Source: Candidatus Woesearchaeota archaeon (GTDB taxonomy: Archaea > Nanobdellota > Nanobdellia > SCGC-AAA011-G17 > GW2011-AR18). From it: a stretch of 62,406 bases of DNA. Numbering within the stretch: the stretch's first letter is position 1; each line of letters opens with the position of its first letter. The notes beneath the pieces are model-generated. The model saw nothing but the letters and a program-made list of their open reading frames with translations, was not told the origin of the DNA and searched no databases. Shown here in pieces: positions 1 to 62,406 of this stretch. Location: the NCBI GenBank assembly GCA_016179945.1, contig JACPCE010000003.1, positions 1 to 62,406 on the forward strand. Direction: 5' to 3'. The translations under genes and the position numbers were made by a program.

Positions 1-700
1 TTGGATTATGTAATGGAATCATACCGCTTTGATATCCAATAAATTCAGCATTACATCTTTTCATCAAAGCATTAAATTCTTCAGTAGGATTTTTCTCAGA
101 AACAATCCCAATCCTTGCTGTATATTCATCTTCAGGAATCAACCAACCAAATTCTCCATATCCCAAGAAAATATCTGTAGTGTCTTTTTCATGGTACTTT
201 ATTTTTGCTCTTGCCTGCATTCCAGTAATAAATTTTCTATCATTAAATAATCCAGCAGATTTAGCAACTTGAGAATAAGGTCCGTCTGCTCCAACCAATA
301 TTTCTGTCTCTGAAAAACCATCATTAAATCTCATTTTTATCTTATTTTCTTTTCTTTCAAAACCTAGAAATTTTTTTGTTATGAATTTAACACCTTCTTC
401 AATTGCAAGAGAGGCAATATATCTGTCAAGTTTACCTCTGTCAAAAACATAATCTGGTTTTATTTTAACTTCAAAGAATTTTCCATTAGGTGAATAAAAC
501 CTAAACTTATTGATTTTATTTACTATAATTTCTTTTCTTATTTTTAATACTTGATCAAGTGCAGGAGTTATTACACCACTACACTGAATAGGATTGCCTA
601 TTATTTTATGCTCCTCATAAACTTGTACTTCATGGTTATTCTTCGCTAACAAGTAAGCTAGATGGCTTCCTGCAGGTCCCCCACCTATTATAGATATCAT
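1..700 (-). CDS. FAD-dependent geranylgeranyl reductase family protein (archaeal lipid saturase-like); 3' end lies outside the window
   Basis: Not in the ORF track because there is no stop in the window. The reverse complement from the ATG at 698-700 reads MISIIGGGPAGSHLAYLLAKNNHEVQVYEEH (GxGxxG start) and later EILVGADGPYSQVAK (GADG motif). The frame stays open to position 1. Confidence 0.75.
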   Translation of the reverse strand, partial: MISIIGGGPAGSHLAYLLAKNNHEVQVYEEHKIIGNPIQCSGVITPALDQVLKIRKEIIVNKINKFRFYSPNGKFFEVKIKPDYVFDRGKLDRYIASLAIEEGVKFITKKFLGFERKENKIKMRFNDGFSETEILVGADGPYSQVAKSAGLFNDRKFITGMQARAKIKYHEKDTTDIFLGYGEFGWLIPEDEYTARIGIVSEKNPTEEFNALMKRCNAEFIGYQSGMIPLHNP

Positions 701-751
701 AAATAAAAATCTTTTAAGAAAATTTATAAAGATATTTATTAATTATTTTGT

Positions 752-1612
752 ATGCTATTTTGGTATTTTTTAGTAATTGTTGCTTTAATTTGGATTACAT
801 TTGCAACAATTACAGATATAAAAAAAAGAGAAGTTCCAGATTGGTTGAATTATTCTCTAATAGCTATTGGTTTGGGTTCTAGATTGATTTACTCATTAAT
901 TACCGGTAAATATTCATATATTTTATATGGTTTATTGGGTGCAGCTATATTTTTCGGAATAGCAAACTTCATGTATTATACAAAACAATGGGGTGGAGGT
1001 GATGGTAAATTATTAATAGGTTTAGGAGCTATGTTTGGAAACTATGAAACCACATCATTATTTAATCCTATAATTAAATTGCCATTTCTTGCTACTTTAA
1101 TTATTAATATAATAATTGCAGGTACGGTTTATGGCCTATTATATGCAGCTTATTTAGGAAGTAAAAACAGTAAAAACTTCTTCAAAGAATTTAAAAAACA
1201 AAACTTCAAACATTTTAGAATAATTATTCCAATAATAATATTATCAATTGTAGTATTTTATTTTATTTTAGATAGAAATATTTTTATTCCTCTGTCTTTG
1301 CTTCTTCTTGTATTGGTTTCTGCTATTTTATTAATACAAATAATAAAAGTAATAGAAGATATATCACTATACAAAATGATTGATGTAAAAAAACTAGTAG
1401 AAGGAGATTGGTTGGCTTCTGATGTAATTAAAAATAATAAAATAATTTGTAAAGTAAGAAATATAGGTTTAACAAAAGAAGACATAATTGGTTTAAAGAA
1501 AAATAAAATCAACAAAGTTTTAGTAAAAGAGGGAATTCCATTTATTCCTGGATTTTTATTTGGATTTATAATAAGTATTGTATTTGGAGATTTATTATTT
1601 TTGTTTTTCTAA
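752..1612 (+). CDS. A24-family aspartic prepilin/preflagellin peptidase (PibD/FlaK-like) with a C-terminal extension
   Basis: Polytopic membrane protein with the two A24 motifs: TDIKKREVPD and GGGDGKLL. Confidence 0.75.
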   Translation: MLFWYFLVIVALIWITFATITDIKKREVPDWLNYSLIAIGLGSRLIYSLITGKYSYILYGLLGAAIFFGIANFMYYTKQWGGGDGKLLIGLGAMFGNYETTSLFNPIIKLPFLATLIINIIIAGTVYGLLYAAYLGSKNSKNFFKEFKKQNFKHFRIIIPIIILSIVVFYFILDRNIFIPLSLLLLVLVSAILLIQIIKVIEDISLYKMIDVKKLVEGDWLASDVIKNNKIICKVRNIGLTKEDIIGLKKNKINKVLVKEGIPFIPGFLFGFIISIVFGDLLFLFF

Positions 1613-2197
1613 ATTGAATGAAAAAATTATTTTGCTGCATGTACAGTTCAGCCCAAGCTGACAAAGAGCTACTTTTTCCGCTTTAAATTTAATCCTTTTA
1701 ATTGTTATAATATTTCCAGTTGTTGCAATAGTAATATGGGGTGTAAATTTTTCATAGCTTGCTTTTTTTACATAATTCTTCACAGTATCTATAGTGTGAT
1801 GATCTACTTTTTCTGATTTATAAAAAACATTTCTGCTCGGAGTAAGCGAAAAATAAGGCCTTAAACCATCAATTATACTTTCATGAAATTCCTGCAATTT
1901 CTTACTTTTATTTATTTTAAGAGCAAGAGAACCAGTTAAGGCTGTTTTATACATGTTTTCAATTTCAACATCAATATTTGAGAATTTAGCTACAATTTTT
2001 CTCGTAATATCTTTAACAACATTTAAATATTTTGTGTCTATATAACCAATAGCTAATGAAATATGGGGTATTGAGTTTCTATTATTAAGAATCAAAATTT
2101 TCTCTCCCAATTTAATCTGTTTTCTATTCATAGAAATAATCTTTTTTGATATTTCCTTTGGCAAAAGAATTACAACATCTAATGCTAAATATTTCAT
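1595..2197 (-). CDS. 2H phosphoesterase superfamily protein (LigT / 2'-5' RNA ligase-like)
   Basis: Two HxS/Tx motifs with typical spacing: PHISLAIG and PHITIATT. Confidence 0.6.
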   Translation of the reverse strand: MKYLALDVVILLPKEISKKIISMNRKQIKLGEKILILNNRNSIPHISLAIGYIDTKYLNVVKDITRKIVAKFSNIDVEIENMYKTALTGSLALKINKSKKLQEFHESIIDGLRPYFSLTPSRNVFYKSEKVDHHTIDTVKNYVKKASYEKFTPHITIATTGNIITIKRIKFKAEKVALCQLGLNCTCSKIIFSFNLEKQK

Positions 2198-2231
2198 ATG
2201 TATAAAGAATATTTGCTTATTATAAATTTTC

Positions 2232-2831
2232 CTAAGGATGTCTCCTCTTTAACTTGTAAAATTCTTTTTTTAATCTGTCTTCATCTACAGGTTCTGCTTT
2301 AGGTTTTTCTGTAGGCATGCTTTCAATTAAAATGTCTTTAACTTTCTTTAAATGTTCTTCATTATCTTGCTTTCCGCTCCAAGAAATTTTCATAGCATCA
2401 TCTTTACTCCTAGGTATTATATTTATAACAAAATGATCAAACTTTTGCCCGGCTAATTTTCCCTCAGAATCTAGAATATTTAATCCTTCTGAAATTGTAG
2501 ACAATGCAAAAGCTAATTTTTTAATTATTTTTCCTATTGTTTCTGTTTCTTCATCATTAAGTTCTGCAAATAATCTAATATGTCTTTTAGTAAACAACAG
2601 CATATGTCCATTGTTTACAGGATTTATCTCCAAAACACATAAAAAATTTTGATCTTCATAGATTTTGGTTGTTGGAATTTTACTTTCATTCATTAAGCAA
2701 AAAGGGCATTGAGGTGCTTCCTGTTCAAACTGAGCCATTACTTCTTTTAATTTTTCTTCTCTTTCTTCTTCAGGCAGTGACTGAATATATTCCTGTATTT
2801 GTTCCAGTTGTTCCTTTGTTAATTTTGGCAT
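2232..2831 (-). CDS. HIT-family-like protein with a degenerate histidine triad
   Basis: CPFC...NPVNNGHMLLFTKRH...AGQKFDHFVINIIPR matches the HIT fold layout. The HxHxHxx triad reads DHFVINII, so only one His is retained. Confidence 0.55.
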   Translation of the reverse strand: MPKLTKEQLEQIQEYIQSLPEEEREEKLKEVMAQFEQEAPQCPFCLMNESKIPTTKIYEDQNFLCVLEINPVNNGHMLLFTKRHIRLFAELNDEETETIGKIIKKLAFALSTISEGLNILDSEGKLAGQKFDHFVINIIPRSKDDAMKISWSGKQDNEEHLKKVKDILIESMPTEKPKAEPVDEDRLKKEFYKLKRRHP

Positions 2832-2877
2832 AGAATTTAGTATTTTATTTAATTAATAAAACTTTAGATTTAATAGA

Positions 2878-3321
2878 TTAAACAACAAGCCAAAACCAGA
2901 AAACTATAGCAAGAATAATTCCAATTACATAAAGCAAAGGTATTCTAAATTTTCCAATAACAATCCAAGGATAATAATTAGCAAATTTTGGATTCCATGC
3001 CTCTTTAAATTTGATTTCAGTGTTTACAACAAACCAGAAGAAATCCTCAATTACCATTCCAGAAAAATAAGCAGACAATAAAATGCCTAACAATTTTAAG
3101 CTAAATCCTGCAATTGCCAAGGGCAAAATAATTATAATTAATGGCAAGTAAATAAAAAACAGCCAAAAATGATATCTAGTTAAAGACAAATTCTTAGCAA
3201 ATCTTATTTTCCATCCATATTTGTTCTTATCCCATGCATTTCTTCCCTCAACAGAAGCTTCCCAAAAAGAATGAGCTATCATTGCAGCCCAAATAATAGA
3301 AAAAATTAACATTGTTTGCAT
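2878..3321 (-). CDS. Integral membrane protein, unknown function
   Basis: 147-aa ORF with about four hydrophobic helices. No motif recognised. Confidence 0.45.
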   Translation of the reverse strand: MQTMLIFSIIWAAMIAHSFWEASVEGRNAWDKNKYGWKIRFAKNLSLTRYHFWLFFIYLPLIIIILPLAIAGFSLKLLGILLSAYFSGMVIEDFFWFVVNTEIKFKEAWNPKFANYYPWIVIGKFRIPLLYVIGIILAIVFWFWLVV

Positions 3322-3357
3322 ATTATCGCTAGAAATTTTAAATTAATAAATCTTTGC

Positions 3358-3651
3358 TTATCCAACAGCCCTTCTCATATCTACAACTTCAGCAGAACTT
3401 ACATTTTCTATAGAAGATATTTCATTGCTTAAATCCTCAGAGCCTTTTGATTCATCAAGTAAAAACATTAATTTTAAGGCTTTTAAACCAAAAGCTACAG
3501 GTTCTATTATATCCTTATCTAGCAATTCTGCACCAAAATTATCTGCAGTTTCTTTAGCTTTCTTTCTTATTTCATTTAAGTCTACTTCAGGATATTCAGG
3601 CATTATTTTTATAGTTATAAACATTTTTGCCATTCTAAAAATTTCCCCCAT
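3358..3651 (-). CDS. Translation elongation factor aEF-1 beta
   Basis: IKIMPEYPEVDLNEI...EPVAFGLKALKLMFLLDESKG...VSSAEVVDMRR is the typical aEF-1beta layout. The likelier start is the ATG at 3633 (MAKMFITIK), which is preceded by GGGGGA. Confidence 0.85.
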   Translation of the reverse strand: MGEIFRMAKMFITIKIMPEYPEVDLNEIRKKAKETADNFGAELLDKDIIEPVAFGLKALKLMFLLDESKGSEDLSNEISSIENVSSAEVVDMRRAVG

Positions 3652-3682
3652 ATTATTTGAAATGCAAAATTTATTCCCATTG

Positions 3683-3856
3683 TTAGTTTGGCCCGCTGAA
3701 AGAACAATTAGGACAGATATATTTAGCTACAATCTTTCTACAATGAGCACACCTTACAATTTCACTCTCGCCACATTTAGGACACTTAAAATTTACAGAA
3801 CCGACTAAATTAGTTATTCTAACATTACAAGAAGTACATGTTAATTCCGTTGCCAT
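3683..3856 (-). CDS. Small double zinc-ribbon protein of the kind usually found upstream of aEF-1beta in archaea
   Basis: 57-aa ORF below the track cutoff: MATELTCTSCNVRITNLVGSVNFKCPKCGESEIVRCAHCRKIVAKYICPNCSFSGPN. It has four CxxC pairs and sits immediately upstream of aEF-1beta on the same strand. Confidence 0.6.
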   Translation of the reverse strand: MATELTCTSCNVRITNLVGSVNFKCPKCGESEIVRCAHCRKIVAKYICPNCSFSGPN

Positions 3857-3931
3857 TAGCTGAGCACATTTACAAATCTTTATAAAGTTAACGATACAGA
3901 ACTAATATGAAGGGGTAATATTATTTAAAGC

Positions 3932-4981
3932 ATGGCTAGAATATTATACGGTGTCGTAAGTATTGGTCTCGGGCATGCTATGAGGAGCAAAGTAATTCTA
4001 GATCATCTGAAAAAACAAGGTCATAAAATTTTTATAGTTACAAGTCACAAAGTTTATGATTACTACAAAAATTATTATGATAATGTGTATAATATAGAAG
4101 GCTTAGAAATAGTGTTTAGAAAAAATGCAATACTAAATTTAAGAACATTAATAAAAAACCTACAAAAAGCATCAAAAAAAACATATTACAAATTAGTTAA
4201 GGTAAAAGAAGCTATTGATAAATTCAATCCAGAAATTGTTATTTCTGATATGGAAACATTTAGTACTTATATAGCCAATGAAAAAAATACTCCATCAATA
4301 ACTATAGATAATCAGCATTATTTAATATATGGTAAGTTTAAAGTTCCAGAAAAATATAAATTAAGTTATTTGAAAGCATTAATGATAGTAAAGGGTATAG
4401 TATTCAAAACCAAATATTATTTAATAATGACTCTGCCTGGAAGTGTAATAGAAAATAAGCCAAATATTTTTCAGATTAAGCCAGTCATTAGGGAAGAAAT
4501 ATTAAAATCAAAATCAAAATCTATGGATTATGTGTTTGTTTACCAGTCAACAAAAAGCTATGACAAGCTTATTGAAATACTTAAGAGAATAAATTATAAA
4601 TTTATTATATACGGGTTTGATAAAAACCAAGTTGTAGGAAATTTAATATTTAAAAAATTTGATGACAGAAAACAATTTATCAATGATTTGGCAAATTGCA
4701 AAGCAGTAATAACAAACGGAGGTTTTACATTAATTAGTGAGGCATTGTATTTGAGTAAACCAATGCTGGTAGTTCCAATAAAAAAGCATTTTGAGCAAGT
4801 ATCTAATGCCTTGTATATACAATATAATAATTTTGGTGTATTCTATGATGATTTGGATGAAACACACGTAGTTGAATTTATAATGAACCTAAAGAAATAT
4901 AAATTTGACAAAGTGGAAAAATGGAATAACGAACAGACATTTGGATTGCTTGACATGTTAATACGCAAAGAAACAAAATGA
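3932..4981 (+). CDS. Glycosyltransferase (MurG/GT28-like, MJ1255-type)
   Basis: N-terminal ILYGVVSIGLGHAMRS glycine loop and C-terminal ITNGGFTLISEAL motif. Its stop overlaps the next start (ATGA). Confidence 0.65.
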   Translation: MARILYGVVSIGLGHAMRSKVILDHLKKQGHKIFIVTSHKVYDYYKNYYDNVYNIEGLEIVFRKNAILNLRTLIKNLQKASKKTYYKLVKVKEAIDKFNPEIVISDMETFSTYIANEKNTPSITIDNQHYLIYGKFKVPEKYKLSYLKALMIVKGIVFKTKYYLIMTLPGSVIENKPNIFQIKPVIREEILKSKSKSMDYVFVYQSTKSYDKLIEILKRINYKFIIYGFDKNQVVGNLIFKKFDDRKQFINDLANCKAVITNGGFTLISEALYLSKPMLVVPIKKHFEQVSNALYIQYNNFGVFYDDLDETHVVEFIMNLKKYKFDKVEKWNNEQTFGLLDMLIRKETK

Positions 4982-5523
4982 GCTTTTTTATATTAAGCAT
5001 TATTTATTTTCTTTTTCCAGCTGCATTTGCAAATATGTTACCTGTATTTGTTAAAAATAATTTTAAATATTTAGATTATCCAGTTGATTTTTATTTTAAA
5101 ATTGGTAAAAATAGGTTATTTGGAAATAATAAAACATTTAGGGGTTTTATTTTTGGTATAATTGCAAGCATAATTGTAGTTTTTTTTCAGAATTTGTTGT
5201 ATAATTATAAATTTTTCCAAAGCTTAAGTCTCATAGATTACAGCAGAAGTAATTTTTTAATATTGGGTTTTCTTATTGGTTTTGGCACTTTATTCGGCGA
5301 TCTAATTGGTAGTTTTATAAAAAGAAGATTAAATTATAAGCCTGGAGAAAAATTTTATGTTTTGGATCAAATCAATAGTGCAATTGGCATCTTGATTTTT
5401 GTGCTTCCATTTTATTTTAATTCCTGGAGTGTTGCTTTGTGGATAATTATTGTATGGTTTATTGGACATTTAATAACAAAATATTTAGGATATTTATTAA
5501 AAATAGATAAAGAAAAAATATAA
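4978..5523 (+). CDS. carS: CDP-archaeol synthase (CarS, DUF46 family)
   Basis: Membrane protein with FPAAFANMLPVF, NKTFRGFIFG and GDLIGSFIKRRL...PGEKFYVLDQ, matching the CarS signature regions. Confidence 0.7.
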   Translation: MSFFILSIIYFLFPAAFANMLPVFVKNNFKYLDYPVDFYFKIGKNRLFGNNKTFRGFIFGIIASIIVVFFQNLLYNYKFFQSLSLIDYSRSNFLILGFLIGFGTLFGDLIGSFIKRRLNYKPGEKFYVLDQINSAIGILIFVLPFYFNSWSVALWIIIVWFIGHLITKYLGYLLKIDKEKI

Positions 5524-5532
5524 AAAAAGGAC

Positions 5533-6576
5533 TTATACGTCCTTAACACCTGTTTCTTCAATGTTGAATATAGCCTCTCCGTCAGGTAAATGCGGAGAAT
5601 CTATCAGCTTAGCTACCCTTGTTCCTTTCTTTCCTTTTCTAAGATAAATTCTTGTCTGAGAATTATGTCCAACTATATGCCCGCCTATTGCGGCAGTTGG
5701 ATCACCAAAGAAAGTATCAGGTTTAGCCATAACTTGGTTAGTTACATAAACAACCAAATTATACGCAGTTGCTAATTTTTGTAGTGTATGCATATGCTTA
5801 TTCAACTTTTGTTGCCTATCTGCTAACTGGCCACGACCAGAAAAATCTGCTCTAAAGTGAGACATCAATGAATCAACAACAACTAATTTAACATTCAACC
5901 CTTCATTTTTAATTAGATCCTCAACTTTTTCAACAAGAAGCATCTGATGGTCGCTGTTAAATGCTCTAGCAACCTTTATATTTTTTAAAGTTTGTATTGG
6001 ATCTAGTCCTTGGTGTTCTGACATTTGCTTTATTCTTTCAGGTCTAAATGCTCCTTCAGTATCAATATAAATACAAACTCCTTCAGCACCGCCTCTTTCT
6101 TTTGGTAGCTGCGTATTTACTGCTAGCTGGTGTGCTATTTGTGTTTTTGAACTTCCAAATTCACCAAAGCACTCAGTTATTCCTCCAGCTTCAAAACCTC
6201 CACCTAACAAAGCATCAAACGATTTAGAGCCTGTACTTATTTTTAGAATGTTTTTCCTTCTTTCTAATAATTCGTCACCAGACTCAAATCCCATGTTCAT
6301 AGTATCTCTTGCAGCCTTGATTACTTTTCTAGCAGTTGCTTCAGTTATTCCTCCAGCTTCTACTAGTTCTCCAGGAGAAGCTACTGCTAAAGACAGTAAA
6401 CTATCAAAACCAGATTCTTTTAATTTTTCAGCTGTAGCAGGACCAACACCTGGTAAATCCTCAACACTATCAATCTTAACCTTCTTAACGCTTTTTTCTT
6501 CAGGCATAACCTCTTGTACTTGTTCTAATATTTCAATTTTTCTACTCATCTTCCTCATCCTCCTCTTTTTCTTCAT
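5533..6576 (-). CDS. radA: DNA repair and recombination protein RadA
   Basis: HhH region [17 protein letters not shown], Walker [10 protein letters not shown], and the VVVDSL and YVTNQV motifs. The true start may be an internal Met, because the ORF start overlaps the upstream gene. Confidence 0.92.
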
Positions 6577-6814
6577 GTGCTAAAAGTAAATCTTCCATAA
6601 CTTTTTGCATTAAAACTAAAACTTTAGGTATGTCATGCTTCCTTAATTGTATTATAGCATCACGCCATGTACCATCTTCATCCTTCCAGCTTTTTCTCAG
6701 GCTTACAGTTTTAAAACCAACAATACTGTCGTCCTTTAATTTCCTTTCATTAAACCATATCGCAGCCTCTAATTGACCTGCTCTAAATTTTTTTAATGGT
6801 GGTTTGTTTGTCAT
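6542..6814 (-). CDS. Small protein with an acidic C-terminal tail; possible PC4/YdbC-like ssDNA-binding protein
   Basis: 90 aa ending [10 protein letters not shown]. The core [33 protein letters not shown] loosely resembles the PC4-like fold. It overlaps the radA start, implying co-transcription. Confidence 0.45.
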
Positions 6815-6964
6815 TTTTATCTCTCCTTGCTTCTCGCATTTTTTTCAGTTTAACCATAAGAAATAGAACTATCTAGAAACGAATATTTTTCAACCCCGCT
6901 TCCTTCATAGGTTCTTATTTCAATGAGGTCTAGTAATATAATATTATAAATAGTATTTAAAGGC

Positions 6965-6974
6965 TGTGCGCACA
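6965..6974. promoter_or_regulatory. Perfect 10-bp GC-rich palindrome TGTGCGCACA in a divergent intergenic region
   Basis: It lies within a GC-rich island (about 6961-7000) in the otherwise AT-rich 285-nt spacer between the radA operon and the HAD hydrolase gene. Confidence 0.25.
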
Positions 6975-7099
6975 AACCCTGTCGTGCCGTCCACACCCCA
7001 AGAGAAAAATATATTTTACAGGATATAAACAATCAATTTTATACAATCATAATAATTCAAAAAGGCGCATTTAAATATTAAAAGTAATGGAAAAAAATT

Positions 7100-7735
7100 A
7101 TGATAAAATACATATCTTTTGACTTGGATGGAACACTAGCAGATGAAACTTTTGATAGTTTAATATGGAATGAGGAAATACCTAAATTATTTGCTAAGAA
7201 AAATAAAGTAAGTTTAGAAGAAGCAAAAACAAGAGTTTATGCAGAATATTATAAAGCATTATACATAGAGAAAATAAGAAATTGGACAGATATATATTAT
7301 TGGTTTAAAAGATTTAATTTTAAAGATTGGAAAGTTCTTCTCCAAGATATGAAAAAGCATGTTTTTCTTTATTCAGATACAATAGAATCTCTTCAATATT
7401 TATCTAAAAAATATAGATTGATTATAATATCAAATTCAGAAGAAAAATTTCTGAATATTAAACTTGAAGCTGAAGGGTTAAAAAAATATTTTGATAAAAT
7501 TTATTCAGCACCAACTAATTTTAACATTTCAAAGAAAAATGCTGGTTTGTTTCTTGAGGTTTTAAAAAAATTAAAAATTAATAAAGAAGAAGTAATACAT
7601 ATTGGTGATGATCATTATTTAGATTATGAAGTACCATCAAGTGTTGGAATAAAATCATTCCACTTAGTTCGTTCAAAAAATTTAAAACAAAAACATACAA
7701 TACATTCACTATTGGAATTAAAGAACAAGCTTTAA
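7100..7735 (+). CDS. HAD-superfamily hydrolase
   Basis: Motif I FDLDGTL, motif II IISNS, and motif IV GDDHYLDY. Confidence 0.75.
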   Translation: MIKYISFDLDGTLADETFDSLIWNEEIPKLFAKKNKVSLEEAKTRVYAEYYKALYIEKIRNWTDIYYWFKRFNFKDWKVLLQDMKKHVFLYSDTIESLQYLSKKYRLIIISNSEEKFLNIKLEAEGLKKYFDKIYSAPTNFNISKKNAGLFLEVLKKLKINKEEVIHIGDDHYLDYEVPSSVGIKSFHLVRSKNLKQKHTIHSLLELKNKL

Positions 7736-7756
7736 ATAAATATAAAACATAATTAA

Positions 7757-8299
7757 TTGATGAACAAATGGCTCTACTCATCAGCTATTTTTGGTATATT
7801 TAGTTTAATGCTAGCAGTTCCAATAGGTATTATAGACACGTTAAAAGCATTTGATATAATAGAACTCGGCAACTCTCAAATTTATTTATCCATTTATATT
7901 TTATCCATTTTATTCTACATTATTTTTGTTTTTGGATTTATATTAATAGGAAGAAAATTAAATAATAAAAGATTAATATATAGTGCTTACTTATTGATAT
8001 TAGGTTCTATAATATTAAATTTAATTCAAATAACGTCTCCATTTTTTCCTAAATTAATGGGATTTGCATATCAAGCAGCAACATTTTTAGTTCTTGGAAT
8101 GATAAGTGTGTTCTTTGGTTCTGTATTAATGAAACTAAATATAGAACTGGGAAATATATCAAAAACTGCAGGAATTTTAAATATAATTGGTGGAATTTCT
8201 ATGATGACAATTATATTCTCTTTCATAGGAACAATATTATTAATACCAATTTATATTCTAGAAATAGTTTTGTTATTTAGGGTGTCTAAAAAGTTTTAA
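7757..8299 (+). CDS. Integral membrane protein, unknown function
   Basis: About five hydrophobic helices. The ATG is at 7760. Confidence 0.45.
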   Translation: MMNKWLYSSAIFGIFSLMLAVPIGIIDTLKAFDIIELGNSQIYLSIYILSILFYIIFVFGFILIGRKLNNKRLIYSAYLLILGSIILNLIQITSPFFPKLMGFAYQAATFLVLGMISVFFGSVLMKLNIELGNISKTAGILNIIGGISMMTIIFSFIGTILLIPIYILEIVLLFRVSKKF

Positions 8300-8378
8300 A
8301 GGTGTTTTGAAAAGAAAAGCTTAATAATTTTACTAAATTTCTATTAAAATACCAAATTTTAAATATTTTAACGATAGG

Positions 8379-8603
8379 TTGGAAGGAGATCCAATAATAA
8401 GACCAGTAAAAGGTTATTCTACAAAAATTGATCATATATTAATTTATCAAAGAGGTGATGCCATATTTTATTTATCCAGAACAGGAGAGTCAAGAAGATT
8501 TGATATAACATCAATTGATAATAATCCTGTAAGCGAAAGTGCAAGGCATGGTCTTCCCTGTGATAGGTTAATTTCTTTAGCTATGATGACATTACTAAGT
8601 TAA
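8379..8603 (+). CDS. Hypothetical protein, doubtful or possibly frameshifted
   Basis: The ORF has only a TTG start. An adjoining frame (8567-8677) continues with ...SITSIRLEDLLEVRKIEKEILRF, suggesting a disrupted gene. Confidence 0.2.
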   Translation: MEGDPIIRPVKGYSTKIDHILIYQRGDAIFYLSRTGESRRFDITSIDNNPVSESARHGLPCDRLISLAMMTLLS

Positions 8604-8677
8604 GTTCAATTACAAGTATTCGATTGGAAGATTTATTAGAAGTAAGAAAAATTGAGAAAGAGATTTTAAGATTTTAA

Positions 8678-9559
8678 TTACATATTTTCTAATCTTTTAA
8701 TTCTTTCATTCATATCGGGGTGTGTAGAAAATAAATTTGTATTTTTAAAAGGATTACTAAAGTACAAATGAGCAACAGCCTTATTAGCAGTAGAAGTTGG
8801 CTTTGCACTATCTTCTTTTATTTTTTTTAAAGCACTAGCCAATCCAGGTGGATGTCTTGTTAACAAAGCTCCATTTGCATCAGCTAAAAATTCTCTCTTT
8901 CTAGAAACTGCTAGTTTTATCATATAACCTGCAATTGGAGCAAGAATTGCTAATACCAAAGCAAAAACAAGAAAAACAGGATGTATTCCCTTCCTTTCTC
9001 CATTTCCACCTGAAAAAAAGAAAGACCTTATAAAAAAATCACTTAATAAAACAACAATTCCAACCAAAACAGCAGTCAACATCATAAATCTTACATCATA
9101 ATTTTTTATATGACTCATCTCATGTCCAATTACACCTTCCAATTCAGCCCTATTTAGTTTCTCTAAAGCTCCAGTAGTAACTGCAACAGATGCTTTCTTT
9201 GGATTTCTTCCCATTGCCATTGCATTTATTGTGTTATCATTTATAACAAAGACCTTAGGCATAGGAATTCCTGCAGCAATACTTAATCCTTCTACTGTAT
9301 TAATTAAATAAGCATGTTTTTTATTATCTGCTGGTTGTGCATTACTAGCACTCAATATAACACTATCTCCGCTAAACACACTTATCAAAGTTAAAAATAT
9401 AGCAATGCTTACAGCAATCATGACACCAGCTACAACACTTCCTAAAATTAAACCTATTAAATAACCAAAGAAAATCATAATAATTATTACAATTAACACT
9501 AAAAAAACAGAATTTCTTTTATTAGCAGCTATATGATCATAAAAACTAACTTTTTTCAT
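8678..9559 (-). CDS. htpX: Zinc metalloprotease HtpX (M48 family)
   Basis: HEMSHIKNYD (HExxH), N-terminal TM helices and REFLADANGALLT. The start is taken at MKKVSFYDHIAANKRN. Confidence 0.88.
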   Translation of the reverse strand: MKKVSFYDHIAANKRNSVFLVLIVIIIMIFFGYLIGLILGSVVAGVMIAVSIAIFLTLISVFSGDSVILSASNAQPADNKKHAYLINTVEGLSIAAGIPMPKVFVINDNTINAMAMGRNPKKASVAVTTGALEKLNRAELEGVIGHEMSHIKNYDVRFMMLTAVLVGIVVLLSDFFIRSFFFSGGNGERKGIHPVFLVFALVLAILAPIAGYMIKLAVSRKREFLADANGALLTRHPPGLASALKKIKEDSAKPTSTANKAVAHLYFSNPFKNTNLFSTHPDMNERIKRLENM

Positions 9560-9742
9560 AATATTAATAATATAATATTGTTTAAATAATTTATGTATAT
9601 TTATTTTATTTCTTCCTAAAGATTTCAAATGATTTTTTATCAGGCACTTGTTTTTGTGGTATTTTCATAAAGCCTGGAAATTTTTCAGAATTTCTTAATA
9701 AAGATTAATGAATATTATTCATGCGTATTAGATTGATGTAGT

Positions 9743-9949
9743 TTGTTTCAAATAAAATTCACAATGCATGCAAAAGAAAAGATGATTGGCTTTGGAATAG
9801 AAGTAGGGGATGTTAGGAAGGCAATTTTATATGGATCTAAAAGTAAACAAACAGATGGATTTTTATCATGTTATAAGTATTATTGTGTGGCTTATAAAAT
9901 GTTGAATAAAAAAGTTTATAAGATTAAAACTGTTTATATAAGAACATGA
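9743..9949 (+). CDS. DUF4258-like small toxin candidate
   Basis: 68 aa. FTMHAKEKMIGFGIEVGDVRKAIL resembles the DUF4258 N-terminal HA..RM...I motif. It has a TTG start, and its stop overlaps the next start (ATGA). Confidence 0.45.
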   Translation: MFQIKFTMHAKEKMIGFGIEVGDVRKAILYGSKSKQTDGFLSCYKYYCVAYKMLNKKVYKIKTVYIRT

Positions 9950-10275
9950 AAACAAAGAAATGCTATGAATGCAACGGAGAAATAGTAAGTAAAAAAATAG
10001 AAGTAGTTATTTCAGGAAAAAGTTTAGGTAAATTTCCTGCAGAAGTATGTAAAAAATGTGGGGAAGAAGTTTTTGATGAACTGACATCTAAAAAGATTGA
10101 TAAAACTGCAAAACAAAAAGGTTTATGGGGTTTAGCTAAGAAAATAAAGATAGTTAAGCTTGGAAGATCATTAGCAATTAAAATACCAAAAAGAATATCA
10201 GATTTCTTGGGTTTAAGGGAAGGGAAAGAAGCATTAATTAAACCTGAAAAAAATACGATTATAATAGAAAATTAA
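9946..10275 (+). CDS. Antitoxin candidate: MqsA/YgiT-type zinc ribbon fused to an AbrB/SpoVT (MazE-like) domain
   Basis: CYECNG...[10 protein letters not shown] zinc ribbon, then [28 protein letters not shown], the AbrB-type swapped-hairpin motif. Confidence 0.6.
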
Positions 10276-10832
10276 AATTTAACTTTAACAGCCTTTCTTT
10301 CTTCTTCACTTTCAGTTTTGAAAAATTCTTTTTGTATAAATCCAAATAATTTACCAATTAGATTACTAGGAAAACTTTGTAACTTTACATTCCATTCTTG
10401 CACACTATCATTATAGAATTGTCTTGAGTAAGCAATCTTGCTCTCTGTTCCACTAAGTTCTTCTTGCAATTGCATGAAATTTTGGCTAGCCTCTAATTTA
10501 GGATAACTTTCTGCAACAGCGAATATTGTTTTAAGTGCACCAGACAACATATTATCAGCTTTGGCCATATCTTTAGGATTTTTAGCATGCATAAAAGAAG
10601 TTCTTGCCTCTGTTATCTCTTTTAAAGTATCTTTTTCATGTTTCATATATCCCTTGACAGTTTCTATTAAATTAGGTATTAAGTCAAATCTTCTTTTAAG
10701 CTGAACATCAATTTGGCTCCAAGCATTATCTGCTCTATTTCTTAATCTGACAAAGGAATTATAACTAAATATAAACCAAAGAATTACTATAACAACAATT
10801 ATAATAATCCAAAGAGCTAGACTTAAAGCCAT
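10272..10832 (-). CDS. lemA: LemA family protein
   Basis: N-terminal TM helix, then [32 protein letters not shown], the LemA signature. Confidence 0.88.
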
Positions 10833-10916
10833 AAATATAGAATTATTAATATATTTATAAGTCTTGTGGAAGATTAGTCAAAAGATTTAATAATTCTTTG
10901 AAGTATAATTTGTTAA

Positions 10917-11375
10917 ATGCCACATATTCATGATAAACTTGATTTTACAGTTGAAGTCTTTATTGTACATAAAAATAAGGTTCTTTTAAGAAAACACGAT
11001 AAATATAAAATTTGGTTGTCTATAGGTGGCCATATAGAACTTAATGAAGATCCAAATCAAGCTGCTATTCGTGAAGTTAAAGAAGAAGTTGGACTAAATG
11101 TTAAACTTGCAGGATACAATATGTTATTTTCAGATAATAATGAATATTATGAATTGATTCCGCCAAAGTTTCTTAACAGGCATAGAATAAATGAAGATCA
11201 CGAACATATTTCATTAATATATTTTGCCGTATCAGATACAGATAAGTTAATGCTTTCTCAAGAGGAATTGTCAGAAGAGTGTAGGTGGTTTACTTTGGAT
11301 GAGTTAGATAATTATGATATTAAAGAGAGTATAAAATTTTATGCAAGAAAAGCTTTGGAGGAGTTAAAACTTTAA
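10917..11375 (+). CDS. Nudix hydrolase
   Basis: Nudix box GGHIELNEDPNQAAIREVKEEVGL. Confidence 0.82.
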   Translation: MPHIHDKLDFTVEVFIVHKNKVLLRKHDKYKIWLSIGGHIELNEDPNQAAIREVKEEVGLNVKLAGYNMLFSDNNEYYELIPPKFLNRHRINEDHEHISLIYFAVSDTDKLMLSQEELSEECRWFTLDELDNYDIKESIKFYARKALEELKL

Positions 11376-11382
11376 AAATAAA

Positions 11383-12141
11383 ATGCAAATAAGTTTTTTT
11401 GAAGAATTTCCAAATTCCAAAACATTAATTAAATTAGAATTAATAAAATTTTCAACAAAATTATACTTGGCAGAGTATAGTATTGAAGGTTACAAACAGT
11501 ATAAAAAAGAGCTGCAAAACAAATATAAAAATATTAAAGAGATAATCTGGTGGCCAATTTTAAATGTTGATGAAGGCTACTGGTTTAGTCCTTGGTCTAA
11601 GAGAAGAGCATTATTAAGAACGTTTCATAATTTAATGAACGAGAAAATTCCAATTTTGTGGGATGCAGAACTTCCAAAAAACAGAAAGCTAATAATAACG
11701 CAGTTCTTTAAACATTTTAAAAATAGAAAACTAATAAAATTATTTATTAGAAAATACCAAGGTCAGATTCACACTGCAGAATATTTTATTGACAACTGGT
11801 TTGTGAAAAAATTCTTGGAAATAAATTGCTTAAGTTTTAATCCTAAAAAATATAACAATATAAAAATTAAGATGTTATACACTTCAATGATGCCTTGGGC
11901 AACTGAAAGTATAATTAGAAAAGAAATTAAGAAATACAAAAGACAGTATAGCGATAAGTTCTTTATTGGTTTGGGTGTTTTAGATATTGGAATTAATGGC
12001 GATGAAAATATTATTACGTCTGAAAAACTAGAAAGAGATTTAAAAATATGTAAAGAATTAGGCGTAAAAGAAGTTGTTATTTACAGGTTGGGCGGATTAA
12101 ATAAAAAATTCTTAAAAATTATAAAGGGTTTTTCTGATTAA
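11383..12141 (+). CDS. Hypothetical protein
   Basis: 252-aa ORF packed tightly after the Nudix gene. No motif recognised. Confidence 0.45.
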   Translation: MQISFFEEFPNSKTLIKLELIKFSTKLYLAEYSIEGYKQYKKELQNKYKNIKEIIWWPILNVDEGYWFSPWSKRRALLRTFHNLMNEKIPILWDAELPKNRKLIITQFFKHFKNRKLIKLFIRKYQGQIHTAEYFIDNWFVKKFLEINCLSFNPKKYNNIKIKMLYTSMMPWATESIIRKEIKKYKRQYSDKFFIGLGVLDIGINGDENIITSEKLERDLKICKELGVKEVVIYRLGGLNKKFLKIIKGFSD

Positions 12142-12207
12142 TTAAGTCTATAATTTGTATATTTATTTATAATAAAGTATTTAACCAAATAAATTAATAA
12201 AGTATTT

Positions 12208-13434
12208 ATGGGTTTAATAAAATATCTTAGGGCATTGCTTCCTCTTTCTTTATTTTCTTTAGCAGTAACAAATTTTAATACTGGTTGTGAACCAGATGTA
12301 ACCCAAGTAAATTTACCTAAGAAAACAGAATTAAGTGATTTATTGCAAAATAATGCTAATAGTGAAGATCTAAGTTCTAACTTAGATGCTAGTACGGGAT
12401 TTAATAGAGATGCTGCTTGCTTATCTATAAAAGCTGAAGCCAAACAAATAAAGAAATCATTGGATATAATTTTGGTTGTTGATAATTCTGGAAGTATGGG
12501 TGATAAAATAAAAGCAGTTCAAAATAATATAAATGCTAATTTCGGTAATATATTAAATAATAATCAATTAGATTATAGAGTTATAGTTTTGTCAAAACAT
12601 GGTGATGTAAATTTAGGTTCAGCTCATATATGTATAACTAAACCTCTTAGTAACACAGACTGTAATCCGGTTCCCCCAAAGCCAAGTATAAGTAATAGAT
12701 TTTATCATTACGATCAAGAAGTTGATAGCAGGGATTCTTTACTTAAACTTATTCAAACATACATTAAGCAAGATATAAATGGTTTTTCTAAAAATGGTTG
12801 GTCTGATTGGTTAAGGAAAGATGCAGTCAAAATAATTATAGAAGTTAGCGATGATGATTCAGGAATAAATTATTCCACATTCTTAAATGGAATAATTGAT
12901 TCAGTTCCACAAATGTTCGGGACCCAAGATAACCCAAATCTTATATTTTATAGTATTGTAAGTTTAAAAGAAAATAATCCTCCAACAAAACCTTGGACTT
13001 ATGCTGATGTTATTAAATTAGATATGTGTCAGGATCCCAAAGCCACTCCCGTTAGACCAGGTATTCAATATCAATTACTAAGCAATTTGACAAAAGGATT
13101 AAGATTTTCAATATGTCAATATAATAGTTTTGATGTTGTATTTAAGCAACTAGCTGCAGAAGTAACTACCAATTCTATTTTACCATGTGAGTTTGAGATA
13201 CCTAGTCCGCCAGCAGGAAAACAAATTGGTGATATTGCAATATTATATACTATTGGAATGGGGCCACAATTAGAATTTACTCAAGTTAAAGATGAAGTAT
13301 TTTGTGATGCTAATAAATTTTATATAGATAATGTAACAAATAAAATTGAATTATGTAAAAAAACATGTGATAGGGTCTTACAAGAAGGAGGAAAAATAGA
13401 TATCTACTTTGGTTGTGATGGTAAGATATTTTAA
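12208..13434 (+). CDS. Secreted lipoprotein with a von Willebrand factor A-like domain
   Basis: Signal peptide plus lipobox (NTGC). MIDAS-like LVVDNSGSMGD. Cys-rich C-terminal part. Confidence 0.6.
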   Translation: MGLIKYLRALLPLSLFSLAVTNFNTGCEPDVTQVNLPKKTELSDLLQNNANSEDLSSNLDASTGFNRDAACLSIKAEAKQIKKSLDIILVVDNSGSMGDKIKAVQNNINANFGNILNNNQLDYRVIVLSKHGDVNLGSAHICITKPLSNTDCNPVPPKPSISNRFYHYDQEVDSRDSLLKLIQTYIKQDINGFSKNGWSDWLRKDAVKIIIEVSDDDSGINYSTFLNGIIDSVPQMFGTQDNPNLIFYSIVSLKENNPPTKPWTYADVIKLDMCQDPKATPVRPGIQYQLLSNLTKGLRFSICQYNSFDVVFKQLAAEVTTNSILPCEFEIPSPPAGKQIGDIAILYTIGMGPQLEFTQVKDEVFCDANKFYIDNVTNKIELCKKTCDRVLQEGGKIDIYFGCDGKIF

Positions 13435-13443
13435 TTTTATAAT

Positions 13444-14367
13444 ATGAAATTTAGAAGAAAATTAGGATTGATTTCACTTTTACTTGGATTTGTTGCTTGC
13501 GCACAACCCGATGATAATAATAACAATAATTATGATTATGCTCATAATAGAGACCTAAGTAGTTCAGAAATTGGAAAAAGTAGAGGAACTAATCCAGATT
13601 TGTCTTTAGTTTATGATTTAGGGATGCCAGATACTACAAAAGGAAATGGAAATATAGACGATCTGTGTAAAAAATATGATCCTAGTGCAGATCCTAAATG
13701 CATTGCTTACTTATCTTTTGATAATAATAGTTATATAGATCTTTGTTCAGGAAAAAAATGGGAAAAATCTTCTGGAGTTATTGCAGTTAATCCTCCTAAA
13801 GGTTTTCCTGGAGCAGTAGAAATTAATGGAGGGGATTTTGTATCAATAAATCAAAGAAATTTAAAAGGAAAATTGAAATTTGGAACTGAAGGGGAATATA
13901 CTGTTGCCTTAAAGTTTAAGATTTGTGAAGAACAAAAAGATTATTTTAAAATTGCTAATGATTTCGATGATTTAACAAATGAAATTAATTATTCAGGTAT
14001 TGGTATTTATTATAACCCGCCTTTTGGATGGGGTTGTGTTTTAAAGGATTCTGAAGGAAATTTTAGATCTGCATTTCACCCAGATTTCAAAGACTTAACT
14101 CTTGCTAATTGTGAATATCATCAGATAGTTTGTGGTAGAAAAGATATAGGCAATACCCTTTATATAGCAATAGATGGAAAAGAAAAAGAAGTTGAATTAT
14201 TAAGTAAAATAAATGTAGATAGTGCTAGTGACTTTATGTTAGCAAATACCCCGTTAGGTATAGTTAATTCTAACTATAATTGGCCGTGGTTACCAATAAA
14301 AGTAACAGTAGCAGATGTTCGTATTATAGGTGAATTTAGAAAATTAAAAGGTGCACCTTGCAATTAA
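13444..14367 (+). CDS. Secreted lipoprotein, unknown function
   Basis: Signal peptide with lipobox LLLGFVAC. Confidence 0.5.
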   Translation: MKFRRKLGLISLLLGFVACAQPDDNNNNNYDYAHNRDLSSSEIGKSRGTNPDLSLVYDLGMPDTTKGNGNIDDLCKKYDPSADPKCIAYLSFDNNSYIDLCSGKKWEKSSGVIAVNPPKGFPGAVEINGGDFVSINQRNLKGKLKFGTEGEYTVALKFKICEEQKDYFKIANDFDDLTNEINYSGIGIYYNPPFGWGCVLKDSEGNFRSAFHPDFKDLTLANCEYHQIVCGRKDIGNTLYIAIDGKEKEVELLSKINVDSASDFMLANTPLGIVNSNYNWPWLPIKVTVADVRIIGEFRKLKGAPCN

Positions 14368-14369
14368 AA

Positions 14370-14651
14370 ATGAGAAAATTAAGTTTAACGTCTTTGGTTT
14401 TAGGAACCTTGTTATCTGTTGGTGGATGCGCAGGCCCATGCAAAGATATAAAAGACATAGGATATGTAACTCATCCTTATAAAGTTTCAACTAGATCTGA
14501 AGAAGAGCTAGTAGAAAAAGATGGAAAATTTTATCTAAGGGAAAAATGGAGAGAAAATGTATATCAGTGTGAAAGAGGTAGAAAAATAGGAAAATTTAAC
14601 AGGAAATATACTGCTTTAAGGGGTGTTAACGAATTAATTAGAGAAAATTAA
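14370..14651 (+). CDS. Small secreted lipoprotein
   Basis: MRKLSLTSLVLGTLLSVGGC lipobox. The ATG at 14370 follows the preceding stop. Confidence 0.45.
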   Translation: MRKLSLTSLVLGTLLSVGGCAGPCKDIKDIGYVTHPYKVSTRSEEELVEKDGKFYLREKWRENVYQCERGRKIGKFNRKYTALRGVNELIREN

Positions 14652-14652
14652 T

Positions 14653-15762
14653 TTATTTTAAACCTTTAGCAAATTCTTTTATTTTTTCAATTAAGCTCTT
14701 TTTCTCCTCAGTTTTCTTAAGATTTTCAAATAGTTTTTTCTGCTCTTTAGTTAAATGTTTAGGAGTTAAAACATCTATTATAACATAAAGATCTCCCCTA
14801 CCATACCCGTCTAAATAAGGCACTCCCTGCCCCTTTAATCTAAACTTAGTTCCGCTTTGTGTTCCATTAGGTATTTTTATATTAACGTCTTTCTCTAAAG
14901 TAGGAACTTTAATGTCCTCTCCAAGTGCAGCCTGACTAAAACTTATTGGAACATGCAAGTATAAATCATTTTCTTCTCTTTCAAATATTTCGCTAGGTTT
15001 TACTTTTAAAATAACATACAAATCACCAGCACTACTTCCTCTAACTCCTGCTTCACCACCTCTAGAAATCCTTAACTTAGCACCATCACCTACACCAGCA
15101 GGAACTTTTACCTTTACATTTTTATTTTTTGTAACTCTGCCAGTACCATTGCATTCTTTGCATTTATGTAATATACTCTTGCCTTCACCACCACACGCAT
15201 TGCAGGTACTAACTTGTGAAAATACACCAAAAGGAGTTCTTCTGCTTAATCTAATTTGTCCAGTGCCTTTACATTCATCACAAGAATCCAATTTTCCGTC
15301 TTTGCTGCCAGTGCCTTTACATTCATCACAAGAATCCAAAATTTCAATATTAATATCTTTTGTACAGCCAAAGATAGCATCTTCAAAATTAATTTCCAGT
15401 TCATAAGCTAAATCTCTTCCTCTATTTTGATTTCTTTTTCCACCTCCATGAAAAAACATATTAAATATGTCATCGCCAAACATATCTCCAAAAACATCTC
15501 CAAAATCAAAATCCCTGAAAATATCTTCTTGAGAATATCTTTGTTGAAATCCAGTAGAACCAAACTGATCATACTGCGCCTTTTTTGTATCGTCACTTAG
15601 AACAGCATAAGCTTCAGAAATTTTTTTAAATTTTTCATTAGCATCTTTTTCTTTGCTTATATCTGGATGATATTTTTTAGCTAATTCTCTATAGGATTTC
15701 TTGATTTCATCTTTAGAAGCACTTTTATTTACACCTAAAGTTTGATAATAATCTTCAGTCAT
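14653..15762 (-). CDS. dnaJ: Molecular chaperone DnaJ
   Basis: J domain with HPD (KKYHPD), a G/F region, and four CxxCxGxG zinc repeats. Confidence 0.95.
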
Positions 15763-15765
15763 TAT

Positions 15766-15948
15766 TCATTTCCTCTTTGTAGATATATTTATATGATATG
15801 TTGCAGATAGGTTGTTTGCTCTAACAAATAAAATAGAATCTACAGGTAAAGTCATTAAATCCACTGTTTCTAATTTTTCAGATGAAGCCCTATCTAAAAA
15901 AGGTATATCTCCCCTATTACCGGCAACTAAATCATTTAAATTAGCCAT
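15766..15948 (-). CDS. Small ORF between dnaK and dnaJ
   Basis: 60 aa on the same strand. Its stop lies 3 nt before the dnaJ ATG. No homology recognised. Confidence 0.3.
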   Translation of the reverse strand: MANLNDLVAGNRGDIPFLDRASSEKLETVDLMTLPVDSILFVRANNLSATYHINISTKRK

Positions 15949-16001
15949 GTACTTAGGTCATCTCACATCCAGTTAATAAATTTAATTAAAAAAATAAAAA
16001 A

Positions 16002-17834
16002 TTACTTTTCATTATCGTCTACAATTTCTGCATCAACAGCGTCATCTTTTTTACCATTTTTAGTAACCTCTTCTTCATTAGCTTTATTCTCTTGTTTCAT
16101 TGCTTCCTGATACATCTTTGTAGACACTTCATGTAACTTTTTATTAATGTCTTCCATTTTTTTCTTTAATTTCTCTGTTTCATTATTCTTAATTAGGTCT
16201 TTTAATTCATTTTTTTCTGCTTCAATCTCTGCTATTTTTTCTTTAGGAAGTTTTTCTCCAAAGTCTTTAACACTTTTTTCTATTGTGTAAACTAAAGCTT
16301 CTGCCTGATTTTTTGTTTCTATCCCTTCTTTCTTCATTTTGTCTTCATCTGCAAATTCCTCAGCTTCTTTTTTCATTCTTTCAATTTCATCTTTATCTAG
16401 CTTCTGAGCACCAGTAACTCTAATGCTCTGTTCTTTTTTAGTAGCTAAGTCTTTAGCACTTACATGCAAAATACCATTTGCATCTATATCAAATGTAACT
16501 TCTACCTGTGGAACTCCTCTTTGAGAAGGAGGTATTCCAATTAAATCAAATCTTCCTAAACTCTTATTGTCACTAGACATCTCTCTTTCTCCCTGCAATA
16601 CATGTATTGTTACTGCTGTCTGATTATCTTCTGCAGTACTAAATACTTGGCTTCTTTTAGTTGGCACTGTAGTGTTTCTTGGTATTATTGGTGTTCTAAC
16701 ACCACCTAAAGTTTCTATGCCTAAAGTTAAAGGTGTAACATCTAACAATAAAATATCTTTAACTTCTCCGCCTAAAACCCCGCCTTGAACAGCTGCACCC
16801 ATTGCAACACATTCCATAGGATCTAAGCCTCTCTCAGCTTTCTTATCAAGAATATTTTCAACAAAATTCTTGACAATAGGCATTCTTGTAGGTCCGCCAA
16901 CAAGAATTATTTTATTAATTTGTTCACTTGTTAATTTTGCATCTTTCAAAGCTTGCAAGACTGGCTTTTTGCATCTTTGTATTAAGGGATCAACAAGCTC
17001 TTCAATCTTAGCTCTAGTTAATTTCATCTGTAAATTATTTGAGCCATGTATAAATGGTAAATTTATCTCTGTTTCCATAGTTGTACTAAGTTCAATCTTT
17101 GCTCTTTCAGCAGCCTCTCTAATTCTTTGTACTGCTGTTTTATCATCGTTTAAATCAATTCCAGTTTGTTTTTCAAACTCTTTAATTATGAAATTTATAA
17201 GAACAACATCCATATCAGTTCCACCTAATTGAGTGTCTCCGCTAGTTGCTTTTACTTCAAAGACACCACCACCAAATTCCATTATTGTTACATCTAAGGT
17301 TCCACCGCCTAAGTCAAATACTAAAATTTTAGCCTCTTTGTCTTGTTTGTCTAAGCCATAAGATAAAGAAGCAGCTGTAGGTTCATTTACAATTCTAACA
17401 ACTTCTAAACCTGCAATTTCACCAGCATCTTTTGTAGCTTGTCTTTGATCATCATCAAAATATGCAGGAACAGTAATTACTGCTTTGTCAACTTTCTCTC
17501 CCAAAAATTCTTCTGCATCTTTTTTTATTTTTTGTAATATAAAAGCAGAAATCTGTTGAGGTGTATATTCTTTTCCAAATATTTTATACTTAAAATTACT
17601 ACCCATTTTTCTTTTAGCACCAATTATTGTGCCTTCAGGATTAGAAACAGCTTGTCTTCTTGCAGGTTCTCCAACTAGCATCTGCCCATCTTTTGTAAAT
17701 GCAACAACACTTGGAAATGCCTTGCCATATAAACTTGTACCTTCAGCGCTTGGTACTATTACTGGTCTTCCAGCTTGTAAAACAGAGGCTGCACTGTTTG
17801 AAGTTCCCAAATCTATTCCTACGATTTTAGTCAT
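16002..17834 (-). CDS. dnaK: Molecular chaperone DnaK (Hsp70)
   Basis: [20 protein letters not shown] and VGGPTRMP motifs. 610 aa. Confidence 0.97.
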
Positions 17835-17980
17835 TTTTTCTTCCTCCCTAAACTTATTTTCCTATTTTTTGCAACACATTTATGTTTAGCATAATCATTT
17901 TCAAAATAAAATAATCTCCAGCATAATGGACATTCATAAGGATTTCCCAATTGATTTGATTCAACTATTGTAACGCTCAT
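17831..17980 (-). CDS. Small zinc-finger ORF translationally coupled to dnaK
   Basis: 49-aa ORF below the track cutoff: [49 protein letters not shown] (CxxC-x12-HxC). AGGAGGAAAA precedes its ATG. Its TGA overlaps the dnaK ATG (ATGA). Confidence 0.45.
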
Positions 17981-17988
17981 TTTTCCTC

Positions 17989-18177
17989 CTATTGATACAT
18001 TCTCCTTGATGCATATCCTGATGTATTAGATCTTGAATAGCCAAAAATTGAAACATAACCAGCCCTGTCTCCTGATACTTCAACTTTAGTAGCTCCTCTC
18101 ATTACATAACTTGAGCAGCCGCCATGATCATTTAATTGACACATTTTATTCTTCTCTCCCATAAAATTGAACAACAC
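17989..18177 (-). CDS. Small ORF in the grpE-dnaK spacer
   Basis: 51-62 aa depending on the start (MCQLNDHGGCSSYVMRGATKVEV...). An ATG at 18144 lies 1 nt after the previous stop. Confidence 0.33.
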   Translation of the reverse strand: MLFNFMGEKNKMCQLNDHGGCSSYVMRGATKVEVSGDRAGYVSIFGYSRSNTSGYASRRMYQ

Positions 18178-18352
18178 TGTCTAAAGTTCTAATAGGACAT
18201 GAAACCCCTTCTCTCCTCATTCTAGAAAAAACATTTTCAACTATAAAATCAACAGCATAACGTGCATCTTCTCCAGTTATACCCCTCTTATGTAAAATTG
18301 GTACTATTCTAAGTGCTGCATGAGCATAACTTAAACTTCCTTTTGTGTACAT
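18146..18352 (-). CDS. Small ORF immediately downstream of grpE
   Basis: 68 aa (MYTKGSLSYAHAALRIVPILHKRGITGEDARYAVDF...). Its ATG overlaps the grpE TAA (TAATG). Confidence 0.38.
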   Translation of the reverse strand: MYTKGSLSYAHAALRIVPILHKRGITGEDARYAVDFIVENVFSRMRREGVSCPIRTLDSVVQFYGREE

Positions 18353-18831
18353 TATTCTTTCCCCCCGCATTTGCTTATTCTGACTTTACTTGGCCTCAAA
18401 ACTTTGTTCTTTAAAATATAACCTTTCTGTAATTCTTCAACAACAACATCATTTTCATCTCCGTTTACAATATCTATAACTTCATGTTTGAAAGGATCTA
18501 ATTTTTCACCAATAGCATTCATTGCAACAACATCTTCTTCCTGTAAAATCTTATTCAATTGTTTATAGATCATTTCGATACCATTAGCAATTTCCTTGTT
18601 TTCTTTTGTAACATCCAAAGCTTTTTCAAAATCATCTACTATATTTAATAATTTAGCAACCAATTTATGATTTGAGTAATTTGCAAACTCTTCTCTTTCT
18701 TTTTCTACTCTCTTTATATAATTTTCAAAATCAGCTTGTAATCTTTTTAAAATATTAGTATAATCATCTATTACTTTCTGTTGTTCATCTAATTTTGTTT
18801 GTAAGTCTTCGTTTTTTGTATCAAATCCCAT
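18352..18831 (-). CDS. grpE: Nucleotide exchange factor GrpE
   Basis: Coiled-coil LQADFENYIKRVEKE, then a C-terminal beta domain FKHEVI...GYILKNKVLRPSKV. Confidence 0.9.
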   Translation of the reverse strand: MGFDTKNEDLQTKLDEQQKVIDDYTNILKRLQADFENYIKRVEKEREEFANYSNHKLVAKLLNIVDDFEKALDVTKENKEIANGIEMIYKQLNKILQEEDVVAMNAIGEKLDPFKHEVIDIVNGDENDVVVEELQKGYILKNKVLRPSKVRISKCGGKE

Positions 18832-18924
18832 TTTATCCCTTGTTGATCTTAAATCAACATATAGATAGTAAAGCCAACATATATATAAATGTTTCTCTCT
18901 TATAAGATATAGAGTAGGAAAATA

Positions 18925-19359
18925 ATGAAACTAACAATCATAAGATTAAGAAAACCAGCTGAAAAAGACGTTAATAAGGATTTACAGTGGTTTTCTGAGA
19001 GTTTAGGATTATTTGGAGATAGAGATAAGGAAAAATCGTGTTTTAGAGTATTTTTAGAACTTATTAAGGCTGCAAGAAGAAAAAAACCCTTAAGTAGCGA
19101 TGAAATAGCTTTAAGATCTAATTTAACAAGAGCTACAGTAATTCATCATATACACAAATTAATAGAATCTGGTTTAGTCACTCATTATAATAATCAATAT
19201 ATTTTAAGAGTAGAAAACTTAGAAAGCCTGATTTTTGAACTTAGAAAAGACTTAATGAGAACCCTGGAAGATTTAGAAGATATTGCAAAAGACCTTGATG
19301 AGGAATTGGGTTTAATAAAAAGGTCAAGAACTAAAAGTTCTACTATAAGCGAAGATTAA
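18925..19359 (+). CDS. Winged-helix transcriptional regulator, divergent from the grpE operon
   Basis: LSSDEIALRSNLTRATVIHHIHKLIESGLV is an ArsR/TrmB-like HTH. Confidence 0.6.
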   Translation: MKLTIIRLRKPAEKDVNKDLQWFSESLGLFGDRDKEKSCFRVFLELIKAARRKKPLSSDEIALRSNLTRATVIHHIHKLIESGLVTHYNNQYILRVENLESLIFELRKDLMRTLEDLEDIAKDLDEELGLIKRSRTKSSTISED

Positions 19360-19407
19360 TTACTTTAAAGTAATAAATTTTATATATAGGTAATATTTAG
19401 TAATTTT

Positions 19408-20535
19408 ATGAAGGTTTTGGAAACTTTATATTTTAAAGAGAATCATGAGTTAACAAGAAGAGTATGGGATACTTTTATTTTCTTAAATCCAAAACTTCCA
19501 TTTTTAAAAACAGGTATAATTAAAAAAGCTATAGAAGAGAAAGATAGAACCTATCCAACAAAGGCCTTTAAATTTAAATTATATCCTGATGAAACTGATG
19601 ATAATTTTACAAGAAAATTTACATTAAGTATGAACCATGGAATAAGAGCAATTAATAGTTTAATAACTTTATATTTAAACGAAACACTTGGGGGAGATTT
19701 TAGACTGCAAGAAGTTCAGCAAAGAGATCTTTTTGATTTTTTGAGAGCTGCTTTAGAAAATAAAAATAGAGCAACAAATAAAGGAGGAAAAATAGTTAAT
19801 CCAGAATTAATAGCTGAAGCTTATTCATCAATGAGAGCTATAGATTTAGGCTACAGGGTTTGTACAGTAGATCAATGTTCTGAAGTTCTGAATTCTCTTA
19901 GATATATTGATGAAATAGTAAAAAAGTTAGAGGGAATATTAGGATTTAAAGAGGGAGGGGTTGAGAGTTATTTAGAAGGGATAGTAAGCGAATGGAATAC
20001 AGATTCAGGAGTTGTGGTTTATTCTAAAGAGAAAACACCTATGCCAAAAAGACTAAAATATCTCGCTCTAGATAATTCGCCCAAGTACTCATCAATATTA
20101 ATGAAGATGTATAGAAAGGGATTATATCCAAACCAGATGAGGGACTATGTCGGGGTTGAAGTTATTGTTAGAGATAACGAAGAAAGAGATAGATTAATAG
20201 AATATATTAGAAGAAATACAAGCCCTACTCATGTGCTAGAAGATTATACAGACTTATCTAAAGGTCAAGGAAGTTCTGCTTCTGGAGCAGGTTATGGTAT
20301 GAAAAAATTTGTATTGCGTGTTCCAGTAAAAATGGCGTATAAAATACCTATTAAAATTCCTAGAACATTAGCATATGAATCTGTGCCTGTTGAATTTCAA
20401 GTTTTAACATTAGAAGATCACAAACAAAGAATATATATTTCAGAAGCAAGTCATTTTGAATATAAGAGAAGGCAATTTATGGAGTTATTCCCTGTCTTAT
20501 TTCCAAAACAAATTTATGCATCTTTGTTAGCTTAG
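19408..20535 (+). CDS. Divergent RelA/SpoT-like nucleotidyltransferase-domain protein
   Basis: The C-terminal half carries, in order, DYVGVEVIV, GYGMKKFVLRV, VPVEFQVLTLEDH and ASHFEYKRR. These parallel the DxxGxRxI, GYxSxH, ExQxRT and HxxYK blocks of RelA/SpoT synthetase domains, with substitutions. Confidence 0.45.
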   Translation: MKVLETLYFKENHELTRRVWDTFIFLNPKLPFLKTGIIKKAIEEKDRTYPTKAFKFKLYPDETDDNFTRKFTLSMNHGIRAINSLITLYLNETLGGDFRLQEVQQRDLFDFLRAALENKNRATNKGGKIVNPELIAEAYSSMRAIDLGYRVCTVDQCSEVLNSLRYIDEIVKKLEGILGFKEGGVESYLEGIVSEWNTDSGVVVYSKEKTPMPKRLKYLALDNSPKYSSILMKMYRKGLYPNQMRDYVGVEVIVRDNEERDRLIEYIRRNTSPTHVLEDYTDLSKGQGSSASGAGYGMKKFVLRVPVKMAYKIPIKIPRTLAYESVPVEFQVLTLEDHKQRIYISEASHFEYKRRQFMELFPVLFPKQIYASLLA

Positions 20536-20569
20536 AAACCTTAATTATATTAAAGTATTTACAATTATT

Positions 20570-20893
20570 ATGGATGAATTTACAATATTACCAAAGGAAT
20601 TAAAAAAGAAATTAGATTCAAATGAAGATTTGTTTTTATTAGATGTAAGAAATCCAAACGAGCACGAAATAGCAAAATTACAAAACTCCAAATTAATCCC
20701 ACTAAATGAACTAAAATCAAAATTGCATGAAATTCCAAAAGATAAAGAAATAATTGTTTACTGCCATCATGGAAACAGGAGCAGAGAAGCATTAAAAATT
20801 TTAAAAGAAAACGGTTTTCATAATGTCAAAAGCTTAGTTGGCGGAATTGATGTGTGGTCAAGATTTATAGATTCTTCTATACTGCAGTATTAA
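20570..20893 (+). CDS. Rhodanese-domain sulfurtransferase
   Basis: Active-site loop VYCHHGNRS and the typical LLDVRNPNEH entry. Confidence 0.85.
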   Translation: MDEFTILPKELKKKLDSNEDLFLLDVRNPNEHEIAKLQNSKLIPLNELKSKLHEIPKDKEIIVYCHHGNRSREALKILKENGFHNVKSLVGGIDVWSRFIDSSILQY

Positions 20894-20949
20894 ATTATAA
20901 AATATTAAGAAAATTTCCAATACTACACACTCAAAAGTTTACCAAAAGA

Positions 20950-20957
20950 TTTAAAAA
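20950..20957 (+). promoter_or_regulatory. TATA-box-like element upstream of 5S rRNA
   Basis: TTTAAAAA centred about 28 nt upstream of the 5S 5' end. Confidence 0.4.
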
Positions 20958-20980
20958 GAATTTCTAATTGCTTAATTATA

Positions 20981-21116
20981 GGCGGCCATAGTGGCTTGGT
21001 TCCATCCGATCCCATATGTTTGACAAAAAAACAGGGTTGTTCGAACTCGGAAATTAAGCAAGCCCGCGTTCCGTATTGTACTGCGCTCAGCGCGGGAAGT
21101 GCGGTTAGCTGCCACC
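20981..21116 (+). rRNA. rrf: 5S ribosomal RNA with a ~23-24-nt insertion in the helix III / loop C region
   Basis: GGCGGCCATAG...TTCGAACTCGGAAATTAAGCAAGCC...GGGAAGTGCGGTTAGCTGCCACC matches archaeal 5S landmarks. Helix I pairs GGCGGC/GCUGCC, helix II GGCUUG/CAAGCC and helix III UCCGA/UCGGA. There is extra sequence between CCCAU and UUCGAAC. Confidence 0.8.
21016..21038 (+). other. Candidate mini-intron or expansion hairpin inside 5S rRNA
   Basis: CCC(21011-13)/GGG(21034-36) helix, AUA bulge, UGUUU-GACAAAA-AAACA hairpin, UUG bulge. The arrangement is BHB-like. Confidence 0.35.
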
Positions 21117-21128
21117 TTTATTTTTCAA

Positions 21129-21644
21129 CTAAAATTCTTTCAGCTTCTCTTTGAAGAATAAATAACCAATCCATAAAACACCCAATCCCATATCAAATAT
21201 AGCAGAATTTAATTTATAATTAATTTGTTCATAAGTTAAAGTAGTCCAGATATAATTGTTAACATATCCAAAAAACCAAAATCTAGAAGTTAAAGGCCAC
21301 AATAAAGGAATTCCAGGATAGCCTAAAACCATATCTGCAATTATATGGGATAAAATACCAAATGAAAAAAACAACCCATACCTTTCACCATTAAGTCTCC
21401 TATCTATAACAATACAAACAAAATAGATTAATAAAAAACCAGCAAAAGCCATGAATAAACTGTGTGTAAAGGTTCTATGTATGTTTGTTCCAAATACCCA
21501 TCCAGCTATAAAATCTATATCAGGAAATAAAGCTCCAAACAAAAGCAAAAACCATTCTGGCCTTTTTATTTCAAATATTCTCGTCTTTACTAAGATCTTA
21601 CCTATCAGCCAGGCAAATACTAAATGTCCAAATGCAAATGGCAT
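21129..21644 (-). CDS. Membrane-bound metal-dependent hydrolase (YdjM/DUF457-like)
   Basis: MPFAFGHLVFAW..., FPDIDF and HRTFTHSL motifs. Polytopic. Confidence 0.6.
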   Translation of the reverse strand: MPFAFGHLVFAWLIGKILVKTRIFEIKRPEWFLLLFGALFPDIDFIAGWVFGTNIHRTFTHSLFMAFAGFLLIYFVCIVIDRRLNGERYGLFFSFGILSHIIADMVLGYPGIPLLWPLTSRFWFFGYVNNYIWTTLTYEQINYKLNSAIFDMGLGVLWIGYLFFKEKLKEF

Positions 21645-21695
21645 AGTTTTACAGAAAAAAGCAACAGTTATAAAAAACATGCTATTTGTATATTC

Positions 21696-21986
21696 ATGAA
21701 AAGATTAAACAAAAACAAACTTAAACAAATAGCCTTGGAAAGAATTAATATATTATTTCAAGAGGCTAAATCAAATCCATCAAAAGCAAATAGGTATGTA
21801 GAAATCGCTAGAAAAATAGGTATGAAAGTAAACATACCCATACCAAAGGAATACAAAAGAAGATACTGCAAACACTGCAATAATTATTTTCAATCAGGAA
21901 ATTACAGGGTAAGAACCAGAAACAAAATGGTTGTTTATTATTGTTTAAACTGTAAGAAATATATGAAATTTAAAATTAATTTTTAA
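21696..21986 (+). CDS. rnp4: RNase P protein component 4 (Rpp21/Rpr2 family)
   Basis: ALERINILFQEA...ANRYVEIARKI...YCKHCNNYF...RVRTR...YYCLNCKKY has the Rpr2 helical and zinc-ribbon layout. The start is taken at MKRLNKNK. Confidence 0.75.
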   Translation: MKRLNKNKLKQIALERINILFQEAKSNPSKANRYVEIARKIGMKVNIPIPKEYKRRYCKHCNNYFQSGNYRVRTRNKMVVYYCLNCKKYMKFKINF

Positions 21987-22176
21987 CACCAAGCCTAGCA
22001 GGCATTGCAATCCAAAAAATTATATACAAAATAATTCCAAATCCAATGCTGAATAAAGTGAATACTATCCAGATTAGCCTGACAATAGTGGAATCTATTT
22101 CAAAGTATTCTGCAATTCCTCCGCAAACACCTCCAAATTTCTTGTCTTTTTCAGATAAGTATAATTTTTTAACCAT
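21976..22176 (-). CDS. PspC-domain membrane protein
   Basis: LYLSEKDKKFGGVCGGIAEYFEIDSTIVRLIW followed by a TM helix. Confidence 0.7.
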   Translation of the reverse strand: MVKKLYLSEKDKKFGGVCGGIAEYFEIDSTIVRLIWIVFTLFSIGFGIILYIIFWIAMPARLGVKN

Positions 22177-22211
22177 AGGAATTTATAAAAAGTTTTTATA
22201 TTTAAATTATT

Positions 22212-22484
22212 CTAAAAGCCAAATGAGTCAGTGAATTCCTTGATTTTTCTGTAATCATCAAGAAATTTAATACCATCTTTTGTTATAATGTAAAATTTAT
22301 TTCCCTTTTCAAATTGCTCCCTGACCATATCCTTAGAAAATAATTCAGTTAAATAAATCTGCATCTTTGTATGTGATAGGTTTGATTTGTAAAGTAAATG
22401 TGTTGGTTTGATTCTACCGCCTTTCTCATGAATAGAAATAAGCATATCATATATTATCCTTAATTTGTCTCTTCTTTCATTCAT
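22212..22484 (-). CDS. Small winged-helix DNA-binding protein
   Basis: KLRIIYDMLISIHEKGGRIKPTHLLYKSNLSHTKMQIYLTEL has a wHTH layout. Confidence 0.5.
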   Translation of the reverse strand: MNERRDKLRIIYDMLISIHEKGGRIKPTHLLYKSNLSHTKMQIYLTELFSKDMVREQFEKGNKFYIITKDGIKFLDDYRKIKEFTDSFGF

Positions 22485-23176
22485 TTCCTTAGCACCAAGA
22501 TCAAATTACCAAGTAAAATAATATACGCCAATAGACTTATAAATTGACCGGCTATATATAACCCAAATATTTGATAAGCACTCATTCCAATAAATATTAA
22601 ATTAGATATGGCCAATAATAAAAAGGAAAAGAAAACCAAGTAAGGGCTCTTGCTCTTTTTTTCTTTATAATTATCATAAGCATAAGGAACCATATAGACA
22701 ACAAGCAGTACAAAAGAAAAGAAATAAAAAAAGGTCAAAGACCAAGCTTGTTTAACTAAGATTGCACACAATAAAGCAATTAAAAGTAATGAAAGTATAA
22801 CTCTTTTATTTCTTACATTTGAAGCAAGGCATGATAAAATAATATAACCACCTAATATAAAAAAAGTATGCGATATTAAACCTAAAGTATAAAAATAACT
22901 CGGCTTAATAATAAATAAAAAATTCGAAATTTTTTCAAATAAACCATAATCAATTATTGCAAAATTGCTCACGGCACCAGCAAGAAATCCAGCAGTCATG
23001 GAAAGAAAAGCTGCTGCTAGATATTTGTAATTTGTATTAGAAGACATTTTATATACTTTATAACTATAAAAAGAAATTCCGAAAGTTATAAGCATAGATA
23101 TAATATAGAAAATTAATTCAATTGAAATAAACCAGAAAGGCCTGAATAATATATCATTTATTGCAGCCATAGTCAA
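22481..23176 (-). CDS. Polytopic membrane protein, unknown function
   Basis: About seven hydrophobic helices. Its stop overlaps the downstream wHTH gene start. Confidence 0.45.
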   Translation of the reverse strand: MTMAAINDILFRPFWFISIELIFYIISMLITFGISFYSYKVYKMSSNTNYKYLAAAFLSMTAGFLAGAVSNFAIIDYGLFEKISNFLFIIKPSYFYTLGLISHTFFILGGYIILSCLASNVRNKRVILSLLLIALLCAILVKQAWSLTFFYFFSFVLLVVYMVPYAYDNYKEKKSKSPYLVFFSFLLLAISNLIFIGMSAYQIFGLYIAGQFISLLAYIILLGNLILVLRK

Positions 23177-23361
23177 ATATCAAGAATTTGATTTATAAAG
23201 TTTGTGAATCAAGATTCTGGATTAAGTTTACATAACCTATTTATTAATGGTTTAATATATAATTAGTAGAAATCGTAATAAATCAAAACCCAAAACAAAA
23301 GAGGAGATCTGATGATCTCTTCTTATTATACTCCAAGTGTTTTATGAATAAATAAAAGGAG

Positions 23362-23490
23362 GTGATATATATTCTTCAAACAAAAGAAAAGACAATATAC
23401 AGCAATGAAACTGTTGATGATTTTTTAGACGAAGACGAAATATCAATTGAAGAAGCAGGATTTATGGAGGGATATAATATTACATATTAA
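23362..23490 (+). CDS. Small acidic ORF with a C-terminal EEAGFMEGYN motif (start uncertain)
   Basis: Reads ...TIYSNETVDDFLDEDEISIEEAGFMEGYNITY. The only possible start is a GTG abutting AAAGGAGG. It shares a motif with ORF 55551-55682. Confidence 0.25.
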   Translation: MIYILQTKEKTIYSNETVDDFLDEDEISIEEAGFMEGYNITY

Positions 23491-23930
23491 AACCACCTAA
23501 ATAAAGAATTATTATTTATCTTTCTTGGTTTAAATTCTTTTTTTACAATTTCTCTCCATTCATTCTTGACCCACTTTCTCTCAAGTTTAATTAATTCAGT
23601 AAAACCTCTTTTTTTCAGATCTTTGTTTACAATACCGCCTTTATGCGGGTGTTTAAACAGTTTTGGCAAAGGGCTGTTAAATCCGTGGCTGTAATGTACT
23701 AATTCATGTGCAATTGTAAGATTTATTATAAAGTCAGGAATATTATCATCTTTAAAATACCCATTTATAACAATTTCACTGTCGCCATTATTTAGTTTTT
23801 TAATATGTCCAAACTTATTTTTCCATTTCCCTTTGAACATAATATTAATATTGTTCTTCTTTTCTATGTCTGAAAATGCATTTATCCATATCTCCTCAAG
23901 CTTTACTCTTAAATATTCATTATTTCTCAT
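23487..23930 (-). CDS. HExxH zinc metallopeptidase-like protein (SprT/DUF45-like)
   Basis: LTIAHELVHYSHGF motif. 147 aa. Last gene downstream of the surface-protein operon. Confidence 0.5.
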   Translation of the reverse strand: MRNNEYLRVKLEEIWINAFSDIEKKNNINIMFKGKWKNKFGHIKKLNNGDSEIVINGYFKDDNIPDFIINLTIAHELVHYSHGFNSPLPKLFKHPHKGGIVNKDLKKRGFTELIKLERKWVKNEWREIVKKEFKPRKINNNSLFRWF

Positions 23931-23978
23931 AAAAAAATACTACTAAAAGTATTTTATTAATTTAACTCATTTAAAGAA

Positions 23979-25505
23979 TTATAGTTTGGATCTATTAGGC
24001 AGTTCAATTTTGTATACAAATTCCCTAAGCTTTCTCATTGAACTATCATAGTATTCCTTGCTTATATTTCCAGAAGCATAATTGTCTCTTAACATAATAG
24101 CTCTTCTTGCAATCTGCGACCTAATGTTTGATTGAAGATTGTTTTCAGAGGAAATGCTGTTTTGTGTATTTTTTACAATACCAAGCTGCCTTTCTTTATA
24201 AGTTTTAATCCCTAAATCAAAAAATTGCTCCAATTTTTTTAACTTTTTCATTTGTGAGCTTTCTACAAAAAATATTACCAATAATAATATTATAAATAAA
24301 ACATAAATCATAAAATTTTTATTAAGATAACTAAAAAAATCCTGTTTCGATTTTACATAAAATACATCAGAAGCACTGCTTACAACATTCCCGCTTGAAA
24401 CCTTTATATAAAGCAAGTAAGTTCCATCTTTAATGTAGTCAGGTAATTTGATTGTTTTAATATAATTAATTTGCATTTCAAATATTCTTGCTTCACTTTC
24501 TTCTATAATTTGATTATTTTCTAAATCCCTAATATAATAAGTGATATTTACATCTGTCTGCCCAGTTATCGTCTTTATATTTGTTATCGTTGTTTCAAAT
24601 ATTAATTTACTGCCAGAGCTTAGGGTGTTGTTAAAAATTTTTAAAACAACATCAAATAAAGGTTCTGGTGATGAGACCTCAAGAATAAAAGGAATTTGTT
24701 TAACTTCATCCAGATAGCTGATTTTTATTTTTTCAGTATATAATTCAGGTTTTAGATTTTTGTCTGTACGTATTGCAATTTTATATTCTTTAATTTCACC
24801 AGGTTCAATTTCAAATTCTTCTTTAAATAATCCAGAAGTGGAGATGAATTTGGCTACATTAGTTAGATCTATTTTAATTTTAATCGTTTCTTTGCCATTG
24901 TTTGTAAATATAATATAATGATCTACTGTACCGCCTGCAAAAGTTTTTAATTTAATTACTTTATCACTTATAGATATTGGATCAGGAACTTCTTTAATAG
25001 TGGGTGTTACTGGTAATGCTGCAACAGCACCCCTGCCACCCCCACCACTTCCACCAGAAATTGCTGATTGACTTGGAGCAGGAGCTTGAGTAGATACAGT
25101 AAATACAACTTGATTTGAATCATTAACTAAGCCAACACTGTCATTTGCATAAAGTCTTAATGTATGTATTCCATCGCTTGCAGTAAAAGTTATATTATCT
25201 GTAATTGTAATATTTGCTCCACTATCTAAATTATACCATATTGTACCTATAGAAGAGAAAGAATCATTTATAGAAAAATTAAGAAGTATTGTCGTTGTTG
25301 TATAAGTAATATTTTCTGGCAATGATAAAACAAGTGAAGGCGGCATAGTATCCACATTAATTGATACAGATAAAGAAGAGTAAGTAGCTTTAGAATGATA
25401 ATTTGGATCTTCTTTCAACCCAGTTAATAAAAAAACTAAAAATAAAAAAATAACTACAGAAAATATTAGTATTTTAGAGTTGTAATTAAAGTTACCATTG
25501 CCCAT
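23979..25505 (-). CDS. Membrane-anchored surface protein with Ig/CARDB-like beta-sandwich repeats
   Basis: N-terminal TM helix, many NxS/T sequons, a SGGSGGGGRG linker, a C-proximal TM helix and a charged cytoplasmic tail. Confidence 0.6.
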   Translation of the reverse strand: MGNGNFNYNSKILIFSVVIFLFLVFLLTGLKEDPNYHSKATYSSLSVSINVDTMPPSLVLSLPENITYTTTTILLNFSINDSFSSIGTIWYNLDSGANITITDNITFTASDGIHTLRLYANDSVGLVNDSNQVVFTVSTQAPAPSQSAISGGSGGGGRGAVAALPVTPTIKEVPDPISISDKVIKLKTFAGGTVDHYIIFTNNGKETIKIKIDLTNVAKFISTSGLFKEEFEIEPGEIKEYKIAIRTDKNLKPELYTEKIKISYLDEVKQIPFILEVSSPEPLFDVVLKIFNNTLSSGSKLIFETTITNIKTITGQTDVNITYYIRDLENNQIIEESEARIFEMQINYIKTIKLPDYIKDGTYLLYIKVSSGNVVSSASDVFYVKSKQDFFSYLNKNFMIYVLFIILLLVIFFVESSQMKKLKKLEQFFDLGIKTYKERQLGIVKNTQNSISSENNLQSNIRSQIARRAIMLRDNYASGNISKEYYDSSMRKLREFVYKIELPNRSKL

Positions 25506-26095
25506 TATTGTTCATCTGAAGAGCCTCTTTTTTTATACCACAGCATTGCAATTATTATTAAAACAATTATTATTAAAACAAGTAAGTACGTTTTGTTAAA
25601 TTCACGTTCTTCTTTTTTTGCAGGAGGTGTTAAGTCTAATGGTTTTGGTTGTGGTGAACCTCCAAGAATAACCAAAGGTATAGTCTGTTTTATTCCAGAT
25701 CCAAGTTGGACAACACTAGAGCTACTAGGAGGTATTGTTTCAACTAAAATTCCCAATGTATAATTTACATCAGTTGCATTTAATGGTACAGAAACTTTAA
25801 GGTTAATTTTAACATCAGACTTTCCAAAAGGAACAAAATATTCTGTAATATTATCAGTTATTTGTATAAATTGATGTCCAGAAACTACTTTTGCTCTTGC
25901 TTTAATATCTTCATTGCCAATCATATTTTGTAGTAATAAATTAAACTCCACAGTTTGGCCTGGAGCCATTACTAAAGGATTAGTATCCCAATAAGGAGTA
26001 GTAACTCCAAAACCATAAACTATCGGTAGCAAACAAATTACTAAAATTATCAATATTACTAACTTTACAAATTTTATGCTATTTGTAGTGTCCAT
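25505..26095 (-). CDS. Small surface protein with N-terminal signal/TM and C-terminal TM anchor
   Basis: Beta-rich ectodomain, a PQPKPLDLTPP linker, and a C-terminal TM helix followed by KKRGSSDEQ. Confidence 0.55.
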   Translation of the reverse strand: MDTTNSIKFVKLVILIILVICLLPIVYGFGVTTPYWDTNPLVMAPGQTVEFNLLLQNMIGNEDIKARAKVVSGHQFIQITDNITEYFVPFGKSDVKINLKVSVPLNATDVNYTLGILVETIPPSSSSVVQLGSGIKQTIPLVILGGSPQPKPLDLTPPAKKEEREFNKTYLLVLIIIVLIIIAMLWYKKRGSSDEQ

Positions 26096-27015
26096 GATCC
26101 ACCTCTAAATGTTGAATAAGATTGTTGTGTTAAACCTGTCATTACTCGAGTTAAACAGAAGTATAATTGCTCTTGTCCAGTAGCACCGTTATTTATACTG
26201 AAGTTTCCTCTTGCCATACTAGAACCAGAAACGTTCATATAAGTATTATTTCTTAAATCTATACCTGAAGTTGCATTAAAATCGCATTCAAGAAGAGGAG
26301 AACCCCCTGCTACCTGATCAACAGTAAAGTTTGAAACATTGATAAATGTTGTTGCATTTGATTCACCCATTAAATTTATTGAATTAATACTAATATTGCT
26401 TGCAAGAACATTTGCATTTCCTGTATTATTCATTAATATAGGATCGTTGCTTGCTGTTATATTTGCACTGCCTATACTAACACTAGGCCATGTTAAAGCA
26501 CTAGGAGCCATGACAAATGCTATAGTAGAACTTAATGTAAAACTGATAGTTCCATTTGAACCATTTGCTCCAGAGCTATCTGTAACATTAGCACTTGCGC
26601 TCCATGTTCCAGGACCATCAAACCAGTAAAGTGGAACAGTGCACCTGAATACTCTTGCTGTAGAATTAATGTCAAACAGATTCTGACATGTTGCGTTATA
26701 TCTGTCAGTTTCTCCTGTTCTGTTAAGATGGCCTTGAACTGCAGTCAAAGTTCCTGCACCATCAGGATCTGCAGCAACATAATCAAAACTTACATTTGTA
26801 ATTCCAGCCTCTGTAATACTCTGTGCAGCAATGGTTGTAACATTTATAACAATAGGAGCTGTATTAGCAATTGTAATATTTACAGTGGTTGTCTGCGTAG
26901 TAGCCCTTCCAGTGATAAAATCAAAAAAATTAAAATCAAAGAAGCCAGCTGACACAATTGGAATAATTAACAAAACTGTTAATATGAAAATAAAAAACAC
27001 CAACCTTTTTTCCAT
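26074..27015 (-). CDS. Secreted sequon-rich surface protein, paralogous to the C-terminal module of the 1146-aa protein
   Basis: Signal peptide ...PIVSA. About 18 NxS/T sequons. Long collinear identity with residues ~865-1146 of the upstream giant protein, including the C-terminus QEQLYFCL...SYSTFRGGSWT. Confidence 0.65.
   Translation of the reverse strand: MEKRLVFFIFILTVLLIIPIVSAGFFDFNFFDFITGRATTQTTTVNITIANTAPIVINVTTIAAQSITEAGITNVSFDYVAADPDGAGTLTAVQGHLNRTGETDRYNATCQNLFDINSTARVFRCTVPLYWFDGPGTWSASANVTDSSGANGSNGTISFTLSSTIAFVMAPSALTWPSVSIGSANITASNDPILMNNTGNANVLASNISINSINLMGESNATTFINVSNFTVDQVAGGSPLLECDFNATSGIDLRNNTYMNVSGSSMARGNFSINNGATGQEQLYFCLTRVMTGLTQQSYSTFRGGSWTLQIA
26592..26853. repeat. Copy A of a ~260-bp segment shared by two adjacent surface-protein genes
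   Basis: High nucleotide identity by eye (roughly 85 percent) with 27586-27845, for example CCAGTAAAGTGGAACAGT.CACCTG.ATACTCTTGCTGT and CTGTTCTGTTAAGATGGCCTTGA. Confidence 0.7.
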
Positions 27016-27079
27016 AAAGTTTATACCTTAAATTAATTTATAAATGTTACTGAAGTTGAAAAATATCAATGAAATATAT

Positions 27080-30000
27080 TTAAATTATACCAATAGTCCA
27101 TGAACCAGCTCTAAATGTTGAATAAGATTGAGGTAATAATACACCAACTTCTTCTAAACAAAAGTATAATTGTTCTTGTGCAGTTCCATCATTTATAGTG
27201 TAGTTTCCTTTATTTAATGCTGCACCAGTTATTGTTACTAAAGTATTGTTGGCTAACCTATTACTAATTGGAGCATCAGTAGCACATCCAGATAAATCAG
27301 GATTTGAAGTAAAGTTGGAAGAGTTTATCCAGTAAGAACCAGTAACTTCTCCAATTAAATCTATTGCAGTAACAGTCACACCGCCTCCAACACCTATATT
27401 AACATTTCCAGTATTGTTTAATATTATTGGATGATTTATAGATAATTGGTTAACTTGGCCAGAAATAATAGTTGTAGGCCATCTTAAAGCAGTAGGTGCC
27501 ATTACAAATGCTTTTGTTGATTCAACTGTAAAGCTTACACTATTATTTGAAGCATTTAAATTATTGTTACTAATATTTGCGCTTGCAGTCCATGTTCCTG
27601 CACCGTCAAACCAGTAAAGTGGAACAGTACACCTGTATACTCTTGCTGTTGAGTTTAAGTCAAACATATTCTGGCATGTTGCATTATACCTGTAAGTTTC
27701 TTCTGTTCTGTTAAGATGGCCTTGAGCTGTAGCTGTAGCACTAAATCCAGCAGGATCTGCAGCAACATAATCAAAGCTTACATTTGTTATTCCAGCTTCT
27801 GTAATACTTTGTGCAGCAATGCTTGTAACGTTTAGTACAATAGGACTGCCACTACTAATTGTAAATGTTTGTAAATCTGTCTGGTTCATGTTATTTTTTG
27901 TATCATTTCCATAGAATCTCCAATATACAGTTGTACCAGGCACACCAGTTATTAAACTTGTATTTGTAGAAACATTTCCTGCGCCAAATGTTATTGCTGA
28001 TGTATTGTAAAATCCGCTACTGCTAAAATTAATTTCAAACATATAAGTGTTTAATCCTATATAATCTCTCCATGTAGCATTAAATACAACAAGTGTATTA
28101 TTATAGACTGTTGTTGTATTTCTCTGAACATCATACCATTCTGGGAACGGTGATGGGAAACTAGTTACTGTATGTGAAATTGTTCCATTAGTTCCACTAG
28201 TAGAGTTTCCTGCATCTGTACTTGCATCACATGCACCATCTGTTCCAGTTCCAGCAGTACCAAGTTCACTTGTATTAAAGAAACCAGCAGCAGTTACCAA
28301 AGCTCCATACCTATAAACTATTCTACCTCCGCCAGCACCACCCCCTCCACAAGAATCACTAGTTCCACTTCCACTAGCACTTCCTCCATTCCCACCCTTA
28401 GCAGTAATTCTACCAGTGCTGCTTAATGTTAAATTTCTAGATATTAAAATAACATGTCCTCCACTTCCGCCTCCACCACCAGACTGGTCTGTTGAACCTC
28501 CAGCACCACCAGCTGATCCATTTACATCAATAAGTCCATGTATATAGATAAATCCATTGCTTGCATTAACTCTAAATCCAGCACCACCATCACCACCAAT
28601 TGCAGCAGTTGCATCAGTTGCATCACTAGCAGAGCCGCCTCCGCCAGCACCAAACAACAATGTTAAATTAGTACCATCACTTGATGTAAGTCCTCCTTTT
28701 CCTTTTGTTCCAGCAGAACTATAACCTCCTTCTCCTCCAACACCACCGAAACCAGCACCACCACCTCCAGTACTGTCTCCTCCACTTGCTCTAGTTCCTC
28801 CACCCCCACCCCCACCATTAGGATTATTTGATGCAGTACCAGCACTTCCTGTATTGTTTTCTCCTTGTGTAGCAGTACATGTGTTTCCAGAACATCCTGT
28901 GCCATTCCTGCCACCTCTGCCAGATCCAGAAACTATTGAAGTAGAGTCTATAGTAAAGTTACCCTCATCACCTAAACTTATATTTACATATCCTGTTTGC
29001 CCACTTGCATTGTAAGGGCAAATTAGTAATGTGCCAGTATTAATTACTTCGATTTTATCATAAGCAGTAACTTCTCCACATAGTGTTTGTGAACCCCCAC
29101 TAATTGTAAGTGTTGGATCTACAACTATTTCATCATTAATTGATTTATTATTGATGCCATAATCCTTAGATAAGTAAACATAGACTATATTGGAATGTGT
29201 TTTCTTAACTTCTATGTTATATCCTGCTTCTCTCTCAGATTTAAAGTCAACTTCAAACTTGCCAGACTTCATATATCCGTCATAATAATCAATAACATCA
29301 ATAGGAGAGCTTGAACTTATTCTATACCTCACTTTGAAATCATTAGCTGGTAATAGGAATTTGTTTTCAATTTTCCATTTATATCCTTTGTTATATTTCG
29401 CTTTGCTAAATTTCCTTCCTTCTATGTCTTTCTTTATTTCCTTTGAATCAAATTCTATATCTATTGTTGTATCTTCAAATGTTGAAGTATAAGTAAATTC
29501 ATCTTTTGAATCAAGAGGAATAGCCTCATCAAATAATTTTCCATTAATAATTGGTTTGTGTATAATCAAAGTCTTCTTATTCTTATTCTTCAGAGTAATT
29601 TCTTCTGCAGAATAACTTAGAACATTAATGTCTTCTATATTATTTTTTGATATTGTAATATTTCTTTCTTCTATTATACTATCTATTGTACTAATTTCAC
29701 TTTGTATTGTATAATTTGGTGAAGTAGGTATGGTTATATTGTCAAATGTCTCAGTAATATTACTTTGTGTTAAGTTTACATCTTCAGTTAAATTAGTTTC
29801 ATTAGTTGTTTTTAAAGCCTTATCTTTCTCAGTTTTTCCAACTGTAATTTCAGTTAAATTTTCTGCTAGTATTGTATTATTGTCTATTATTCTTGAAACT
29901 AAACTGTAATTTCCTGATTTAGTTGGAACAGGTATTTCAAATACAGTGCTGTTTATTGTCAAATTGCTTATATTGTATCCGTAAACAGTTTCATTATTAA

Positions 30001-30520
30001 TAGATTTATTACTAATTTCAGACAAGAAATTATTTACAGGTTTTGTATAATTTTTATTATCAAATTCCAATTGTACAATGCTTGAGTTAGGTATAAAATT
30101 ATTTATTTCAAAGTATATGCTTTCATTTACAGTTCCGCTTTCATAGAATGCAAATCCAGTAATTTCAGGTCTAACAAGCAATAAAGTTAAAATAAACAAC
30201 CCTAAGACACCTAAAATTGCTGTTGTTTGAAGTGCTTTTGTCTTGATATTTTCTTTCTTAATTTCACTGCTGCACACTTCTAATTTATTTCTATAATTTT
30301 CTATGCATTTGTTGTAATAATTAACCCATTGTTCGCAACTTCTATTCTTCAATACAGTGTTTAGTTTAGATTTGTATTGGTCATAAGTAATTCTGCCTTC
30401 TCTGTATTGTTTTTCTAGTTCCTGACTAAACTCAATTATCTTTCTCTTGTATTTCTGGCAAAGCTGAATATTCCTAATTAACTCAATCTTTCTCCTTTCT
30501 AGATTAGTTAATGATTTCAT
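27080..30520 (-). CDS. Giant (1146 aa) membrane-anchored, sequon-rich surface protein with a glycine-rich central region
   Basis: N-terminal ~95-aa cytoplasmic coiled region, one TM helix, a long beta-rich ectodomain, a GGxGG-rich block (residues ~530-770), and a C-terminal module paralogous to the 313-aa protein. Confidence 0.7.
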   Translation of the reverse strand: MKSLTNLERRKIELIRNIQLCQKYKRKIIEFSQELEKQYREGRITYDQYKSKLNTVLKNRSCEQWVNYYNKCIENYRNKLEVCSSEIKKENIKTKALQTTAILGVLGLFILTLLLVRPEITGFAFYESGTVNESIYFEINNFIPNSSIVQLEFDNKNYTKPVNNFLSEISNKSINNETVYGYNISNLTINSTVFEIPVPTKSGNYSLVSRIIDNNTILAENLTEITVGKTEKDKALKTTNETNLTEDVNLTQSNITETFDNITIPTSPNYTIQSEISTIDSIIEERNITISKNNIEDINVLSYSAEEITLKNKNKKTLIIHKPIINGKLFDEAIPLDSKDEFTYTSTFEDTTIDIEFDSKEIKKDIEGRKFSKAKYNKGYKWKIENKFLLPANDFKVRYRISSSSPIDVIDYYDGYMKSGKFEVDFKSEREAGYNIEVKKTHSNIVYVYLSKDYGINNKSINDEIVVDPTLTISGGSQTLCGEVTAYDKIEVINTGTLLICPYNASGQTGYVNISLGDEGNFTIDSTSIVSGSGRGGRNGTGCSGNTCTATQGENNTGSAGTASNNPNGGGGGGGTRASGGDSTGGGGAGFGGVGGEGGYSSAGTKGKGGLTSSDGTNLTLLFGAGGGGSASDATDATAAIGGDGGAGFRVNASNGFIYIHGLIDVNGSAGGAGGSTDQSGGGGGSGGHVILISRNLTLSSTGRITAKGGNGGSASGSGTSDSCGGGGAGGGRIVYRYGALVTAAGFFNTSELGTAGTGTDGACDASTDAGNSTSGTNGTISHTVTSFPSPFPEWYDVQRNTTTVYNNTLVVFNATWRDYIGLNTYMFEINFSSSGFYNTSAITFGAGNVSTNTSLITGVPGTTVYWRFYGNDTKNNMNQTDLQTFTISSGSPIVLNVTSIAAQSITEAGITNVSFDYVAADPAGFSATATAQGHLNRTEETYRYNATCQNMFDLNSTARVYRCTVPLYWFDGAGTWTASANISNNNLNASNNSVSFTVESTKAFVMAPTALRWPTTIISGQVNQLSINHPIILNNTGNVNIGVGGGVTVTAIDLIGEVTGSYWINSSNFTSNPDLSGCATDAPISNRLANNTLVTITGAALNKGNYTINDGTAQEQLYFCLEEVGVLLPQSYSTFRAGSWTIGII
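27586..27845. repeat. Copy B of the ~260-bp shared segment
   Basis: See copy A (26592-26853). Confidence 0.7.
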
Positions 30521-31026
30521 TTCTTAGCCTTCCCTCTAGCTTTGTGATATGAAGTCCAGATTGTACGGTCGTTTCTTCTAAGCAAAACTGCAATCTGGTG
30601 GAAACTCAAATTACAAACATCTTTCAAATACAAGCAAATATTTTCTAAAACTCCAAGGTTTCTGTCTCTAAAAATTTCAAAAGGAATATAATATTCACAA
30701 TCAGAAATTACAAAAAATTCTTTTTTCTTTTTTCTTGCTTTGGAATGAGTAACCCAGATAGTTCTTTGGTCTCTGTTAAGCAAAGAAGCAATTTCAGAAA
30801 AAGCAAGTTCTTTATTTTCTTTTAAAAATTTAACAATAGACTCCAAACAGCTTAATTCATCATTGGAAAAAATAGCTACAGGAATTCCTTCTTTTGGTTT
30901 TTTTATTAAATTTGTAATATCTTCTTCTGTGTAGCCTTGTTTTTTCAAAACATCAACAATTTCAAGAAATTTGTTTTTTAATTTATTAGAATCTACATAA
31001 TTCTTACTTACTCTGTTAGATTTCAA
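30517..31026 (-). CDS. Tandem helix-turn-helix protein (two sigma-70 region 4 / LuxR-like repeats), first gene of the surface-protein operon
   Basis: Internal duplication: LAFSEIASLLNRDQRTIWVTHSKARKK and LSFHQIAVLLRRNDRTIWTSYHKARGK. Its stop overlaps the giant gene start (ATGA). Confidence 0.5.
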   Translation of the reverse strand: MKSNRVSKNYVDSNKLKNKFLEIVDVLKKQGYTEEDITNLIKKPKEGIPVAIFSNDELSCLESIVKFLKENKELAFSEIASLLNRDQRTIWVTHSKARKKKKEFFVISDCEYYIPFEIFRDRNLGVLENICLYLKDVCNLSFHQIAVLLRRNDRTIWTSYHKARGKAKK

Positions 31027-31115
31027 TACTTATTAAATAAGTATAATTACTTATAAATATTACTTTTTTACTTATTAAATAAGTAATTAATGTACTATAA
31101 AATATATTTAGAAAA

Positions 31116-31499
31116 CTATAGACTACGAACATAACTTATAATTATAAACCTAACTTCCCTACCAGCAGGTTCTTCCCTGTATAATTTTTGATTTAGTGTT
31201 AATCTTAAATCTCTTTCAGGATCTGAACCAGGTAGCGGGTTATGCAAAGTTACAAAACCATACATCTGTAAATCACAAAGAGCATCTGAAAGCATTGTTT
31301 TTTTATAGTTATCAACAAACCTTTCATTTCTCGAGAAAGTATCATCTAATTCACCAAAAGTAAGAGATCTGTCAGTTGAACCTTGCAATCTGGCTGTTAC
31401 AGCTCTAATTACCTGACTTTCACAAAGTAAACGTCTTTGATCATAAGAAAGAACACCATTTTCTAAACTAGGTTTCCTTAATGGAACAACATCCCCCAT
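31116..31499 (-). CDS. Hypothetical protein with atypical (Arg/Leu/Gly/Asp-rich) composition
   Basis: 127-aa ORF. No motif recognised. Confidence 0.4.
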   Translation of the reverse strand: MGDVVPLRKPSLENGVLSYDQRRLLCESQVIRAVTARLQGSTDRSLTFGELDDTFSRNERFVDNYKKTMLSDALCDLQMYGFVTLHNPLPGSDPERDLRLTLNQKLYREEPAGREVRFIIISYVRSL

Positions 31500-31526
31500 A
31501 TAAAAATTTAATGAAGAAAAGTTTAA

Positions 31527-31724
31527 TTAAGCTTTCTTAAATTTAGCAACAGTATCTAATAAATCAACATGACCCATAAACATAGCTCTACAACAATATC
31601 TTTCTAAACCTAAATCATCCATGACTTTTTTAGGATGTTCTCCTTTAGAAGTTCTATCTTTGTATTCATCCCAAAGGTGTGCTATGGTTTTACCGCAGCT
31701 GAAACAAGATATAGGTATTATCAT
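31527..31724 (-). CDS. rpoN: DNA-directed RNA polymerase subunit N (Rpo10)
   Basis: MIIPISCFSCGK...YCCRAMFMGHVDL is the Rpo10 zinc-bundle signature. Confidence 0.92.
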   Translation of the reverse strand: MIIPISCFSCGKTIAHLWDEYKDRTSKGEHPKKVMDDLGLERYCCRAMFMGHVDLLDTVAKFKKA

Positions 31725-31809
31725 AATAATTGTGAATAAAATATATTTTTAAAGCTTTCTAAATCTGACTCTGGTAAAACCCCCAATAATAATATATAAA
31801 AGAAAGTTC

Positions 31810-32319
31810 TTAGATCTTATTATTAATGACTTTGGCAATCTCTATAACATTATCTTGTATTGATGATGAACTAAGTTCAATATCATAATTTCCTCTTTTA
31901 AATATTATATTACCTTGATAAATTACACATGATGCATCCCCTATGCCTAAACTAGGCTTATCTGAACATGTTGAATCAACACTAGACTTTATATTTTGAT
32001 TGGTATAATCTGTAACTCTAAGGGCAAGAGAAACAGCCACATGTTTTCCTATTGGCACGACATACCATACACGCTGACATGAATAACTTACAATATAGGG
32101 TTCGCTTCCAGAATCATCTTGTATTTTATCTATTGACCCTGCAGATATTATCTCATTATTAGAAAGAATGTTACAATCCAATTTAACAGAAGGATTGCCG
32201 GTTTTTCCCAGTTGATTAGCCTTTGTTTTAGTTGGTTGCTGATTAATATCATTTTTATTACTACAACCAACAAGCAATATTAGAATAATAAGAAATGCAA
32301 ACACTAAAATCTTTTTCAT
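31810..32319 (-). CDS. Secreted lipoprotein, unknown function
   Basis: Signal peptide plus lipobox LLVGCSN. Confidence 0.5.
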   Translation of the reverse strand: MKKILVFAFLIILILLVGCSNKNDINQQPTKTKANQLGKTGNPSVKLDCNILSNNEIISAGSIDKIQDDSGSEPYIVSYSCQRVWYVVPIGKHVAVSLALRVTDYTNQNIKSSVDSTCSDKPSLGIGDASCVIYQGNIIFKRGNYDIELSSSSIQDNVIEIAKVINNKI

Positions 32320-32388
32320 ATTTTTTTTAATAATGTTGTTATTTATATTTATTTTGATTGATTCTAATTATATTAAGTATTAAATTTA

Positions 32389-32547
32389 TTAATCAAATTG
32401 TCCCTTAACTTTGTATTCATCAGAATTTATTATTTCAGAATATTCTTGTTCTAATACTTGATTTGCCTTGTCCTTACTAAACAAAAACTTATACACCAGT
32501 AAACCAAATAAAGTTGCAACTCCAACCCATAAAAATTTATTATTCAT
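32389..32547 (-). CDS. Small single-TM protein
   Basis: 52-aa ORF below the track cutoff: MNNKFLWVGVATLFGLLVYKFLFSKDKANQVLEQEYSEIINSDEYKVKGQFD. Confidence 0.3.
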   Translation of the reverse strand: MNNKFLWVGVATLFGLLVYKFLFSKDKANQVLEQEYSEIINSDEYKVKGQFD

Positions 32548-32558
32548 TAATTCTTGAA

Positions 32559-32741
32559 TCATTTCTTTTCCTCTGCTTTTGAAGCTTCTTTCTCAAGATC
32601 TATTCCAAGGTCTTTTAAAGATTTAACATGCAGACCCATAAGCTGTTCAGTTATATTAACCAATTTAAGCAATTCTTCCCTTTCTTTTGCAAGCGTTGTT
32701 AAGCAGCCTTTATGAAACCCAATCTTTTCTTCGTTTGCCAC
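32559..32741 (-). CDS. Small coiled-coil protein
   Basis: 60 aa, helical heptad-like. Lies downstream of the 569-aa secreted protein on the same strand. Confidence 0.35.
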   Translation of the reverse strand: MANEEKIGFHKGCLTTLAKEREELLKLVNITEQLMGLHVKSLKDLGIDLEKEASKAEEKK

Positions 32742-32786
32742 AACTAATTTAGAATTAGAAAGTTTATAAGCTTAACTAAAAAAAAT

Positions 32787-34496
32787 TTATTTTAAATAAG
32801 ATTTAGCAAACCTTGTAGCAATACTAAATTTAATTTTATTTTTTATACCAACAGCTTCGTATTTAATATCTCCATTTTGCAATGCCATTATGGCAGCACT
32901 AACATCTCCTTCTTCAGCAATTTTCTGTATTGCTGATTGTGATGTTTTTATTATCAATGAGGGTTTAAAATTTTTATAATCACACATATTAAATTCTTTA
33001 ACAACACCATTATCTAAAACAATACAAAACACTGCATCTTTTCCATAATTTCTATTTATAATAGCAACTACACGCTCATTGCCAAATAATTTTTGTAATT
33101 GTACTGGCAAGGTTTGTCCTTCAACATACTTTTTTAAAACACCAACATCAAAATTTTTTAGTATTCCTAATTGTTCTAATTTTCTCTCTGTTTTTTCCTT
33201 TCTTTCATTTATAGAAGGTGGAGCTAAATTAATTACATTTTCTCTTCCATAAACTTCTCTAACCTGTTCTTGAGATGTAATAGTCTCCCCTAAGTTTTCT
33301 ACATTTTGTATAGGTTGTTCTTGGTTAACGGTATTTGCTTGTGCATTTGTATTTTGAATAACTTCATAATTATCAACAAGAGTCCTTCTAGAAAGTGTTT
33401 CTACAATAGCAGCAGAAAATGCTGTAATATTTCGTTGTCCTGAAACAAGATTAATTGATGCATTTTGAGCTAGTGTTTGAACTTCAGGATTTTCTTGAAG
33501 GAATTGATTGACTTCTATTTCCCCAACATAAACTTTAGCACAAGCATCCCTCAAGCTGTTTTTTAAAGCAAAATTGCCATGTGCCACTTCACAAGCATAT
33601 TCTCTTCTGACTCCAAAATGATTTATTATACCTATTCTGTTTGCATTAGACCTTGCAGAAGTTCCATAACTACAATTTGTGTAGTCTACAGCGCAAATCT
33701 CACCTATGTCATGCTTAGCAATTGGTTCGTTACATACATTATTTCTAGATGTTAAAAACTGCCTCTGTTCTTGTGTAGTAAGAAGGACACGAGGACATCT
33801 CTCCCAGTCATATGTGGCATATTGTGCATTAGCAGGAAATTTTATCTCAACATTGTTTCCACTCCAAATATTAAGCCAATTGACATTGCATGTAGCTTTA
33901 TTTAATCCATTGAATTTTTTCTTACCAACAACACCTTCTACATAACAAGAAAATTCCCAATAATATGAACGATATGGCGGCTGACTGTATTCATAAGGAC
34001 AATTAGTAAAATCAATTATGCAACTATCTCCAAGATAAACTTCATCTGGAAGAGGTGGTTCTTCTAAAACACTTTGTAATGCACCTGCAATTTCTGTTTC
34101 AGATAACTGCCCATTAGCTCCGCCTCCGCCACCAGGATTATTATTTTCTAATGAATGAATTCTATCTTGAAAACGATCAAATAACTGGTCAGAATCATGT
34201 TCGTATTGAACTGCTAAAGTAACAATTGCTCCTGCAGGCGTTGCAGATGCAGCAAGCGTAGCAAGACCTTGTACTTCTTCAACAATATGTGCAACATTTT
34301 CTACATCTTCAATAACCCTATTTAATTCTCTGCCTACTCTTGTTCTATCTAGTTCTTCTTCAACTTGGTTTGTAAGACTCTGCCAGAGATTTTCAACAGA
34401 ATGGTGTATAAATGCCTGCACTGGAAAAGCCAAAATTAAAACCATAATTAAAACTACAAATATATAATAGGATCTAACCTCTTTTAATTTCATCAT
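32787..34496 (-). CDS. Secreted protein with two Cys-containing repeats and a possible SCP2-like C-terminal domain
   Basis: Signal peptide. Repeats: DSCIIDFTNCPYEYS...FSCYVEG and EICAVDYTNCSYGTS...YACEVAHG. C-terminal AAIMALQNGDIKYEAVG. Confidence 0.5.
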   Translation of the reverse strand: MMKLKEVRSYYIFVVLIMVLILAFPVQAFIHHSVENLWQSLTNQVEEELDRTRVGRELNRVIEDVENVAHIVEEVQGLATLAASATPAGAIVTLAVQYEHDSDQLFDRFQDRIHSLENNNPGGGGGANGQLSETEIAGALQSVLEEPPLPDEVYLGDSCIIDFTNCPYEYSQPPYRSYYWEFSCYVEGVVGKKKFNGLNKATCNVNWLNIWSGNNVEIKFPANAQYATYDWERCPRVLLTTQEQRQFLTSRNNVCNEPIAKHDIGEICAVDYTNCSYGTSARSNANRIGIINHFGVRREYACEVAHGNFALKNSLRDACAKVYVGEIEVNQFLQENPEVQTLAQNASINLVSGQRNITAFSAAIVETLSRRTLVDNYEVIQNTNAQANTVNQEQPIQNVENLGETITSQEQVREVYGRENVINLAPPSINERKEKTERKLEQLGILKNFDVGVLKKYVEGQTLPVQLQKLFGNERVVAIINRNYGKDAVFCIVLDNGVVKEFNMCDYKNFKPSLIIKTSQSAIQKIAEEGDVSAAIMALQNGDIKYEAVGIKNKIKFSIATRFAKSYLK

Positions 34497-34545
34497 TAAA
34501 TTTCACTACTTAAACTATATAAATATTTCTCAATATCAAATAGTG

Positions 34546-35556
34546 ATGATAGAAATAGATGGATCAATAGGCGGAGGACAAATTTTAAGAACGGCTTTAA
34601 GTTTATCAGCTCTAACACAAAAAACATTTAAAATAATAAACATTCGGGGAAAAAGAGAAAATGCAGGTTTGCAGCATCAGCATCTTACAGCAGTTAATTC
34701 TATATCAAAGATTTGCAATGCTCAAATAAAAGGAAATGAACTGCATTCTAAAGAATTAGAATTTACTCCAAATAATGTAACTCCAGGAAGTTATAAATTT
34801 GATATAGGGACTGCAGGTTCTACAATTCTTGTTTTACAGACACTACTTCCACCACTAATTTTTGCAAAAGAAAAATCAACATTAGAAATAACAGGTGGCA
34901 CAGCAAATCCATTAGCACCGCCTGCTTTAGATATAAAAGAAGTTTTTTTATGGCATCTGGAAAAAATAGGTATTGATGTAAAATTAGAAATAGAAAAAGA
35001 AGGATTTTATCCAAAAGGTGGAGGTGAAATAAAAGTTATAATAAATACTTGCAAAGAAATAAAAGAATTAAATTTATTAGAACATCATAAAGGCAATTAT
35101 GAAGAAACAAAAATAATTGCTGTTTGTTCTAAAGAATTAAAAGAAAGAGAGGTTGCTAAAAGAATGATTAAAGGTTTTAAATTGAATTTTCCAATACAAA
35201 ATAAAATATTATCAGAAGAGTTATATGCAGAAACTCTAAGTCCGGGATGTTATATTCATGCAAATTATAATTATGAAGATCATAAAATTGGAATGTCTGT
35301 TTTGGGAGAAAAATCAAAAAAAGCAGAAGATATAGGAAAAGAATGTGCATTAAAATTATTGGAAGAAATGAAAACAGGAGCAAGTACAGATCATTTCACA
35401 GCAGATCAATTATTAATTTATATGGCTATTAAAGGTTCTGGTAAATTAAAAGTTTCGCAAATAACAGATCATATGAAGACAAATATTCAAATTATAGAGA
35501 AATTTTTAGATGTAAAATTTAATATTAAAGATAATGTAATTGAATGTATTAAATAA
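34546..35556 (+). CDS. rtcA: RNA 3'-terminal phosphate cyclase
   Basis: MIEIDGSIGGGQILRTALSLSAL... and the overall RtcA layout with TDHFTADQLLIYMA near the C-terminus. Confidence 0.9.
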   Translation: MIEIDGSIGGGQILRTALSLSALTQKTFKIINIRGKRENAGLQHQHLTAVNSISKICNAQIKGNELHSKELEFTPNNVTPGSYKFDIGTAGSTILVLQTLLPPLIFAKEKSTLEITGGTANPLAPPALDIKEVFLWHLEKIGIDVKLEIEKEGFYPKGGGEIKVIINTCKEIKELNLLEHHKGNYEETKIIAVCSKELKEREVAKRMIKGFKLNFPIQNKILSEELYAETLSPGCYIHANYNYEDHKIGMSVLGEKSKKAEDIGKECALKLLEEMKTGASTDHFTADQLLIYMAIKGSGKLKVSQITDHMKTNIQIIEKFLDVKFNIKDNVIECIK

Positions 35557-35995
35557 ATTTATTTAAACCACCAGTTAGAAATTCATTTGCTTTTTTCAAA
35601 ACATTCTTTGTATTGCTAAATTTAATTAATTTTAAAGCATCTTCAAAATTACACCATCTAAAATCATCATGTTCAAAACTTATTTTTACTTCTTTATTTT
35701 TAGTTTCAGCTAAATAATAAGTTGCTTCTTTAAAAATAGTTTGGCCTTCTTTTTTGTAGAACCATTTAACCTTTTCTTTAAATCCTTTAATGAATTTTAT
35801 ATCTTCAATTCCTGTTTCTTCTTTTACTTCTCTTTTAATATCATCTCCAGGTGTTTCTCCTTTTTCAATTAAGCCTCTTGGAAAATCCCACATTTCTTTA
35901 TAATGTTCATGTGCATTTCTGTATAATAACAAGTAAAGAACTTCTTTTCCTTCTCTTCTAAATATTACTGCACCGTAAGATATTTCTTTTGGCAT
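35549..35995 (-). CDS. Nudix hydrolase
   Basis: Nudix box RGLIEKGETPGDDIKREVKEETGI. Confidence 0.8.
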   Translation of the reverse strand: MPKEISYGAVIFRREGKEVLYLLLYRNAHEHYKEMWDFPRGLIEKGETPGDDIKREVKEETGIEDIKFIKGFKEKVKWFYKKEGQTIFKEATYYLAETKNKEVKISFEHDDFRWCNFEDALKLIKFSNTKNVLKKANEFLTGGLNKFI

Positions 35996-36453
35996 TATCT
36001 ATTCAATGTAAACTTCTTTCCCTGATCTAAGTCTATAAATTCATCAGTGGCTTCTTTTAATTTTCCACTGCAGCTTCTTCCAAAAGCTAAAACTTCAACC
36101 TTGCATCCCAATGCCCTTTTCAAATGTTCAACTAAAGGAATATAGTCTCCATCACCAGAGGCTAAAACAACAACATCTAATTTTGGAGCCAGCTCAATAG
36201 CATCTATAGCCAATCCAACGTCCCAGTCAGCCTTTTTATTTCCACCATAAAAAACTTGCAGATCTTTTAATTTAACTTCAAAACCAATACCATCTAATGC
36301 CTTAAAAAAATTTTCTTCATCTTTTTCTCCAGCTCTTACACCATATGCAATTGCTCTGACTAATTTTCTTCCATTTACAGCTTCTCTTAAAATTTCCTTA
36401 AAATTTACTTTTGAATTATACAATGCTCTTGCACTGTAATACATATTTTGCAC
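35995..36453 (-). CDS. NYN-domain (LabA-like) protein, apparently N-terminally truncated
   Basis: VVLASGDGDYIPLVEHLKRALGCKVEVLAFG is the LabA/NYN core. The frame is open only from ...NNRVDVQNMYY, with no ATG before the conserved DxxN Asp. The track start is a GTG after that Asp. Confidence 0.6.
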   Translation of the reverse strand: MQNMYYSARALYNSKVNFKEILREAVNGRKLVRAIAYGVRAGEKDEENFFKALDGIGFEVKLKDLQVFYGGNKKADWDVGLAIDAIELAPKLDVVVLASGDGDYIPLVEHLKRALGCKVEVLAFGRSCSGKLKEATDEFIDLDQGKKFTLNR

Positions 36454-36665
36454 ATCAACTCTATTATTGCGCTCATATTATAACTTTTTTCTCTACAGAA
36501 TTTTTTAAATCTAGATGATACCCCCTTATCTATAGTAAAATTTAATTTTTCTTTGGTTCTAATTTTTTTTGTTTTTTCAAATTCTAAAAGAACATCAAAC
36601 ATTTCTTTGTTTTCTTCCTTGATTTTCTTCGCTAGTTTTAAAAACTTACTTGATTGCATTTTCAA
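36405..36665 (-). CDS. Ribbon-helix-helix (CopG-like) protein, antitoxin candidate
   Basis: KLNFTIDKGVSSRFKKFCREKSYNMSAIIELM fits the beta-strand, helix, helix RHH pattern. It overlaps both neighbours. Confidence 0.45.
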   Translation of the reverse strand: MKMQSSKFLKLAKKIKEENKEMFDVLLEFEKTKKIRTKEKLNFTIDKGVSSRFKKFCREKSYNMSAIIELMCKICITVQEHCIIQK

Positions 36666-36987
36666 TCATCCCCTCAATTCTCTTAATACTTGTTAGGTTC
36701 CTTAATATAATTTCCGTTACTAACTTTACTATTTTATCATTATAAATTTTATAGCCCTCAAGTTCTACATATGTTTTAATTAACAAAGCAACAGTTCTTT
36801 TATTGCCTTCCTCAAATACATGATCTATTAGGATTGCCCTTGTAAGATATGCCAAGGACTTAACCCAATTATTGCTATTTTTAGCATAACTTAAAGCAAA
36901 GTCCAAGCTTGCTTCGTTATGTAACTTTCCTATGTCAAATTGCTGATTCAATCCTATAATATCCTTTTTGCTTAATATAAATTTCAT
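36646..36987 (-). CDS. doc: Fic/Doc family toxin (Doc-like)
   Basis: Doc-type Fic motif HVFEEGNKRTVAL. 113 aa. Confidence 0.75.
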   Translation of the reverse strand: MKFILSKKDIIGLNQQFDIGKLHNEASLDFALSYAKNSNNWVKSLAYLTRAILIDHVFEEGNKRTVALLIKTYVELEGYKIYNDKIVKLVTEIILRNLTSIKRIEGMIENAIK

Positions 36988-37245
36988 TTTTAGATATGTA
37001 TATATACATACATATTATTTATAAATTTAACTATCAATACGTATAAATGTGTATTGATATATAAAATTAATTATGTAAAAATTTAGCCGTATAAAATAGC
37101 ACCAACTAGAATTAAGGCTTCTAAAATAATCCAAACAACATAGGTAAATATTATTGGCTTTTCCTTATGTGAGAATTATGCAGTCCATGACTAACATTTA
37201 CCATAAAAAATAAATAATTAACACATTAATAAAATTATCTAGTTT

Positions 37246-37914
37246 TCATACAAAAAATACAAGAAAAGCACTAATAATTACAACAGTAAAATAAACAATT
37301 TTATTCCATCTAAATACTTTTGCTCCATCAAACAACCAAAAAGGAATCATATTAAACAAAGCTAACCAACTATTAACTAAAAAACCAATAGACAATATGG
37401 CTAGTCCTAAATTCAACTCTAAAATATTTCCAATATGTAAATTTAAATTATTCAAGCTTCCTGTAAAACCAAAAGTAAGTAATAAAAATAATAAAGCTAA
37501 TAAAATATTCATTATTGGCCCAGCAACTGAAATAATTCCATTTTTTCTCTTGTCTATCACATTACTAAATATCATAACTGCTCCAGGAGCAGCAATAACA
37601 AAACCAAAAAAACTCATTATTACTGCTAAGAATAACATTTCATCAAAGCTTCTAAATTCTGCTCTATATCCATATTTCTGTGCAAAAAATTTATGACTTA
37701 ACTCATGAAGTAAAAATCCTAAACCAACAGCTATTGCTGAAATAACAAAAGCAGTAAAAAACTTTAATGTTAAACCGCCAAGAACAATACCAAACGCTAT
37801 AGAAATTGCAAGCCAAGCTTTGCTTATATCTTTTATTTCTCTATTTGATGTTGATAAGAAATTATTTATTCTGTATTTCATATAATTTTTATCAGAGTCA
37901 ATACCAAATCTCAT
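37246..37914 (-). CDS. Site-2 protease family (M50) membrane metalloprotease
   Basis: HELSHKFFAQKYG (HExxH) and the second motif LFNMIPFWLFDG. Polytopic. Confidence 0.78.
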   Translation of the reverse strand: MRFGIDSDKNYMKYRINNFLSTSNREIKDISKAWLAISIAFGIVLGGLTLKFFTAFVISAIAVGLGFLLHELSHKFFAQKYGYRAEFRSFDEMLFLAVIMSFFGFVIAAPGAVMIFSNVIDKRKNGIISVAGPIMNILLALLFLLLTFGFTGSLNNLNLHIGNILELNLGLAILSIGFLVNSWLALFNMIPFWLFDGAKVFRWNKIVYFTVVIISAFLVFFV

Positions 37915-37995
37915 AAAAAATTGAAAGAAACTAAGTTTAAATAATTATTGAAAGGTATAGACTTCTAAAGTTCTTATTCTTCCTCTAAGAAGGTT

Positions 37996-38295
37996 ATGAT
38001 AACCATCCATTGTATCTGTTTTTCCTTTAGAATAAATTACATCAATAAATATGTCTGGGTTTGCTCTAATTGTGAAGATACCCTATTTGATGGTAAAGAA
38101 TCTATAAAAATAGAATCTAAAGCAAGACAGTAAGGTATTTTGGGATTAGTTTATAAGACAAAAAATAGGAACTTCAAGTATTGCATTAGATGTCAAATTC
38201 CCAAGAGTCATTGTAAACTTTATGAAATTAAGGGAAAGAAAAGAAGTAATAGTAGAGTCAATTAACAAAAACAAAATTCAAATTACAATTTCTTG
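37996..38295 (+). pseudogene. Decayed paralog of the zinc-ribbon/AbrB antitoxin gene at 9946-10275
   Basis: Reads ...VWVCSNCEDTLFDGKESIKIESKARQ, then an in-frame TAA (38131-38133), then GILGLVYKTK. After a +1 shift in an A-run it reads KIGTSSIALDVKFPRVIVNFMKLRERKEVIVES. This is collinear with CYECNG...[38 protein letters not shown]. Confidence 0.45.
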
Positions 38296-38371
38296 ATAAA
38301 AAATAGTTAATTCTATTATTTATTTTAAATTATAATAATGCTTAAATAAAAAGCAACAATACCAATAAAAA

Positions 38372-39643
38372 ATGCCCAGAATTATTAACGGTACAACAGC
38401 TTTAGTTTTAGTTCTTGATGCTATAGGTATTCCGACTATTGAATATATTTTAAACAATCATAAAGGTTCAATAAATCTGCCAAATTTAGCTAGTATGGGT
38501 TTAGGAAAATTATTAGATGTAAAATTTCAAGATAGAATTAGGTCTTCAGATGATTCATTTGCTGTAGCCCTAGAACAGGCTTCAGTGTCAGCTGATAGTG
38601 TTATAGGTCATAGGGAAATGGTGGGAGTAATAGATACTAGATCTTATAATTTATTTCATCAAGGTTTTCCAAAAGAATATATTCATAGATTAGAAGAAAG
38701 AATTAGAAGAAGATTAATTTTCAATAGAATGGCAGGTGGTGATAAAGCCATAGAATTAAATTATGAAGAACATGAAAAAACAGGCCACCCAATAATTTAT
38801 GCAAGTATATGTGATCCAATAGCTCAAATAGCTATGAACGAAGATACAATTCCAGTAGAAGAGCAGCACAGAATTGCAGAAATAGCACTTAATCTTGCCA
38901 CAGAAATGGATTTAGGTATGAACAGAGTAATATCTAGAGCATATACAAGACATGAAGGGGTTATTAAAAGAACAGAAAATAGGCATGATGCAACCCTACC
39001 TATAGAACAAAAAACATTGGTAGATATTCTTAAGTTACAAGGTGTTCAAACAGCCGCTGTAGCTAAAGTAGGAGACTTAATTCCAGGATTTTATGATAAA
39101 TTAAAATATACTTCTAAAGATGAATTAGACGAAAAATTAGGTTTGAAATTTGTTCATCCAGAAAGGAAAGATACAAATCCATATTCAGCTCAAGCAACAG
39201 TAAAAGCTTTATTAGATGCAAAAGAAAAAGAAAGACCAAAAGGATCATTAATATTATCCAATTTTGTAGATACAGATGCATTGTATGGTCATCCACATAA
39301 TATTGAAGGCATTGTTAAATGCTTAGAAGAAGCAGATAGAGTTATTGGAATAATTCAAAATAGTTATTTGATGCTTGGAGACGTAATTATTGTAACAGCA
39401 GACCACGGAATGAAATATAAAAATGATTTAGGTTATATTTACGGATTCCATAACAAAGAACCAGTACCATTACTAGTAAGAATGAAAGGTTATTTAAGGT
39501 GGCCACAAGAATTTACTTTAAGGAATAGTAAAACATTTGCAAGTGTTGGAGATTTAGTCTCACAGATCTTTAGATGTTCAGATAGATATATAGAAGAATG
39601 TAGTTTAAGAGATTATTTTACTCATGAAACTGGTTGTGAATAA
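38372..39643 (+). CDS. Phosphopentomutase-like metalloenzyme (DeoB / alkaline-phosphatase superfamily)
   Basis: LVLDAIGIP...LPNLASMGLGKLL, SADSVIGHREMVG and VTADHGM parallel the DeoB motifs. Confidence 0.7.
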   Translation: MPRIINGTTALVLVLDAIGIPTIEYILNNHKGSINLPNLASMGLGKLLDVKFQDRIRSSDDSFAVALEQASVSADSVIGHREMVGVIDTRSYNLFHQGFPKEYIHRLEERIRRRLIFNRMAGGDKAIELNYEEHEKTGHPIIYASICDPIAQIAMNEDTIPVEEQHRIAEIALNLATEMDLGMNRVISRAYTRHEGVIKRTENRHDATLPIEQKTLVDILKLQGVQTAAVAKVGDLIPGFYDKLKYTSKDELDEKLGLKFVHPERKDTNPYSAQATVKALLDAKEKERPKGSLILSNFVDTDALYGHPHNIEGIVKCLEEADRVIGIIQNSYLMLGDVIIVTADHGMKYKNDLGYIYGFHNKEPVPLLVRMKGYLRWPQEFTLRNSKTFASVGDLVSQIFRCSDRYIEECSLRDYFTHETGCE

Positions 39644-39645
39644 TG

Positions 39646-40275
39646 TTAATTCTCTTTTTTCAGCTTATTTACATACTTATGTGCTAAATGCAAAGGCAAT
39701 GGTAATTTATAAGGTTCAAAACTTAATTTTCTAATAATCTCAACAGCACTATTTAAGCTTATATTGTGCCCAGGAGTTATATAAATTGGATTGGCAAATT
39801 GTTTTGTTTTTATTGCCATTCCCTTTAATTCTTCTTCATATAATATTCTATCTTCATCAAGCCTTCCATGAATTAATTCTTTAGTTACACCAATACAAGG
39901 TTTATTTAATATAACACCAACATAACTTGCCAAACCAATCTTATTTGGTTTAATTAATCCCTCACCCTTAACAATCAAGATATCTGGTTTGTTTTCTAAT
40001 GACCTATAAGCGTCAATAACAGCAGGCCCTTCTCTAAATGCAACCATATTTGGAGAATAAGGCATTATTTCCTCACCATTGACTTCTTTGTTTTCTATTT
40101 CTTTCATTGCCTCAATGTCAAAAACTACCCCAACACAATTATATTTTTTATTAGTGTAAGCAATATCAAAAGCAGCAACAGTTTTTATATTTGAAAAAGA
40201 ATCCTTTAAGCTTATGCCTTTCAATATTTTCTTTTCTATATCTTTTAGTTCCTTCAAGTCAACACCATTTTTCAT
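39646..40275 (-). CDS. nfi: Endonuclease V homolog with substitutions at conserved catalytic positions
   Basis: AAFDIAY, MPYSPNMVAFRE and TPGHNIS align with E. coli EndoV D35, E89 and H214. The VDGHGxxHPR block reads VKGEGLIKPN. Confidence 0.72.
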   Translation of the reverse strand: MKNGVDLKELKDIEKKILKGISLKDSFSNIKTVAAFDIAYTNKKYNCVGVVFDIEAMKEIENKEVNGEEIMPYSPNMVAFREGPAVIDAYRSLENKPDILIVKGEGLIKPNKIGLASYVGVILNKPCIGVTKELIHGRLDEDRILYEEELKGMAIKTKQFANPIYITPGHNISLNSAVEIIRKLSFEPYKLPLPLHLAHKYVNKLKKEN

Positions 40276-40379
40276 AATTTGAATATAAAAATAAAATTTT
40301 TAAAACTATCCTTTAATGGTTTTATTATACCAAAATAAGCAAAAGATATTTTTATAAATAAACAATTAATATTCAAGCC

Positions 40380-40847
40380 ATGATTATAAATAAAAAAGAT
40401 TATGAAAAAATCCTGGAAGTTATGCCTATTTGTTGTGTTGATCTTATAATAAGTTATAAAGGAGAGATATTGTTTGTAAAAAGAAAAAACAAACCACTAA
40501 AAGGAAAATGGTGTTTTCCAGGTGGTCGAATTTATAAAAATGAGAAATTAGAAAAAGCAGCAACTAGAAAGGCATTTGAAGAAGTAGGAATAAATATCAA
40601 AATCGAAAGAAAACTTGGAGTTTACGAAACGTTTTTTAGAAAAGGACCATTTCAAAATCCTAAAACAAACCCCCATACAATTAACATTGTATTTATAGCA
40701 AAACCTGCTTCTAAAAATTTTGAAATTAAAATAGATAAGCAAAGCAGTGAATATAAATGGTTTGATGAAATAAAGAAAGAATTCCCTAATTATGTTAAAG
40801 AAGTATTAGATGATTACAAGAAACTTATTTCTCCAAAAAATTTATAA
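40380..40847 (+). CDS. Nudix hydrolase
   Basis: Nudix box GGRIYKNEKLEKAATRKAFEEVGI. Confidence 0.8.
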   Translation: MIINKKDYEKILEVMPICCVDLIISYKGEILFVKRKNKPLKGKWCFPGGRIYKNEKLEKAATRKAFEEVGINIKIERKLGVYETFFRKGPFQNPKTNPHTINIVFIAKPASKNFEIKIDKQSSEYKWFDEIKKEFPNYVKEVLDDYKKLISPKNL

Positions 40848-40904
40848 TCTAGCTTTAAAGTAAAAGATTATGGCACTTTCTAAAAAGGAGGAAAATATTC
40901 TAAA

Positions 40905-41468
40905 TTGGGGGATATACTTGCATTAACTAATAACATAAATGGATTTGATATTACTTCTAATGAAGCTTATGACCCAACAATTAGGTTTTATGATTGGATG
41001 AGCTATGAAATTATAAACAACAACCCAAACTACATTTTTATACCTTTTGGAACTGGACAGCTTTATGAAAATGTAATGAACATAATTAAAAAAGAATTAA
41101 ATTATAAAGAAAAAGACCCTCGTTTTCTTGGTGATTATAATATTTTAAATAATGTATCAGTATTGGGGGCTACAACAACAAATCCCAAAAGCAAGGCAGA
41201 TAAATTATATGCTCCTTATTTGCCATTTGCAAATTATTCAAAACAATGGATAAAATACTATAAATATAGTGGATTAACAGGTCAAATGAGTTCTGTTTAC
41301 AATATTAATGAAAAATTTTTAAATGTAGCAATTAAAATTGCTGAAGATCAAGAAATAAATTGTGAACCATCAGGAATTGCAGGTTTAGCTCTTTTATTAC
41401 AAATAAAAAACAAAATTCCTAAAAATTCTAAAATACTTATAGTGAACACAGGAAAAACAAAAATTTAG
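40905..41468 (+). CDS. C-terminal fragment of a PLP-dependent (tryptophan synthase beta-like fold) enzyme; probably a truncated gene
   Basis: IFIPFGTGQLYENV and EPSGIAGLALLLQ...ILIVNTGKTK resemble the C-terminal domain only. It has a TTG start. There is no room upstream for the Lys-PLP N-terminal domain. Confidence 0.4.
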   Translation: MGDILALTNNINGFDITSNEAYDPTIRFYDWMSYEIINNNPNYIFIPFGTGQLYENVMNIIKKELNYKEKDPRFLGDYNILNNVSVLGATTTNPKSKADKLYAPYLPFANYSKQWIKYYKYSGLTGQMSSVYNINEKFLNVAIKIAEDQEINCEPSGIAGLALLLQIKNKIPKNSKILIVNTGKTKI

Positions 41469-41498
41469 TTGCTTTTTTATCAATTTATTTAACAAAAG

Positions 41499-41508
41499 CT
41501 TTATAAGA
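41499..41508 (+). promoter_or_regulatory. TATA-box-like element upstream of tRNA-iMet
   Basis: CTTTATAAGA centred about 27 nt upstream of the tRNA 5' end. The same CTTTATAA core sits upstream of the tRNA at 59764. Confidence 0.45.
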
Positions 41509-41544
41509 AGTTTTATTATCATTTACCTCAGCGGGATAGGACAG

Positions 41545-41575
41545 AAAAATTGACATTAGTGTTAATTTTGCCCGA
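41545..41575 (+). other. Putative 31-nt BHB intron in the D-loop (position 15/16) of tRNA-iMet
   Basis: Bulge AGA, a long hairpin (41546-41569: AAAAUUGACA-UUAG-UGUUAAUUUU), a central helix GGAC/GCCC with one A-C mismatch, and bulge GAC. Confidence 0.55.
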
Positions 41576-41599
41576 CTAGGAGTGTCCGTCGGGCTCATA

Positions 41600-41621
41600 A
41601 TAGGAAAAATCCTTATGTGAT
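41600..41621 (+). other. Putative 22-nt intron at the canonical 37/38 position of tRNA-iMet
   Basis: Sequence between CTCATA and ACCCGA. Inner hairpin AGGA-AAAA-UCCU. The anticodon region can pair with UGUG (41616-19). 3' bulge AU|A. Confidence 0.6.
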
Positions 41622-41711
41622 ACCCGAAGGTCGAAGGTTCAAATCCTTCTCCCGCTATTCTTTATATTAATTTTTAAAAATATAATTTTATAAAACAAAT
41701 TAAGAATAAGT

Positions 41712-42497
41712 TTAATGAACAAGGCCACCAGGTCCTCTACGACCAGTAAATCCACGACTGCTTCTCTCAGATTGAGCTTCAGCAACTTCTGTAACATTAT
41801 TTAGTAAAGCTAGAATAGGATTCATTGCTACTCTTTCAAGTACAGCTCTTGAAACATCAGTTACTCCAGCAGAACCTTCAAGGGTTGTTAAAGTAGGATA
41901 TAATTCACCAGAAAGAAGGTTTAATAATTCTCTTGGAGCAGAACCCTCGATTTTTATTACACCATAATCTGTATTATTATCATAAGGCAATGTTATTTGA
42001 CATTTCTCTCCTAACCCTACTTCTTTAAGTTTAGGATGATAAAATACTTCTCTATACCATTCAGGGCCTTCCCTTGCTATATTCTCAGCATATCTATCTA
42101 TAAGACCTTTAGGTAGAATGCCATAATTAACTGCTAAATACTGATCTGGATTTTCACCTGTAGATAAAACTCTAGCTGGTGTATTATTCCTAATAAATCT
42201 TAAACATTCTAAATGTCCTGTTAGAATATCCTTTTTTACCTTTTCAGGAAGCTTACTAACTGCTAATTCTAAAGCAGATTTACCTTCAACTAAAAACCCG
42301 CCAGGTAAGGAAACAGAAGCAGCCCTAACAGTTTCTATTAATAATTCTAAAGCGCCATCTTCAGTAGGTTCTACATATTTTTGTAAAATTATTAATTCAC
42401 GTCCAGCTACTGGGCCTTTTTCAGACCTTAACTCTTTGTCTCTTCCATAAATTGCATTAGGAAAAACAGATTCATAACCAGGAATTTCTATTGTCAT
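41712..42497 (-). CDS. Hypothetical protein with atypical composition and a Gly/Arg-rich C-terminus
   Basis: 261-aa ORF ending SERSSRGFTGRRGPGGLVH. No motif recognised. It lies 55 nt from the 3' end of tRNA-iMet. Confidence 0.5.
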   Translation of the reverse strand: MTIEIPGYESVFPNAIYGRDKELRSEKGPVAGRELIILQKYVEPTEDGALELLIETVRAASVSLPGGFLVEGKSALELAVSKLPEKVKKDILTGHLECLRFIRNNTPARVLSTGENPDQYLAVNYGILPKGLIDRYAENIAREGPEWYREVFYHPKLKEVGLGEKCQITLPYDNNTDYGVIKIEGSAPRELLNLLSGELYPTLTTLEGSAGVTDVSRAVLERVAMNPILALLNNVTEVAEAQSERSSRGFTGRRGPGGLVH

Positions 42498-42673
42498 TTT
42501 AATCTGGAAAATAGAAAAGTAAAAACTTTATAAACATTCCTATTGTTACTACTTATTGATAAACAAGATTTTATTATGTAAGGTTTCTGATATATTTTTA
42601 CAATTCAAAAATAAAAATAATTCATAAGGATTAAAAACAAATAAAAGTCGTAAAATTATTCAAAAGAGGAAAT

Positions 42674-43318
42674 ATGGAATTTATATTAACACTAATAAAC
42701 CTGATTTTGCATATTGATCAGCATTTGGTATGGTTGGTTCAGAATTATGGCATATGGATTTATTTTATTGTTTTTTTAATAATATTCTGTGAAACAGGAC
42801 TTGTTGTAACACCATTTCTTCCAGGAGATTCATTGTTATTTGCATTGGGTGCAATAGCAGCAATTGGTTCTTTAAATATAACACTATTAATTATTTTATT
42901 GTCTATAGCAGCAATACTTGGAGATACAGTAAATTACTGGATAGGAAATTGGTTTGGACCAGGAATTATTCATAAAAGAAAAATAAAATTCTTAAAAAAA
43001 GAATATTTAGAAAAAACACAAAGGTTTTATGAAAAATACGGAGTTAAAACTGTAATTTTTGCAAGATTTGTGCCAATAGTTAGAACTTTCGCACCATTTT
43101 TAGCAGGTGTAGGAAGCATGAAATATTCTAAATTCATATCATATAATATTATAGGTGGATTATCTTGGATATCTGTATTTTTATTAGGGGGTTATTTCTT
43201 TGGTAACATCCCGATTATAAAAGAAAATTTTACATTTGTAATAATTGCAATAATAATAATTTCATTTATGCCTGCAATAATAGAATACATTAAGCACAAA
43301 AGAGAAAGTATTGTATAA
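42674..43318 (+). CDS. dedA: DedA family membrane protein
   Basis: FCETGLVVTPFLPGDSLLF, GDTVNYWIG and FARFVPIVRTFAPFLAG. Confidence 0.85.
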   Translation: MEFILTLINLILHIDQHLVWLVQNYGIWIYFIVFLIIFCETGLVVTPFLPGDSLLFALGAIAAIGSLNITLLIILLSIAAILGDTVNYWIGNWFGPGIIHKRKIKFLKKEYLEKTQRFYEKYGVKTVIFARFVPIVRTFAPFLAGVGSMKYSKFISYNIIGGLSWISVFLLGGYFFGNIPIIKENFTFVIIAIIIISFMPAIIEYIKHKRESIV

Positions 43319-43423
43319 ATTACTATCTTCCACCTAAGTAAATATTTTTTATTCTTTTGTTAATTAATATTTTTCTGTCTCCATGCAAAGCTATTTTTTC
43401 ATTCTTTAAAACAAAAACAGGAT

Positions 43424-44341
43424 CTACAATTTTAAATGTTTGTTTTTAAGCTTTTTGTCGTAATTATTAATTAAAGTAAAAGCTTGTATATTATCAATTA
43501 TCTTCTGTGTTAATATTTTCTTGGATTCATAAGTAAATGCAGCTATTTTATTTCTACATATTACTCTTGGTAATTTATCTAGGTTTTTATAATCTGAACA
43601 ATAAATTGAATCAAAAATTGCAAAATTATTTGGTTTTTTTATCCATTCAATAAATCGATTTTTATCAAATATTTTTCCTAATGAAGTATTAATAAAAATT
43701 ACACCATCTTTAATTAGGTCAAATTCTTTTTCAGATAAGACAAAAGTGTTTGGAGGAACATTTAAGGATATTATATCACATTTCTTAAGTAATTCCTTTA
43801 AATTAACAAATTCTATTCCATTTTTTTCTAATTTATATTTTCTAGTTTTGCTGAAATATACAATATTCATTCCAAATCCAAGACCTATATTTGCAATTTC
43901 TTGCCCTACAGCACCCAAACCTATTATTCCAAGAGTTTTATCTTTAATCTCAGAAATTTCATTTCTCCATTTATATTTGTTAAAACCCTTAGCTAAATTT
44001 AATATTTCAGTAAAAATGTATTCTGCTGTTGAAGTTTCACAATACCCCTTGACATTAGATACAATTATTTGTCTTTTTATAGTTTCATTTATGTCTATAT
44101 TTGATAAATTAGTTCCGCAAACACAAATATACTTTAGATTTTTACAATTTTTTAGCACATATTTATCAATTTTTGTTTCAATACCAATTAAAATACAATC
44201 AGATTTTCCTATTCTTTCTATTATATCTTGTTTATTTTTTGGACCAGAACTAAAAAATTTTAATTTATTTTTAGAAAATCTTTGCAATTTTATTTTACTA
44301 TTAACATTTACCTTATCAACTATAGAGATCTGATTAAGCAT
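43424..44341 (-). CDS. D-isomer-specific 2-hydroxyacid dehydrogenase family protein
   Basis: NAD-binding loop LGIIGLGAVGQEIA and the following ...IVYFS...CDIISLNVP pattern. Confidence 0.78.
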   Translation of the reverse strand: MLNQISIVDKVNVNSKIKLQRFSKNKLKFFSSGPKNKQDIIERIGKSDCILIGIETKIDKYVLKNCKNLKYICVCGTNLSNIDINETIKRQIIVSNVKGYCETSTAEYIFTEILNLAKGFNKYKWRNEISEIKDKTLGIIGLGAVGQEIANIGLGFGMNIVYFSKTRKYKLEKNGIEFVNLKELLKKCDIISLNVPPNTFVLSEKEFDLIKDGVIFINTSLGKIFDKNRFIEWIKKPNNFAIFDSIYCSDYKNLDKLPRVICRNKIAAFTYESKKILTQKIIDNIQAFTLINNYDKKLKNKHLKL

Positions 44342-44365
44342 ATTAAATATAAAAAAGAAAGAAAA

Positions 44366-44686
44366 TTAATACTCAGGAACTATTGCATGAATTCCATGTC
44401 CTTCATGGAAGTGACCAACAATTCCAATTTCCCTATTTGCTCCACCCCACCCGTGTTCTTGTTCTTTAGGTATAAATACTGCAGCAAATTCTGGCAAATC
44501 TATTTTTTCTCCATCATTGTATAAAGTTTTTACACTACTAGTAAAGTACATAGCATCAAATTTATGTTTATGTATTTTTACAGCCTGACCCCTTACTAAC
44601 TTAGTCTCTTCCCAATTTTTTAATTTACTTAAATTTCTATAAAATTTTTCTGTTATTGGATGTATTACGATTTTTCTTTCTTTCAT
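44366..44686 (-). CDS. Hypothetical protein (possibly cupin-like)
   Basis: 106 aa, His-rich C-terminal part GHFHEGHGIH. Weak assignment. Confidence 0.3.
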   Translation of the reverse strand: MKERKIVIHPITEKFYRNLSKLKNWEETKLVRGQAVKIHKHKFDAMYFTSSVKTLYNDGEKIDLPEFAAVFIPKEQEHGWGGANREIGIVGHFHEGHGIHAIVPEY

Positions 44687-44792
44687 TTTAAACCTCCATA
44701 ATTATTAATCATTTTAAATATATAAAATAATAATGCTTAAAATTTTTACAAATAGAAATATTTATATATAAAATAGATTTATAGTAAAGAAA

Positions 44793-45773
44793 ATGCTTGA
44801 TAAAAAAGATTTAAAAATATTGTGGGAATTAGATAATAATGCAAGAATTTCTTTATCAGAATTAGCAAAGAAAATTGGAATATCAAAGCAAAATTTAAAT
44901 TATAGAATAAAAAAATTAATTCAAAAAGATTATTTACTTGGTTTTACTACTCTTATTAATTTTCACAAATTGGGTTATATTGGTTACAGAATATATTTTC
45001 GTTATAGAAACATTACAGAAGAAAGAGAAAAGGAGTTTATTAATTATTTAAAAAATCACAACAATATTGTTTGGTTTGTTAGCACTTCAGGTTCTTGGGA
45101 TATAGAAGTTTTATTTATCGCAGAAAATCCAATACAATTTAATAATATTTTTAAAAAAATAAAAGAAGATTATGGTCAATATTTTTCAAAATATAATGTT
45201 TCTACATCTATTGTAAACTATCATTTTAATAGGGATTATTTAATAAATAAAAAAAGAGGTTTATTTTCTCCTAAATATTATGGATTTGAACCAAAAAAGG
45301 AAGAATTAGATGAATTAGATATTAAAATTCTTTCAGAAATAGCAAATAATTGCAGGCAATCTAATCAAGAAATTGGAAGAAAATTCAAAATAACATATCA
45401 TACAGTAAAAGAAAGAATTAAAAAATTAGAAAATAAGAAAATTATTCAAAAGTATATTGCTGAAATAAATTTAAATAAAATTAATATAAATTATTGTAAA
45501 GCAATATTATATCTTAATAATCCATCTAAAGAAGAGGAAAAAAAACTGTATTCTTTTTGTAGCCAATATAATTTTGTTACTTATTTGGTAGAAGTATTAG
45601 GTGAATGGCAATTTGAAATAGAAGCTGAAATAGAATCACAAGATCAACTAATAGCTTTACTAAGAAAAATAAGAAATGAATTTCCCAATTTAATAACAGA
45701 TTATGATATATTACAAGTAACTAAAAGACATAAATTAAATTATTTCCCAATCAAACAATTTATAAAATCATAA
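44793..45773 (+). CDS. Tandem Lrp/AsnC-type regulator (two HTH_AsnC plus effector-domain repeats)
   Basis: LDKKDLKILWELDNNARISLSELAKKIGISKQNLNYRIKKL, and a second copy LDELDIKILSEIANNCRQSNQEIGRKFKITYHTVKERIKKL. Confidence 0.65.
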   Translation: MLDKKDLKILWELDNNARISLSELAKKIGISKQNLNYRIKKLIQKDYLLGFTTLINFHKLGYIGYRIYFRYRNITEEREKEFINYLKNHNNIVWFVSTSGSWDIEVLFIAENPIQFNNIFKKIKEDYGQYFSKYNVSTSIVNYHFNRDYLINKKRGLFSPKYYGFEPKKEELDELDIKILSEIANNCRQSNQEIGRKFKITYHTVKERIKKLENKKIIQKYIAEINLNKININYCKAILYLNNPSKEEEKKLYSFCSQYNFVTYLVEVLGEWQFEIEAEIESQDQLIALLRKIRNEFPNLITDYDILQVTKRHKLNYFPIKQFIKS

Positions 45774-45788
45774 AAACAAAAAAATAAC

Positions 45789-46480
45789 ATGGTAACAATA
45801 TGCGGTATCGATGATGCTGGTAGAAAGTTTAACTTTTGTTGAACTTACCAAGAGGTCCTGTCATCGGTCCAATGGTAATGGCTGGAATAGTAGTTGATGA
45901 GAAAGATTTACCAAAATTAAAAGAGTTAGGCGTAAAAGACTCAAAATTATTAACACCACAGCAAAGAGAGCAAATATTTTCTAAATTAATAAAAACTATA
46001 AAAAGATATAAAATAATTAAAATCTCACCAGAAGAAATAGACAAATATGTTCTTTCAGAAACTACTAACTTAAATTGGCTAGAAGCGGATAAAATGGCAG
46101 AAATTATTAATTCGTTGAAGCCTGACCAGGTTATAGTTGATTGCCCAAGCAACAATAAAAAAGCATTTGCAAATTATTTAGATTGTAAAATTACAGTTAA
46201 AACAAGTTTGAGATGTGAGCATAAAGCAGATTTGCTTTTTCCAGTTGTAGGAGCAGCCTCAATTTTAGCAAAAGTTACAAGAGACAAGGAAATAGAATTA
46301 ATAAAAAAAAGAATTGGTATAAATTTCAATTCAGGATACCCAGCAGACCCAATTACTAAAAAATTCTTAAAAGAAAATTGGAATAAATATCCAGAAATAT
46401 TCAGACATTCATGGTCTTCTTATAGAGATTATTCAGAAGGAAAAAAATCTAAAAACCAGAAAATGTTGGGAGATTTCTAA
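45789..46480 (+). CDS. rnhB: Ribonuclease HII, coding sequence interrupted by a 29-nt intervening sequence: join(45789..45823,45853..46480)
   Basis: Exon 1 encodes MVTICGIDDAG(R). The long ORF resumes (R)GPVIGPMVMAGIVVDE...KDSKLLTP...HKADLLFPVVGAASILAKVTRD...SGYPADP. Only after removal of 29 nt is the canonical GIDxAGRGPVIGP N-terminus in frame. Confidence 0.8.
45824..45852 (+). other. Candidate BHB-type mini-intron (or bypassed element) within rnhB
   Basis: UGGU(45818-21)/ACCA(45847-50) 4-bp helix, flanked on opposite strands by AGA bulges (45822-24 and 45851-53). It encloses the hairpin AAGUUUAAC-UUUU-GUUGAACUU (45825-46). The length of 29 nt (2 mod 3) matches the observed frame change. 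Confidence 0.55.
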
Positions 46481-46483
46481 AAA

Positions 46484-46792
46484 ATGAAAGAGAAGGATAT
46501 AATAACTAAAATTTTGGGGGACTTTACTAATGAATTAATATCTTATTTAGAAAAAAATAAAGTAATTAAAAATAATGGGGGAAAAAATAATATAGAAAGA
46601 TGGGCAGAATTTGTAAAAAATGACACAAGATGGAAAAGATACCATACTAAGTTTCTAAATGAAAAGTATTCTAAGGCTTATAAATTTATTAAAGAATTAT
46701 CTAAAACAAAGGAAGGTCAACAGAAAATAGTAGAAATGTATAATATAAAAAATATAAAAGGATATCCAAAATTACTAAATAAGCTTCAATGA
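46484..46792 (+). CDS. Hypothetical protein
   Basis: 102-aa ORF starting 4 nt after rnhB. No motif recognised. Confidence 0.4.
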   Translation: MKEKDIITKILGDFTNELISYLEKNKVIKNNGGKNNIERWAEFVKNDTRWKRYHTKFLNEKYSKAYKFIKELSKTKEGQQKIVEMYNIKNIKGYPKLLNKLQ

Positions 46793-46988
46793 TAAAAGAA
46801 TAACACAACACCTATGACAATATATAATAAAATTAATTGTACTCCTTTCAATCAATTAACACTTCCATCTCTAGCAATTTTATTTATTAAAAGTAAAGAA
46901 GCCAAAGTTGCAATAAAAAGACCAAGTGAAATTAAAACTGAAATTAGCATAAATAATAAATATTTTTTCAAATTAAAAACCTTTTGTT

Positions 46989-47219
46989 TCAAATAAATTC
47001 AATAAATTTTTCTTTACTTCTAAATCCAGAAATAATTCTTACATTTCTTTTAAGTTCTTTTGATAAAAATTTTATAAGTTCTTTATTTGCTTCTCCTTCA
47101 ATAGGTTTAGCTTTTAAGATAATTCTATAAATTTTCTTTGTTTCATCATAATTAACAATTTCATTTTTACTAGAATTTATCTTTATTACAACTTTAAATT
47201 TTTCTTCACTAATTTTCAT
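46989..47219 (-). CDS. DUF167 (YggU) family protein
   Basis: KAKPIEGEANKELIKFLSKELKRNVRIISGFRSKEK matches the YggU signature. Confidence 0.7.
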   Translation of the reverse strand: MKISEEKFKVVIKINSSKNEIVNYDETKKIYRIILKAKPIEGEANKELIKFLSKELKRNVRIISGFRSKEKFIEFI

Positions 47220-47220
47220 A

Positions 47221-47691
47221 TTAGTCTTCTAGTTCATCTAGTATAACCATTGTCTCTGTACTTTTTATACCAGTTAGATTTCTTAAATCCTTAGTAAGAA
47301 GCTGATTTAGTTCATCAACACTATGTGTTCTGATTTTTAATATTATATCTCTCAATCCAGTAATCAAGCAAACATCTTCAATATCTTCTCTTCTCTTTAA
47401 TATCTTAGCAAGTTCTTTTTGAGTTAATCCTTTAGAGTTTAGAGCATTATAATCTACTTTTACTAAAACATAAGCAGCAACGCTCTTGCCAAGTTTTTTG
47501 TCATCTAAAATCACAGTATATTTCTTTATTATTCCATTTTTTTCTAATTTTCTCATTCTGTGATGTACTGTGGTTACTGGAATCAATAATTGTTTAGAAA
47601 TTCCACGATATGATAATTTGCTGTTTTTCTTTAATACTTGTAAAATTTTATTGTCAATATTATCTGTTTTGAGCTGCCCCACATTGTACAA
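47221..47691 (-). CDS. Lrp/AsnC family transcriptional regulator
   Basis: DNIDNKILQVLKKNSKLSYRGISKQLLIPVTTVHHRMRKLEKNGIIKKY plus a C-terminal RAM-like domain. Confidence 0.85.
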   Translation of the reverse strand: MYNVGQLKTDNIDNKILQVLKKNSKLSYRGISKQLLIPVTTVHHRMRKLEKNGIIKKYTVILDDKKLGKSVAAYVLVKVDYNALNSKGLTQKELAKILKRREDIEDVCLITGLRDIILKIRTHSVDELNQLLTKDLRNLTGIKSTETMVILDELED

Positions 47692-47784
47692 ATGTACAAG
47701 AAAACTTATAAATATTGTTATTTATTGTATTTTTTACAAAAATTTGGAGAGTATAGTTATATAATTCCTGCTTTATAATATATT

Positions 47785-48846
47785 ATGGCCCATAAAATTA
47801 GATTATTGGGAATTGGTGGAACAGTACAGCAAGGCATGGTGGAAAAGGTTTTAGTTCCTAAGTACACTTTAGATGAAGTCTTGGATTTTGTATTCAAAGA
47901 TCAAAGAAAAAATTTTAACATTGAATCAATAGAACTAGTACAAAAACATAATGTTGATAGCAATAATATAAATGAATCAGATTTCTATAGGTTGGCTAAT
48001 GAGGTTTATAAAGCAGCACTAGATGATTCTATAGATGGTATCTTAGTTACAATCGGCACTGACAGACTAGCAGATATTGCTTCTCTTCTTGAATTTAGTG
48101 TTAGACCACTAAACAAACCAGTAGTATTCACTGGTGGAATGTATACAATTGAAGAAGGAGATACAGATGTTTCAACAAACATTAGAAAATCAATTAAATT
48201 AATAGAAGAGATAATATCACAAGACCTATTAAAAAAAGAAATGATGTACAATTCAACACTTATAGTTATGGGCGATTATGCTATTTATGCACATAGCTCG
48301 TTAAAAATCAAAACAACAGATTCTGGGTCATTTGTATGTTCTGCAAATAAACATTTTGCAAATTTTAAAGATGGAATATCAGATATAAAAAAAGTAATCG
48401 TTCCAAGAAAAAATAGTTATCCACCAAAAATGTATTTTCCTAAATTTGGTACAATCAAAGTAGAGAACATACAATTTGGATATAAAATAGGTATTAATGG
48501 ATTGACTGAATCAGAAGCTATTATTTATGTTGGAACTGGAGATGGAAACTTTCCTAGAGATCTTGTAAGTACAATGGAAGCTATATCTTATTACTATCAC
48601 AAACCTCAATTTATTTGCTCAAACGTTCCAATAAGAAATTTAATATCAAATTATGAAGTAGGAATTGTACCAGAAGGAGTAATCCAAAGTGCATTGCCAG
48701 TTCATTCCACATATTCAAAACTAGCAGTTATTTTAGGTGAAGCTAATTTTTCAGATCAAAAACAAAAACAAGAATTTATTCTAGAGTCATTCAAAAAAGA
48801 TTTTGCAAATGAAACACTTCACATCTTAGGAGAAATTAATAAATAA
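47785..48846 (+). CDS. L-asparaginase / GatD-like family protein (divergent)
   Basis: LLGIGGTVQQ (parallels TGGTIA) and LVTIGTDRLADIASLL (parallels HGTDTM). Confidence 0.55.
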   Translation: MAHKIRLLGIGGTVQQGMVEKVLVPKYTLDEVLDFVFKDQRKNFNIESIELVQKHNVDSNNINESDFYRLANEVYKAALDDSIDGILVTIGTDRLADIASLLEFSVRPLNKPVVFTGGMYTIEEGDTDVSTNIRKSIKLIEEIISQDLLKKEMMYNSTLIVMGDYAIYAHSSLKIKTTDSGSFVCSANKHFANFKDGISDIKKVIVPRKNSYPPKMYFPKFGTIKVENIQFGYKIGINGLTESEAIIYVGTGDGNFPRDLVSTMEAISYYYHKPQFICSNVPIRNLISNYEVGIVPEGVIQSALPVHSTYSKLAVILGEANFSDQKQKQEFILESFKKDFANETLHILGEINK

Positions 48847-48849
48847 ATT

Positions 48850-49983
48850 ATGAAATTATTAAATATACAAGAAAAATTTATTAAGGTGAAAAGACCAAAA
48901 TACTTGATTAAGTTAGCGAAAAACTTAATTAAGTTTGAGGAAAAAGGAACTAAAGTTTATATTCCAAAAGAAAGATATACTATAGATTTATCTCTAACTG
49001 AAAACCCTCTAAAATTTTCAAAAAAAATTCTGAAAGTCATAGATAAAGAAAAGTATAATATTAATCATTATTCTGATCCATATAATAGGGAATTAAAAAA
49101 AGCTTTATCAAAAAAATTTGGAATTCATGAAAATAAATTAATATTTGGAGCAGGAGCAGATGGTATAATTGAAAATATAGTAAGAATATTAATTAATCCT
49201 GGAGAAAAATTATTGATGCCTGATTTAACATTTCTTAATGCTTCTTTTGCTGCAATTATTGCCGGAGGAAAGCCAATATTTAGTAAAATGAATAAAGAAT
49301 TTCATATAGATTTTGATAATTTAAAAAATAAAATTGATAAAGACACTAAAATGATTTTTCTTTGTAACCCAAATAATCCAACAGGTTTGATTGAATCAAA
49401 AAAGGATATAATCGATCTAGTAAAATCCACAGACGCATTAGTGGTTGTTGATGAAGCAAATATTGAATTTGGTGGAGAATCTGTTATTAAATATGTTAAT
49501 AATTTCGATAATCTTATAGTAATAAGAACTTTTTCTAAAGCTTATGGTTTGGCTGGAATGAGGATTGGATATTGTGCCGGAAACGAAGAATTAATGTATT
49601 ACATGTGGAGGTTGCGCCCTCCATTTGTTAATACTTATATTGCACAGAAATGTGCTCTCGAAGCTCTTAAAGACCGAAAGCATATTGAAAAAACAAGAAA
49701 ATACATTGGAAATGAAAGAAATTTTTTATCAAAAGAACTTCGCAATATGGATTTTTATGTAGTAAACTCGTCTACAAATTGTTTTCTTGCAAAAGTTACT
49801 CCGCATTTTAAGAGTTCTACCGAATTTAATAATTTGCTTCATAAGAATGATTGTAATGTAGTTGATGGAAAAAATTTTAGATCTCTAGGTACAGATTATG
49901 TACGTATAGCACCACAATTACACTCTACAAATATAAAATTTGTTAAGATAGTTGACAGACTATTAAAAGAAAAAGCTAAGTAA
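48850..49983 (+). CDS. Class I/II pyridoxal-phosphate aminotransferase (HisC-like)
   Basis: LCNPNNPTG, VVVDEAN and the PLP-lysine region RTFSKAYGLAGMRIGY. Confidence 0.8.
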   Translation: MKLLNIQEKFIKVKRPKYLIKLAKNLIKFEEKGTKVYIPKERYTIDLSLTENPLKFSKKILKVIDKEKYNINHYSDPYNRELKKALSKKFGIHENKLIFGAGADGIIENIVRILINPGEKLLMPDLTFLNASFAAIIAGGKPIFSKMNKEFHIDFDNLKNKIDKDTKMIFLCNPNNPTGLIESKKDIIDLVKSTDALVVVDEANIEFGGESVIKYVNNFDNLIVIRTFSKAYGLAGMRIGYCAGNEELMYYMWRLRPPFVNTYIAQKCALEALKDRKHIEKTRKYIGNERNFLSKELRNMDFYVVNSSTNCFLAKVTPHFKSSTEFNNLLHKNDCNVVDGKNFRSLGTDYVRIAPQLHSTNIKFVKIVDRLLKEKAK

Positions 49984-50036
49984 ATTTAAAAAAACCATCA
50001 CAATCTTTTTATACTCAAATTTAATCCAAATTGTTA

Positions 50037-50915
50037 ATGTTTAAAGATAAAATAGAAAGTTTTTGGTCTAAAAATTATAAATGGCTAATGTTTATACCAA
50101 TAATAATATTAATAATTTCTTTAGTGTTGATTGGAGCTAAATTTGCTAGAACTGGAGACTTGTTTAATAAAGATGTAACTCTAAGGGGCGGAATAGCTGC
50201 AACAATATATACTGATAAAGTTTTTATTGAGGAAGAAGTAAAATCTGCCCTAGGTGTAGAGGCAACAATTAAAAAATTAGGTGATATAACAACAGGAAAG
50301 CAACTGGGTTTTATCATAGAAGTTTCTGATCTGACAGAGGAACAGTTAAAGGTTATACTAAAAGATAAATTAAATTTAGAAATAACAAAAGAAAATTTCA
50401 GTATAGAAGTAACAACACCAAAATTATCACAAGCATTTTTTAAACAACTGATGATTGCACTGTTATTTGCTTTTATATTAATGGGAATATCAGTGTTTAT
50501 TGCATTTAGAACTTTTGTTCCAAGTATTGCAGTTATAGCAGCAGCATTTATGGATATAACAATAACTGTTGCAATAATTAATCTCTTAGGTATAAATGTT
50601 TCAACAGCAGGAATTGTTGCTTTGTTATTAGTAATAGGTTATAGTGTAGACACAGATATTTTACTTACAAGTTATTCAATTAAAAAGAAAGAAGGTAAAT
50701 TATTTGATAGGATGTGGCATTCAATGAAAACAGGTTTGACAATGACTGCTTGTGCTACAGTAGTCATGCTTACAGGTTTAATATTATCAAATTCATTGGT
50801 AATTAGAGAAATGTTCCTTATCATATTTATAGCATTAATTGTTGATGTAATAAGTACTTATTTTACAAATGCAGGAATGCTTTGGAATTACTGTAAAAGG
50901 AAAAATATCTCATGA
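50037..50915 (+). CDS. secF: Protein-export membrane protein SecF
   Basis: Six-TM RND-like domain LLFAFILMGISVFIAFR...LLVIGYSVDTDILL. Its stop overlaps the secD start (ATGA). Confidence 0.82.
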   Translation: MFKDKIESFWSKNYKWLMFIPIIILIISLVLIGAKFARTGDLFNKDVTLRGGIAATIYTDKVFIEEEVKSALGVEATIKKLGDITTGKQLGFIIEVSDLTEEQLKVILKDKLNLEITKENFSIEVTTPKLSQAFFKQLMIALLFAFILMGISVFIAFRTFVPSIAVIAAAFMDITITVAIINLLGINVSTAGIVALLLVIGYSVDTDILLTSYSIKKKEGKLFDRMWHSMKTGLTMTACATVVMLTGLILSNSLVIREMFLIIFIALIVDVISTYFTNAGMLWNYCKRKNIS

Positions 50916-52465
50916 AAATAACAAAATTATTAAAACAACCCAGAGTAATAATTTTAATAGTTTTCTTGCTTATCTCATTTTTCTCAATAAACCACCAATT
51001 TTCAAAAGAAGGAGTTGCAATAACTTCCATAGAATTTAATAGCACTTCTTATGAAATTGGGCTTAGAACGCCATCTCCAGATTTATCACCAACAGCAAGA
51101 GAAAAAATATTGGAAGTAAACGGGCAAAAAATAAATTCTGTAGAAGAATTTTATAATGCGGAAAAAATAATTCCAATAAACGGAACAGTAAAAATAGCAA
51201 CTACAAAAACAACTTATGATTTTTTGAAACAATATGATAATTTGGGAATAACAGTTGTAGAAGCTCCAGCATCTAATTTAAGAAAAGGCCTTGATCTTCA
51301 AGGTGGAACGAGGGTTCTTCTAAAGCCAGAGGGAGATGTTACAGATCAGGATATTAAAGATGTAATAGATACCATGGAAAATAGGCTTAATGTCTATGGT
51401 CTAGCAGACGTAACACTAAAGTCTGCATCTGATTTAGGAGGAAATAAATTTATAGTTGTTGAAATTGCAGGATCTACAAAAGAGGAAATTAAAAATTTAA
51501 TTGCAAACCAAGGTAAATTTGAAGCCAAAATAGGAAATATCACTGTGTTCCAGGGTGGCCAGAAAGACATAACTTTTGTATGCAGAACAGATGGTACTTG
51601 TTCAAGAATTCAAACATGTCAGAATAGCAATGAAGGTTATTTTTGTAGATTTGAATTTGAAATATCATTAAGTCCAGAAGCAGCAGAAAAACATGCAGAT
51701 GTAACAAAAAACTTAGCTATAATGCCATCACCTTCTGGTCAAAGAGCATTAAATGAAACAATAGATTTTTATTTAGATAACCAGTTAGTTGACCAGCTTC
51801 AAATTGATTCAAGTCTAAAAGGGCAGAAAGCAACCCGTGTTACAATATCTGGTTCTGGAAATGGAGCCACACAAAAAGAAGCATTGCAAGATACAATAAA
51901 TAATAGAAATAAATTACAAACAATATTAATTACAGGATCTCTTCCTACAAAATTAGAATTTGTAAAAGTTGATACAATATCTCCTTCATTAGGAAGCGCT
52001 TTTGTTAATAATGCATTATTAATAGGTTTGATTGCAACAATCGGTGTAGCTGTTGTTATTTACATAAGATACAGAAGTTTAAAGATTACAATACCTACAA
52101 TGATAACGGTATTAAGTGAAATTTTTATAATACTTGGTTTTGCTGCATTATTTAAACAGAATTTAGATTTAGTTGCTATTGCAGCTATTTTAGCAGCTGT
52201 TGGTACTGGTGTAGATGATCAAATAGTGATTGCAGATGAAATATTATTCGGTGGTTCAGGAGCATTAAAGCAGCAGATAAAAAGAGCATTCTTTGTTATT
52301 CTAGCAGCTTATGCAGCAACAGTTGCAGCAATGCTTCCTTTATTAAGAGCGGGTGCAGGCTTACTAACTGGCTTTGCTGTAGTTACAATTGTCGGTGTAA
52401 CAATAGGTGTTTTCATAACAAGGCCTGCATTCGGTGCTATAGTTAGATCCTTGATGGAAGAGTAA
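50912..52465 (+). CDS. secD: Protein-export membrane protein SecD
   Basis: LRKGLDLQGGTRVLL motif, a large periplasmic-type domain, and a C-terminal six-TM domain with AAVGTGVDDQIVI. Confidence 0.85.
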   Translation: MKITKLLKQPRVIILIVFLLISFFSINHQFSKEGVAITSIEFNSTSYEIGLRTPSPDLSPTAREKILEVNGQKINSVEEFYNAEKIIPINGTVKIATTKTTYDFLKQYDNLGITVVEAPASNLRKGLDLQGGTRVLLKPEGDVTDQDIKDVIDTMENRLNVYGLADVTLKSASDLGGNKFIVVEIAGSTKEEIKNLIANQGKFEAKIGNITVFQGGQKDITFVCRTDGTCSRIQTCQNSNEGYFCRFEFEISLSPEAAEKHADVTKNLAIMPSPSGQRALNETIDFYLDNQLVDQLQIDSSLKGQKATRVTISGSGNGATQKEALQDTINNRNKLQTILITGSLPTKLEFVKVDTISPSLGSAFVNNALLIGLIATIGVAVVIYIRYRSLKITIPTMITVLSEIFIILGFAALFKQNLDLVAIAAILAAVGTGVDDQIVIADEILFGGSGALKQQIKRAFFVILAAYAATVAAMLPLLRAGAGLLTGFAVVTIVGVTIGVFITRPAFGAIVRSLMEE

Positions 52466-52515
52466 ACTTTTTATACTTATTAAATTAAAATAAATTATAA
52501 ATTTGAGGTGAAAAA

Positions 52516-52674
52516 ATGGCAACAGCAGAAACAGTAATGCTCTATATTATTCTAGGTGCAATAGTAGGTATTGTCTGGAGTTTAAGAAAAATATATGTTC
52601 TAGAAGCTAGACTTGTTGCTCTAGATCTAAAAACTGAAAGATTAGTAGAACACTTAATAAAAAAGAGAAAATAA
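52516..52674 (+). CDS. Small single-TM protein
   Basis: 52-aa ORF below the track cutoff: MATAETVMLYIILGAIVGIVWSLRKIYVLEARLVALDLKTERLVEHLIKKRK. GAGGTG lies 5 nt upstream of the ATG. Confidence 0.4.
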   Translation: MATAETVMLYIILGAIVGIVWSLRKIYVLEARLVALDLKTERLVEHLIKKRK

Positions 52675-52677
52675 AAT

Positions 52678-53505
52678 ATGTTTAGAAAGTACGGTTTGAT
52701 TGGGATTTTACTAATTATATTTGTTGAAATTAATTTCTTCTTAAAAATCAAGCCATTTGCAAACTGGTATTTTCCAATTGTTTGGTTTGGATATATATTA
52801 ACAATAGATGCTTTGGTTTATAAATTAAAGGGCAATTCTTTAATCAGCAATAGATTTTATCAGTTTTTAGGAATGGTTATAATATCAATGTTGTTCTGGT
52901 GGATTTTTGAATTTATTAATATCCCTCTGCAAAACTGGTCTTATTTAGGCGTTAGTAATTTAGGAATTTGGAAAAATGTATTCGGTACTATTTCTTTTGC
53001 AACAGTTCTTCCAGCATTATTTGAAACAGTTGAACTTATACGTTCAATTCATCTTTTTGATAATACAAAACTAAAGAAAAAACACAACATTACAAGAGGA
53101 TTTGTTCATACAATGATTACTTTAGGGGTATTATTTTTTATAGCTCCAATATTCTTGCCAAAATTTGCTTTTCCTTTGGTTTGGTTAAGCTTTTTCCTTA
53201 TTTTAGATCCAATAAATTACTTACATAAACAGCCAAGTATCATAGGACATTTAAAAGATAAGAAATTAACAATACCAATATCACTATTGGTTGCAGGTAT
53301 TGTTTTAGGATTTTTATGGGAATTCTGGAATTACTGGGCAATACCAAAATGGACTTACAACATTCCATTTGTTGGATTTTTTAAAATATTTGAAATGCCG
53401 GTTTTAGGTTACTTAGGATATTTTCCATTTTCATTTGAATTATATACAATGTATTGGTTTATTAGAAGTTTATTTGTGCATAAAGAACATTTGTTAATAC
53501 GTTAA
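52678..53505 (+). CDS. Polytopic membrane protein, unknown function
   Basis: About eight hydrophobic helices, Trp/Phe-rich. Confidence 0.5.
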   Translation: MFRKYGLIGILLIIFVEINFFLKIKPFANWYFPIVWFGYILTIDALVYKLKGNSLISNRFYQFLGMVIISMLFWWIFEFINIPLQNWSYLGVSNLGIWKNVFGTISFATVLPALFETVELIRSIHLFDNTKLKKKHNITRGFVHTMITLGVLFFIAPIFLPKFAFPLVWLSFFLILDPINYLHKQPSIIGHLKDKKLTIPISLLVAGIVLGFLWEFWNYWAIPKWTYNIPFVGFFKIFEMPVLGYLGYFPFSFELYTMYWFIRSLFVHKEHLLIR

Positions 53506-53514
53506 ATTTCTTTT

Positions 53515-53640
53515 TATATTCGCTGTTAAATCCTGCCGACTACGAAGTGGGAGGTACGAGGAGCGTAGCGACGAAGAGTAAAATTTTCATTTCTCCGTAG
53601 GGCAAGGTTGAGAAAGACGAGAAAACCACTAACCGGTAAT
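53515..53640. ncRNA. GC-rich, hairpin-forming intergenic segment; candidate structured RNA or leader
   Basis: Stands out against the AT-rich flanks. TCGCT...AGCGA pairing, and the hairpin UUUCUC-CGUAGGGCAAGGUU-GAGAAA. No known RNA family recognised. Confidence 0.2.
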
Positions 53641-53681
53641 AAATACATAATTTTTATAAATAACCGCCATTTTTTAGGGTT

Positions 53682-54236
53682 ATGATTAATTTAAAAGAAG
53701 AAGAATTAAAACGGGCAAGGAGATTTGATTATTTAAAACTAATGCTATTTGGTACAGATTTGCCTAATTATGCTTGTAGAAATATTGGTGAATTTTTAGA
53801 TAATAAATCTTCGATGGGGGTAATGAAGCAAGTTGTAGTTCCACGAGTTGTTTATTTCCCTCATCCAGAAACTAGCGATGAGAGATTATGTTTGCCAATC
53901 AAATTGAGGGACGAGAGTGGCGAAATTAATGTATATGTTAGACCACAAGCCTTTCATACAGAAAGTGGAAGATTTCTAGTTAAAGCATTAGATGATATTC
54001 GTCAAGGTGATCTGCTTGTTTATGTTATATTAAGAAATGGAGTTTTGGATCCAACAATATTTGGTGATGGTGTTGTTGATGATAGGATTTATTTAACCGG
54101 TTTTTGGAGTCCAAGAATAAGAGAAAATCAAAAACCAGGACTTTCTAATTTAGTAGCAAAACTCAGTGATTTAATACCAGATTTAAGTCCATTACCTGCT
54201 CCAGTCCCAGTTGGGATTTATTTTTCTCGCCGTTAA
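53682..54236 (+). CDS. Hypothetical protein with atypical composition
   Basis: 184-aa ORF, Arg/Gly/Pro/Val/Asp-rich, ending PLPAPVPVGIYFSRR. No motif recognised. Confidence 0.45.
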   Translation: MINLKEEELKRARRFDYLKLMLFGTDLPNYACRNIGEFLDNKSSMGVMKQVVVPRVVYFPHPETSDERLCLPIKLRDESGEINVYVRPQAFHTESGRFLVKALDDIRQGDLLVYVILRNGVLDPTIFGDGVVDDRIYLTGFWSPRIRENQKPGLSNLVAKLSDLIPDLSPLPAPVPVGIYFSRR

Positions 54237-54431
54237 AGATAGCTTTTTCCAGCTTAGTCAAAGTATCAACACCCTAACCTTTTACAATTTATAGGAAATG
54301 GAAATTTTATTGAAACTAATAATTTATTAACGCACTTTCCAAATTATTATTTATACACCTTGTTTCTCGTAGAAATATTTATAAAGCCTTTCAAAATCCA
54401 TATTATAACCAATGATTATAATGAGGTTAAA

Positions 54432-54785
54432 ATGGATATAAATGCTAATGTTCCTAAGGAAATTGTAGATAAAATATATGAAGTTCTGGATATAGTAAAG
54501 AAAACAGGAAAAATAAAGAAAGGTACAAACGAAGTTACAAAGGCAATAGAAAGAGGCACTGCAAAATTAGTAGTTGTAGCACAGGATACAAATCCTAAAG
54601 AGATTATAATGCATCTGCCAACTTTGTGCGAAGAAAAAAATATACCTTTAGTTCCAATACCAAAAAGAGAAGAGCTAGGTGAAGCAGCAGGTCTAAGTCT
54701 TCCTACAGCATCAATTGCTGTTATTCAAGAAGGAGATGCTAAGCAAGCTATAAAAGAATTAACTTCTAAGTTAAAATCTGCTTGA
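54432..54785 (+). CDS. rpl7ae: 50S ribosomal protein L7Ae
   Basis: KKGTNEVTKAIERGTAKLVVVAQD...IPLVPIPKREELGEAAG. The start is taken at MDINANVPKE. Confidence 0.93.
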   Translation: MDINANVPKEIVDKIYEVLDIVKKTGKIKKGTNEVTKAIERGTAKLVVVAQDTNPKEIIMHLPTLCEEKNIPLVPIPKREELGEAAGLSLPTASIAVIQEGDAKQAIKELTSKLKSA

Positions 54786-54839
54786 AAACAATGAAAACAA
54801 ATTTTTTAGTTGCCAAGAATTTGGGAGAATATATTTATC

Positions 54840-55169
54840 ATGGCTGAAAAAACAATTAAAAAACAAGAAATGAAAGTACAGGAAAATATTGAAGACCATA
54901 AAAAACAAAAAGAAGTTAAACAAGTAGAAAAAAAGCAGGAAAAATCATCTTCATTATTTACATTTGCTGTTCCAGCACAAGTAGAAGAAATAATTGGTAG
55001 AACGGGTATGAGGGGAGAAGCAATTCAGGTTAGATGTAGGGTTTTAGAAGGAAGAGATGCAAAAAGAATTCTAAGAAGAAATGTCAAAGGTCCCATAAGA
55101 ATAGGTGATATATTAATGTTAAGAGAGACAGAAATTGAAGCTAGAAAATTAACTCAAGGCAGGAAATAA
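54840..55169 (+). CDS. rps28e: 30S ribosomal protein S28e with a ~45-aa Lys/Glu/Gln-rich N-terminal extension
   Basis: Core [31 protein letters not shown]...[26 protein letters not shown]. The ATG is at 54840. Confidence 0.88.
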
Positions 55170-55223
55170 AAACAATGAGAATATTATTTTCATGCACCAA
55201 AAATCCAGGAGGAATTTTTTAAT

Positions 55224-55409
55224 ATGGTTAAATGTTCGTTTTGCGGTCATAACATAGAGCAGGGAACAGGAAAAATGTTAGCTAAAAATGATGGTTCTAT
55301 TTTTTATTACTGCTCAAATAAATGCGAAAAAAACCAGATTAAATTAGGAAGAATTCCAAGAAATATTAAATGGACAGAAGAATTTAGAAAAACTAAAACA
55401 ACCAAATAA
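55224..55409 (+). CDS. rpl24e: 50S ribosomal protein L24e
   Basis: MVKCSFCGHNIEQGTGKMLAKNDGSIFYYCSNKCEKN. Confidence 0.9.
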   Translation: MVKCSFCGHNIEQGTGKMLAKNDGSIFYYCSNKCEKNQIKLGRIPRNIKWTEEFRKTKTTK

Positions 55410-55534
55410 TGACGCAAACAGGTTTTAAATGGTTCTGTTCTAAATGCGGAAATATAGAATATGGAGAAAAGCCTCCTAAATTCTGCCCAATTTGTGAAAG
55501 TTTAGGTTCAGAATTATATAAAACACTAGATTAA
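55409..55534 (+). CDS. Small zinc-ribbon protein
   Basis: 41-aa ORF below the track cutoff: MTQTGFKWFCSKCGNIEYGEKPPKFCPICESLGSELYKTLD. Its ATG overlaps the L24e TAA (TAATG). Confidence 0.45.
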   Translation: MTQTGFKWFCSKCGNIEYGEKPPKFCPICESLGSELYKTLD

Positions 55535-55550
55535 ATTTAATTTTAATTAT

Positions 55551-55682
55551 TTAATCTTCTTCATTATATCCTTGCCAAAAAGCCCATTCTTCTAAATCAA
55601 CAGCATCGTTTTCTAAATCATCATCAAACAATTTGCTTGGACTTTCTAACTCACTATTCATTTTTATAAATTTTCTCCCCAT
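55551..55682 (-). CDS. Small acidic ORF with a C-terminal EEWAFWQGYN motif
   Basis: 43 aa: MGRKFIKMNSELESPSKLFDDDLENDAVDLEEWAFWQGYNEED. GGGGGT lies upstream of the ATG. It shares a motif with 23362-23490. Confidence 0.35.
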   Translation of the reverse strand: MGRKFIKMNSELESPSKLFDDDLENDAVDLEEWAFWQGYNEED

Positions 55683-55762
55683 TTTACCCCCAGTATAATG
55701 GTAAGTTAATATATTATAAATAAATAATCTATATAGAAAATATAAAATATATAAAAAAGAAA

Positions 55763-56566
55763 TTACTTAGGGCAAACTTCTATGTCATCAAATTCTACCA
55801 AAGCCCCAGAAGAGGCAAAACCAAAATAACCATCACTATATAAATTGTTAACAACTTGGAAACTCTTGCCTTGAAATATAACATCAATGTTTGGTCCTCT
55901 TGCCTTAACTTCTAACTGGTAAAAAGTACTATGAGTGCCACTTACTTTTTCTGTTCTTAGTCTATCAGTAAAAAGGCGCATTAATCCAAAGTTAAAATTT
56001 GTACCATCCCAACTATCTAAAGTCATCATATAAGCAGTATCTTTATTTTGATCAAATTGTCCTTGTGTTGTATATCTAAAAGGAACGAAAAGATGACCGC
56101 CACCTCTTTCGTTATTAACCCTCCCTCTTATCTTAAGATCAAAATCTTTAAATTTTATGCCACCTACATATGCAATAGATGTATCATAACTAGTATTTTG
56201 TAAAGTGCCATTTTCAACCTTCCAGCCTCCTGCTTGGAATACTAAACCTTTATCATCTGTAAACTTATTTCTATAGCATAGATCTGTTAAATCTTTAGGA
56301 GGGGTTAGATCTATAGGCGAGGATAAATCTTTATTAGGATCTGCTAAATCATTTGTAGTTTGTGCATCTAATGAAGAACCTAATTCACCTTGATCAGCAT
56401 GTGAAGCTAAATCTGGAGGTGGTTCATTGCCTTCATCTGTATCTTGAACTGAATATAAATCAGGCGATGGAGCATTTGCACATCCATCACCACAATAATT
56501 TGGATTTTGCTCAGTACAAGAAACCAATAATATTGGTATAAGTAATGCTGAAGCTGTTTTTTTCAT
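55763..56566 (-). CDS. Secreted lipoprotein with a LamG/DUF1080-like beta-sandwich C-terminal domain
   Basis: Lipobox ILLVSC, a low-complexity PDL/DLS linker, and a C-terminal ...GYFGFASSGALVEFDDIEV typical of concanavalin-like modules. Confidence 0.5.
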   Translation of the reverse strand: MKKTASALLIPILLVSCTEQNPNYCGDGCANAPSPDLYSVQDTDEGNEPPPDLASHADQGELGSSLDAQTTNDLADPNKDLSSPIDLTPPKDLTDLCYRNKFTDDKGLVFQAGGWKVENGTLQNTSYDTSIAYVGGIKFKDFDLKIRGRVNNERGGGHLFVPFRYTTQGQFDQNKDTAYMMTLDSWDGTNFNFGLMRLFTDRLRTEKVSGTHSTFYQLEVKARGPNIDVIFQGKSFQVVNNLYSDGYFGFASSGALVEFDDIEVCPK

Positions 56567-56819
56567 ATTTTAATGGTTTACAAAAAAGCTTTTATAGCTT
56601 TCTATTTAAAAATACTATTTACTAAAATTGTATAGTTCTAAAATATATTTAAAAATAAATACCTTCAATTATAATAAAATAAATATACCTTATAAACAGT
56701 CAAATTAGCTTTTCTAAACAATACAAAGTAATATTTAACCTCAATTTTCAAAAATAAGGAAAAATATAACAACTGTTTCTATAGTTAATTATTTATAATA
56801 AACAACATACTAAATTTAT

Positions 56820-57566
56820 ATGAGAAAAAAAAGTGAAAAATTCATAAACATAATATTTGTTTTTCTAATAGTTATATCAGTAGTTCTTTTAGGTTATACA
56901 TTAAATAATTTATTTTTTCCTAATAACTTAAGTGAAAAAACAGACACAATGCAAATTCAGACTAAAAGTAAAATGAGTTTAAGTAGTTTTGATAAGCAAT
57001 TGGCAAAGGCATTTATGGATAAAAATAATGATGGATGATGTGATTCTTGCGGAATGTCTGTAGAACAATGTATAGATTCAGGTCAGCTTCAATGCACAAT
57101 GGATCCAAATGGTAAAATTGGATTATTAGGTTCGCAGCACATTCATGCAGATTTTAAAGCTTATATAAACAATGAAAAATTGGATTTTTCAGATAAAGAT
57201 CATATGGCAAGAATGAAAAATGGTTTTTCTTTAAGTAGTTTTATACACGTAGATTAGGGTGCTCCTGAACCTGAGAAAACAGGAGATGTATTGCATATGC
57301 ATGCAAAAGGTGTTCCTATTCGGATATTTTTTGAAAGTCTAGGAATGAAGTTTAATAAAAATTGTTTTATTTTAGACGATGGTGAGAAATATTGCAGCAA
57401 TGAATTTAAAACTCTAAAATTTTATGTTAATGGCAAGTTAAATAATGAATATGAAGATTATGTATTTAATGATTTAGATAAAATATTAATTAGTTATGGA
57501 AACGAAGACCAAAGTAAAATTCAATCACAAATATCAACAATAACTGATTTTTCAAAAGTTCATTAA
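56820..57566 (+). pseudogene. Single reading frame for a membrane-anchored His-motif protein interrupted by in-frame TGA (57036-57038) and TAG (57255-57257)
   Basis: Track ORFs 56820-57038, 57054-57257 and 57291-57566 are all in the same frame. The joined product is TM anchor...DG*CDSCG...HIHADFKAYINNEKLDF...SFIHVD*GAPEPEKTGDVLHMHAKGVPIRIFFESLG... Confidence 0.5.
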
Positions 57567-57568
57567 TA

Positions 57569-57979
57569 ATGAAAAAATTAAATTTGGAGAAAACAACAAG
57601 TATTTTTAGTAGTTTTTCAGGAGAAACTAGTTTTCTTGGTGGATATCAAGTGTGTCACAGTATTTGTACTGTTATAATTTCTTTATTGTCCTTAATAGGA
57701 ATAACAATAATAGGAATGCCAATGTTATTTTTACAAAAAATAGCAATTCCATTTTGGATTATTGCATTGATTTTATTTAGTTTGACTTTGTTTTTATATT
57801 TTAAGAAAAGATGCATCTCTAAAAATATCTTAATTTTCAACTTAGGAATAATAATAGCAAGCACACCATTTAACGAATTAGGAAAACCTATACTTATTTT
57901 TTGGATAGTTGGAGGATTTATTATTTTACTATCTCTTTTTCTATACATAAAGCCAAAAATAATACAACAACTTCTTTGA
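57569..57979 (+). CDS. Membrane protein, unknown function
   Basis: Four hydrophobic helices and a CHSIC motif near the N-terminus. It starts 3 nt after the preceding frame ends. Confidence 0.5.
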   Translation: MKKLNLEKTTSIFSSFSGETSFLGGYQVCHSICTVIISLLSLIGITIIGMPMLFLQKIAIPFWIIALILFSLTLFLYFKKRCISKNILIFNLGIIIASTPFNELGKPILIFWIVGGFIILLSLFLYIKPKIIQQLL

Positions 57980-58016
57980 CCCAAACCTTTTTAAAAATCT
58001 CTGAAATCTTTTTATT

Positions 58017-59726
58017 ATGCTAAGACAAGTAATTGTAACAATAATGGGAAATGTAGATGCAGGCAAATCCCAGACCATAGATTGCATTAAAAAAACATCT
58101 ATAGTCCAATCAGAACCAGGAAAAATAACACAATCAATTAAGGCTTATTCAATTTCTATAGAAATAATTAAGTTAATTTGTAAAGATTTATTAGATTTAT
58201 CAAAAATAAAAGTTCCAGGTTTATTATTTATAGATACGCCTGGCCATAAAGCATTCTCAAATCTAAGAAAAAGAGGTGGTTCTTTAGCTGATATTGCAAT
58301 ATTGGTAGTTGATATAAATGAAGGATTAAAGCCCCAAACAATAGAAGCTATAGAAATACTAAAAGAGAATAAAACCCCTTTTGTAATAGCCTTAAATAAA
58401 ATTGATTTATTAAATGGCTGGCAGTCAAGAACAGACATTCCAATGGTAAAAACAATTCAATTTCAAACACAATCAACACAAAAATTACTTGATGAAAAAA
58501 TATACAGACTTCTGGCAGAATTCTATGAGAAAACTCTTAATACAGAAAGGTTTGATAGGATTGAAGATTTTACAAAACAAATAGTTATGGTTCCTATGTC
58601 TGCTAAAACAGGAGAAGGCATTCCAGAATTATTAATGATAATAACAGGTTTAGCTCAAAGATTTCTTGAGTCTGAATTAAGTTACGATCCAGAAGCGCCA
58701 GCAGAAGGTACAGTTTTAGAAATAACAGAAGAAAAAGGCCTTGGTCTTTGTATGGATACAATAATATACAAAGGCAAAATAAAAGCCAATGATATGATGG
58801 TTGTTGGTACACTGCATGAACCAATAGCAACCAAAATAAAAGCATTATTTTTAGTTGAGAAGAATCAGTTAAAATCTATAAAAGAAGTAGAAGCAGCAAT
58901 TGGAGTAAAAATTTCTGCAACAGGAATAGAAGCAGTTATTCCTGGAATGCCATTGAAAATAGCAAATAAAGATTTGGAAAAAACAAAAATAGAAATTAAA
59001 AAACAAATAGAGGAAACAACACTAGAATTAGATAATGAAGGTATTATTGTAAAAGCAGATTCTTTAGGTAGCTTAGAAGCATTAATAAATTTGTTAAGAG
59101 AAAAAGGAACAAAAATTAAAAGAGCGTCTGTAGGAGAAATTTCAAAAAAAGATATTACAGAAGCATTATCATCAAATAATATACTACAAAGAGTAATTTT
59201 AGGATTTAATACAAAGCAGTTGGATAACAATGAAGTTAAAATAATCACAGATAACATAATTTATTCATTAATAGATAAATTTGAAGCATGGTATAATGAA
59301 GAAAAACAAAAAATTGAAGAAAAATTAATGGGAAATTTACCTAAGCCCTGCAAGATAAAAATACTTGAAGGATATGTTTTTAGACAATCTAGTCCTGCTG
59401 TATGCGGCATAGAAGTATTAGCAGGAACATTAAAACATGGAATATCATTAATGAAAGATGATAGAGGAATAACAGAAGTTAAGGAAATGCAGCACGAAGG
59501 AAAAAAGTTGGCAGAAGCCAAGCCAGGCGAACAATTGGCTATTTCAATGCCTGGAATAACAATTGGAAGGCAGATAAAAGAAGGAGATATTTTATATTCA
59601 GATATGACTGAAGAACAGTTTAGAATTTATAAGAAAATGAAAAAATTAATTACAGTTACAGAAGTAGAGATATTAAAAGAAATAGCAGAAATAAAAAGAA
59701 AAAATAATCCTGGTTGGGGAATTTAG
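58017..59726 (+). CDS. infB: Translation initiation factor aIF5B (IF-2 homolog)
   Basis: GTPase motifs GNVDAGKS, DTPGHKAF and NKID, followed by the aIF5B domain II-IV layout. 569 aa. Confidence 0.92.
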   Translation: MLRQVIVTIMGNVDAGKSQTIDCIKKTSIVQSEPGKITQSIKAYSISIEIIKLICKDLLDLSKIKVPGLLFIDTPGHKAFSNLRKRGGSLADIAILVVDINEGLKPQTIEAIEILKENKTPFVIALNKIDLLNGWQSRTDIPMVKTIQFQTQSTQKLLDEKIYRLLAEFYEKTLNTERFDRIEDFTKQIVMVPMSAKTGEGIPELLMIITGLAQRFLESELSYDPEAPAEGTVLEITEEKGLGLCMDTIIYKGKIKANDMMVVGTLHEPIATKIKALFLVEKNQLKSIKEVEAAIGVKISATGIEAVIPGMPLKIANKDLEKTKIEIKKQIEETTLELDNEGIIVKADSLGSLEALINLLREKGTKIKRASVGEISKKDITEALSSNNILQRVILGFNTKQLDNNEVKIITDNIIYSLIDKFEAWYNEEKQKIEEKLMGNLPKPCKIKILEGYVFRQSSPAVCGIEVLAGTLKHGISLMKDDRGITEVKEMQHEGKKLAEAKPGEQLAISMPGITIGRQIKEGDILYSDMTEEQFRIYKKMKKLITVTEVEILKEIAEIKRKNNPGWGI

Positions 59727-59730
59727 AAAA

Positions 59731-59740
59731 CTTTATAACT
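59731..59740 (+). promoter_or_regulatory. TATA-box-like element upstream of the tRNA
   Basis: CTTTATAACT centred about 29 nt upstream of the tRNA 5' end. Confidence 0.45.
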
Positions 59741-59794
59741 AATTCTTAGTGTTTGATTTTTACGGGCCCGTAGCTCAGCTTGGTAGAGCATCTG

Positions 59795-59806
59795 AGTTAT
59801 GATGAA
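59795..59806 (+). other. Putative 12-nt intron at tRNA position 30/31
   Basis: Alternative fold: outer helix AGAG(21-24)/CUCU(32-35), central helix CAUC(25-28)/GAUG, bulges UG|A and AA|A. Confidence 0.4.
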
Positions 59807-59813
59807 ACTCTTA

Positions 59814-59830
59814 ACAAGTAAAATAGAGAG
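59814..59830 (+). other. Putative 17-nt intron at the canonical 37/38 position
   Basis: Central helix CUCU(32-35)/AGAG, 5' bulge UA|A, 3' bulge AG|A, followed directly by the UCAGA stem strand. Confidence 0.5.
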
Positions 59831-59869
59831 ATCAGATGGTCGCGCGTTCAAATCGCGTCGGGCCCGCTA

Positions 59870-59877
59870 TTTTTTTT
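59870..59877 (+). terminator. T8 run just downstream of the tRNA (archaeal oligo-T terminator)
   Basis: TTTTTTTT begins 4 nt after the discriminator base. Confidence 0.5.
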
Positions 59878-59975
59878 CAGATGATAATAATGAAAAAGTA
59901 GTTAATGGTAAGAGACTAGATGAAATTTCTAATTATCAGATTGAAAACTTAATTACTAAATCATATCATAAAATA

Positions 59976-60527
59976 TTAAAACAATAAACTAACAAGCAAT
60001 GAAAATATTCCAATGCTAAAAACATCTGCAATAGAAGTAGTAATAGGAATTAATACATCTTCAGGATCAATCCCTTTTTTATAAACAACCAAACTCCCAA
60101 TTACCGCAACTATAAAAATAAAAATTACCAAAGATAAAGTTGTTACAATAGTTATTAACATAATTTTACTCAAAATAAAATAACTAAACTCAAAACCTTT
60201 AAAATAAGCAATAAATGTTGATAATATAGAAATATAAACCGCACTAAACAAAGCAACAGGAATTATATCTTTAAACAAATGTTTAATAATATGAGAATGT
60301 ATATTTTTCACTTTCTTTTCATCCAGTGCAGTTGTTATTTTAGAAGTAACTATAATGCCATAATTTCCAATCATCCCATTTAGAGCAGGCAACATAATAA
60401 TTAAAGGTAAAATAACAATCAAGCTGTCTTGTATGTTTCTCAAAAACATACCAGCAATTAATCCCAAAATTATCGAAACTAATAAAACACCAATACTTTC
60501 TCTAAAAATTTCTCTTACTGTAAACAA
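59976..60527 (-). CDS. MgtE-family divalent cation transporter membrane domain (half-size gene 2 of 2)
   Basis: Five TM helices with a C-proximal KKGIDPEDVLIPITTSIADVFSI motif. Confidence 0.68.
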   Translation of the reverse strand: MFTVREIFRESIGVLLVSIILGLIAGMFLRNIQDSLIVILPLIIMLPALNGMIGNYGIIVTSKITTALDEKKVKNIHSHIIKHLFKDIIPVALFSAVYISILSTFIAYFKGFEFSYFILSKIMLITIVTTLSLVIFIFIVAVIGSLVVYKKGIDPEDVLIPITTSIADVFSIGIFSLLVSLLF

Positions 60528-61088
60528 TTAAATCACCACCAATATTACTATGAATAAAGATAATACACTGATAATATCACCGATTGTAGTAACATAAGGC
60601 CCCATTATGTCATCAGGATCATATCCATTATTAAAAACCCAAAAAGTTGTTAATACTGTTAGGGGCAATTCTATTATTAATGATATAATTCCAGCAACTA
60701 ACGAAACAAAAATTAAAATTAATGAATAACTTTTAAAAATAAAATAATTTAATAAAGTAGCCAGCACACCAAGAAATAAAGATACTACTAAAACTAATAA
60801 TATTGAAGATAAAATATTTATCAATAATATTTTATTATGTTCAAATTTTGGTTTTATATGTTTTGTATTTAATAATGTACCTAATCTAGCAGCTAAACTT
60901 CCAAATATATTTCCATGCATTTCTAGAAATCCAGGAAGCAAAATAAACAACCCAGGAATAAGCTCTAATTTATTAGCCAAACCTAACAAAAATACACCAG
61001 CAATTAAACCACCTGTAATGGATATAAACTCAGAAGTAAAGATCTCTCTAAAATCCTTATCTATAACTCTTTTTCCTAATATTTTCAT
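60528..61088 (-). CDS. MgtE-family divalent cation transporter membrane domain (half-size gene 1 of 2)
   Basis: NNGYDPDDIMGPYVTTIGDIISV motif. It abuts the paralogous downstream gene with no gap. Confidence 0.68.
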   Translation of the reverse strand: MKILGKRVIDKDFREIFTSEFISITGGLIAGVFLLGLANKLELIPGLFILLPGFLEMHGNIFGSLAARLGTLLNTKHIKPKFEHNKILLINILSSILLVLVVSLFLGVLATLLNYFIFKSYSLILIFVSLVAGIISLIIELPLTVLTTFWVFNNGYDPDDIMGPYVTTIGDIISVLSLFIVILVVI

Positions 61089-61230
61089 AAAAATACCAGC
61101 TAATTCAAAAATATAAATTTTATTATATACTCATAAAAAACAAAAGCTTGTTAATAACTTTAACTATTCTTTTAAATTATAAATTATCATTATATTGAAA
61201 AATTAGAACTTTATTATACAAACAGCTAAT

Positions 61231-61240
61231 TTTATAAATA
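61231..61240 (+). promoter_or_regulatory. TATA-box-like element upstream of tRNA-Glu
   Basis: TTTATAAATA centred about 30 nt upstream of the tRNA 5' end. Confidence 0.45.
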
Positions 61241-61264
61241 AACCACATTTTCCACGTAATAGAT

Positions 61265-61339
61265 GCCCCGATCGTCTAGCTCGGCCAAGGATAAAGCCCT
61301 TTCGAGGCTTTGACGCGAGTTCGAATCTCGCTCGGGGCA
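61265..61339 (+). tRNA. tRNA-Glu (UUC), no intron
   Basis: Acceptor GCCCCGA/TCGGGGC plus A73. Anticodon arm AAGCC-CTTTCGA-GGCTT. T arm GCGAG-TTCGAAT-CTCGC. 75 nt. Confidence 0.9.
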
Positions 61340-61431
61340 TTATGATTCTAAAAGAATGCACACATTACTTGTAGTTTAAAAACTATCCCGGCAGGAGTAA
61401 TGTATAATGGCAGAAAATGACATCTATAACT

Positions 61432-62406
61432 CTAAAATAAGTATGAAAACCTTAAACATAATTTAGAGGAATTAGCTTTACCACCAGATAAAAGAACAAA
61501 TAAGCAACCCTGCCATTTTTTTAATTGGTGTTTTTTGCCTATGAACATAAAAAGGAATAATGAAAAAGTCGCAATACCGAGAGTTAGAAAATCAAACATA
61601 ACTTTAGGAACTTTTGCTGGAGAAATAATTAATGTTAATCCCATAATAAAAAAGATATTAAATATGTTGGAACCAACAGCATTTCCTACAGCTAGATCTG
61701 ATTCGGCTTTTCTAACAGCAATAAAACTAGTGACTAGTTCTGGAAGAGAAGTTCCCACGGCAATTATTGTTGAAGAAATGATATATTCGCTTAACCCGAC
61801 TTGTTTTGCAAAGAACACGGCACCTTGAACAGTCCATCTTCCTCCATAAAACAAAGCAAATAAACCTCCAACTATGAAAAATAAAACTGTAAGATCCAGG
61901 TGTTTGTGCGCAACCACTAACTTATCTTGCCCCAATGGTTCTCTTTTTGCCAGTTCAAAAACATAATAAAGAAAAATAATGAAAAAACCAATAAAAACAA
62001 GTCCATCAGAACGATACATCATTCCATCGGTCCCATCAAAAATATTTTTATGAGCCAATACAAAAAAAATCAGTGCTGCAAGAAACGAGAACGGAATTTC
62101 TTTCCAGATCGTATTGCGCTTAACTTTAATCGGTGAAAACATTGCACTCAAACCCAAGATCAGCAAAATATTTGCAATATTACTCCCAATTATATTTCCA
62201 AAAGATATATCTGTTGTTCCTTTTATTGCTGCAAAAATGTTGACAAAAAGTTCTGGCAAAGAAGTTCCAAAAGCAACAACAGTCAAACCTATCACTAATG
62301 ACGAAACTCCTAATTTTTTCGCAAGGATAACTGAACCATCAACAAGCCACTTAGCTCCCTGAATAAGTAAAAAAATGCCAACGAAAAAAAGAAAGTATTC
62401 CATCAT
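61432..62406 (-). CDS. Ca2+/cation antiporter (CaCA family, YrbG-like sodium/calcium exchanger)
   Basis: Two alpha-repeats, AFGTSLPELFVNI and AVGTSLPELVTSF. About ten TM helices. The start ATG lies at the last bases of the window. Confidence 0.85.
   Translation of the reverse strand: MMEYFLFFVGIFLLIQGAKWLVDGSVILAKKLGVSSLVIGLTVVAFGTSLPELFVNIFAAIKGTTDISFGNIIGSNIANILLILGLSAMFSPIKVKRNTIWKEIPFSFLAALIFFVLAHKNIFDGTDGMMYRSDGLVFIGFFIIFLYYVFELAKREPLGQDKLVVAHKHLDLTVLFFIVGGLFALFYGGRWTVQGAVFFAKQVGLSEYIISSTIIAVGTSLPELVTSFIAVRKAESDLAVGNAVGSNIFNIFFIMGLTLIISPAKVPKVMFDFLTLGIATFSLFLFMFIGKKHQLKKWQGCLFVLLSGGKANSSKLCLRFSYLF

Follow-up and report, generated by a model that had tools for sequence, protein, structure and literature searches.

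Four genes in the 62,406-nucleotide stretch of DNA that was analysed (the window; a Woesearchaeota/Nanoarchaeota contig, from a tiny-celled archaeon, with a GC content of 28%) are interrupted by six short inserts of 12, 17, 22, 24, 29 and 31 nt, and these are very probably, judging from their sequence, archaeal bulge–helix–bulge (BHB) introns spliced by EndA and RtcB. The genes are those for 5S rRNA, initiator tRNA-Met(CAU), RNase HII (rnhB) and tRNA-Lys(CUU). Because introns of BHB type lie in 5S rRNA and rnhB as well as in tRNAs, the machinery of tRNA splicing probably also has to repair one rRNA and one mRNA. The original prediction of six elements of 12–31 nt in four genes, all with one common arrangement, held: all six are present, their lengths lie inside this range and they fit a single cut rule with a central helix of 3–4 bp. 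It had also proposed that splicing acts beyond the anticodon loop, which is supported by intron-less orthologues that are joined at the predicted cut sites and by conservation of the introns in relatives.

Geometry of the inserts

Each insert forms a 4-bp helix (H, with three or four of the four positions paired) between two 3-nt bulges, and the predicted cut falls after base 2 of each bulge in all six. Three of the six (5S, iMet D-loop and iMet 37/38) have a mismatch in H. The central helix had been described as exon-derived, which has to be corrected, as its 5' strand is exon and its 3' strand intron. The rnhB and tRNA-Lys motifs count as relaxed because the outer helix (h) is missing from the former and the inner helix (h') from both of the latter. 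Removal of the inserts leaves a 5S loop C of consensus length, tRNAs with the canonical cloverleaf and a complete RNase HII of 220 aa.

Scanning the window for the motif alone gave 20,106 matches with H = 4 and h' of at least 3, of which 685 also join ORFs; on these numbers a motif-only scan is worthless in such AT-rich DNA, and the genome-wide motif scan that was proposed earlier could succeed only with boundaries defined through homology. Where homology independently fixes the boundaries, a BHB of this quality or better occurs by chance at 8e-6 to 3e-4 of positions; the expected frequency is put at 1e-5 to 1e-3 per site. All six sites fit.

Interrupted tRNA genes

The initiator tRNA-Met(CAU) gene (41530..41657; all features described here are on the forward strand) is 128 nt long and would give a 75-nt mature tRNA. 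Neither Rfam nor ARAGORN detected it in the window, and it was located by eye and by a scan for acceptor and T-arms; once spliced, the sequence is called as tRNA-Met(CAT). The mature form differs from the orthologues in L003 and L017 only by compensatory changes in the acceptor stem and T-stem. Its first intron (31 nt, 41545..41575) lies in the D-loop at position 15/16, with three of four H pairs (an A.C mismatch), h' of 10 bp and h of 2. Reading from the exon strand of H through the first bulge, the interior and the intron strand to the second bulge, with arrows at the predicted cuts, it runs GGAC, AG↓A, AAAAUUGACAUUAGUGUUAAUUUU, GCCC, GA↓C. A competing 7-bp helix (GCCCGAC/GUCGGGC) is preferred over the BHB in the minimum free energy (MFE) fold; the register is fixed by the orthologous introns, where H is GGAC/GUCC (perfect) in L003 and GGAC/GUUU in L017, so that the intron strand varies (GCCC, GUCC, GUUU) against an invariant exon GGAC. 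The second intron (22 nt, 41600..41621) is at the canonical position 37/38, runs CUCA, UA↓A, UAGG..CUUA, UGUG, AU↓A and has three of four H pairs, h' of 4 bp and the 5-bp anticodon stem as h. It is missing from the L003 orthologue. In all, the tRNA-iMet genes of L003 and L017 have three and four introns of this type, respectively.

The tRNA-Lys(CUU) gene (59764..59866) is 103 nt long, would yield a mature tRNA of 74 nt and scores 53.1 bits against the Rfam tRNA model, in an alignment that sets 32 nt against 3 nt of the model. Intron 1 (12 nt, 59795..59806, at 30/31) is laid out as GUAGAG, CAUC, UG↓A, GUUAU, GAUG, AA↓A, CUCUUA, with all four H pairs, an h of 4 bp (AGAG/CUCU) and a 5-nt loop in place of h'. 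Intron 2 (17 nt, 59814..59830, at 37/38) has a perfect H (CUCU/AGAG, 4/4), bulges UA↓A and AG↓A, no h' and, as h, the anticodon stem that forms after removal of intron 1; its helix is visible in the local MFE fold. Both introns are missing from the L012 orthologue, which has the uninterrupted sequence UCUGA-CUCUUAA-UCAGA and the same G73. The gene, at first described only as Lys-like, is thus firmly a tRNA-Lys(CUU), since its spliced form is called tRNA-Lys(CTT) and the L012 orthologue agrees. Introns of this kind are also present in a tRNA-Ser of L010 and in a tRNA-Glu and a tRNA-Lys of L012. As predicted, tRNA-Glu(UUC) (61265..61339; found by ARAGORN, Rfam 56.3 bits) is the only uninterrupted tRNA and serves as an internal control; the acceptor/T-arm scan found no further tRNA hidden in the window.

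A predicted intron in loop C of 5S rRNA

The 5S rRNA gene (20978..21117; Rfam RF00001, 52.7 bits) measures 140 nt with its insert and 116 nt without, and its loop C has 27 nt where the Rfam model has 3 nt. The 24-nt intron (21016..21039; three of four H pairs, h' of 5 bp, h of 3 bp) is laid out as AUCCGA, UCCC, AU↓A, UGUUUGACAAAAAAACA, GGGU, UG↓U, UCGAAC, and H, the first bulge and h' are all included in its MFE fold. Its removal leaves CCCAU↓UUCGAAC, where the loop is of consensus length and the junction is that of the intron-less gene of L001; this close relative and another, L009, have 116-nt 5S genes with no insert. Three other species have inserts of 21–30 nt at the same site, with the same H and bulges and with unrelated hairpins, so that the UCCC/GGGN pairing and the 3-nt bulges are kept in four of four species. 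A 5S rRNA of normal length would need the same machinery as maturation of tRNA-iMet and tRNA-Lys(CUU). In the literature searched, neither the phrase '5S rRNA intron' nor a report of a BHB intron in 5S rRNA was found.

A predicted intron in the catalytic motif of rnhB

The rnhB locus reads MVTICGIDDAGR, followed by a 29-nt insert with a stop codon and a frameshift and then by GPVIGPMV. Exon 1 (45789..45823) encodes MVTICGIDDAG and the first two bases of an Arg codon, the intron occupies 45824..45852 (29 nt; four of four H pairs, h' of 9 bp, h of 1) and exon 2 spans 45853..46480, the spliced product being a 220-aa RNase HII. The intron, laid out as UGGU, AG↓A, AAGUUUAACUUUUGUUGAACUU, ACCA, AG↓A, GG, lies inside the catalytic DDAGRG motif, three codons past the catalytic Asp. 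Cutting after base 2 of each bulge takes out exactly 29 nt and restores A-G-R-G-P, and the spliced protein aligns over 100% of its length with 220-aa Woesearchaeota RNase HII proteins at up to 84% identity. The exon–exon junctions predicted for 5S and rnhB are GATCCCAT joined to TTCGAACTC and GCTGGTAG joined to AGGTCCTG. If the machinery of tRNA maturation acts here, it would restore both the reading frame and the catalytic motif. The public gene call for the locus, P0001, is a 202-aa truncation, and a further 12 rnhB homologues are called at 200–205 aa. With the tRNA-Lys gene called as tRNA-Ile(UAU) and tRNA-iMet missed, the expectation that interrupted genes would be mis-annotated proved correct.

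Alignment with the intron-less rnhB genes of L009, L010 and L011 shows a clean gap at the insert site, and five lineages (L001, L002, L003, L016 and L017) have 30-nt introns with an in-frame stop there. The intron is therefore kept in six lineages with 65–100% protein identity, always with the ORF broken by a stop or frameshift, and the C-G-I-D-D-A-G core of exon 1 changes only synonymously among them (TGC/TGT, GGT/GGG/GGC, ATC/ATT, GAT/GAC). Across the six sequences, 92.9% of the pair cells are paired, compared with 23–56% when the partner strand is slid, and h' changes from G-C to A-U and from U-A to C-G. Covariation is modest, with 2 compensatory pairs and an observed value that was reached in 46–51 of 500 shuffles. 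The MFE fold prefers another register, GGUA/UACC, which would yield an out-of-frame product. The iMet D-loop intron was the best non-self match in the window to a covariance model of the rnhB intron, and the two are similar in sequence; they may have a common origin through intron transposition.

Proposed mechanism and alternative explanations

We propose that the four exon bases just 5' of the 5' splice site would pair with the last-but-two bases of the intron to give a 4-bp helix with one 3-nt bulge per strand. EndA would then cleave after base 2 of both bulges to give termini with a 2',3'-cyclic phosphate and a 5'-OH, and RtcB would ligate the exons and probably circularise the intron. One machinery could in this way mature tRNA-iMet (two introns), tRNA-Lys(CUU) (two introns), 5S rRNA and the rnhB mRNA. 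A Pfam search found that neither EndA nor RtcB is encoded within the window. RtcA (34546–35556) and a 2H phosphoesterase (1595–2197) are both present as predicted, and the caution that their link to the introns is only circumstantial was justified, because RtcA has the same syntenic place in relatives with intron-less 5S and rnhB.

The frequency of loose BHB patterns in the window might suggest that the folds have arisen by chance in AT-rich sequence, or the inserts could be assembly artefacts, but the probability of this is negligible given the low chance expectation at homology-fixed boundaries. Misassembly does not account for the sequence: independent MAGs and metagenomes contain the inserts as well, and a second, independent assembly of the same organism is 100% identical over 57517–60111. 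It is scarcely credible that the gene at 59764–59866 encodes tRNA-Ile(UAU) and has only one intron, of 29 nt at 37/38, even though ARAGORN -i reports tRNA-Ile(tat) i(39,29) and the Rfam alignment places all the extra bases in a single loop insertion. That reading pairs only two of four H positions (GUUA vs AGAG, from sequence), whereas both helices are perfect with two introns; in the L012 orthologue, whose other arms are nearly identical, nothing interrupts the CUCUUAA loop, and the discriminator is G73, as in archaeal tRNA-Lys.

For 5S rRNA, another explanation is that the insert stays in the mature RNA as an expansion segment and adds a small hairpin to loop C, as with the 5S insertions of Halococcus morrhuae and clostridia. 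Some prokaryotes do keep such segments, loop C is reported as sterically permissive for them and as one of the sites with the least obstruction to an insertion (PMC7812874), and the insert does form a hairpin. We nevertheless regard this as unlikely, as expansion segments reportedly have no complementarity with the 5S core (PMC7812874) and the GGGN at the 3' end of the insert pairs with the conserved loop C UCCC in exact BHB geometry in all four species, although their hairpins are unrelated. Cutting at the BHB sites also yields, base for base, the junction that intron-less relatives have, and the tRNAs and rnhB of the same genome use the same motif. Another possibility, for which we see very little likelihood, is that rnhB is a pseudogene or that ribosomes bypass or frameshift over the insert, as in T4 gene 60. 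The stop codon followed by a hairpin, the AGA codons before the insert and at its end (possible take-off and landing sites) and the annotation as a truncated protein would fit. However, the two codons differ from each other in L002 (AAA vs AGA) and in L003 (AGA vs UUA), both the 12 codons of exon 1 and the ORF of 200 aa that follows are intact in six lineages, with synonymous change only in the exon 1 core, and translation from the internal Met would give a protein that lacks the catalytic Asp. Finally, EndA might cleave and the exons not be rejoined, which in place of splicing would leave 5S rRNA in pieces or down-regulate the rnhB mRNA through cleavage. Fragmented rRNAs occur in other organisms, and yeast TSEN cuts mRNAs that then decay without ligation (PMC10485636). 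This explanation is improbable, as the cut rule brings rnhB back into frame in all lineages, L002 (AA↓A) and L003 (UU↓A) among them, and the synonymous-only change in the exon 1 core has no good explanation unless the two exons are translated as one protein. Ligation of EndA products by RtcB is moreover the normal course in archaea. Splicing of all six inserts is the explanation that we favour.

Relation to known systems

The inserts resemble the non-canonical and multiple BHB introns of archaeal tRNAs (Marck and Grosjean, 2003; Sugahara 2007–2009) as known from Thermoproteales, ARMAN and other DPANN (Fujishima and Kanai, 2014, PMC4033280; Kaneta 2018, PMC5829648) in their two 3-nt bulges and 4-bp helix, their positions outside 37/38 (here 15/16 and 30/31), the multiple introns per gene, the relaxed motifs (hBH/HBh') and rapid gain and loss between relatives. 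They differ in their woesearchaeotal host and in their lengths of 12–31 nt, which fall within the published range of 11–175 nt but among its shortest values. DPANN α4 EndA enzymes with an L3 loop have been linked to more tRNA gene disruption (PMC5829648). Sequence-related introns in different genes recall intron transposition in Thermoproteales, although in the related pair here one intron lies in a tRNA gene and its partner in a protein-coding one, instead of both in tRNA genes.

In the literature searched, with reviews up to 2023, no mRNA BHB introns were found beyond those of cbf5 and HVO_1309 (Watanabe 2002; Yoshinari 2006; Yokobori 2009, PMC2738675; Haloferax HVO_1309 5'-UTR intron, PMC7714728). 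Like the introns of crenarchaeal cbf5 and HVO_1309, that of rnhB is a short BHB intron with a relaxed motif in a protein-coding transcript, occurs patchily in related lineages, which points to gain and to loss more than once, and leads gene callers to a truncated or split gene. Its host gene is different, as is its position three codons past the catalytic Asp, and in contrast to cbf5 the lineage is DPANN, for which an α4 EndA with an L3 loop is reported, the crenarchaeal form being (αβ)2. The 5S intron shares a BHB motif in an rRNA precursor with the archaeal 16S/23S introns and processing stems, which are cut by EndA and have their ends ligated (Kjems and Garrett; Tang 2002; PMC7714728), but its host is 5S rRNA and the inserts of 21–30 nt have no ORF, unlike the crenarchaeal introns of typically hundreds of nt. 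With the 5S expansion segments of Halococcus morrhuae and Thermoanaerobacterales (Stepanov and Fox, 2021, PMC7812874) it shares hairpin-forming extra sequence in the helix III–loop C region; those are retained in the mature RNA, whereas the insert here pairs with the core and its cuts regenerate the intron-less sequence. There is also a parallel, at the level of our proposal, in a small mRNA intron, a protein-only endonuclease and RtcB-type ligation, with splicing of eukaryotic HAC1/XBP1 mRNA by IRE1/RtcB. In that system a protein-only endonuclease cuts at paired stem-loop sites, ligation is of RtcB type and the frame is restored or changed; the XBP1 intron is only 26 nt. The endonuclease family and recognition motif are different, and the eukaryotic system is regulated by stress.

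Interrupted genes and the geometry of their inserts

The window has a GC content of 23-35%, and its proteins match those of Candidatus Woesearchaeota or Nanoarchaeota metagenome-assembled genomes (MAGs). An identical contig is present in sequencing run SRR12113431. Rfam called three RNA genes in it: tRNA-Glu(UUC) (61265-61339), a tRNA at 59764-59866 with 32 nt in place of the model's 3, and a 5S rRNA (20978-21117) with 27 nt in place of the model's 3; ARAGORN called the tRNA-Glu only. An initiator tRNA-Met (tRNA-iMet, 41530-41657), called by neither program in the window, was found by eye in a GC-rich island and by a scan for acceptor and T arms, which recovered no additional tRNA in the window, in agreement with the original prediction that tRNA-Glu alone is uninterrupted. 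The remaining interrupted gene, rnhB, encodes RNase HII; it starts at ATG 45789, reads MVTICGIDDAGR and continues as GPVIGPMV... after a 29-nt insert that brings a stop and a frameshift. The six inserts are 12-31 nt long, where group I and group II introns have a ribozyme core and run to hundreds of nucleotides, and no Rfam intron family matched anywhere in the window.

Canonical introns at position 37/38 imply a cut after the second bulge base, and inserts were accordingly cut after the second base of each 3-nt bulge, their boundaries having been taken from a separate source, homology to mature RNAs and proteins. [quoted passage not shown] All six inserts fit this definition and the one cut rule, with bulges of exactly 3 nt in each, which confirms the predicted occurrence of BHB-type mini-elements in tRNA, 5S rRNA and rnhB. 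H is fully paired (4/4) in rnhB (45824-45852, 29 nt; UGGU/ACCA, with an inner intron helix, h', of 9 bp) and in both inserts of the tRNA at 59764, identified below as tRNA-Lys(CUU): intron 1 (59795-59806, 12 nt) forms CAUC/GAUG with an outer exon helix (h) of AGAG/CUCU, and intron 2 (59814-59830, 17 nt) forms CUCU/AGAG, its h being the anticodon stem once intron 1 is removed. H is 3/4 in the 5S insert (21016-21039, 24 nt; UCCC/GGGU, h' 5 bp, h 3 bp) and in both tRNA-iMet inserts, one in the D-loop (41545-41575, 31 nt; GGAC/GCCC, h' 10 bp, h 2 bp) and one at 37/38 (41600-41621, 22 nt; h' 4 bp, h the 5-bp anticodon stem). Both h and h' are therefore present in the 5S and the two tRNA-iMet elements, while h is only 1 bp in rnhB and the Lys introns have no h'; such relaxed forms are said to require an EndA, the tRNA-splicing endonuclease, of broad specificity (PMC5829648, PMC4033280).

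Removal of the inserts gives a 116-nt 5S rRNA with a loop C of consensus length (CCCAU|UUCGAAC), a 75-nt tRNA that ARAGORN reads as Met(CAT), a 74-nt tRNA read as Lys(CTT) and an in-frame RNase HII of 220 amino acids. The predicted exon-exon junctions would be GATCCCAT|TTCGAACTCGG in 5S, GCTGGTAG|AGGTCCTGTC in rnhB, GGACAG|CTAGGAG and CTCATA|ACCCGA in tRNA-iMet, and ATCTG|ACTCTTA|ATCAGA in tRNA-Lys. Among the loci of relatives compared with the window (L-numbers), intron-less orthologues are joined exactly at the predicted junction for 5S (L001, L009), rnhB (L009, L010, L011), tRNA-Lys (L012) and the tRNA-iMet 37/38 site (L003), and the same cut rule holds for ten orthologous or neighbouring introns. 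These matches lend computational support to the proposal that splicing acts beyond the anticodon loop.

Chance expectation and rejected candidates

The original prediction had suggested a motif-based BHB scan as a check. Run on the window (H of 4 bp, h' of at least 3 bp), it returned 20,106 sites, 685 of which also joined open reading frames (ORFs), and as a detector it is useless unless boundaries are fixed by homology. With boundaries and length so fixed, a BHB of at least the observed quality occurs at 8e-6 to 3e-4 of positions and six of six inserts fit; at both 37/38 introns the outer helix is the anticodon stem, which leaves H (and h') as the independent evidence.

A tblastn search for split genes in the window and 11 loci gave a single case, dnaK in L004 (5646-5656), which was rejected because a stretch of N in the scaffold causes the interruption; the screen for N- and C-terminal truncations was overwhelmed by antisense ORFs. 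Short or split calls of S28e (L012, around 4800) and MgtE (L014, around 4200) each reflect one nonsense substitution, judged against near-identical strains, and no insert. A NYN-domain gene (35995-36453, minus strand) was likewise rejected: a deletion of 12 nt and the loss of its start codon set it apart from relatives, and the first 13 profile positions are absent. It lacks four codons (GVFV, the first beta-strand beside the catalytic Asp) found in the 168-amino-acid orthologues of L001, L003, L009 and L010, and the gene may be decaying or may be a shortened form.

The 5S rRNA and rnhB inserts

In two close relatives, L001 and L009, the 5S gene is 116 nt long and has no insert, and aligning it with the window gene leaves a gap that coincides exactly with the predicted cut sites. 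Loop-C flanks 15-45 nt apart were sought once in 185,579 species-representative genomes and once in JGI metagenomes; the two scans together found only three more distinct interrupted genes, all in Woesearchaeota or Nanoarchaeota MAGs. Their inserts (21, 30 and 22 nt) have unrelated hairpins (UGUU/AACA, UCCUAAUC/GGUUAGGA and UUAUG/CAUAA) yet keep the pairing of exon UCCC with intron GGGN, the bulges AUA and NN|U, and an identical mature junction. Known 5S expansion segments are self-contained, show no complementarity to the 5S core and are retained in the mature RNA (PMC7812874); in each of the four species here the insert base-pairs with the core, its GGG(N) with UCCC. That survey of 5S insertions makes no mention of BHB motifs or DPANN and left excision untested (PMC7812874), and the phrase '5S rRNA intron' was not found in the open-access literature searched.

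Among the best 120 rnhB homologues, 13 (the window's own public gene call included) are only 200-205 amino acids long and cover 92-93% of the query. In each of the five short calls examined (L001, L002, L003, L016, L017), a 30-nt insert containing an in-frame stop lies at the same codon; all share the UGGU/ACCA helix and a hairpin of 9 bp in which G-C to A-U and U-A to C-G changes occur. Formal covariation is modest. The bulges differ in L002 (AA|A, giving Lys) and L003 (UU|A), and the cut rule gives A-G-(R/K)-G-P in both. Intron-less genes of L009, L010 and L011 (80-84% identity) leave a clean alignment gap at the insert. In six lineages the insert introduces a stop or frameshift while exon 2 is intact, and across the six carriers all differences in the conserved exon 1 core, C-G-I-D-D-A-G, are synonymous, which implies that exon 1 is translated. 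As with the cbf5 type, this is a BHB intron within a coding sequence with purifying selection on both exons. Translational bypassing of the T4 gene 60 type would leave the insert in the message; it needs matching take-off and landing codons, which the window has (AGA/AGA) and L002 (AAA/AGA) and L003 (AGA/UUA) lack, and we rejected it. Within the BHB reading, the minimum free energy (MFE) fold favours a GGUA/UACC register. Cut symmetrically, that register would lose 27 nt and the frame would not be restored; it is the frame-restoring register that has two symmetric 3-nt bulges. In a rough neighbour-joining tree, in which 7 of the 13 carrier assignments come from the truncated gene call alone, carriers are interspersed with non-carriers; this suggests that the rnhB intron is old and has been lost repeatedly and precisely, as reported of the cbf5 intron (PMC2738675).

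tRNA introns and their relatives

With introns allowed, ARAGORN reads the gene at 59764 as tRNA-Ile(UAU) with a 29-nt intron. The orthologue in L012, adjoining aIF5B, has the same arms and G73 with an uninterrupted UCUGA-CUCUUAA-UCAGA, and the window gene is therefore tRNA-Lys(CUU) with two introns. The L012 tRNA-Lys(CUU) (8378-8483) has a 31-nt D-arm intron in place of the window's two, and ARAGORN reads it as tRNA-Phe(AAA). Other neighbours include a tRNA-Ser(CGA) with a 29-nt intron at 30/31 in L010 (12482-12595), intron-less in L009, and a tRNA-Glu(CUC) with a 37-nt intron in L012 (10329-10440). tRNA introns turn over rapidly among these relatives.

The tRNA-iMet orthologues have three introns in L003 (GCA_964395935.1) and four in L017 (JGI 3300027835, Ga0209515_10011970), with the same cut rule and an H of 3-4 bp. 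In L003 (7535-7701) they lie at 15/16 (29 nt), 42/43 (32 nt) and 53/54 (31 nt), H being 4/4 in all; an ORF weakly matching LAGLIDADG_3 overlaps the 3' part of the gene on the opposite strand and may be a spurious call. The L017 gene (259-458) spans 200 nt, with introns at 15/16 (30 nt), in the anticodon stem (29 nt), in the variable region (32 nt) and in the T-loop (34 nt), H being 4, 4, 4 and 3 in that order; all fit the cut rule, and a 2014 review put the maximum per tRNA at three introns (PMC4033280). In the D-loop introns the H strands GUCC (L003) and GUUU (L017) face an invariant exon GGAC, which fixes the window register at 31 nt with a mature D-loop of AGCUAGGAGU and excludes a 29-nt register (41546-41574) that gives a 12-nt D-loop.

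The best non-self match of a covariance model of the rnhB intron was the iMet D-loop intron, in the window (13.5 bits), L003 (19 bits) and L017 (18 bits). The rnhB intron of L001 shares about 24 of 31 positions with the window iMet D-loop intron (z=6.4 against shuffles), a figure inflated by hairpin symmetry. The shared sequence is AAAAUU.AAC ... GUUAAUUUU, and the stretches concerned are 45818-45853 and 41539-41575 in the window, 9946-9982 in L001, 7545-7575 in L003 and 272-297 in L017. That three independent model searches all reached the iMet D-loop intron argues that the similarity is real. Other matches of the model (L004 3482-3519, L015 5921-5949) are intergenic or AT-rich, and no pairwise similarity among the remaining introns (5S, Lys, Ser, Glu) rose above shuffles. 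A common origin, or a constraint acting on both, could explain the likeness; relatedness between the tRNA and mRNA introns is suggestive, and an intron may have moved between a tRNA gene and a protein gene by transposition.

Discussion

Non-canonical and multiple tRNA introns are well known in archaea, and in DPANN the presence of an L3 loop in EndA has been associated with a greater number of disrupted tRNA genes (PMC5829648); the tRNA introns described here are ordinary for such an organism. Reviews list only two archaeal mRNA BHB introns, in cbf5 (Crenarchaeota) and in the 5'-UTR of HVO_1309 (Haloferax). The 5S rRNA and rnhB inserts belong to the known BHB-intron class, in new host genes. 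The interpretation is supported in silico; splicing in vivo, of 5S above all, is a prediction.

We propose that EndA would recognise the BHB and cut both bulges, after which RtcB, an RNA ligase, would join the exons. An alpha4 EndA with an L3 loop has been reported in Woesearchaeota and Pacearchaeota (PMC5829648); neither EndA nor RtcB had a Pfam match within the 62-kb window. RtcA (34546-35556) and a 2H/LigT-like protein (1595-2197) are present as predicted, and the tie of RtcA and the 2H phosphoesterase to the introns, put forward as circumstantial, did not hold, since RtcA is syntenic in relatives with intron-less 5S and rnhB. In tRNA-Lys both introns use the CUCU tract, intron 1 for its h and intron 2 for its H; because they compete for it, they would probably be removed one after another. 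In the window tRNA-iMet, the 3' end of the D-loop intron, GCCCGAC (41570-41576), is perfectly complementary to GUCGGGC (G26-C32, 41589-41595), and the resulting 7-bp helix, present in the MFE fold of the precursor, competes with the BHB and the anticodon stem. As the MFE fold prefers this helix, the BHB must be chosen by the enzyme or by folding order; the helix might order the two splicing events, or might be a trace of the intron's origin.

One broader model is that EndA/RtcB splicing is a general step of gene expression in Woesearchaeota, needed for 5S rRNA and at least one mRNA, and that one mini-intron family moved between the iMet D-loop and rnhB; we consider the case for this to be evenly balanced. 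If true, the 5S insert would be the first reported case of an intron in a 5S rRNA gene, rnhB would hold the first coding-sequence BHB intron outside Crenarchaeota, and the system would offer a living example of how protein-spliced introns spread from tRNA to mRNA. Introns that have gone unrecognised would then account for many 'frameshifts', 'truncated genes' and 'missing' tRNAs or 5S genes of DPANN. Confirmation would add 5S rRNA and a second coding sequence to the known substrates of EndA, and would do so in DPANN, a superphylum in which the gene disruption noted so far was confined to tRNAs. Because the rnhB and iMet D-loop introns are related in sequence and the rnhB intron is patchily distributed, intron transposition and loss can be tested directly in a lineage that has not been cultivated.

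The expected mis-annotation of interrupted genes is borne out: RNase HII is called 18 amino acids short and lacks the catalytic Asp, standard tools fail to see tRNA-iMet, and tRNA-Lys(CUU) is taken for tRNA-Ile(UAU), a false hint of an unusual AUA-decoding strategy. Interrupted 5S genes can also drop under detection thresholds. Such errors enter DPANN completeness estimates and counts of 'missing tRNAs' and 'assembly frameshifts', the 325 split-gene events of a Nanobdellota preprint being an example of counts so affected.

Several other features of the window were noted. A block of HTH_45, DUF7521, Rpr2 and YdjM genes is inverted relative to the 5S gene (20570-23176, compared with 113-3978 in L009), and an SLT transglycosylase gene lies between the rhodanese gene and 5S in L001 and L009 and is absent from the window. 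Immediately upstream of tRNA-iMet, an ORF (40905-41468, plus strand) aligns only to the C-terminal half of PALP, a PLP-dependent enzyme family (positions 139-295 of 295), and looks like a gene remnant. Two GC-rich intergenic islands (53505-53682 and 6940-7020; about 50% GC in DNA of 28% GC), with no Rfam match and no counterpart in the relatives' loci compared, could be unrecognised small RNAs. Finally, 23487-34496 (minus strand) holds a series of large ORFs, the longest of 1,146 amino acids (27080-30520); the others that were searched had no Pfam match. The region has GC-rich repeats that would encode Gly-rich stretches, and the ORFs probably specify surface or pilus-like proteins.

What the first reader, a model, noticed from the sequence alone, without database searches (positions are those of the whole stretch)
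45789..45870. A 29-nt bulge-helix-bulge-like element splits the RNase HII coding sequence inside its catalytic motif
Seen in sequence:
- The ATG at 45789 opens MVTICGIDDAGR, then runs into KFNFC and a TGA at 45840-45842.
- The long ORF resumes in another frame with ...RGPVIGPMVMAGIVVDE.
- Deleting 29 nt (45824-45852; the junction can slide within the AGA...AGA repeat) joins GGT AG|A GGT CCT. The product is MVTICGIDDAGRGPVIGPMVMAG..., the canonical archaeal RNase HII N-terminus. It includes the GID(E/D)AG catalytic acidic residues, which a TTG start at 45836 would lose.
- The element and its flanks fold as follows. There is a 4-bp helix UGGU(45818-21)/ACCA(45847-50). A 3-nt bulge AGA (45822-24) sits on the 5' strand. 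A 9-bp hairpin AAGUUUAAC-UUUU-GUUGAACUU contains one U-G pair. A second 3-nt bulge AGA (45851-53) sits on the 3' strand.

Two 3-nt bulges on opposite strands, separated by 4 bp, is the geometry cut by archaeal tRNA splicing endonuclease. The outer helix is weak, so the motif is of the relaxed HBh' type. Cutting after the second bulge nucleotide on each side gives exactly the in-frame junction.

As far as I know, BHB introns in protein-coding genes have been documented essentially only for cbf5 in Crenarchaeota. An rnhB case in a DPANN-like genome would be new. Alternatives are translational bypassing over a hairpin, or a recently inactivated gene.
Basis: partly seen in the sequence, partly recalled or inferred. 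Interest (0 to 1): 0.9.

Follow-up and report, generated by a model that had tools for sequence, protein, structure and literature searches.

The report
Splicing-type intron inside archaeal RNase HII gene
A 29-base hairpin interrupts the RNase HII gene of a tiny (DPANN/Woesearchaeota) archaeon exactly as a tRNA-type "bulge-helix-bulge" intron would. Sixteen related lineages carry it at the same codon, which would make it only the second protein-coding gene family known to need this kind of splicing.

Summary
A 29-nt insert (45824-45852) splits an otherwise complete RNase HII gene between GIDDAG(R) and GPVIGP. Removing it gives a 220-aa protein that matches Pfam RNase_HII (2e-47) and aligns without a gap to Pyrococcus RNase HII.

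It is not an artefact or a dying gene:
- An independent assembly reproduces it base for base.
- Fifteen other Woesearchaeota/Nanoarchaeota lineages (55-82% protein identity) carry a 26-34-nt insert in the same codon. Each has an in-frame stop or a frameshift, and each has an intact, conserved 12-codon first exon.
- A syntenic ortholog lacks exactly these 29 nt.

Synonymous sites in the exons are frozen only in intron-bearing genes.

Translational bypassing fails because the take-off and landing codons do not match in five lineages. Splicing itself is inferred, not shown, and no EndA or RtcB lies in the window.

In the literature I could search, only cbf5 (Crenarchaeota) has such a coding-sequence intron. 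Verdict: a new member of a known kind.

The parts
45789..45823 (+). Exon 1 of rnhB: ATG plus 11 2/3 codons (MVTICGIDDAG + AG of Arg12). It carries the first two catalytic carboxylates, D8 and D9, which align to D/E of the DEAG motif.
   Evidence: The reading frame is conserved, with mostly synonymous variation, in all 16 intron-bearing lineages.
45824..45852 (+). Predicted 29-nt BHB intron, equivalently 45825-45853 because of the AGA...AGA repeat. In the unspliced frame it contains a TGA at 45840-45842.
   Evidence: An identical insert is present in the independent assembly L055, and exactly these 29 nt are absent from the syntenic ortholog L020. Homologous 26-34-nt inserts occur in 15 other lineages.
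45853..46480 (+). Exon 2 of rnhB: the last base of Arg12, then GPVIGPMVMAG... to the stop codon.
45818..45821 (+). 5' strand (UGGU, in exon 1) of the central 4-bp helix H.
   Evidence: Pairs with 45847-45850. It is 100% paired in 15 aligned sequences. U-A becomes A-U and U-A becomes U-G in L013. The Ala9 and Gly10 third codon positions are frozen in intron-bearing genes.
45847..45850 (+). 3' strand (ACCA, at the intron's 3' end) of the central helix H.
   Evidence: It reads GCCU in L013, matching AGGU on the other strand.
45822..45824 (+). 5' bulge B1 (AGA, 3 nt). The predicted cut is after 45823.
   Evidence: It is AAA in L048 and CGA in L013. The third base is A in all 15 tabulated.
45825..45846 (+). 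Inner helix h': a 9-bp hairpin AAGUUUAAC / GUUGAACUU with loop UUUU (45834-37).
   Evidence: Five of its eight counted pairs show changes on both sides across lineages.
45851..45854 (+). 3' bulge B2: AGA (3 nt), or more probably AGAG (4 nt). The predicted cut is after 45852.
   Evidence: the 4-nt-bulge structure scores -23.7 kcal/mol against -20.7 for the strict 3-nt version. The Gly12 codon is GGY in 15/15 intron-bearing genes against 15/24 intron-less genes. The bulge sequence varies: AGA, AUA, UUA, AAA.
45804..45817 (+). 5' strands of the outer helices: a proximal 2-bp h (45816-17) and a distal exon-exon helix (45804-15, with 45806 bulged).
   Evidence: 97% of cells paired. Ile6 is never ATA in intron-bearing genes, 0/15 against 9/24.
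45855..45870 (+). 3' strands of the outer helices: 45855-56 pair with 45816-17, and 45860-70 pair with 45804-15.
   Evidence: Val14 is GTC in 15/15 against 8/24 (p = 2.5e-5). Ile15 is ATC in 14/15 against 9/24 (p = 7e-4).

Best explanation
The 29 nt at 45824-45852 are a bulge-helix-bulge intron in the rnhB pre-mRNA.

Proposed structure. In the transcript, exon-1 bases UGGU pair with the intron's last four bases ACCA to form the central 4-bp helix. A 3-nt bulge (AGA) on the 5' strand separates this helix from a 9-bp intron hairpin. A 3-4-nt bulge (AGA[G]) on the 3' strand separates it from a short outer helix, which an 11-bp exon-exon helix prolongs.

Proposed reaction. The archaeal splicing endonuclease (EndA) cuts after the second nucleotide of each bulge. 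An RtcB-type ligase joins ...GGU AG to A GGU CCU.... This restores the Arg12 codon and the catalytic DDAGRGP motif, and a 220-aa RNase HII is made. Unspliced mRNA yields only a 17-aa peptide.

What is shown:
- the anatomy;
- its conservation and covariation in 16 lineages;
- the exact restoration of the reading frame;
- the extra constraint on exon synonymous sites.

What is inferred:
- that EndA and RtcB are the enzymes;
- that splicing is efficient;
- that the patchy distribution reflects repeated precise loss, or allele replacement, of one old intron.
For: 1. Gene identity. The spliced product is a full RNase HII (Pfam 2e-47; gapless alignment to 1uax). No second rnhB lies in the window.

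2. Recurrence.
- Sixteen distinct intron-bearing sequences come from NCBI MAGs, JGI, ENA and Logan assemblies.
- Their protein identity to the window gene is 55-82%.
- All inserts sit in the same codon. Lengths are 26, 29, 30, 33 and 34 nt, and every one has an in-frame stop or a frameshift.

3. Structure counts.
- 94.9% of cells are paired, against at most 43% when partners are slid.
- 12 cells change on both sides, against 3.8 +/- 1.6 in shuffles (0 of 500 reach it).
- H pair U-A becomes A-U in L013. The first hairpin pair A-U becomes G-C three times.

4. Synonymous sites that pair are frozen only when the intron is present.
- GGT 15/15 against 9/24, p = 9e-5.
- GTC 15/15 against 8/24, p = 2.5e-5.
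- ATC 14/15 against 9/24.

5. Orthology. L020 has the same upstream gene at 85% identity. It lacks exactly the 29 nt and has changed five of the pairing synonymous positions.

6. Reproducibility. The independent assembly L055 is identical across the insert.

7. Literature. DPANN lineages carry EndA variants with an extra loop that is associated with disrupted tRNA genes (PMC5829648). Relaxed BHB motifs with 1-4-nt bulges are known substrates of broad-specificity EndAs (PMC3239211).

8. The same genome. An intron-containing tRNA lies in the window, and so does an RNA 3'-phosphate cyclase gene, RtcA.
Against: - There is no RNA or protein evidence. No spliced-form protein for the ten intron-bearing proteins looked up (including the window's own) exists in the 15-billion-protein collection.
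- EndA and RtcB were not found in the 62-kb window.
- The motif is not a strict 3-4-3 hBHBh'. The proximal outer helix is only 1-3 bp, and the 3' bulge is probably 4 nt. A strict-specificity alpha4 or alpha2 enzyme might not cut it.
- The single-sequence MFE prefers a register shifted by 1 nt.
- The shuffle control ignores relatedness of the sequences. Only L013, L031 and L035 carry most of the double-sided changes.
Confidence: 0.8

Rival explanations
1. Programmed translational bypassing (T4 gene-60 type). The ribosome takes off at AGA 45822-24, slides over the hairpin and lands at AGA 45851-53.
For: The window has matching AGA codons flanking a stable hairpin, with a stop codon downstream of the take-off site.
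Against: - Take-off and landing codons differ in five lineages: CGA/AAA in L013, AGA/UUA in L053, AGA/AUA in L054 and L015, and AAA/AGA in L048.
- The codon after take-off is a sense codon (AAG), not a stop.
- Bypassing does not explain covariation between exon base 45818 and intron base 45850.
- It does not explain the freezing of exon synonymous sites up to 20 nt away on both sides.
Confidence: 0.04
2. A disabled gene or a truncated protein. The insert is a tolerated lesion, and either nothing or an N-terminally truncated, catalytically dead protein (from TTG 45836 or ATG 45843) is made.
For: - Gene callers annotate only the 200-214-aa downstream ORF.
- Many close relatives have no insert, so the insert is dispensable.
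Against: - Sixteen lineages at 55-82% identity keep both exons open. Exon 1 varies mostly at synonymous sites.
- No second disabling mutation was seen in any of them.
- The insert itself is under structural constraint.
- A truncated protein would lack two of the four catalytic carboxylates (alignment; the DEDD active site is established knowledge for archaeal RNase HII).
Confidence: 0.04
3. The insert is removed at the RNA level, but by a nuclease and ligase other than EndA and RtcB, or it is a small mobile DNA insertion with a 3-bp AGA target duplication whose removal is not enzymatically precise.
For: - The motif departs from the strict 3-4-3 BHB.
- The AGA...AGA direct repeat looks like a target-site duplication.
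- The window encodes other RNA-end enzymes: an RtcA cyclase, a NYN nuclease and a 2H/LigT-like protein.
Against: - The geometry (4-bp helix, bulges on opposite strands, cuts two nucleotides into each bulge) is exactly what EndA measures.
- The direct repeat is not kept in L013, L015, L048, L053 or L054.
- No other copy of the element exists in 304 kb of related sequence.
- No Rfam family matches.
Confidence: 0.08
4. Sequencing or assembly artefact.
For: None beyond the small size of the insert.
Against: The insert is identical in an independent Logan assembly of SRR12113431. Homologous inserts occur in 15 other assemblies made by different projects and pipelines.
Confidence: 0.01

Closest known systems
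cbf5 pre-mRNA BHB intron of Crenarchaeota (Watanabe et al. 2002; Yoshinari et al. 2006; Yokobori et al. 2009, PMC2738675)
   Same: - A short intron inside a protein-coding sequence.
- Placed at or next to catalytic residues, so it must be removed for function.
- Often a relaxed cleavage motif.
- Patchy distribution interpreted as gain and secondary loss.
- Expected to be cut by the tRNA splicing endonuclease.
   Different: - A different gene: rnhB, a DNA-repair and replication nuclease, rather than an RNA pseudouridine synthase.
- A different superphylum: DPANN/Woesearchaeota rather than TACK.
- The host endonuclease is probably not the crenarchaeal (alpha-beta)2 type.
- The intron lies only 35 nt from the start codon.
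- An 11-bp exon-exon helix clamps the motif.
- Splicing has not been shown experimentally.
Canonical archaeal pre-tRNA hBHBh' intron at position 37/38
   Same: - Same topology: 5' exon strand of H, then 3-nt bulge, intron hairpin, intron strand of H, bulge, and outer helix.
- Cuts two nucleotides into each bulge.
- Similar size: 29 nt here, and archaeal tRNA introns are 11-175 nt according to PMC2738675.
   Different: - The substrate is an mRNA.
- The outer helix is 1-3 bp plus a distal helix, rather than the anticodon stem.
- The 3' bulge is probably 4 nt.
BHB intron in the 5' UTR of Haloferax volcanii HVO_1309 mRNA (PMC7714728)
   Same: A non-tRNA, non-rRNA substrate of the splicing endonuclease located in an mRNA.
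   Different: That intron is in the untranslated leader and does not interrupt the reading frame. It was validated in vivo and in vitro.
IRE1/RtcB splicing of HAC1 and XBP1 mRNA in eukaryotes
   Same: A short intron (26 nt in XBP1) is removed from a coding sequence by a protein endonuclease acting on stem-loops and is ligated by RtcB. Removal changes the reading frame.
   Different: The nuclease is unrelated and the recognition motif differs. The eukaryotic event is a regulated stress response; no regulation is shown here.

Membership tests
Archaeal bulge-helix-bulge (EndA-dependent) intron | Two bulges on opposite strands separated by a 4-bp helix | tested here: met
   H is 45818-21 / 45847-50 and is 100% paired in 15 sequences. 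One pair changes on both sides and one pair on one side. B1 lies 3' of H on the 5' strand and B2 lies 3' of H on the 3' strand.
Archaeal bulge-helix-bulge (EndA-dependent) intron | Strict 3-4-3 geometry (both bulges exactly 3 nt), as required by alpha4 and alpha'2 enzymes | tested here: inconclusive
   B1 is 3 nt. B2 is 3 nt only if the outer helix is a single C-G pair (-20.7 kcal/mol). The 4-nt version with a 2-bp h scores -23.7 kcal/mol and fits the GGY constraint on Gly12. Relaxed motifs with 1-4-nt bulges are known substrates of broad-specificity EndAs (PMC3239211).
Archaeal bulge-helix-bulge (EndA-dependent) intron | Flanking helices h' (inner) and h (outer) | tested here: met
   h' is 9 bp, and five of its eight counted pairs covary. 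h is 1-3 bp and is followed by a conserved 11-bp exon-exon helix with 97% of cells paired. Exon synonymous sites are constrained. The outer helix is weaker than canonical.
Archaeal bulge-helix-bulge (EndA-dependent) intron | Symmetric cuts in the bulges give a functional ligated RNA | tested here: met
   Cutting after the second bulge nucleotide restores an Arg or Lys codon followed by GPVIGP in 16 of 16 lineages, despite five different insert lengths.
Archaeal bulge-helix-bulge (EndA-dependent) intron | The host encodes EndA and an RtcB-type ligase | not testable with these tools
   Neither gene was found among about 70 ORFs of the window, and the rest of the genome is not available. Indirect support comes from an intron-bearing tRNA and an RtcA gene in the window, and from reports of EndA in DPANN (PMC5829648).
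Archaeal bulge-helix-bulge (EndA-dependent) intron | The spliced RNA or the excised intron is observed | not testable with these tools
   No transcript data were available. No spliced-form protein is in the protein collection for the ten intron-bearing proteins looked up.
Programmed translational bypassing (T4 gene 60 type) | Matching take-off and landing codons, with a stop codon directly after take-off | tested here: not met
   The codons differ in L013, L015, L048, L053 and L054. The codon after take-off is AAG.
RNase HII (Pfam PF01351) | A full-length domain that includes the N-terminal D-E/D-A-G catalytic motif | tested here: met
   This holds only for the spliced product: profile positions 1-197 of 199, E 2e-47, with alignment to 1uax and 1io2. 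The unspliced ORFs lack the motif.

The most novel reading that the evidence does not exclude
The rnhB intron may be the visible tip of a wider, unrecognised set of EndA-type introns in non-tRNA genes of Woesearchaeota. The 5S rRNA gene in the same window carries a 24-nt hairpin insertion with a similar helix-bulge-hairpin layout.

Under this reading the introns turn over quickly, because lineages with more than 95% identical proteins differ in whether they have the intron. They could spread or be erased by recombination or by reversal of splicing at conserved, structure-prone sites. The rnhB copy could also act as a gate that ties RNase HII production to the activity of the tRNA-splicing machinery.
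Probability: 0.2. Interest if true: 0.85.

Novelty: new member of a known kind. Interest (0 to 1): 0.7.

Why it matters
For more than twenty years cbf5 of Crenarchaeota has been the only documented case of a protein-coding sequence that needs the tRNA-splicing endonuclease. PMC7714728 states this explicitly.

A second, unrelated gene family in a different archaeal superphylum would matter for several reasons:
- It would show that mRNA splicing by EndA and RtcB is not a crenarchaeal oddity.
- It would extend the substrate range expected of DPANN endonucleases.
- It provides a natural series of intron-bearing and intron-less orthologs, including a syntenic pair, in which intron gain, precise loss and the cost imposed on exon codon choice can be measured.

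There is also a practical consequence. Gene callers currently annotate these genes as N-terminally truncated RNase HII lacking the active site, so metabolic reconstructions of these genomes mis-score an essential repair function.

Tried and rejected
- A generic BHB scan of the whole window (4-bp H, 3-nt bulges, hairpin of at least 5 bp, ORF fusion after removal) gave 2,542 motif hits and 175 ORF-joining candidates in this AT-rich sequence. It is too noisy to use without homology. The rnhB site stood out only by its 9-bp hairpin and G+C-containing H (one search timed out).
- A Pfam sweep of about 70 ORFs looked for other truncated or split genes and for EndA and RtcB. It found none. The PALP C-terminal fragment at 40905-41468 is not the second half of the upstream ORF, which is a NUDIX protein.
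- A search for further copies of the intron found none in the window or in 304 kb of related loci. There is therefore no sign of a dispersed mobile family.
- There was no Rfam match in 45700-45950, even at E <= 1, and no match in the phage collection.
- Cluster look-ups for ten intron-bearing proteins searched for spliced-form proteins that could derive from transcripts. None was found.
- The MFE register (GGUA/UACC with bulges GAA and AAGA) was considered and rejected, because its distinguishing pair A22-U51 is broken in L031, L035 and L013.
- The tRNA intron at 59764-59866 was examined as a local example of a BHB. It does not form a canonical motif in the MFE fold, so it was not used as evidence of enzyme specificity.

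Full report
**1. The observation**

- The ATG at 45789 opens MVTICGIDDAGR, then KFNFC, and stops at TGA 45840-45842.
- A 214-codon ORF (TTG 45836 to 46480) continues in another frame as ...RGPVIGPMVMAG.
- Removing 45824-45852 (29 nt) gives a 220-aa product.
- That product matches Pfam RNase_HII from profile position 1 to 197 of 199 (E 2e-47).
- It aligns without a gap to Pyrococcus RNase HII 1uax through VAGVDEAGRGPVIGP (E 2.8e-52).
- The insert therefore sits inside the Arg codon that follows the D-(E/D)-A-G catalytic motif.
- The 76 nt around it fold to -24.1 kcal/mol, against -15.4 +/- 2.9 for dinucleotide shuffles (z = -3.0).
- No other rnhB-like sequence is in the window.

**2. The insert is real and recurrent**

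- A protein search with the spliced product found thousands of RNase HII proteins. The nearest are labelled Woesearchaeota or Nanoarchaeota.
- Most close relatives are 216-221 aa and complete. About a dozen are 200-203 aa and begin at the Met that corresponds to residue 19. One begins MLILPIGPVIGPM. That pattern is what a gene caller produces when something interrupts the 5' end.
- I fetched the DNA and read it. This showed an insert in the same codon in 15 further distinct sequences.
  - 30 nt: L006, L015, L028, L045, L046, L047, L048, L049, L050, L052, L053, L054.
  - 34 nt: L031, which is the same sequence as L032.
  - 26 nt: L035.
  - 33 nt: L013.
- Their RNase HII proteins are 55-82% identical to the window's. 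They come from NCBI MAGs, JGI and ENA metagenomes and Logan assemblies.
- Every insert carries an in-frame stop (commonly AAC UGA, UAA or UAG in the hairpin loop) or shifts the frame.
- Every locus keeps an ATG or GTG, 11-12 conserved codons of exon 1 and a full exon 2.
- An independent Logan assembly (L055, SRR12113431) is identical to the window across the insert.
- L020 has the same upstream HTH regulator gene at 85% identity and a 79%-identical rnhB. It lacks exactly the 29 nt.
- Assembly error and recent gene decay are therefore excluded.

**3. Structure**

All 16 sequences fold in the same way.

I aligned 15 of them; L015 was found later (A1).

| Measure | Observed | Shuffled |
|---|---|---|
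| Cells forming standard pairs | 94.9% | at most 43% when 3' partners are slid 1-3 columns |
| Cells changed on both sides | 12 | 3.8 +/- 1.6 (0 of 500 shuffles reach it) |
| Covariation score | 0.176 | 0.115 +/- 0.011 (0 of 500 shuffles reach it) |

The single-sequence MFE slides the central helix by one nucleotide, to GGUA/UACC.
- U45818-A45850 is U-A in 14 sequences and A-U in L013.
- A45825-U45846 is A-U in 12 sequences and G-C in 3.
- The MFE-specific pair A45822-U45846 is broken in L031, L035 and L013.

The shuffle control does not correct for shared ancestry, and most double-sided changes come from the three most divergent sequences. The support is good but not overwhelming.

**4. Exon constraint and the outer helix**

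In fact GGUAUCGAUGAU (45804-15) pairs with GUCAUCGGUCC (45860-70) over 11 bp. This helix is conserved, with 97% of cells paired.

Both strands of it are coding, so the test is whether synonymous sites behave differently when the intron is present. They do.

| Codon | Intron-bearing | Intron-less | p |
|---|---|---|---|
| Gly10 = GGT | 15/15 | 9/24 | 9e-5 |
| Val14 = GTC | 15/15 | 8/24 | 2.5e-5 |
| Ile15 = ATC | 14/15 | 9/24 | 7e-4 |
| Ile6 = ATA | 0/15 | 9/24 | 0.007 |
| Arg/Lys11 third base = A | 15/15 | 10/24 | 1.4e-4 |
| Gly12 = GGY | 15/15 | 15/24 | 0.007 |

- The Ala9 (Ser in L035) third base is U wherever the intron ends in ACCA, and it is A in L013, where the intron ends in GCCU.
- In an NJ tree the intron-bearing and intron-less genes are interleaved, so the contrast is not simply one clade against another.
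- The Gly12 result fits a pair G45816-Y45856. Together with C45817-G45855 this gives a 2-bp proximal helix and a 4-nt 3' bulge (AGAG).
- That structure scores -23.7 kcal/mol, against -20.7 for the strict 3-nt bulge and -24.1 for the MFE.
- The motif is therefore best described as a relaxed BHB: h 2-3 bp, B 4 nt, H 4 bp, B 3 nt, h' 9 bp, clamped by a distal helix.
- Relaxed motifs with 1-4-nt bulges are recognised by broad-specificity endonucleases (PMC3239211).
- DPANN lineages carry EndA variants with an extra loop that is associated with disrupted tRNA genes (PMC5829648).

**5. Mechanism**

In a pre-tRNA the endonuclease cuts two nucleotides 3' of each strand of H. This is established knowledge of the 37/38 intron. 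Applied here, the cuts fall after 45823 and after 45852.
- The ligated sequence GGU AG+A GGU encodes Gly-Arg-Gly.
- The same rule gives Arg or Lys followed by GPVIGP in all 16 lineages, although the inserts have five different lengths.
- Cutting one nucleotide earlier would give Ile or Gln in L053, L054 and L013. Cutting one nucleotide later gives the same product, so that option cannot be excluded.

I infer cleavage by EndA and ligation by RtcB. Neither gene is in the window. An RNA 3'-phosphate cyclase (RtcA, 34543-35556) and an intron-bearing tRNA (59764-59866) are.

**6. Rivals**

- Translational bypassing needs matched take-off and landing codons. These are CGA/AAA, AGA/UUA, AGA/AUA (twice) and AAA/AGA in five lineages. 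Bypassing also does not predict exon-intron covariation.
- A truncated protein would lack two of the four catalytic carboxylates. It would also leave the conservation of exon 1 unexplained.
- A dispersed mobile element is not supported, because no other copy exists in the window or in 304 kb of related loci.
- No Rfam family matches.

**7. Evolution**

- Intron-bearing genes are scattered among intron-less sisters. Some are very close: by eye, the proteins of L045 and P0017 differ at only a few positions.
- Fifteen of the inserts share recognisable sequence (consensus AAGUUUAAC ... GUUAAGCUU ACCA AGA). This favours one old intron that was lost precisely many times, or replaced by intron-less alleles through recombination.
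- L013's insert is different in sequence and lies in a distant branch. It may be an independent gain at the same site.
- This pattern mirrors what was proposed for cbf5, including the position next to a catalytic residue (PMC2738675).

**8. Novelty**

Full-text searches found nothing on introns in rnhB or on mRNA BHB introns in DPANN.
- A 2020 study of EndA substrates states that, apart from its own 5'-UTR case, cbf5 is the only additional BHB intron reported (PMC7714728).
- Later EndA papers cite only the cbf5 work.
- The library lacks most subscription journals, so an earlier report cannot be ruled out.

I rate this a new member of a known kind. The mechanism is familiar. The gene, the lineage and the exon-clamped relaxed motif are new. 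The comparative set makes it directly testable.

Noticed in passing
window 20978-21117 (insertion about 21012-21037): The 5S rRNA gene is 140 nt against a 120-position Rfam model. It carries about 24 extra nucleotides in loop C (27 nt where the model has 3). The MFE fold places CCC/GGG (3 bp), a 3-nt bulge AUA on the 5' strand and a hairpin UGUUU/AAACA stacked on the GGG. This helix-bulge-hairpin layout resembles the rnhB intron. It could be a small intron or merely an expansion segment.
   Followed up: partly
window 59764-59866: An intron-containing tRNA (Rfam 53 bits, about 29-32 nt inserted in the anticodon loop, anticodon apparently UAU) that ARAGORN did not call. Its MFE fold does not show a canonical BHB: the 4-bp helix expected for a 37/38 intron has only two pairs.
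   Followed up: partly
window 34543-35556 (+), 35995-36453 (-), 1595-2197 (-): Three genes for RNA-end and RNA-processing enzymes: an RNA 3'-terminal phosphate cyclase RtcA (Pfam 5.6e-78, GTG start), a NYN-domain nuclease (6e-32) close to RtcA, and a 2H/LigT-like '2'-5' RNA ligase' superfamily protein (3e-7). No RtcB or EndA is in the window.
   Followed up: no
window 40905-41468 (+): A 187-aa ORF (TTG start) matches only the C-terminal half of the PALP (pyridoxal-phosphate enzyme) profile, positions 139-295 of 295, and scores below the gathering score. The ORF directly upstream is an unrelated NUDIX protein, so this looks like a gene fragment rather than a split gene.
   Followed up: partly
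window 10917-11375, 35549-35995, 40380-40847: Three separate NUDIX hydrolase genes lie within 62 kb, which is many for a small genome.
   Followed up: no
L013 3034-3069; record titles of L009, L013, L014, L018: Several contigs whose rnhB groups with the Woesearchaeota/Nanoarchaeota sequences are titled 'uncultured Methanosarcinales archaeon' in their records, which is probably a binning or labelling problem. L013's intron differs in sequence from the other fifteen but sits in the same codon.
   Followed up: no
window 27080-30520 (-), 32787-34496 (-), 23979-25505 (-): Three large ORFs (1146, 569 and 508 aa) have no Pfam match at E <= 1e-5.
   Followed up: no

What the first reader, a model, noticed from the sequence alone, without database searches (positions are those of the whole stretch)
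59764..59866. tRNA whose anticodon arm holds 36 nt between the stem strands: probably tRNA-Lys(CUU) with 12-nt and 17-nt mini-introns
The stem strands TCTGA and TCAGA are separated by GTTATGATGAAACTCTTAACAAGTAAAATAGAGAGA.

**Single-intron reading.** One canonical intron would give the loop GUUAUGA, anticodon UAU (Ile). That requires an atypical G32 and G37 and conflicts with the G73 discriminator.

**Two-intron reading.** The internal CTCTTAA is a perfect Lys-CUU loop with U33 and A37. Two BHB folds support it.
- Intron 2 (59814-59830): central helix CUCU(32-35)/AGAG, bulges UA|A and AG|A, followed directly by the stem strand.
- Intron 1 (59795-59806, 12 nt): outer helix AGAG(21-24)/CUCU(32-35), central helix CAUC(25-28)/GAUG, bulges UG|A and AA|A.

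The two folds compete for CUCU, so splicing would have to be ordered. The mature length comes out at 74 nt. If real, a 12-nt intron would be an unusually short archaeal tRNA intron.
Basis: partly seen in the sequence, partly recalled or inferred. Interest (0 to 1): 0.65.

Follow-up and report, generated by a model that had tools for sequence, protein, structure and literature searches.

The report
Two-intron lysine tRNA gene
This is a real lysine tRNA gene (anticodon CUU) of a tiny groundwater archaeon, broken by two very short protein-spliced introns; that is a known kind of gene structure, but standard tRNA finders miss it or mislabel it as an isoleucine tRNA.

Summary
Window 59764-59866 (+) is a tRNA (Rfam 53 bits) with 36 nt between the anticodon-stem strands TCTGA/TCAGA.

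The gene is tRNA-Lys(CUU) with a 12-nt intron at 30/31 (59795-59806) and a 17-nt canonical intron at 37/38 (59814-59830). Main support:
- This is the only split of the insert that fits bulge-helix-bulge geometry. Only 6 of 200,000 shuffled inserts gave any two-intron solution.
- The single-intron Ile(UAU) reading, which ARAGORN -i returns, has no splicing motif and a G at position 37.
- Related Woesearchaeota and other DPANN tRNA-Lys(UUU) genes, and one tRNA-Thr, carry the same kind of 30/31 intron ending GRUG-A(A/U)A just before CUUUUA (CUUGUA in the tRNA-Thr).
- The intron base that pairs with position 27 covaries with it: U-A in two genes, C-G in seven.
- Other aquifer contigs carry 1-2-nt insertions inside the would-be UAU anticodon. 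Three variant types stop aligning at the predicted intron-2 start.

This is a new member of a known kind (multi-intron archaeal tRNAs). A 12-nt intron is not exceptional in this clade, where 11-12-nt introns are also seen.

The parts
59764..59866 (+). Whole tRNA-Lys(CUU) gene: 103 nt as a precursor, 74 nt after removal of both introns. CCA is not encoded.
   Evidence: Rfam RF00005 scores 53.1 bits, full length. Sequence. The mature product folds as a cloverleaf-compatible 74-mer.
59732..59738 (+). TATA-box-like TTTATAA, 25 nt upstream of tRNA position 1 (putative archaeal promoter).
   Evidence: Read directly. The same promoter-like stretch precedes the tRNA fragment in relative L165. Function is inferred.
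59764..59794 (+). Exon 1: tRNA positions 1-30 (acceptor 5' strand, D arm, and anticodon-stem positions 27-30).
   Evidence: Cloverleaf alignment. The splice site follows from BHB geometry.
59785..59792 (+). 5' strands of the intron-1 motif: outer helix AGAG (59785-59788, positions 21-24) and central helix CAUC (59789-59792, positions 25-28).
   Evidence: All 8 bp are Watson-Crick. This fold is the MFE of the 29-30-nt mini-substrates. Position 27 covaries with the intron base across relatives.
59793..59795 (+). 5' splice-site triplet UG|A of intron 1, with the cut after 59794. It merges with the 5-nt loop GUUAU into an 8-nt hairpin loop (helix-bulge-helix-loop type).
   Evidence: Geometry. UGA at this place in 8 of 9 related genes (alignment).
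59795..59806 (+). Intron 1: 12 nt (AGUUAUGAUGAA), between tRNA positions 30 and 31.
   Evidence: A homologous 12-nt intron AAAUAUGGUGAA occurs in tRNA-Lys(UUU) of L158/L010/L031 and longer versions in six further genes. Insertions in other aquifer contigs fall at 59797-59800, in its loop.
59801..59807 (+). GAUG (3' strand of the central helix) followed by the 3' bulge AA|A. The last A becomes tRNA position 31.
   Evidence: GRUG + A(A/U)A is conserved in 8 of 9 related genes; L073 has GGUG + UAC.
59807..59813 (+). Exon 2: A31 plus C32 U33 C34 U35 U36 A37, giving anticodon CUU at 59810-59812.
   Evidence: This is the only U33/R37 loop compatible with BHB geometry. CUYUUA sits at this place in all related Lys genes.
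59814..59830 (+). Intron 2: 17 nt (ACAAGUAAAAUAGAGAG) at the canonical position 37/38. Its AGAG (59825-59828) pairs with C32-U35. The 3' bulge is AG|A (59829-59831).
   Evidence: The same arrangement (CUUU with AGAG/AAGG/GAAG) is seen in the two-intron relatives. Contigs of three variant types stop aligning at 59814.
59831..59866 (+). Exon 3: A38, anticodon-stem 3' strand UCAGA, variable loop, T arm, acceptor 3' strand and G73.
59870..59877 (+). T8 run 3 nt after the discriminator (putative archaeal terminator).
   Evidence: Read directly. Function is inferred.

Best explanation
The gene encodes tRNA-Lys(CUU) of a Woesearchaeota-type DPANN archaeon. It is transcribed as a precursor of about 103 nt carrying two short introns, which the archaeal tRNA-splicing endonuclease (EndA) and an RNA ligase would remove.

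**Intron 1** (12 nt, position 30/31). It is presented in an alternative local fold:
- The D-stem 3' strand AGAG pairs with anticodon-loop bases C32-U35.
- C25-C28 (CAUC) pair with the intron's GAUG.
- This leaves a 3-nt bulge AA|A at the 3' site. The 5' site UG|A lies in the hairpin loop, so this is a relaxed helix-bulge-helix-loop motif.

**Intron 2** (17 nt, canonical 37/38). It is presented on the normal anticodon stem:
- C32-U35 pair with the intron's AGAG.
- The bulge is AG|A.

Both motifs need C32-U35, so they cannot form at once. The precursor must refold between the two cuts. Removing intron 1 first would turn intron 2 into a textbook 37/38 substrate. That order is inferred, not shown.

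Shown here: the sequence, the pairings, their improbability by chance, and their conservation and covariation in relatives. Inferred: expression, cleavage at these sites, the order of cuts and the enzyme.
For: 1. The tRNA is real: Rfam 53.1 bits, with TATA-like and T8 signals flanking it.
2. The only split of the 36-nt insert that fits BHB geometry is 12 + CTCTTAA + 17. Only 6 of 200,000 shuffles give any two-intron solution.
3. The 12 motif base pairs are all Watson-Crick. The mini-substrate folds into the intron-1 motif as its MFE. The forced intron-1 conformer of the whole precursor (-36.6 kcal/mol) is close to the MFE (-37.3).
4. A body-pattern scan found 41 hits among GTDB representative genomes. 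Of these, 39 read as Lys and none as Ile. Seven carry an extra 5' insert ending G(G/A)UGA(A/U)A directly before CUUUUA.
5. With the metagenome loci there are 9 distinct genes with the 30/31 motif, including the window. One has a different anticodon stem (L073) and one is a tRNA-Thr(UGU) (L086).
6. The first seven insert bases differ freely in these relatives (AAUAUGG, AAAACAU, AACAGGA, AGAAAGC...), so they cannot be an anticodon loop. CUUUUA (CUUGUA in the tRNA-Thr) follows the insert in every one.
7. Compensatory change: U27 pairs with intron A in the window and L121, C27 pairs with intron G in the other seven. In L121 position 43 is G, so the intron base tracks position 27 and not position 43.
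8. Other contigs from the same aquifer align from 59764. They carry 1-2-nt insertions at 59797-59800, inside the would-be UAU anticodon. Contigs of three variant types stop aligning at 59814, the predicted first base of intron 2.
9. A37 fits the universal t6A37 requirement of ANN-reading tRNAs (established knowledge).
10. Precedent: DPANN EndAs with extra loops accompany many disrupted tRNA genes (PMC5829648). ARMAN-2 EndA cleaves a 13-nt relaxed-motif intron in vitro (PMC3239211).
Against: - No RNA evidence exists: no RNA run holds the sequence.
- The rest of the genome could not be searched. I do not know whether another Lys(CUU), a Lys(UUU), or an AUA decoder exists. AUA is very frequent (48.8 per 1000 codons against 15.5 for AAG), so the cell does need an AUA-reading tRNA.
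- Covariation rests on one column and two sequences. Most helix positions are invariant tRNA positions.
- L073 was found by a scan that required pairing.
- The outer helix AGAG/CUUU of the UUU relatives is too weak to appear in their MFE folds.
- The intron-1 fold requires melting the D stem and part of the anticodon stem.
- One 109-nt unitig (variant D) has U at both partners of an apparently unchanged U27. This does not fit.
- EndA was not found among the 10 window ORFs scanned.
Confidence: 0.85

Rival explanations
1. tRNA-Ile(UAU) with one 29-nt intron next to the anticodon (loop GUUAUGA). This is the call an automatic finder makes.
For: ARAGORN with introns allowed reports tRNA-Ile(tat) with a 29-nt intron. 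AUA is the commonest Ile codon in the window's genes (48.8 per 1000), so an AUA decoder is needed. Some DPANN lineages (ARMAN) do use an intron-containing tRNA-Ile(UAU) (PMC3239211).
Against: - No BHB or relaxed motif can be drawn. GUUA against AGAG gives 2 of 4 pairs, and the script finds no single-intron solution even with one mismatch allowed. The ARMAN-2 Ile(UAU) intron, by contrast, forms a strict motif (PMC3239211).
- G32 and G37 are atypical. A37 (t6A) is expected for ANN-reading tRNAs (established knowledge).
- In relatives with the same body, the corresponding seven bases are not anticodon loops and vary freely.
- Other aquifer contigs have 1-2-nt insertions inside the 'anticodon'.
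- 39 of 41 pattern hits in reference genomes are Lys and none is Ile.
- The one Woesearchaeal tRNA-Ile(GAU) in hand (L147) has a different D arm and A73.
Confidence: 0.05
2. A decaying or non-functional tRNA-Lys copy. The inserts are real but are not, or no longer, spliced correctly, and a functional Lys(CUU) or a Lys(UUU) that also reads AAG lies elsewhere.
For: The genome could not be searched for other Lys tRNAs. The locus is not syntenic: 7 of the 8 distinct aIF5B neighbourhoods fetched from relatives (9 loci) lack a tRNA there, and L165 keeps only the promoter and the first 12 nt.
Against: All cloverleaf stems are intact, and both splicing motifs are perfect (12 of 12 Watson-Crick pairs), which decay would not preserve. 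TATA-like and T8 signals are in place. The same intron arrangement is kept in several diverged lineages.
Confidence: 0.07
3. Another anticodon read from inside the insert, such as Phe(GAA) from AUGAAAC, as ARAGORN reports for the homologous L158 gene.
For: ARAGORN -i labels the L158/L144 homologues tRNA-Phe(gaa). AUGAAAC has U33, GAA and A37.
Against: No 5-bp stem flanks AUGAAAC, and no BHB geometry yields it. GRUGAAA is explained as helix strand plus bulge, and it covaries with position 27. ARAGORN's labels for this family are scattered (Phe, Ser, Val, Pyl, Stop), which shows the tool is failing on these genes.
Confidence: 0.01

Closest known systems
Multiple-intron and non-canonical-intron tRNA genes of Thermoproteales and other Crenarchaeota (Marck & Grosjean 2003; Sugahara et al. 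2007, 2008; reviewed in PMC4090602 and PMC4033280)
   Same: Up to three short introns per tRNA gene, at the canonical 37/38 position and at non-canonical positions. Splice sites are defined by strict or relaxed BHB motifs built partly from exon sequence. Standard finders miss these genes.
   Different: The lineage differs (DPANN/Woesearchaeota, mesophilic groundwater, 29% G+C). Here the 30/31 intron forms a recognisable family with a conserved GRUG-A(A/U)A 3' end, shared by Lys(CUU), Lys(UUU) and a Thr gene. That 30/31 is among the catalogued crenarchaeal positions is my recollection; I could not check it in the papers held.
Disrupted tRNA genes of ARMAN-2 (Ca. Micrarchaeum) and other DPANN, with broad-specificity EndA (PMC3239211, PMC3488258, PMC5829648)
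   Same: [quoted passage not shown] A 13-nt intron was cleaved in vitro. The 2018 paper links DPANN alpha4-type EndAs carrying the L3 loop to increased tRNA disruption, and it includes a Woesearchaeota genome.
   Different: Those papers describe T-loop (53/54, 59/60) and canonical introns. I found no description there of this 30/31 plus 37/38 tRNA-Lys arrangement or of a motif that uses the D-stem strand. The EndA of this genome was not identified.
Intron-containing tRNA-Ile(UAU) of ARMAN lineages (PMC3239211)
   Same: It is a DPANN tRNA with an insert in the anticodon loop, and it is what an automatic finder calls this gene.
   Different: The ARMAN-2 gene has a 25-nt intron in a strict hBHBh' motif. 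The window gene has no motif at all under the Ile reading, and it has a Lys-type body.

Membership tests
tRNA (Rfam RF00005) | Cloverleaf sequence and structure scoring above the family's gathering score. | tested here: met
   53.1 bits against a gathering score of 29, model positions 1-71 of 71, with a 32-nt insert in the anticodon loop.
Archaeal BHB-type (EndA-spliced) tRNA intron, canonical 37/38 (intron 2) | A 4-bp central helix between positions 32-35 and the intron; a 3-nt 3' bulge next to the anticodon stem; a 5' site two bases after the helix. | tested here: met
   CUCU/AGAG with 4 of 4 Watson-Crick pairs and bulges UA|A and AG|A. There is no second outer helix inside the intron, so this is the relaxed helix-bulge-helix-loop form. 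While intron 1 is present, the stem-side helix is interrupted by 12 nt.
Archaeal BHB-type tRNA intron, non-canonical position (intron 1, 30/31) | Exon-intron pairing that places both splice sites two bases into 3-nt bulges (or a loop) flanking a 4-bp helix. | tested here: met
   CAUC/GAUG plus AGAG/CUCU, 8 of 8 Watson-Crick pairs, 3' bulge AA|A, and the 5' site UG|A in the hairpin loop. The motif is conserved in 8 other genes, with one compensatory pair.
Archaeal BHB-type tRNA intron | Actual cleavage by EndA and ligation, yielding a mature tRNA. | not testable with these tools
   No RNA run holds the sequence. EndA was not found among 10 window ORFs.
tRNA-Lys | Anticodon YUU in a 7-nt loop with U33 and A37, and a body like other Lys tRNAs of the clade. 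| tested here: met
   The spliced loop is CUCUUAA. 39 of 41 reference-genome hits to the body pattern are Lys. The T arm and acceptor stem, which were not part of the pattern, match Lys(UUU) of L161/L087 and Lys(CUU) of L084 closely. This body comparison is partly circular, because the pattern selected the D arm and anticodon stem.
tRNA-Ile(UAU) | Loop with U33, UAU and A37 (t6A), an A73 discriminator, and a splicing motif for any intron. | tested here: not met
   The loop would be GUUAUGA with G37. The discriminator is G73. No BHB or relaxed motif exists for a single intron.

The most novel reading that the evidence does not exclude
The 30/31 mini-intron would be an old, conserved and perhaps mobile intron family of Woesearchaeota-type DPANN tRNAs (Lys-CUU, Lys-UUU, Thr-UGU), not a one-off. 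Its splice motif is built from the D-stem strand and anticodon-loop bases 32-35. Those same bases are used by the canonical intron's motif, so maturation would proceed through an obligatory refolding step with a fixed order of cuts. That could act as a folding checkpoint. If automatic finders misread this family widely (as Ile-UAU, Phe, Ser, Val or 'stop'), published inferences about decoding in DPANN genomes, such as AUA reading, may be distorted.
Probability: 0.3. Interest if true: 0.5.

Novelty: new member of a known kind. Interest (0 to 1): 0.35.

Why it matters
For annotation: default ARAGORN misses this gene, and with introns allowed it returns tRNA-Ile(UAU). The homologues are labelled Phe, Ser, Val, Pyl or 'stop'. 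In DPANN genomes such errors remove a Lys isoacceptor and invent an AUA decoder, which affects conclusions about codon reading and apparently missing tRNAs.

For biology: the gene adds a clear case, with comparative support, of very short (12-nt and 17-nt) introns with relaxed motifs in Woesearchaeota. It also shows two splice motifs that share the same four exon bases, so they must form one after the other. That makes a simple in vitro test of ordered tRNA splicing possible. The kind of feature itself (multiple and non-canonical archaeal tRNA introns) is well established.

Tried and rejected
- **Whole-genome tRNA census.** I could not check for other Lys, Ile or Ile2 tRNAs, TiaS or EndA.
- **RNA evidence.** No RNA run holds the stretch. 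Only groundwater DNA metagenomes do.
- **Synteny.** I fetched the aIF5B neighbourhood from relatives with 70-80% identical aIF5B. Of 8 distinct neighbourhoods (9 loci), 7 have no tRNA after aIF5B (one gave gene calls only, no DNA). L165 keeps the promoter and 12 nt of the tRNA and then diverges. No orthologue was obtained this way.
- **EndA in the window.** A Pfam scan of 10 candidate ORFs found none. It found RtcA and a NYN-domain protein.
- **Body similarity ranking** against ARAGORN-predicted tRNAs in the fetched loci. The top hits are all Lys-type, but the loci were selected by a pattern on the same body, so I give this little weight.
- **Exact sequences of the aquifer variants** from read laying. 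Differences near the ends of laid pieces are not listed, so I cannot say whether those genes are CUU or UUU. I rely only on the positions of the insertions and on the break at 59814.
- **Single-intron placements.** Every one gives AGA, UGA, UAA or UAU loops, mostly without U33 or with class-II anticodons. All were rejected by hand and by script.
- **Literature on catalogued intron positions and minimum lengths.** Sugahara 2007 is not held, and the slash notation could not be searched.

Full report
**1. What is there**

Window 59764-59866 (+) reads GGGCCCG-TA-GCTC-AGCTTGGTA-GAGC-A-TCTGA-[36 nt]-TCAGA-TGGTC-GCGCG-TTCAAAT-CGCGT-CGGGCCC-G.
- Rfam's tRNA model matches it full length at 53.1 bits (gathering score 29), with a 32-nt insert in the anticodon loop.
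- Default ARAGORN does not report it.
- It lies 37 nt after the stop codon of an aIF5B gene (58017-59726). The closest homologues of that gene, at 80% identity, are named Candidatus Woesearchaeota.
- The window has 29% G+C. It is found only in groundwater DNA metagenomes.
- A TTTATAA box lies 25 nt upstream of position 1, and a T8 run lies 3 nt after the discriminator.

**2. Which anticodon**

One excision can only join a prefix and a suffix of the insert. By hand, that gives loops AGAGAGA, GGAGAGA, GUAGAGA, GUUGAGA, GUUAAGA or GUUAUGA. Only the last is formally acceptable: Ile-UAU, with G32 and G37. ARAGORN with introns allowed makes exactly that call, tRNA-Ile(tat) with a 29-nt intron.

That reading has no splicing motif. 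The four bases after the stem (GUUA) would have to pair with AGAG next to the 3' site, and they give only 2 of 4 pairs.

A script tested every split of the insert into [5' intron][7-nt loop with U33 and R37][37/38 intron] under BHB geometry. It returned a single solution, 12 nt + CTCTTAA + 17 nt, even with one mismatch allowed per helix. Among 200,000 shuffles of the insert, 6 gave any two-intron solution and 1,062 gave a single canonical solution.

**3. Anatomy of the two motifs**

Intron 2 (59814-59830) is a canonical 37/38 intron.
- C32-U35 (59808-59811) pair with AGAG (59825-59828).
- The 3' bulge AG|A abuts the anticodon stem.
- The 5' site UA|A lies two bases after the helix.
- The intron has no internal helix, so this is the relaxed helix-bulge-helix-loop form.

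Intron 1 (59795-59806) sits at 30/31 and needs an alternative fold.
- AGAG (positions 21-24, the D-stem 3' strand) pairs with C32-U35.
- CAUC (positions 25-28) pairs with GAUG (59801-59804).
- The 3' bulge is AA|A. The 5' site UG|A lies in an 8-nt hairpin loop.

All 12 motif pairs are Watson-Crick. A 29-30-nt mini-substrate adopts the intron-1 fold as its MFE. For the full precursor, the forced intron-1 conformer reaches -36.6 kcal/mol against an unconstrained MFE of -37.3. The cloverleaf with the intron-2 helix reaches -32.1. The alternative fold is therefore accessible.

Both motifs use C32-U35, so they are mutually exclusive and the RNA must refold between cuts. After intron 1 is removed, intron 2 sits on an uninterrupted anticodon stem.

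**4. Relatives**

I scanned for GGTAGAGCAYCTGA-N(15-45)-TCAGRTGGTC.
- Among GTDB representative genomes there were 41 hits, mostly Woesearchaeota, Nanoarchaeota or 'Nanoarchaeia' MAGs.
- Of these, 39 read as tRNA-Lys: 31 UUU with a canonical-start intron, 7 UUU with an extra 5' insert, and 1 CUU.
- One reads as Asn, one is not a tRNA, and none reads as Ile.

The extra 5' insert always ends G(G/A)UGA(A/U)A directly before CUUUUA.
- L158/L010/L083/L142 and L031/L144: AAUAUGGUGAAA + CUUUUA + a 15-nt intron. The first intron is 12 nt, as in the window, and 9 of 12 bases are identical.
- L123 and L119/L130: two introns.
- L150, L032 and L121: only the 30/31 intron, 27-38 nt long.
- L073 (2011-2165), found by a pairing-based scan: a Lys(UUU) with a different anticodon stem (CCGGC/GCCGG) and the same geometry. 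It lies next to a Lys(CUU) with only a canonical intron.
- L086: a tRNA-Thr(UGU) that carries GGUGAAA at the same place.

In these genes the first seven insert bases are not conserved and are not anticodon loops, whereas CUUUUA (CUUGUA in the tRNA-Thr) follows the insert in every one.

On a trimmed 29-column alignment of the 9 distinct genes, 98.6% of cells pair. One pair shows a compensatory change: U27-A in the window and L121, C27-G in the other seven. In L121, position 43 is G, so the intron base follows position 27 itself.

Caveats:
- There is only one covarying column.
- Most helix columns are invariant tRNA positions.
- L073 was selected for pairing.
- The outer helix of the UUU genes (one G-U pair, two A-U pairs) is too weak to appear in their MFE folds.

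**5. Population data**

Logan contigs of four runs from the same aquifer project were laid on the locus. Contigs identical to the window are present, but they are the same population and not independent support.

Other contigs, up to 22.7 kb long, align from 59764.
- They carry insertions of CA, C, G or AG behind 59797-59800 and substitutions at 59796-59800. That is inside the loop of intron 1, which in the rival reading is the anticodon itself.
- Contigs of three of the variant types stop aligning at 59814, the predicted first base of intron 2, and continue with unrelated sequence.

Differences near the ends of laid pieces are not listed by the tool. I therefore cannot say whether these genes are CUU or UUU.

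One 109-nt unitig has U at 59802 and at 59836, the two partners of position 27, while position 27 itself appears unchanged. This remains unexplained.

**6. Limits**

- No RNA run holds the sequence.
- AUA is very common in the window's genes (48.8 per 1000 codons against 15.5 for AAG), so an AUA decoder must exist somewhere. That keeps a small prior on the Ile reading.
- Synteny gave nothing. Of 8 distinct aIF5B neighbourhoods (9 loci), 7 have no tRNA. L165 keeps the promoter and GGACCCGTAGCT and then unrelated DNA to the contig end.
- EndA was not among the 10 ORFs scanned. RtcA (34543-35556) is in the window.

**7. Comparison with what is known**

Multiple and non-canonical BHB introns in archaeal tRNA genes are well established (reviews PMC4090602, PMC4033280).
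- In DPANN, ARMAN-2 has 56% disrupted tRNA genes. Its epsilon2 EndA cleaves a 13-nt relaxed-motif intron in vitro.
- ARMAN lineages have an intron-containing Ile(UAU) with a strict motif (PMC3239211).
- Kaneta et al. 2018 link DPANN alpha4-type EndAs carrying an L3 loop to increased tRNA disruption. They note that incomplete tRNA sets in DPANN point to undetected disrupted genes (PMC5829648).

This gene is a new member of that kind. A 12-nt intron is not exceptional here, since related Lys genes have 11-nt and 12-nt canonical introns.

Modestly new points, as far as the papers I could search show:
- A recognisable 30/31 intron family with a GRUG-A(A/U)A end, shared by Lys-CUU, Lys-UUU and Thr genes.
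- A splice motif that borrows the D-stem strand.
- Two motifs that share bases 32-35.

Earlier notes of this scan report very dense tRNA introns elsewhere in this genome, and a 30/31 intron in a Lys(CUU) of another archaeon. I did not test those notes, apart from seeing a sub-threshold tRNA match (20.1 bits) at 41577-41649.

**8. Verdict**

Ile(UAU) stands at about 0.05, a non-functional copy at about 0.07 and other anticodons at about 0.01. Interest is 0.35: ordinary biology of a known kind, with practical weight for annotation and a neat test case for ordered splicing.

Noticed in passing
L165:4710-5039: In a relative with 78% identical aIF5B, the same promoter-like stretch follows the gene, then only the first 12 nt of the tRNA (GGACCCGTAGCT), then unrelated AT-rich DNA to the contig end. 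This could be a truncated tRNA, a very large insertion at 12/13, or an integration scar.
   Followed up: no
L158, L144, L122, L149, L120, L084, L046, L136, L156 (the tRNA-Lys genes found by the pattern): ARAGORN with introns allowed labels these Lys genes Phe(gaa), Ser(aga), Val(aac), Pyl(cta) or Stop(tta). Anticodon calls for this gene family are unreliable.
   Followed up: partly
L135, L081/L157, L089/L145, L128, L150, L121, L086 and others, 3' of TCAGGTGGTCGCGAGTTCGAA: Many Woesearchaeota tRNA-Lys(UUU) genes, and the tRNA-Thr of L086, also have an insert in the T loop, after GTTCGAA or GTTCAAA. Some genes therefore carry three introns.
   Followed up: no
L073:2011-2334: On a 1.19-Mb metagenome contig, a Lys(UUU) with a 30/31 intron plus a second long insert lies 70 nt upstream of a Lys(CUU) with only a canonical intron. 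The second insert of the UUU gene needs a 4-nt bulge or another relaxed motif. I did not resolve it.
   Followed up: partly
Rfam at its gathering score and ARAGORN both miss it.
   Followed up: partly
window 34543-35556 (+) and 35995-36453 (-): RNA 3'-terminal phosphate cyclase RtcA (Pfam RTC, E = 5.6e-78) and a NYN-domain ribonuclease-like protein (E = 6e-32) lie close together. Both are RNA-processing functions in a genome rich in spliced RNAs.
   Followed up: no
window 59802 and 59836, in a 109-nt contig of run X2: A diverged full-length homologue has U at both partners of position 27 (the intron base and position 43), while position 27 is not reported as changed. This is either a mismatch to the model or an artefact of a short unitig.
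   Followed up: no
window, 13 longer genes: AUA is the most used Ile codon (48.8 per 1000 codons; AUU 44.9, AUC 4.0). No AUA-decoding tRNA is in this window.
   Followed up: no
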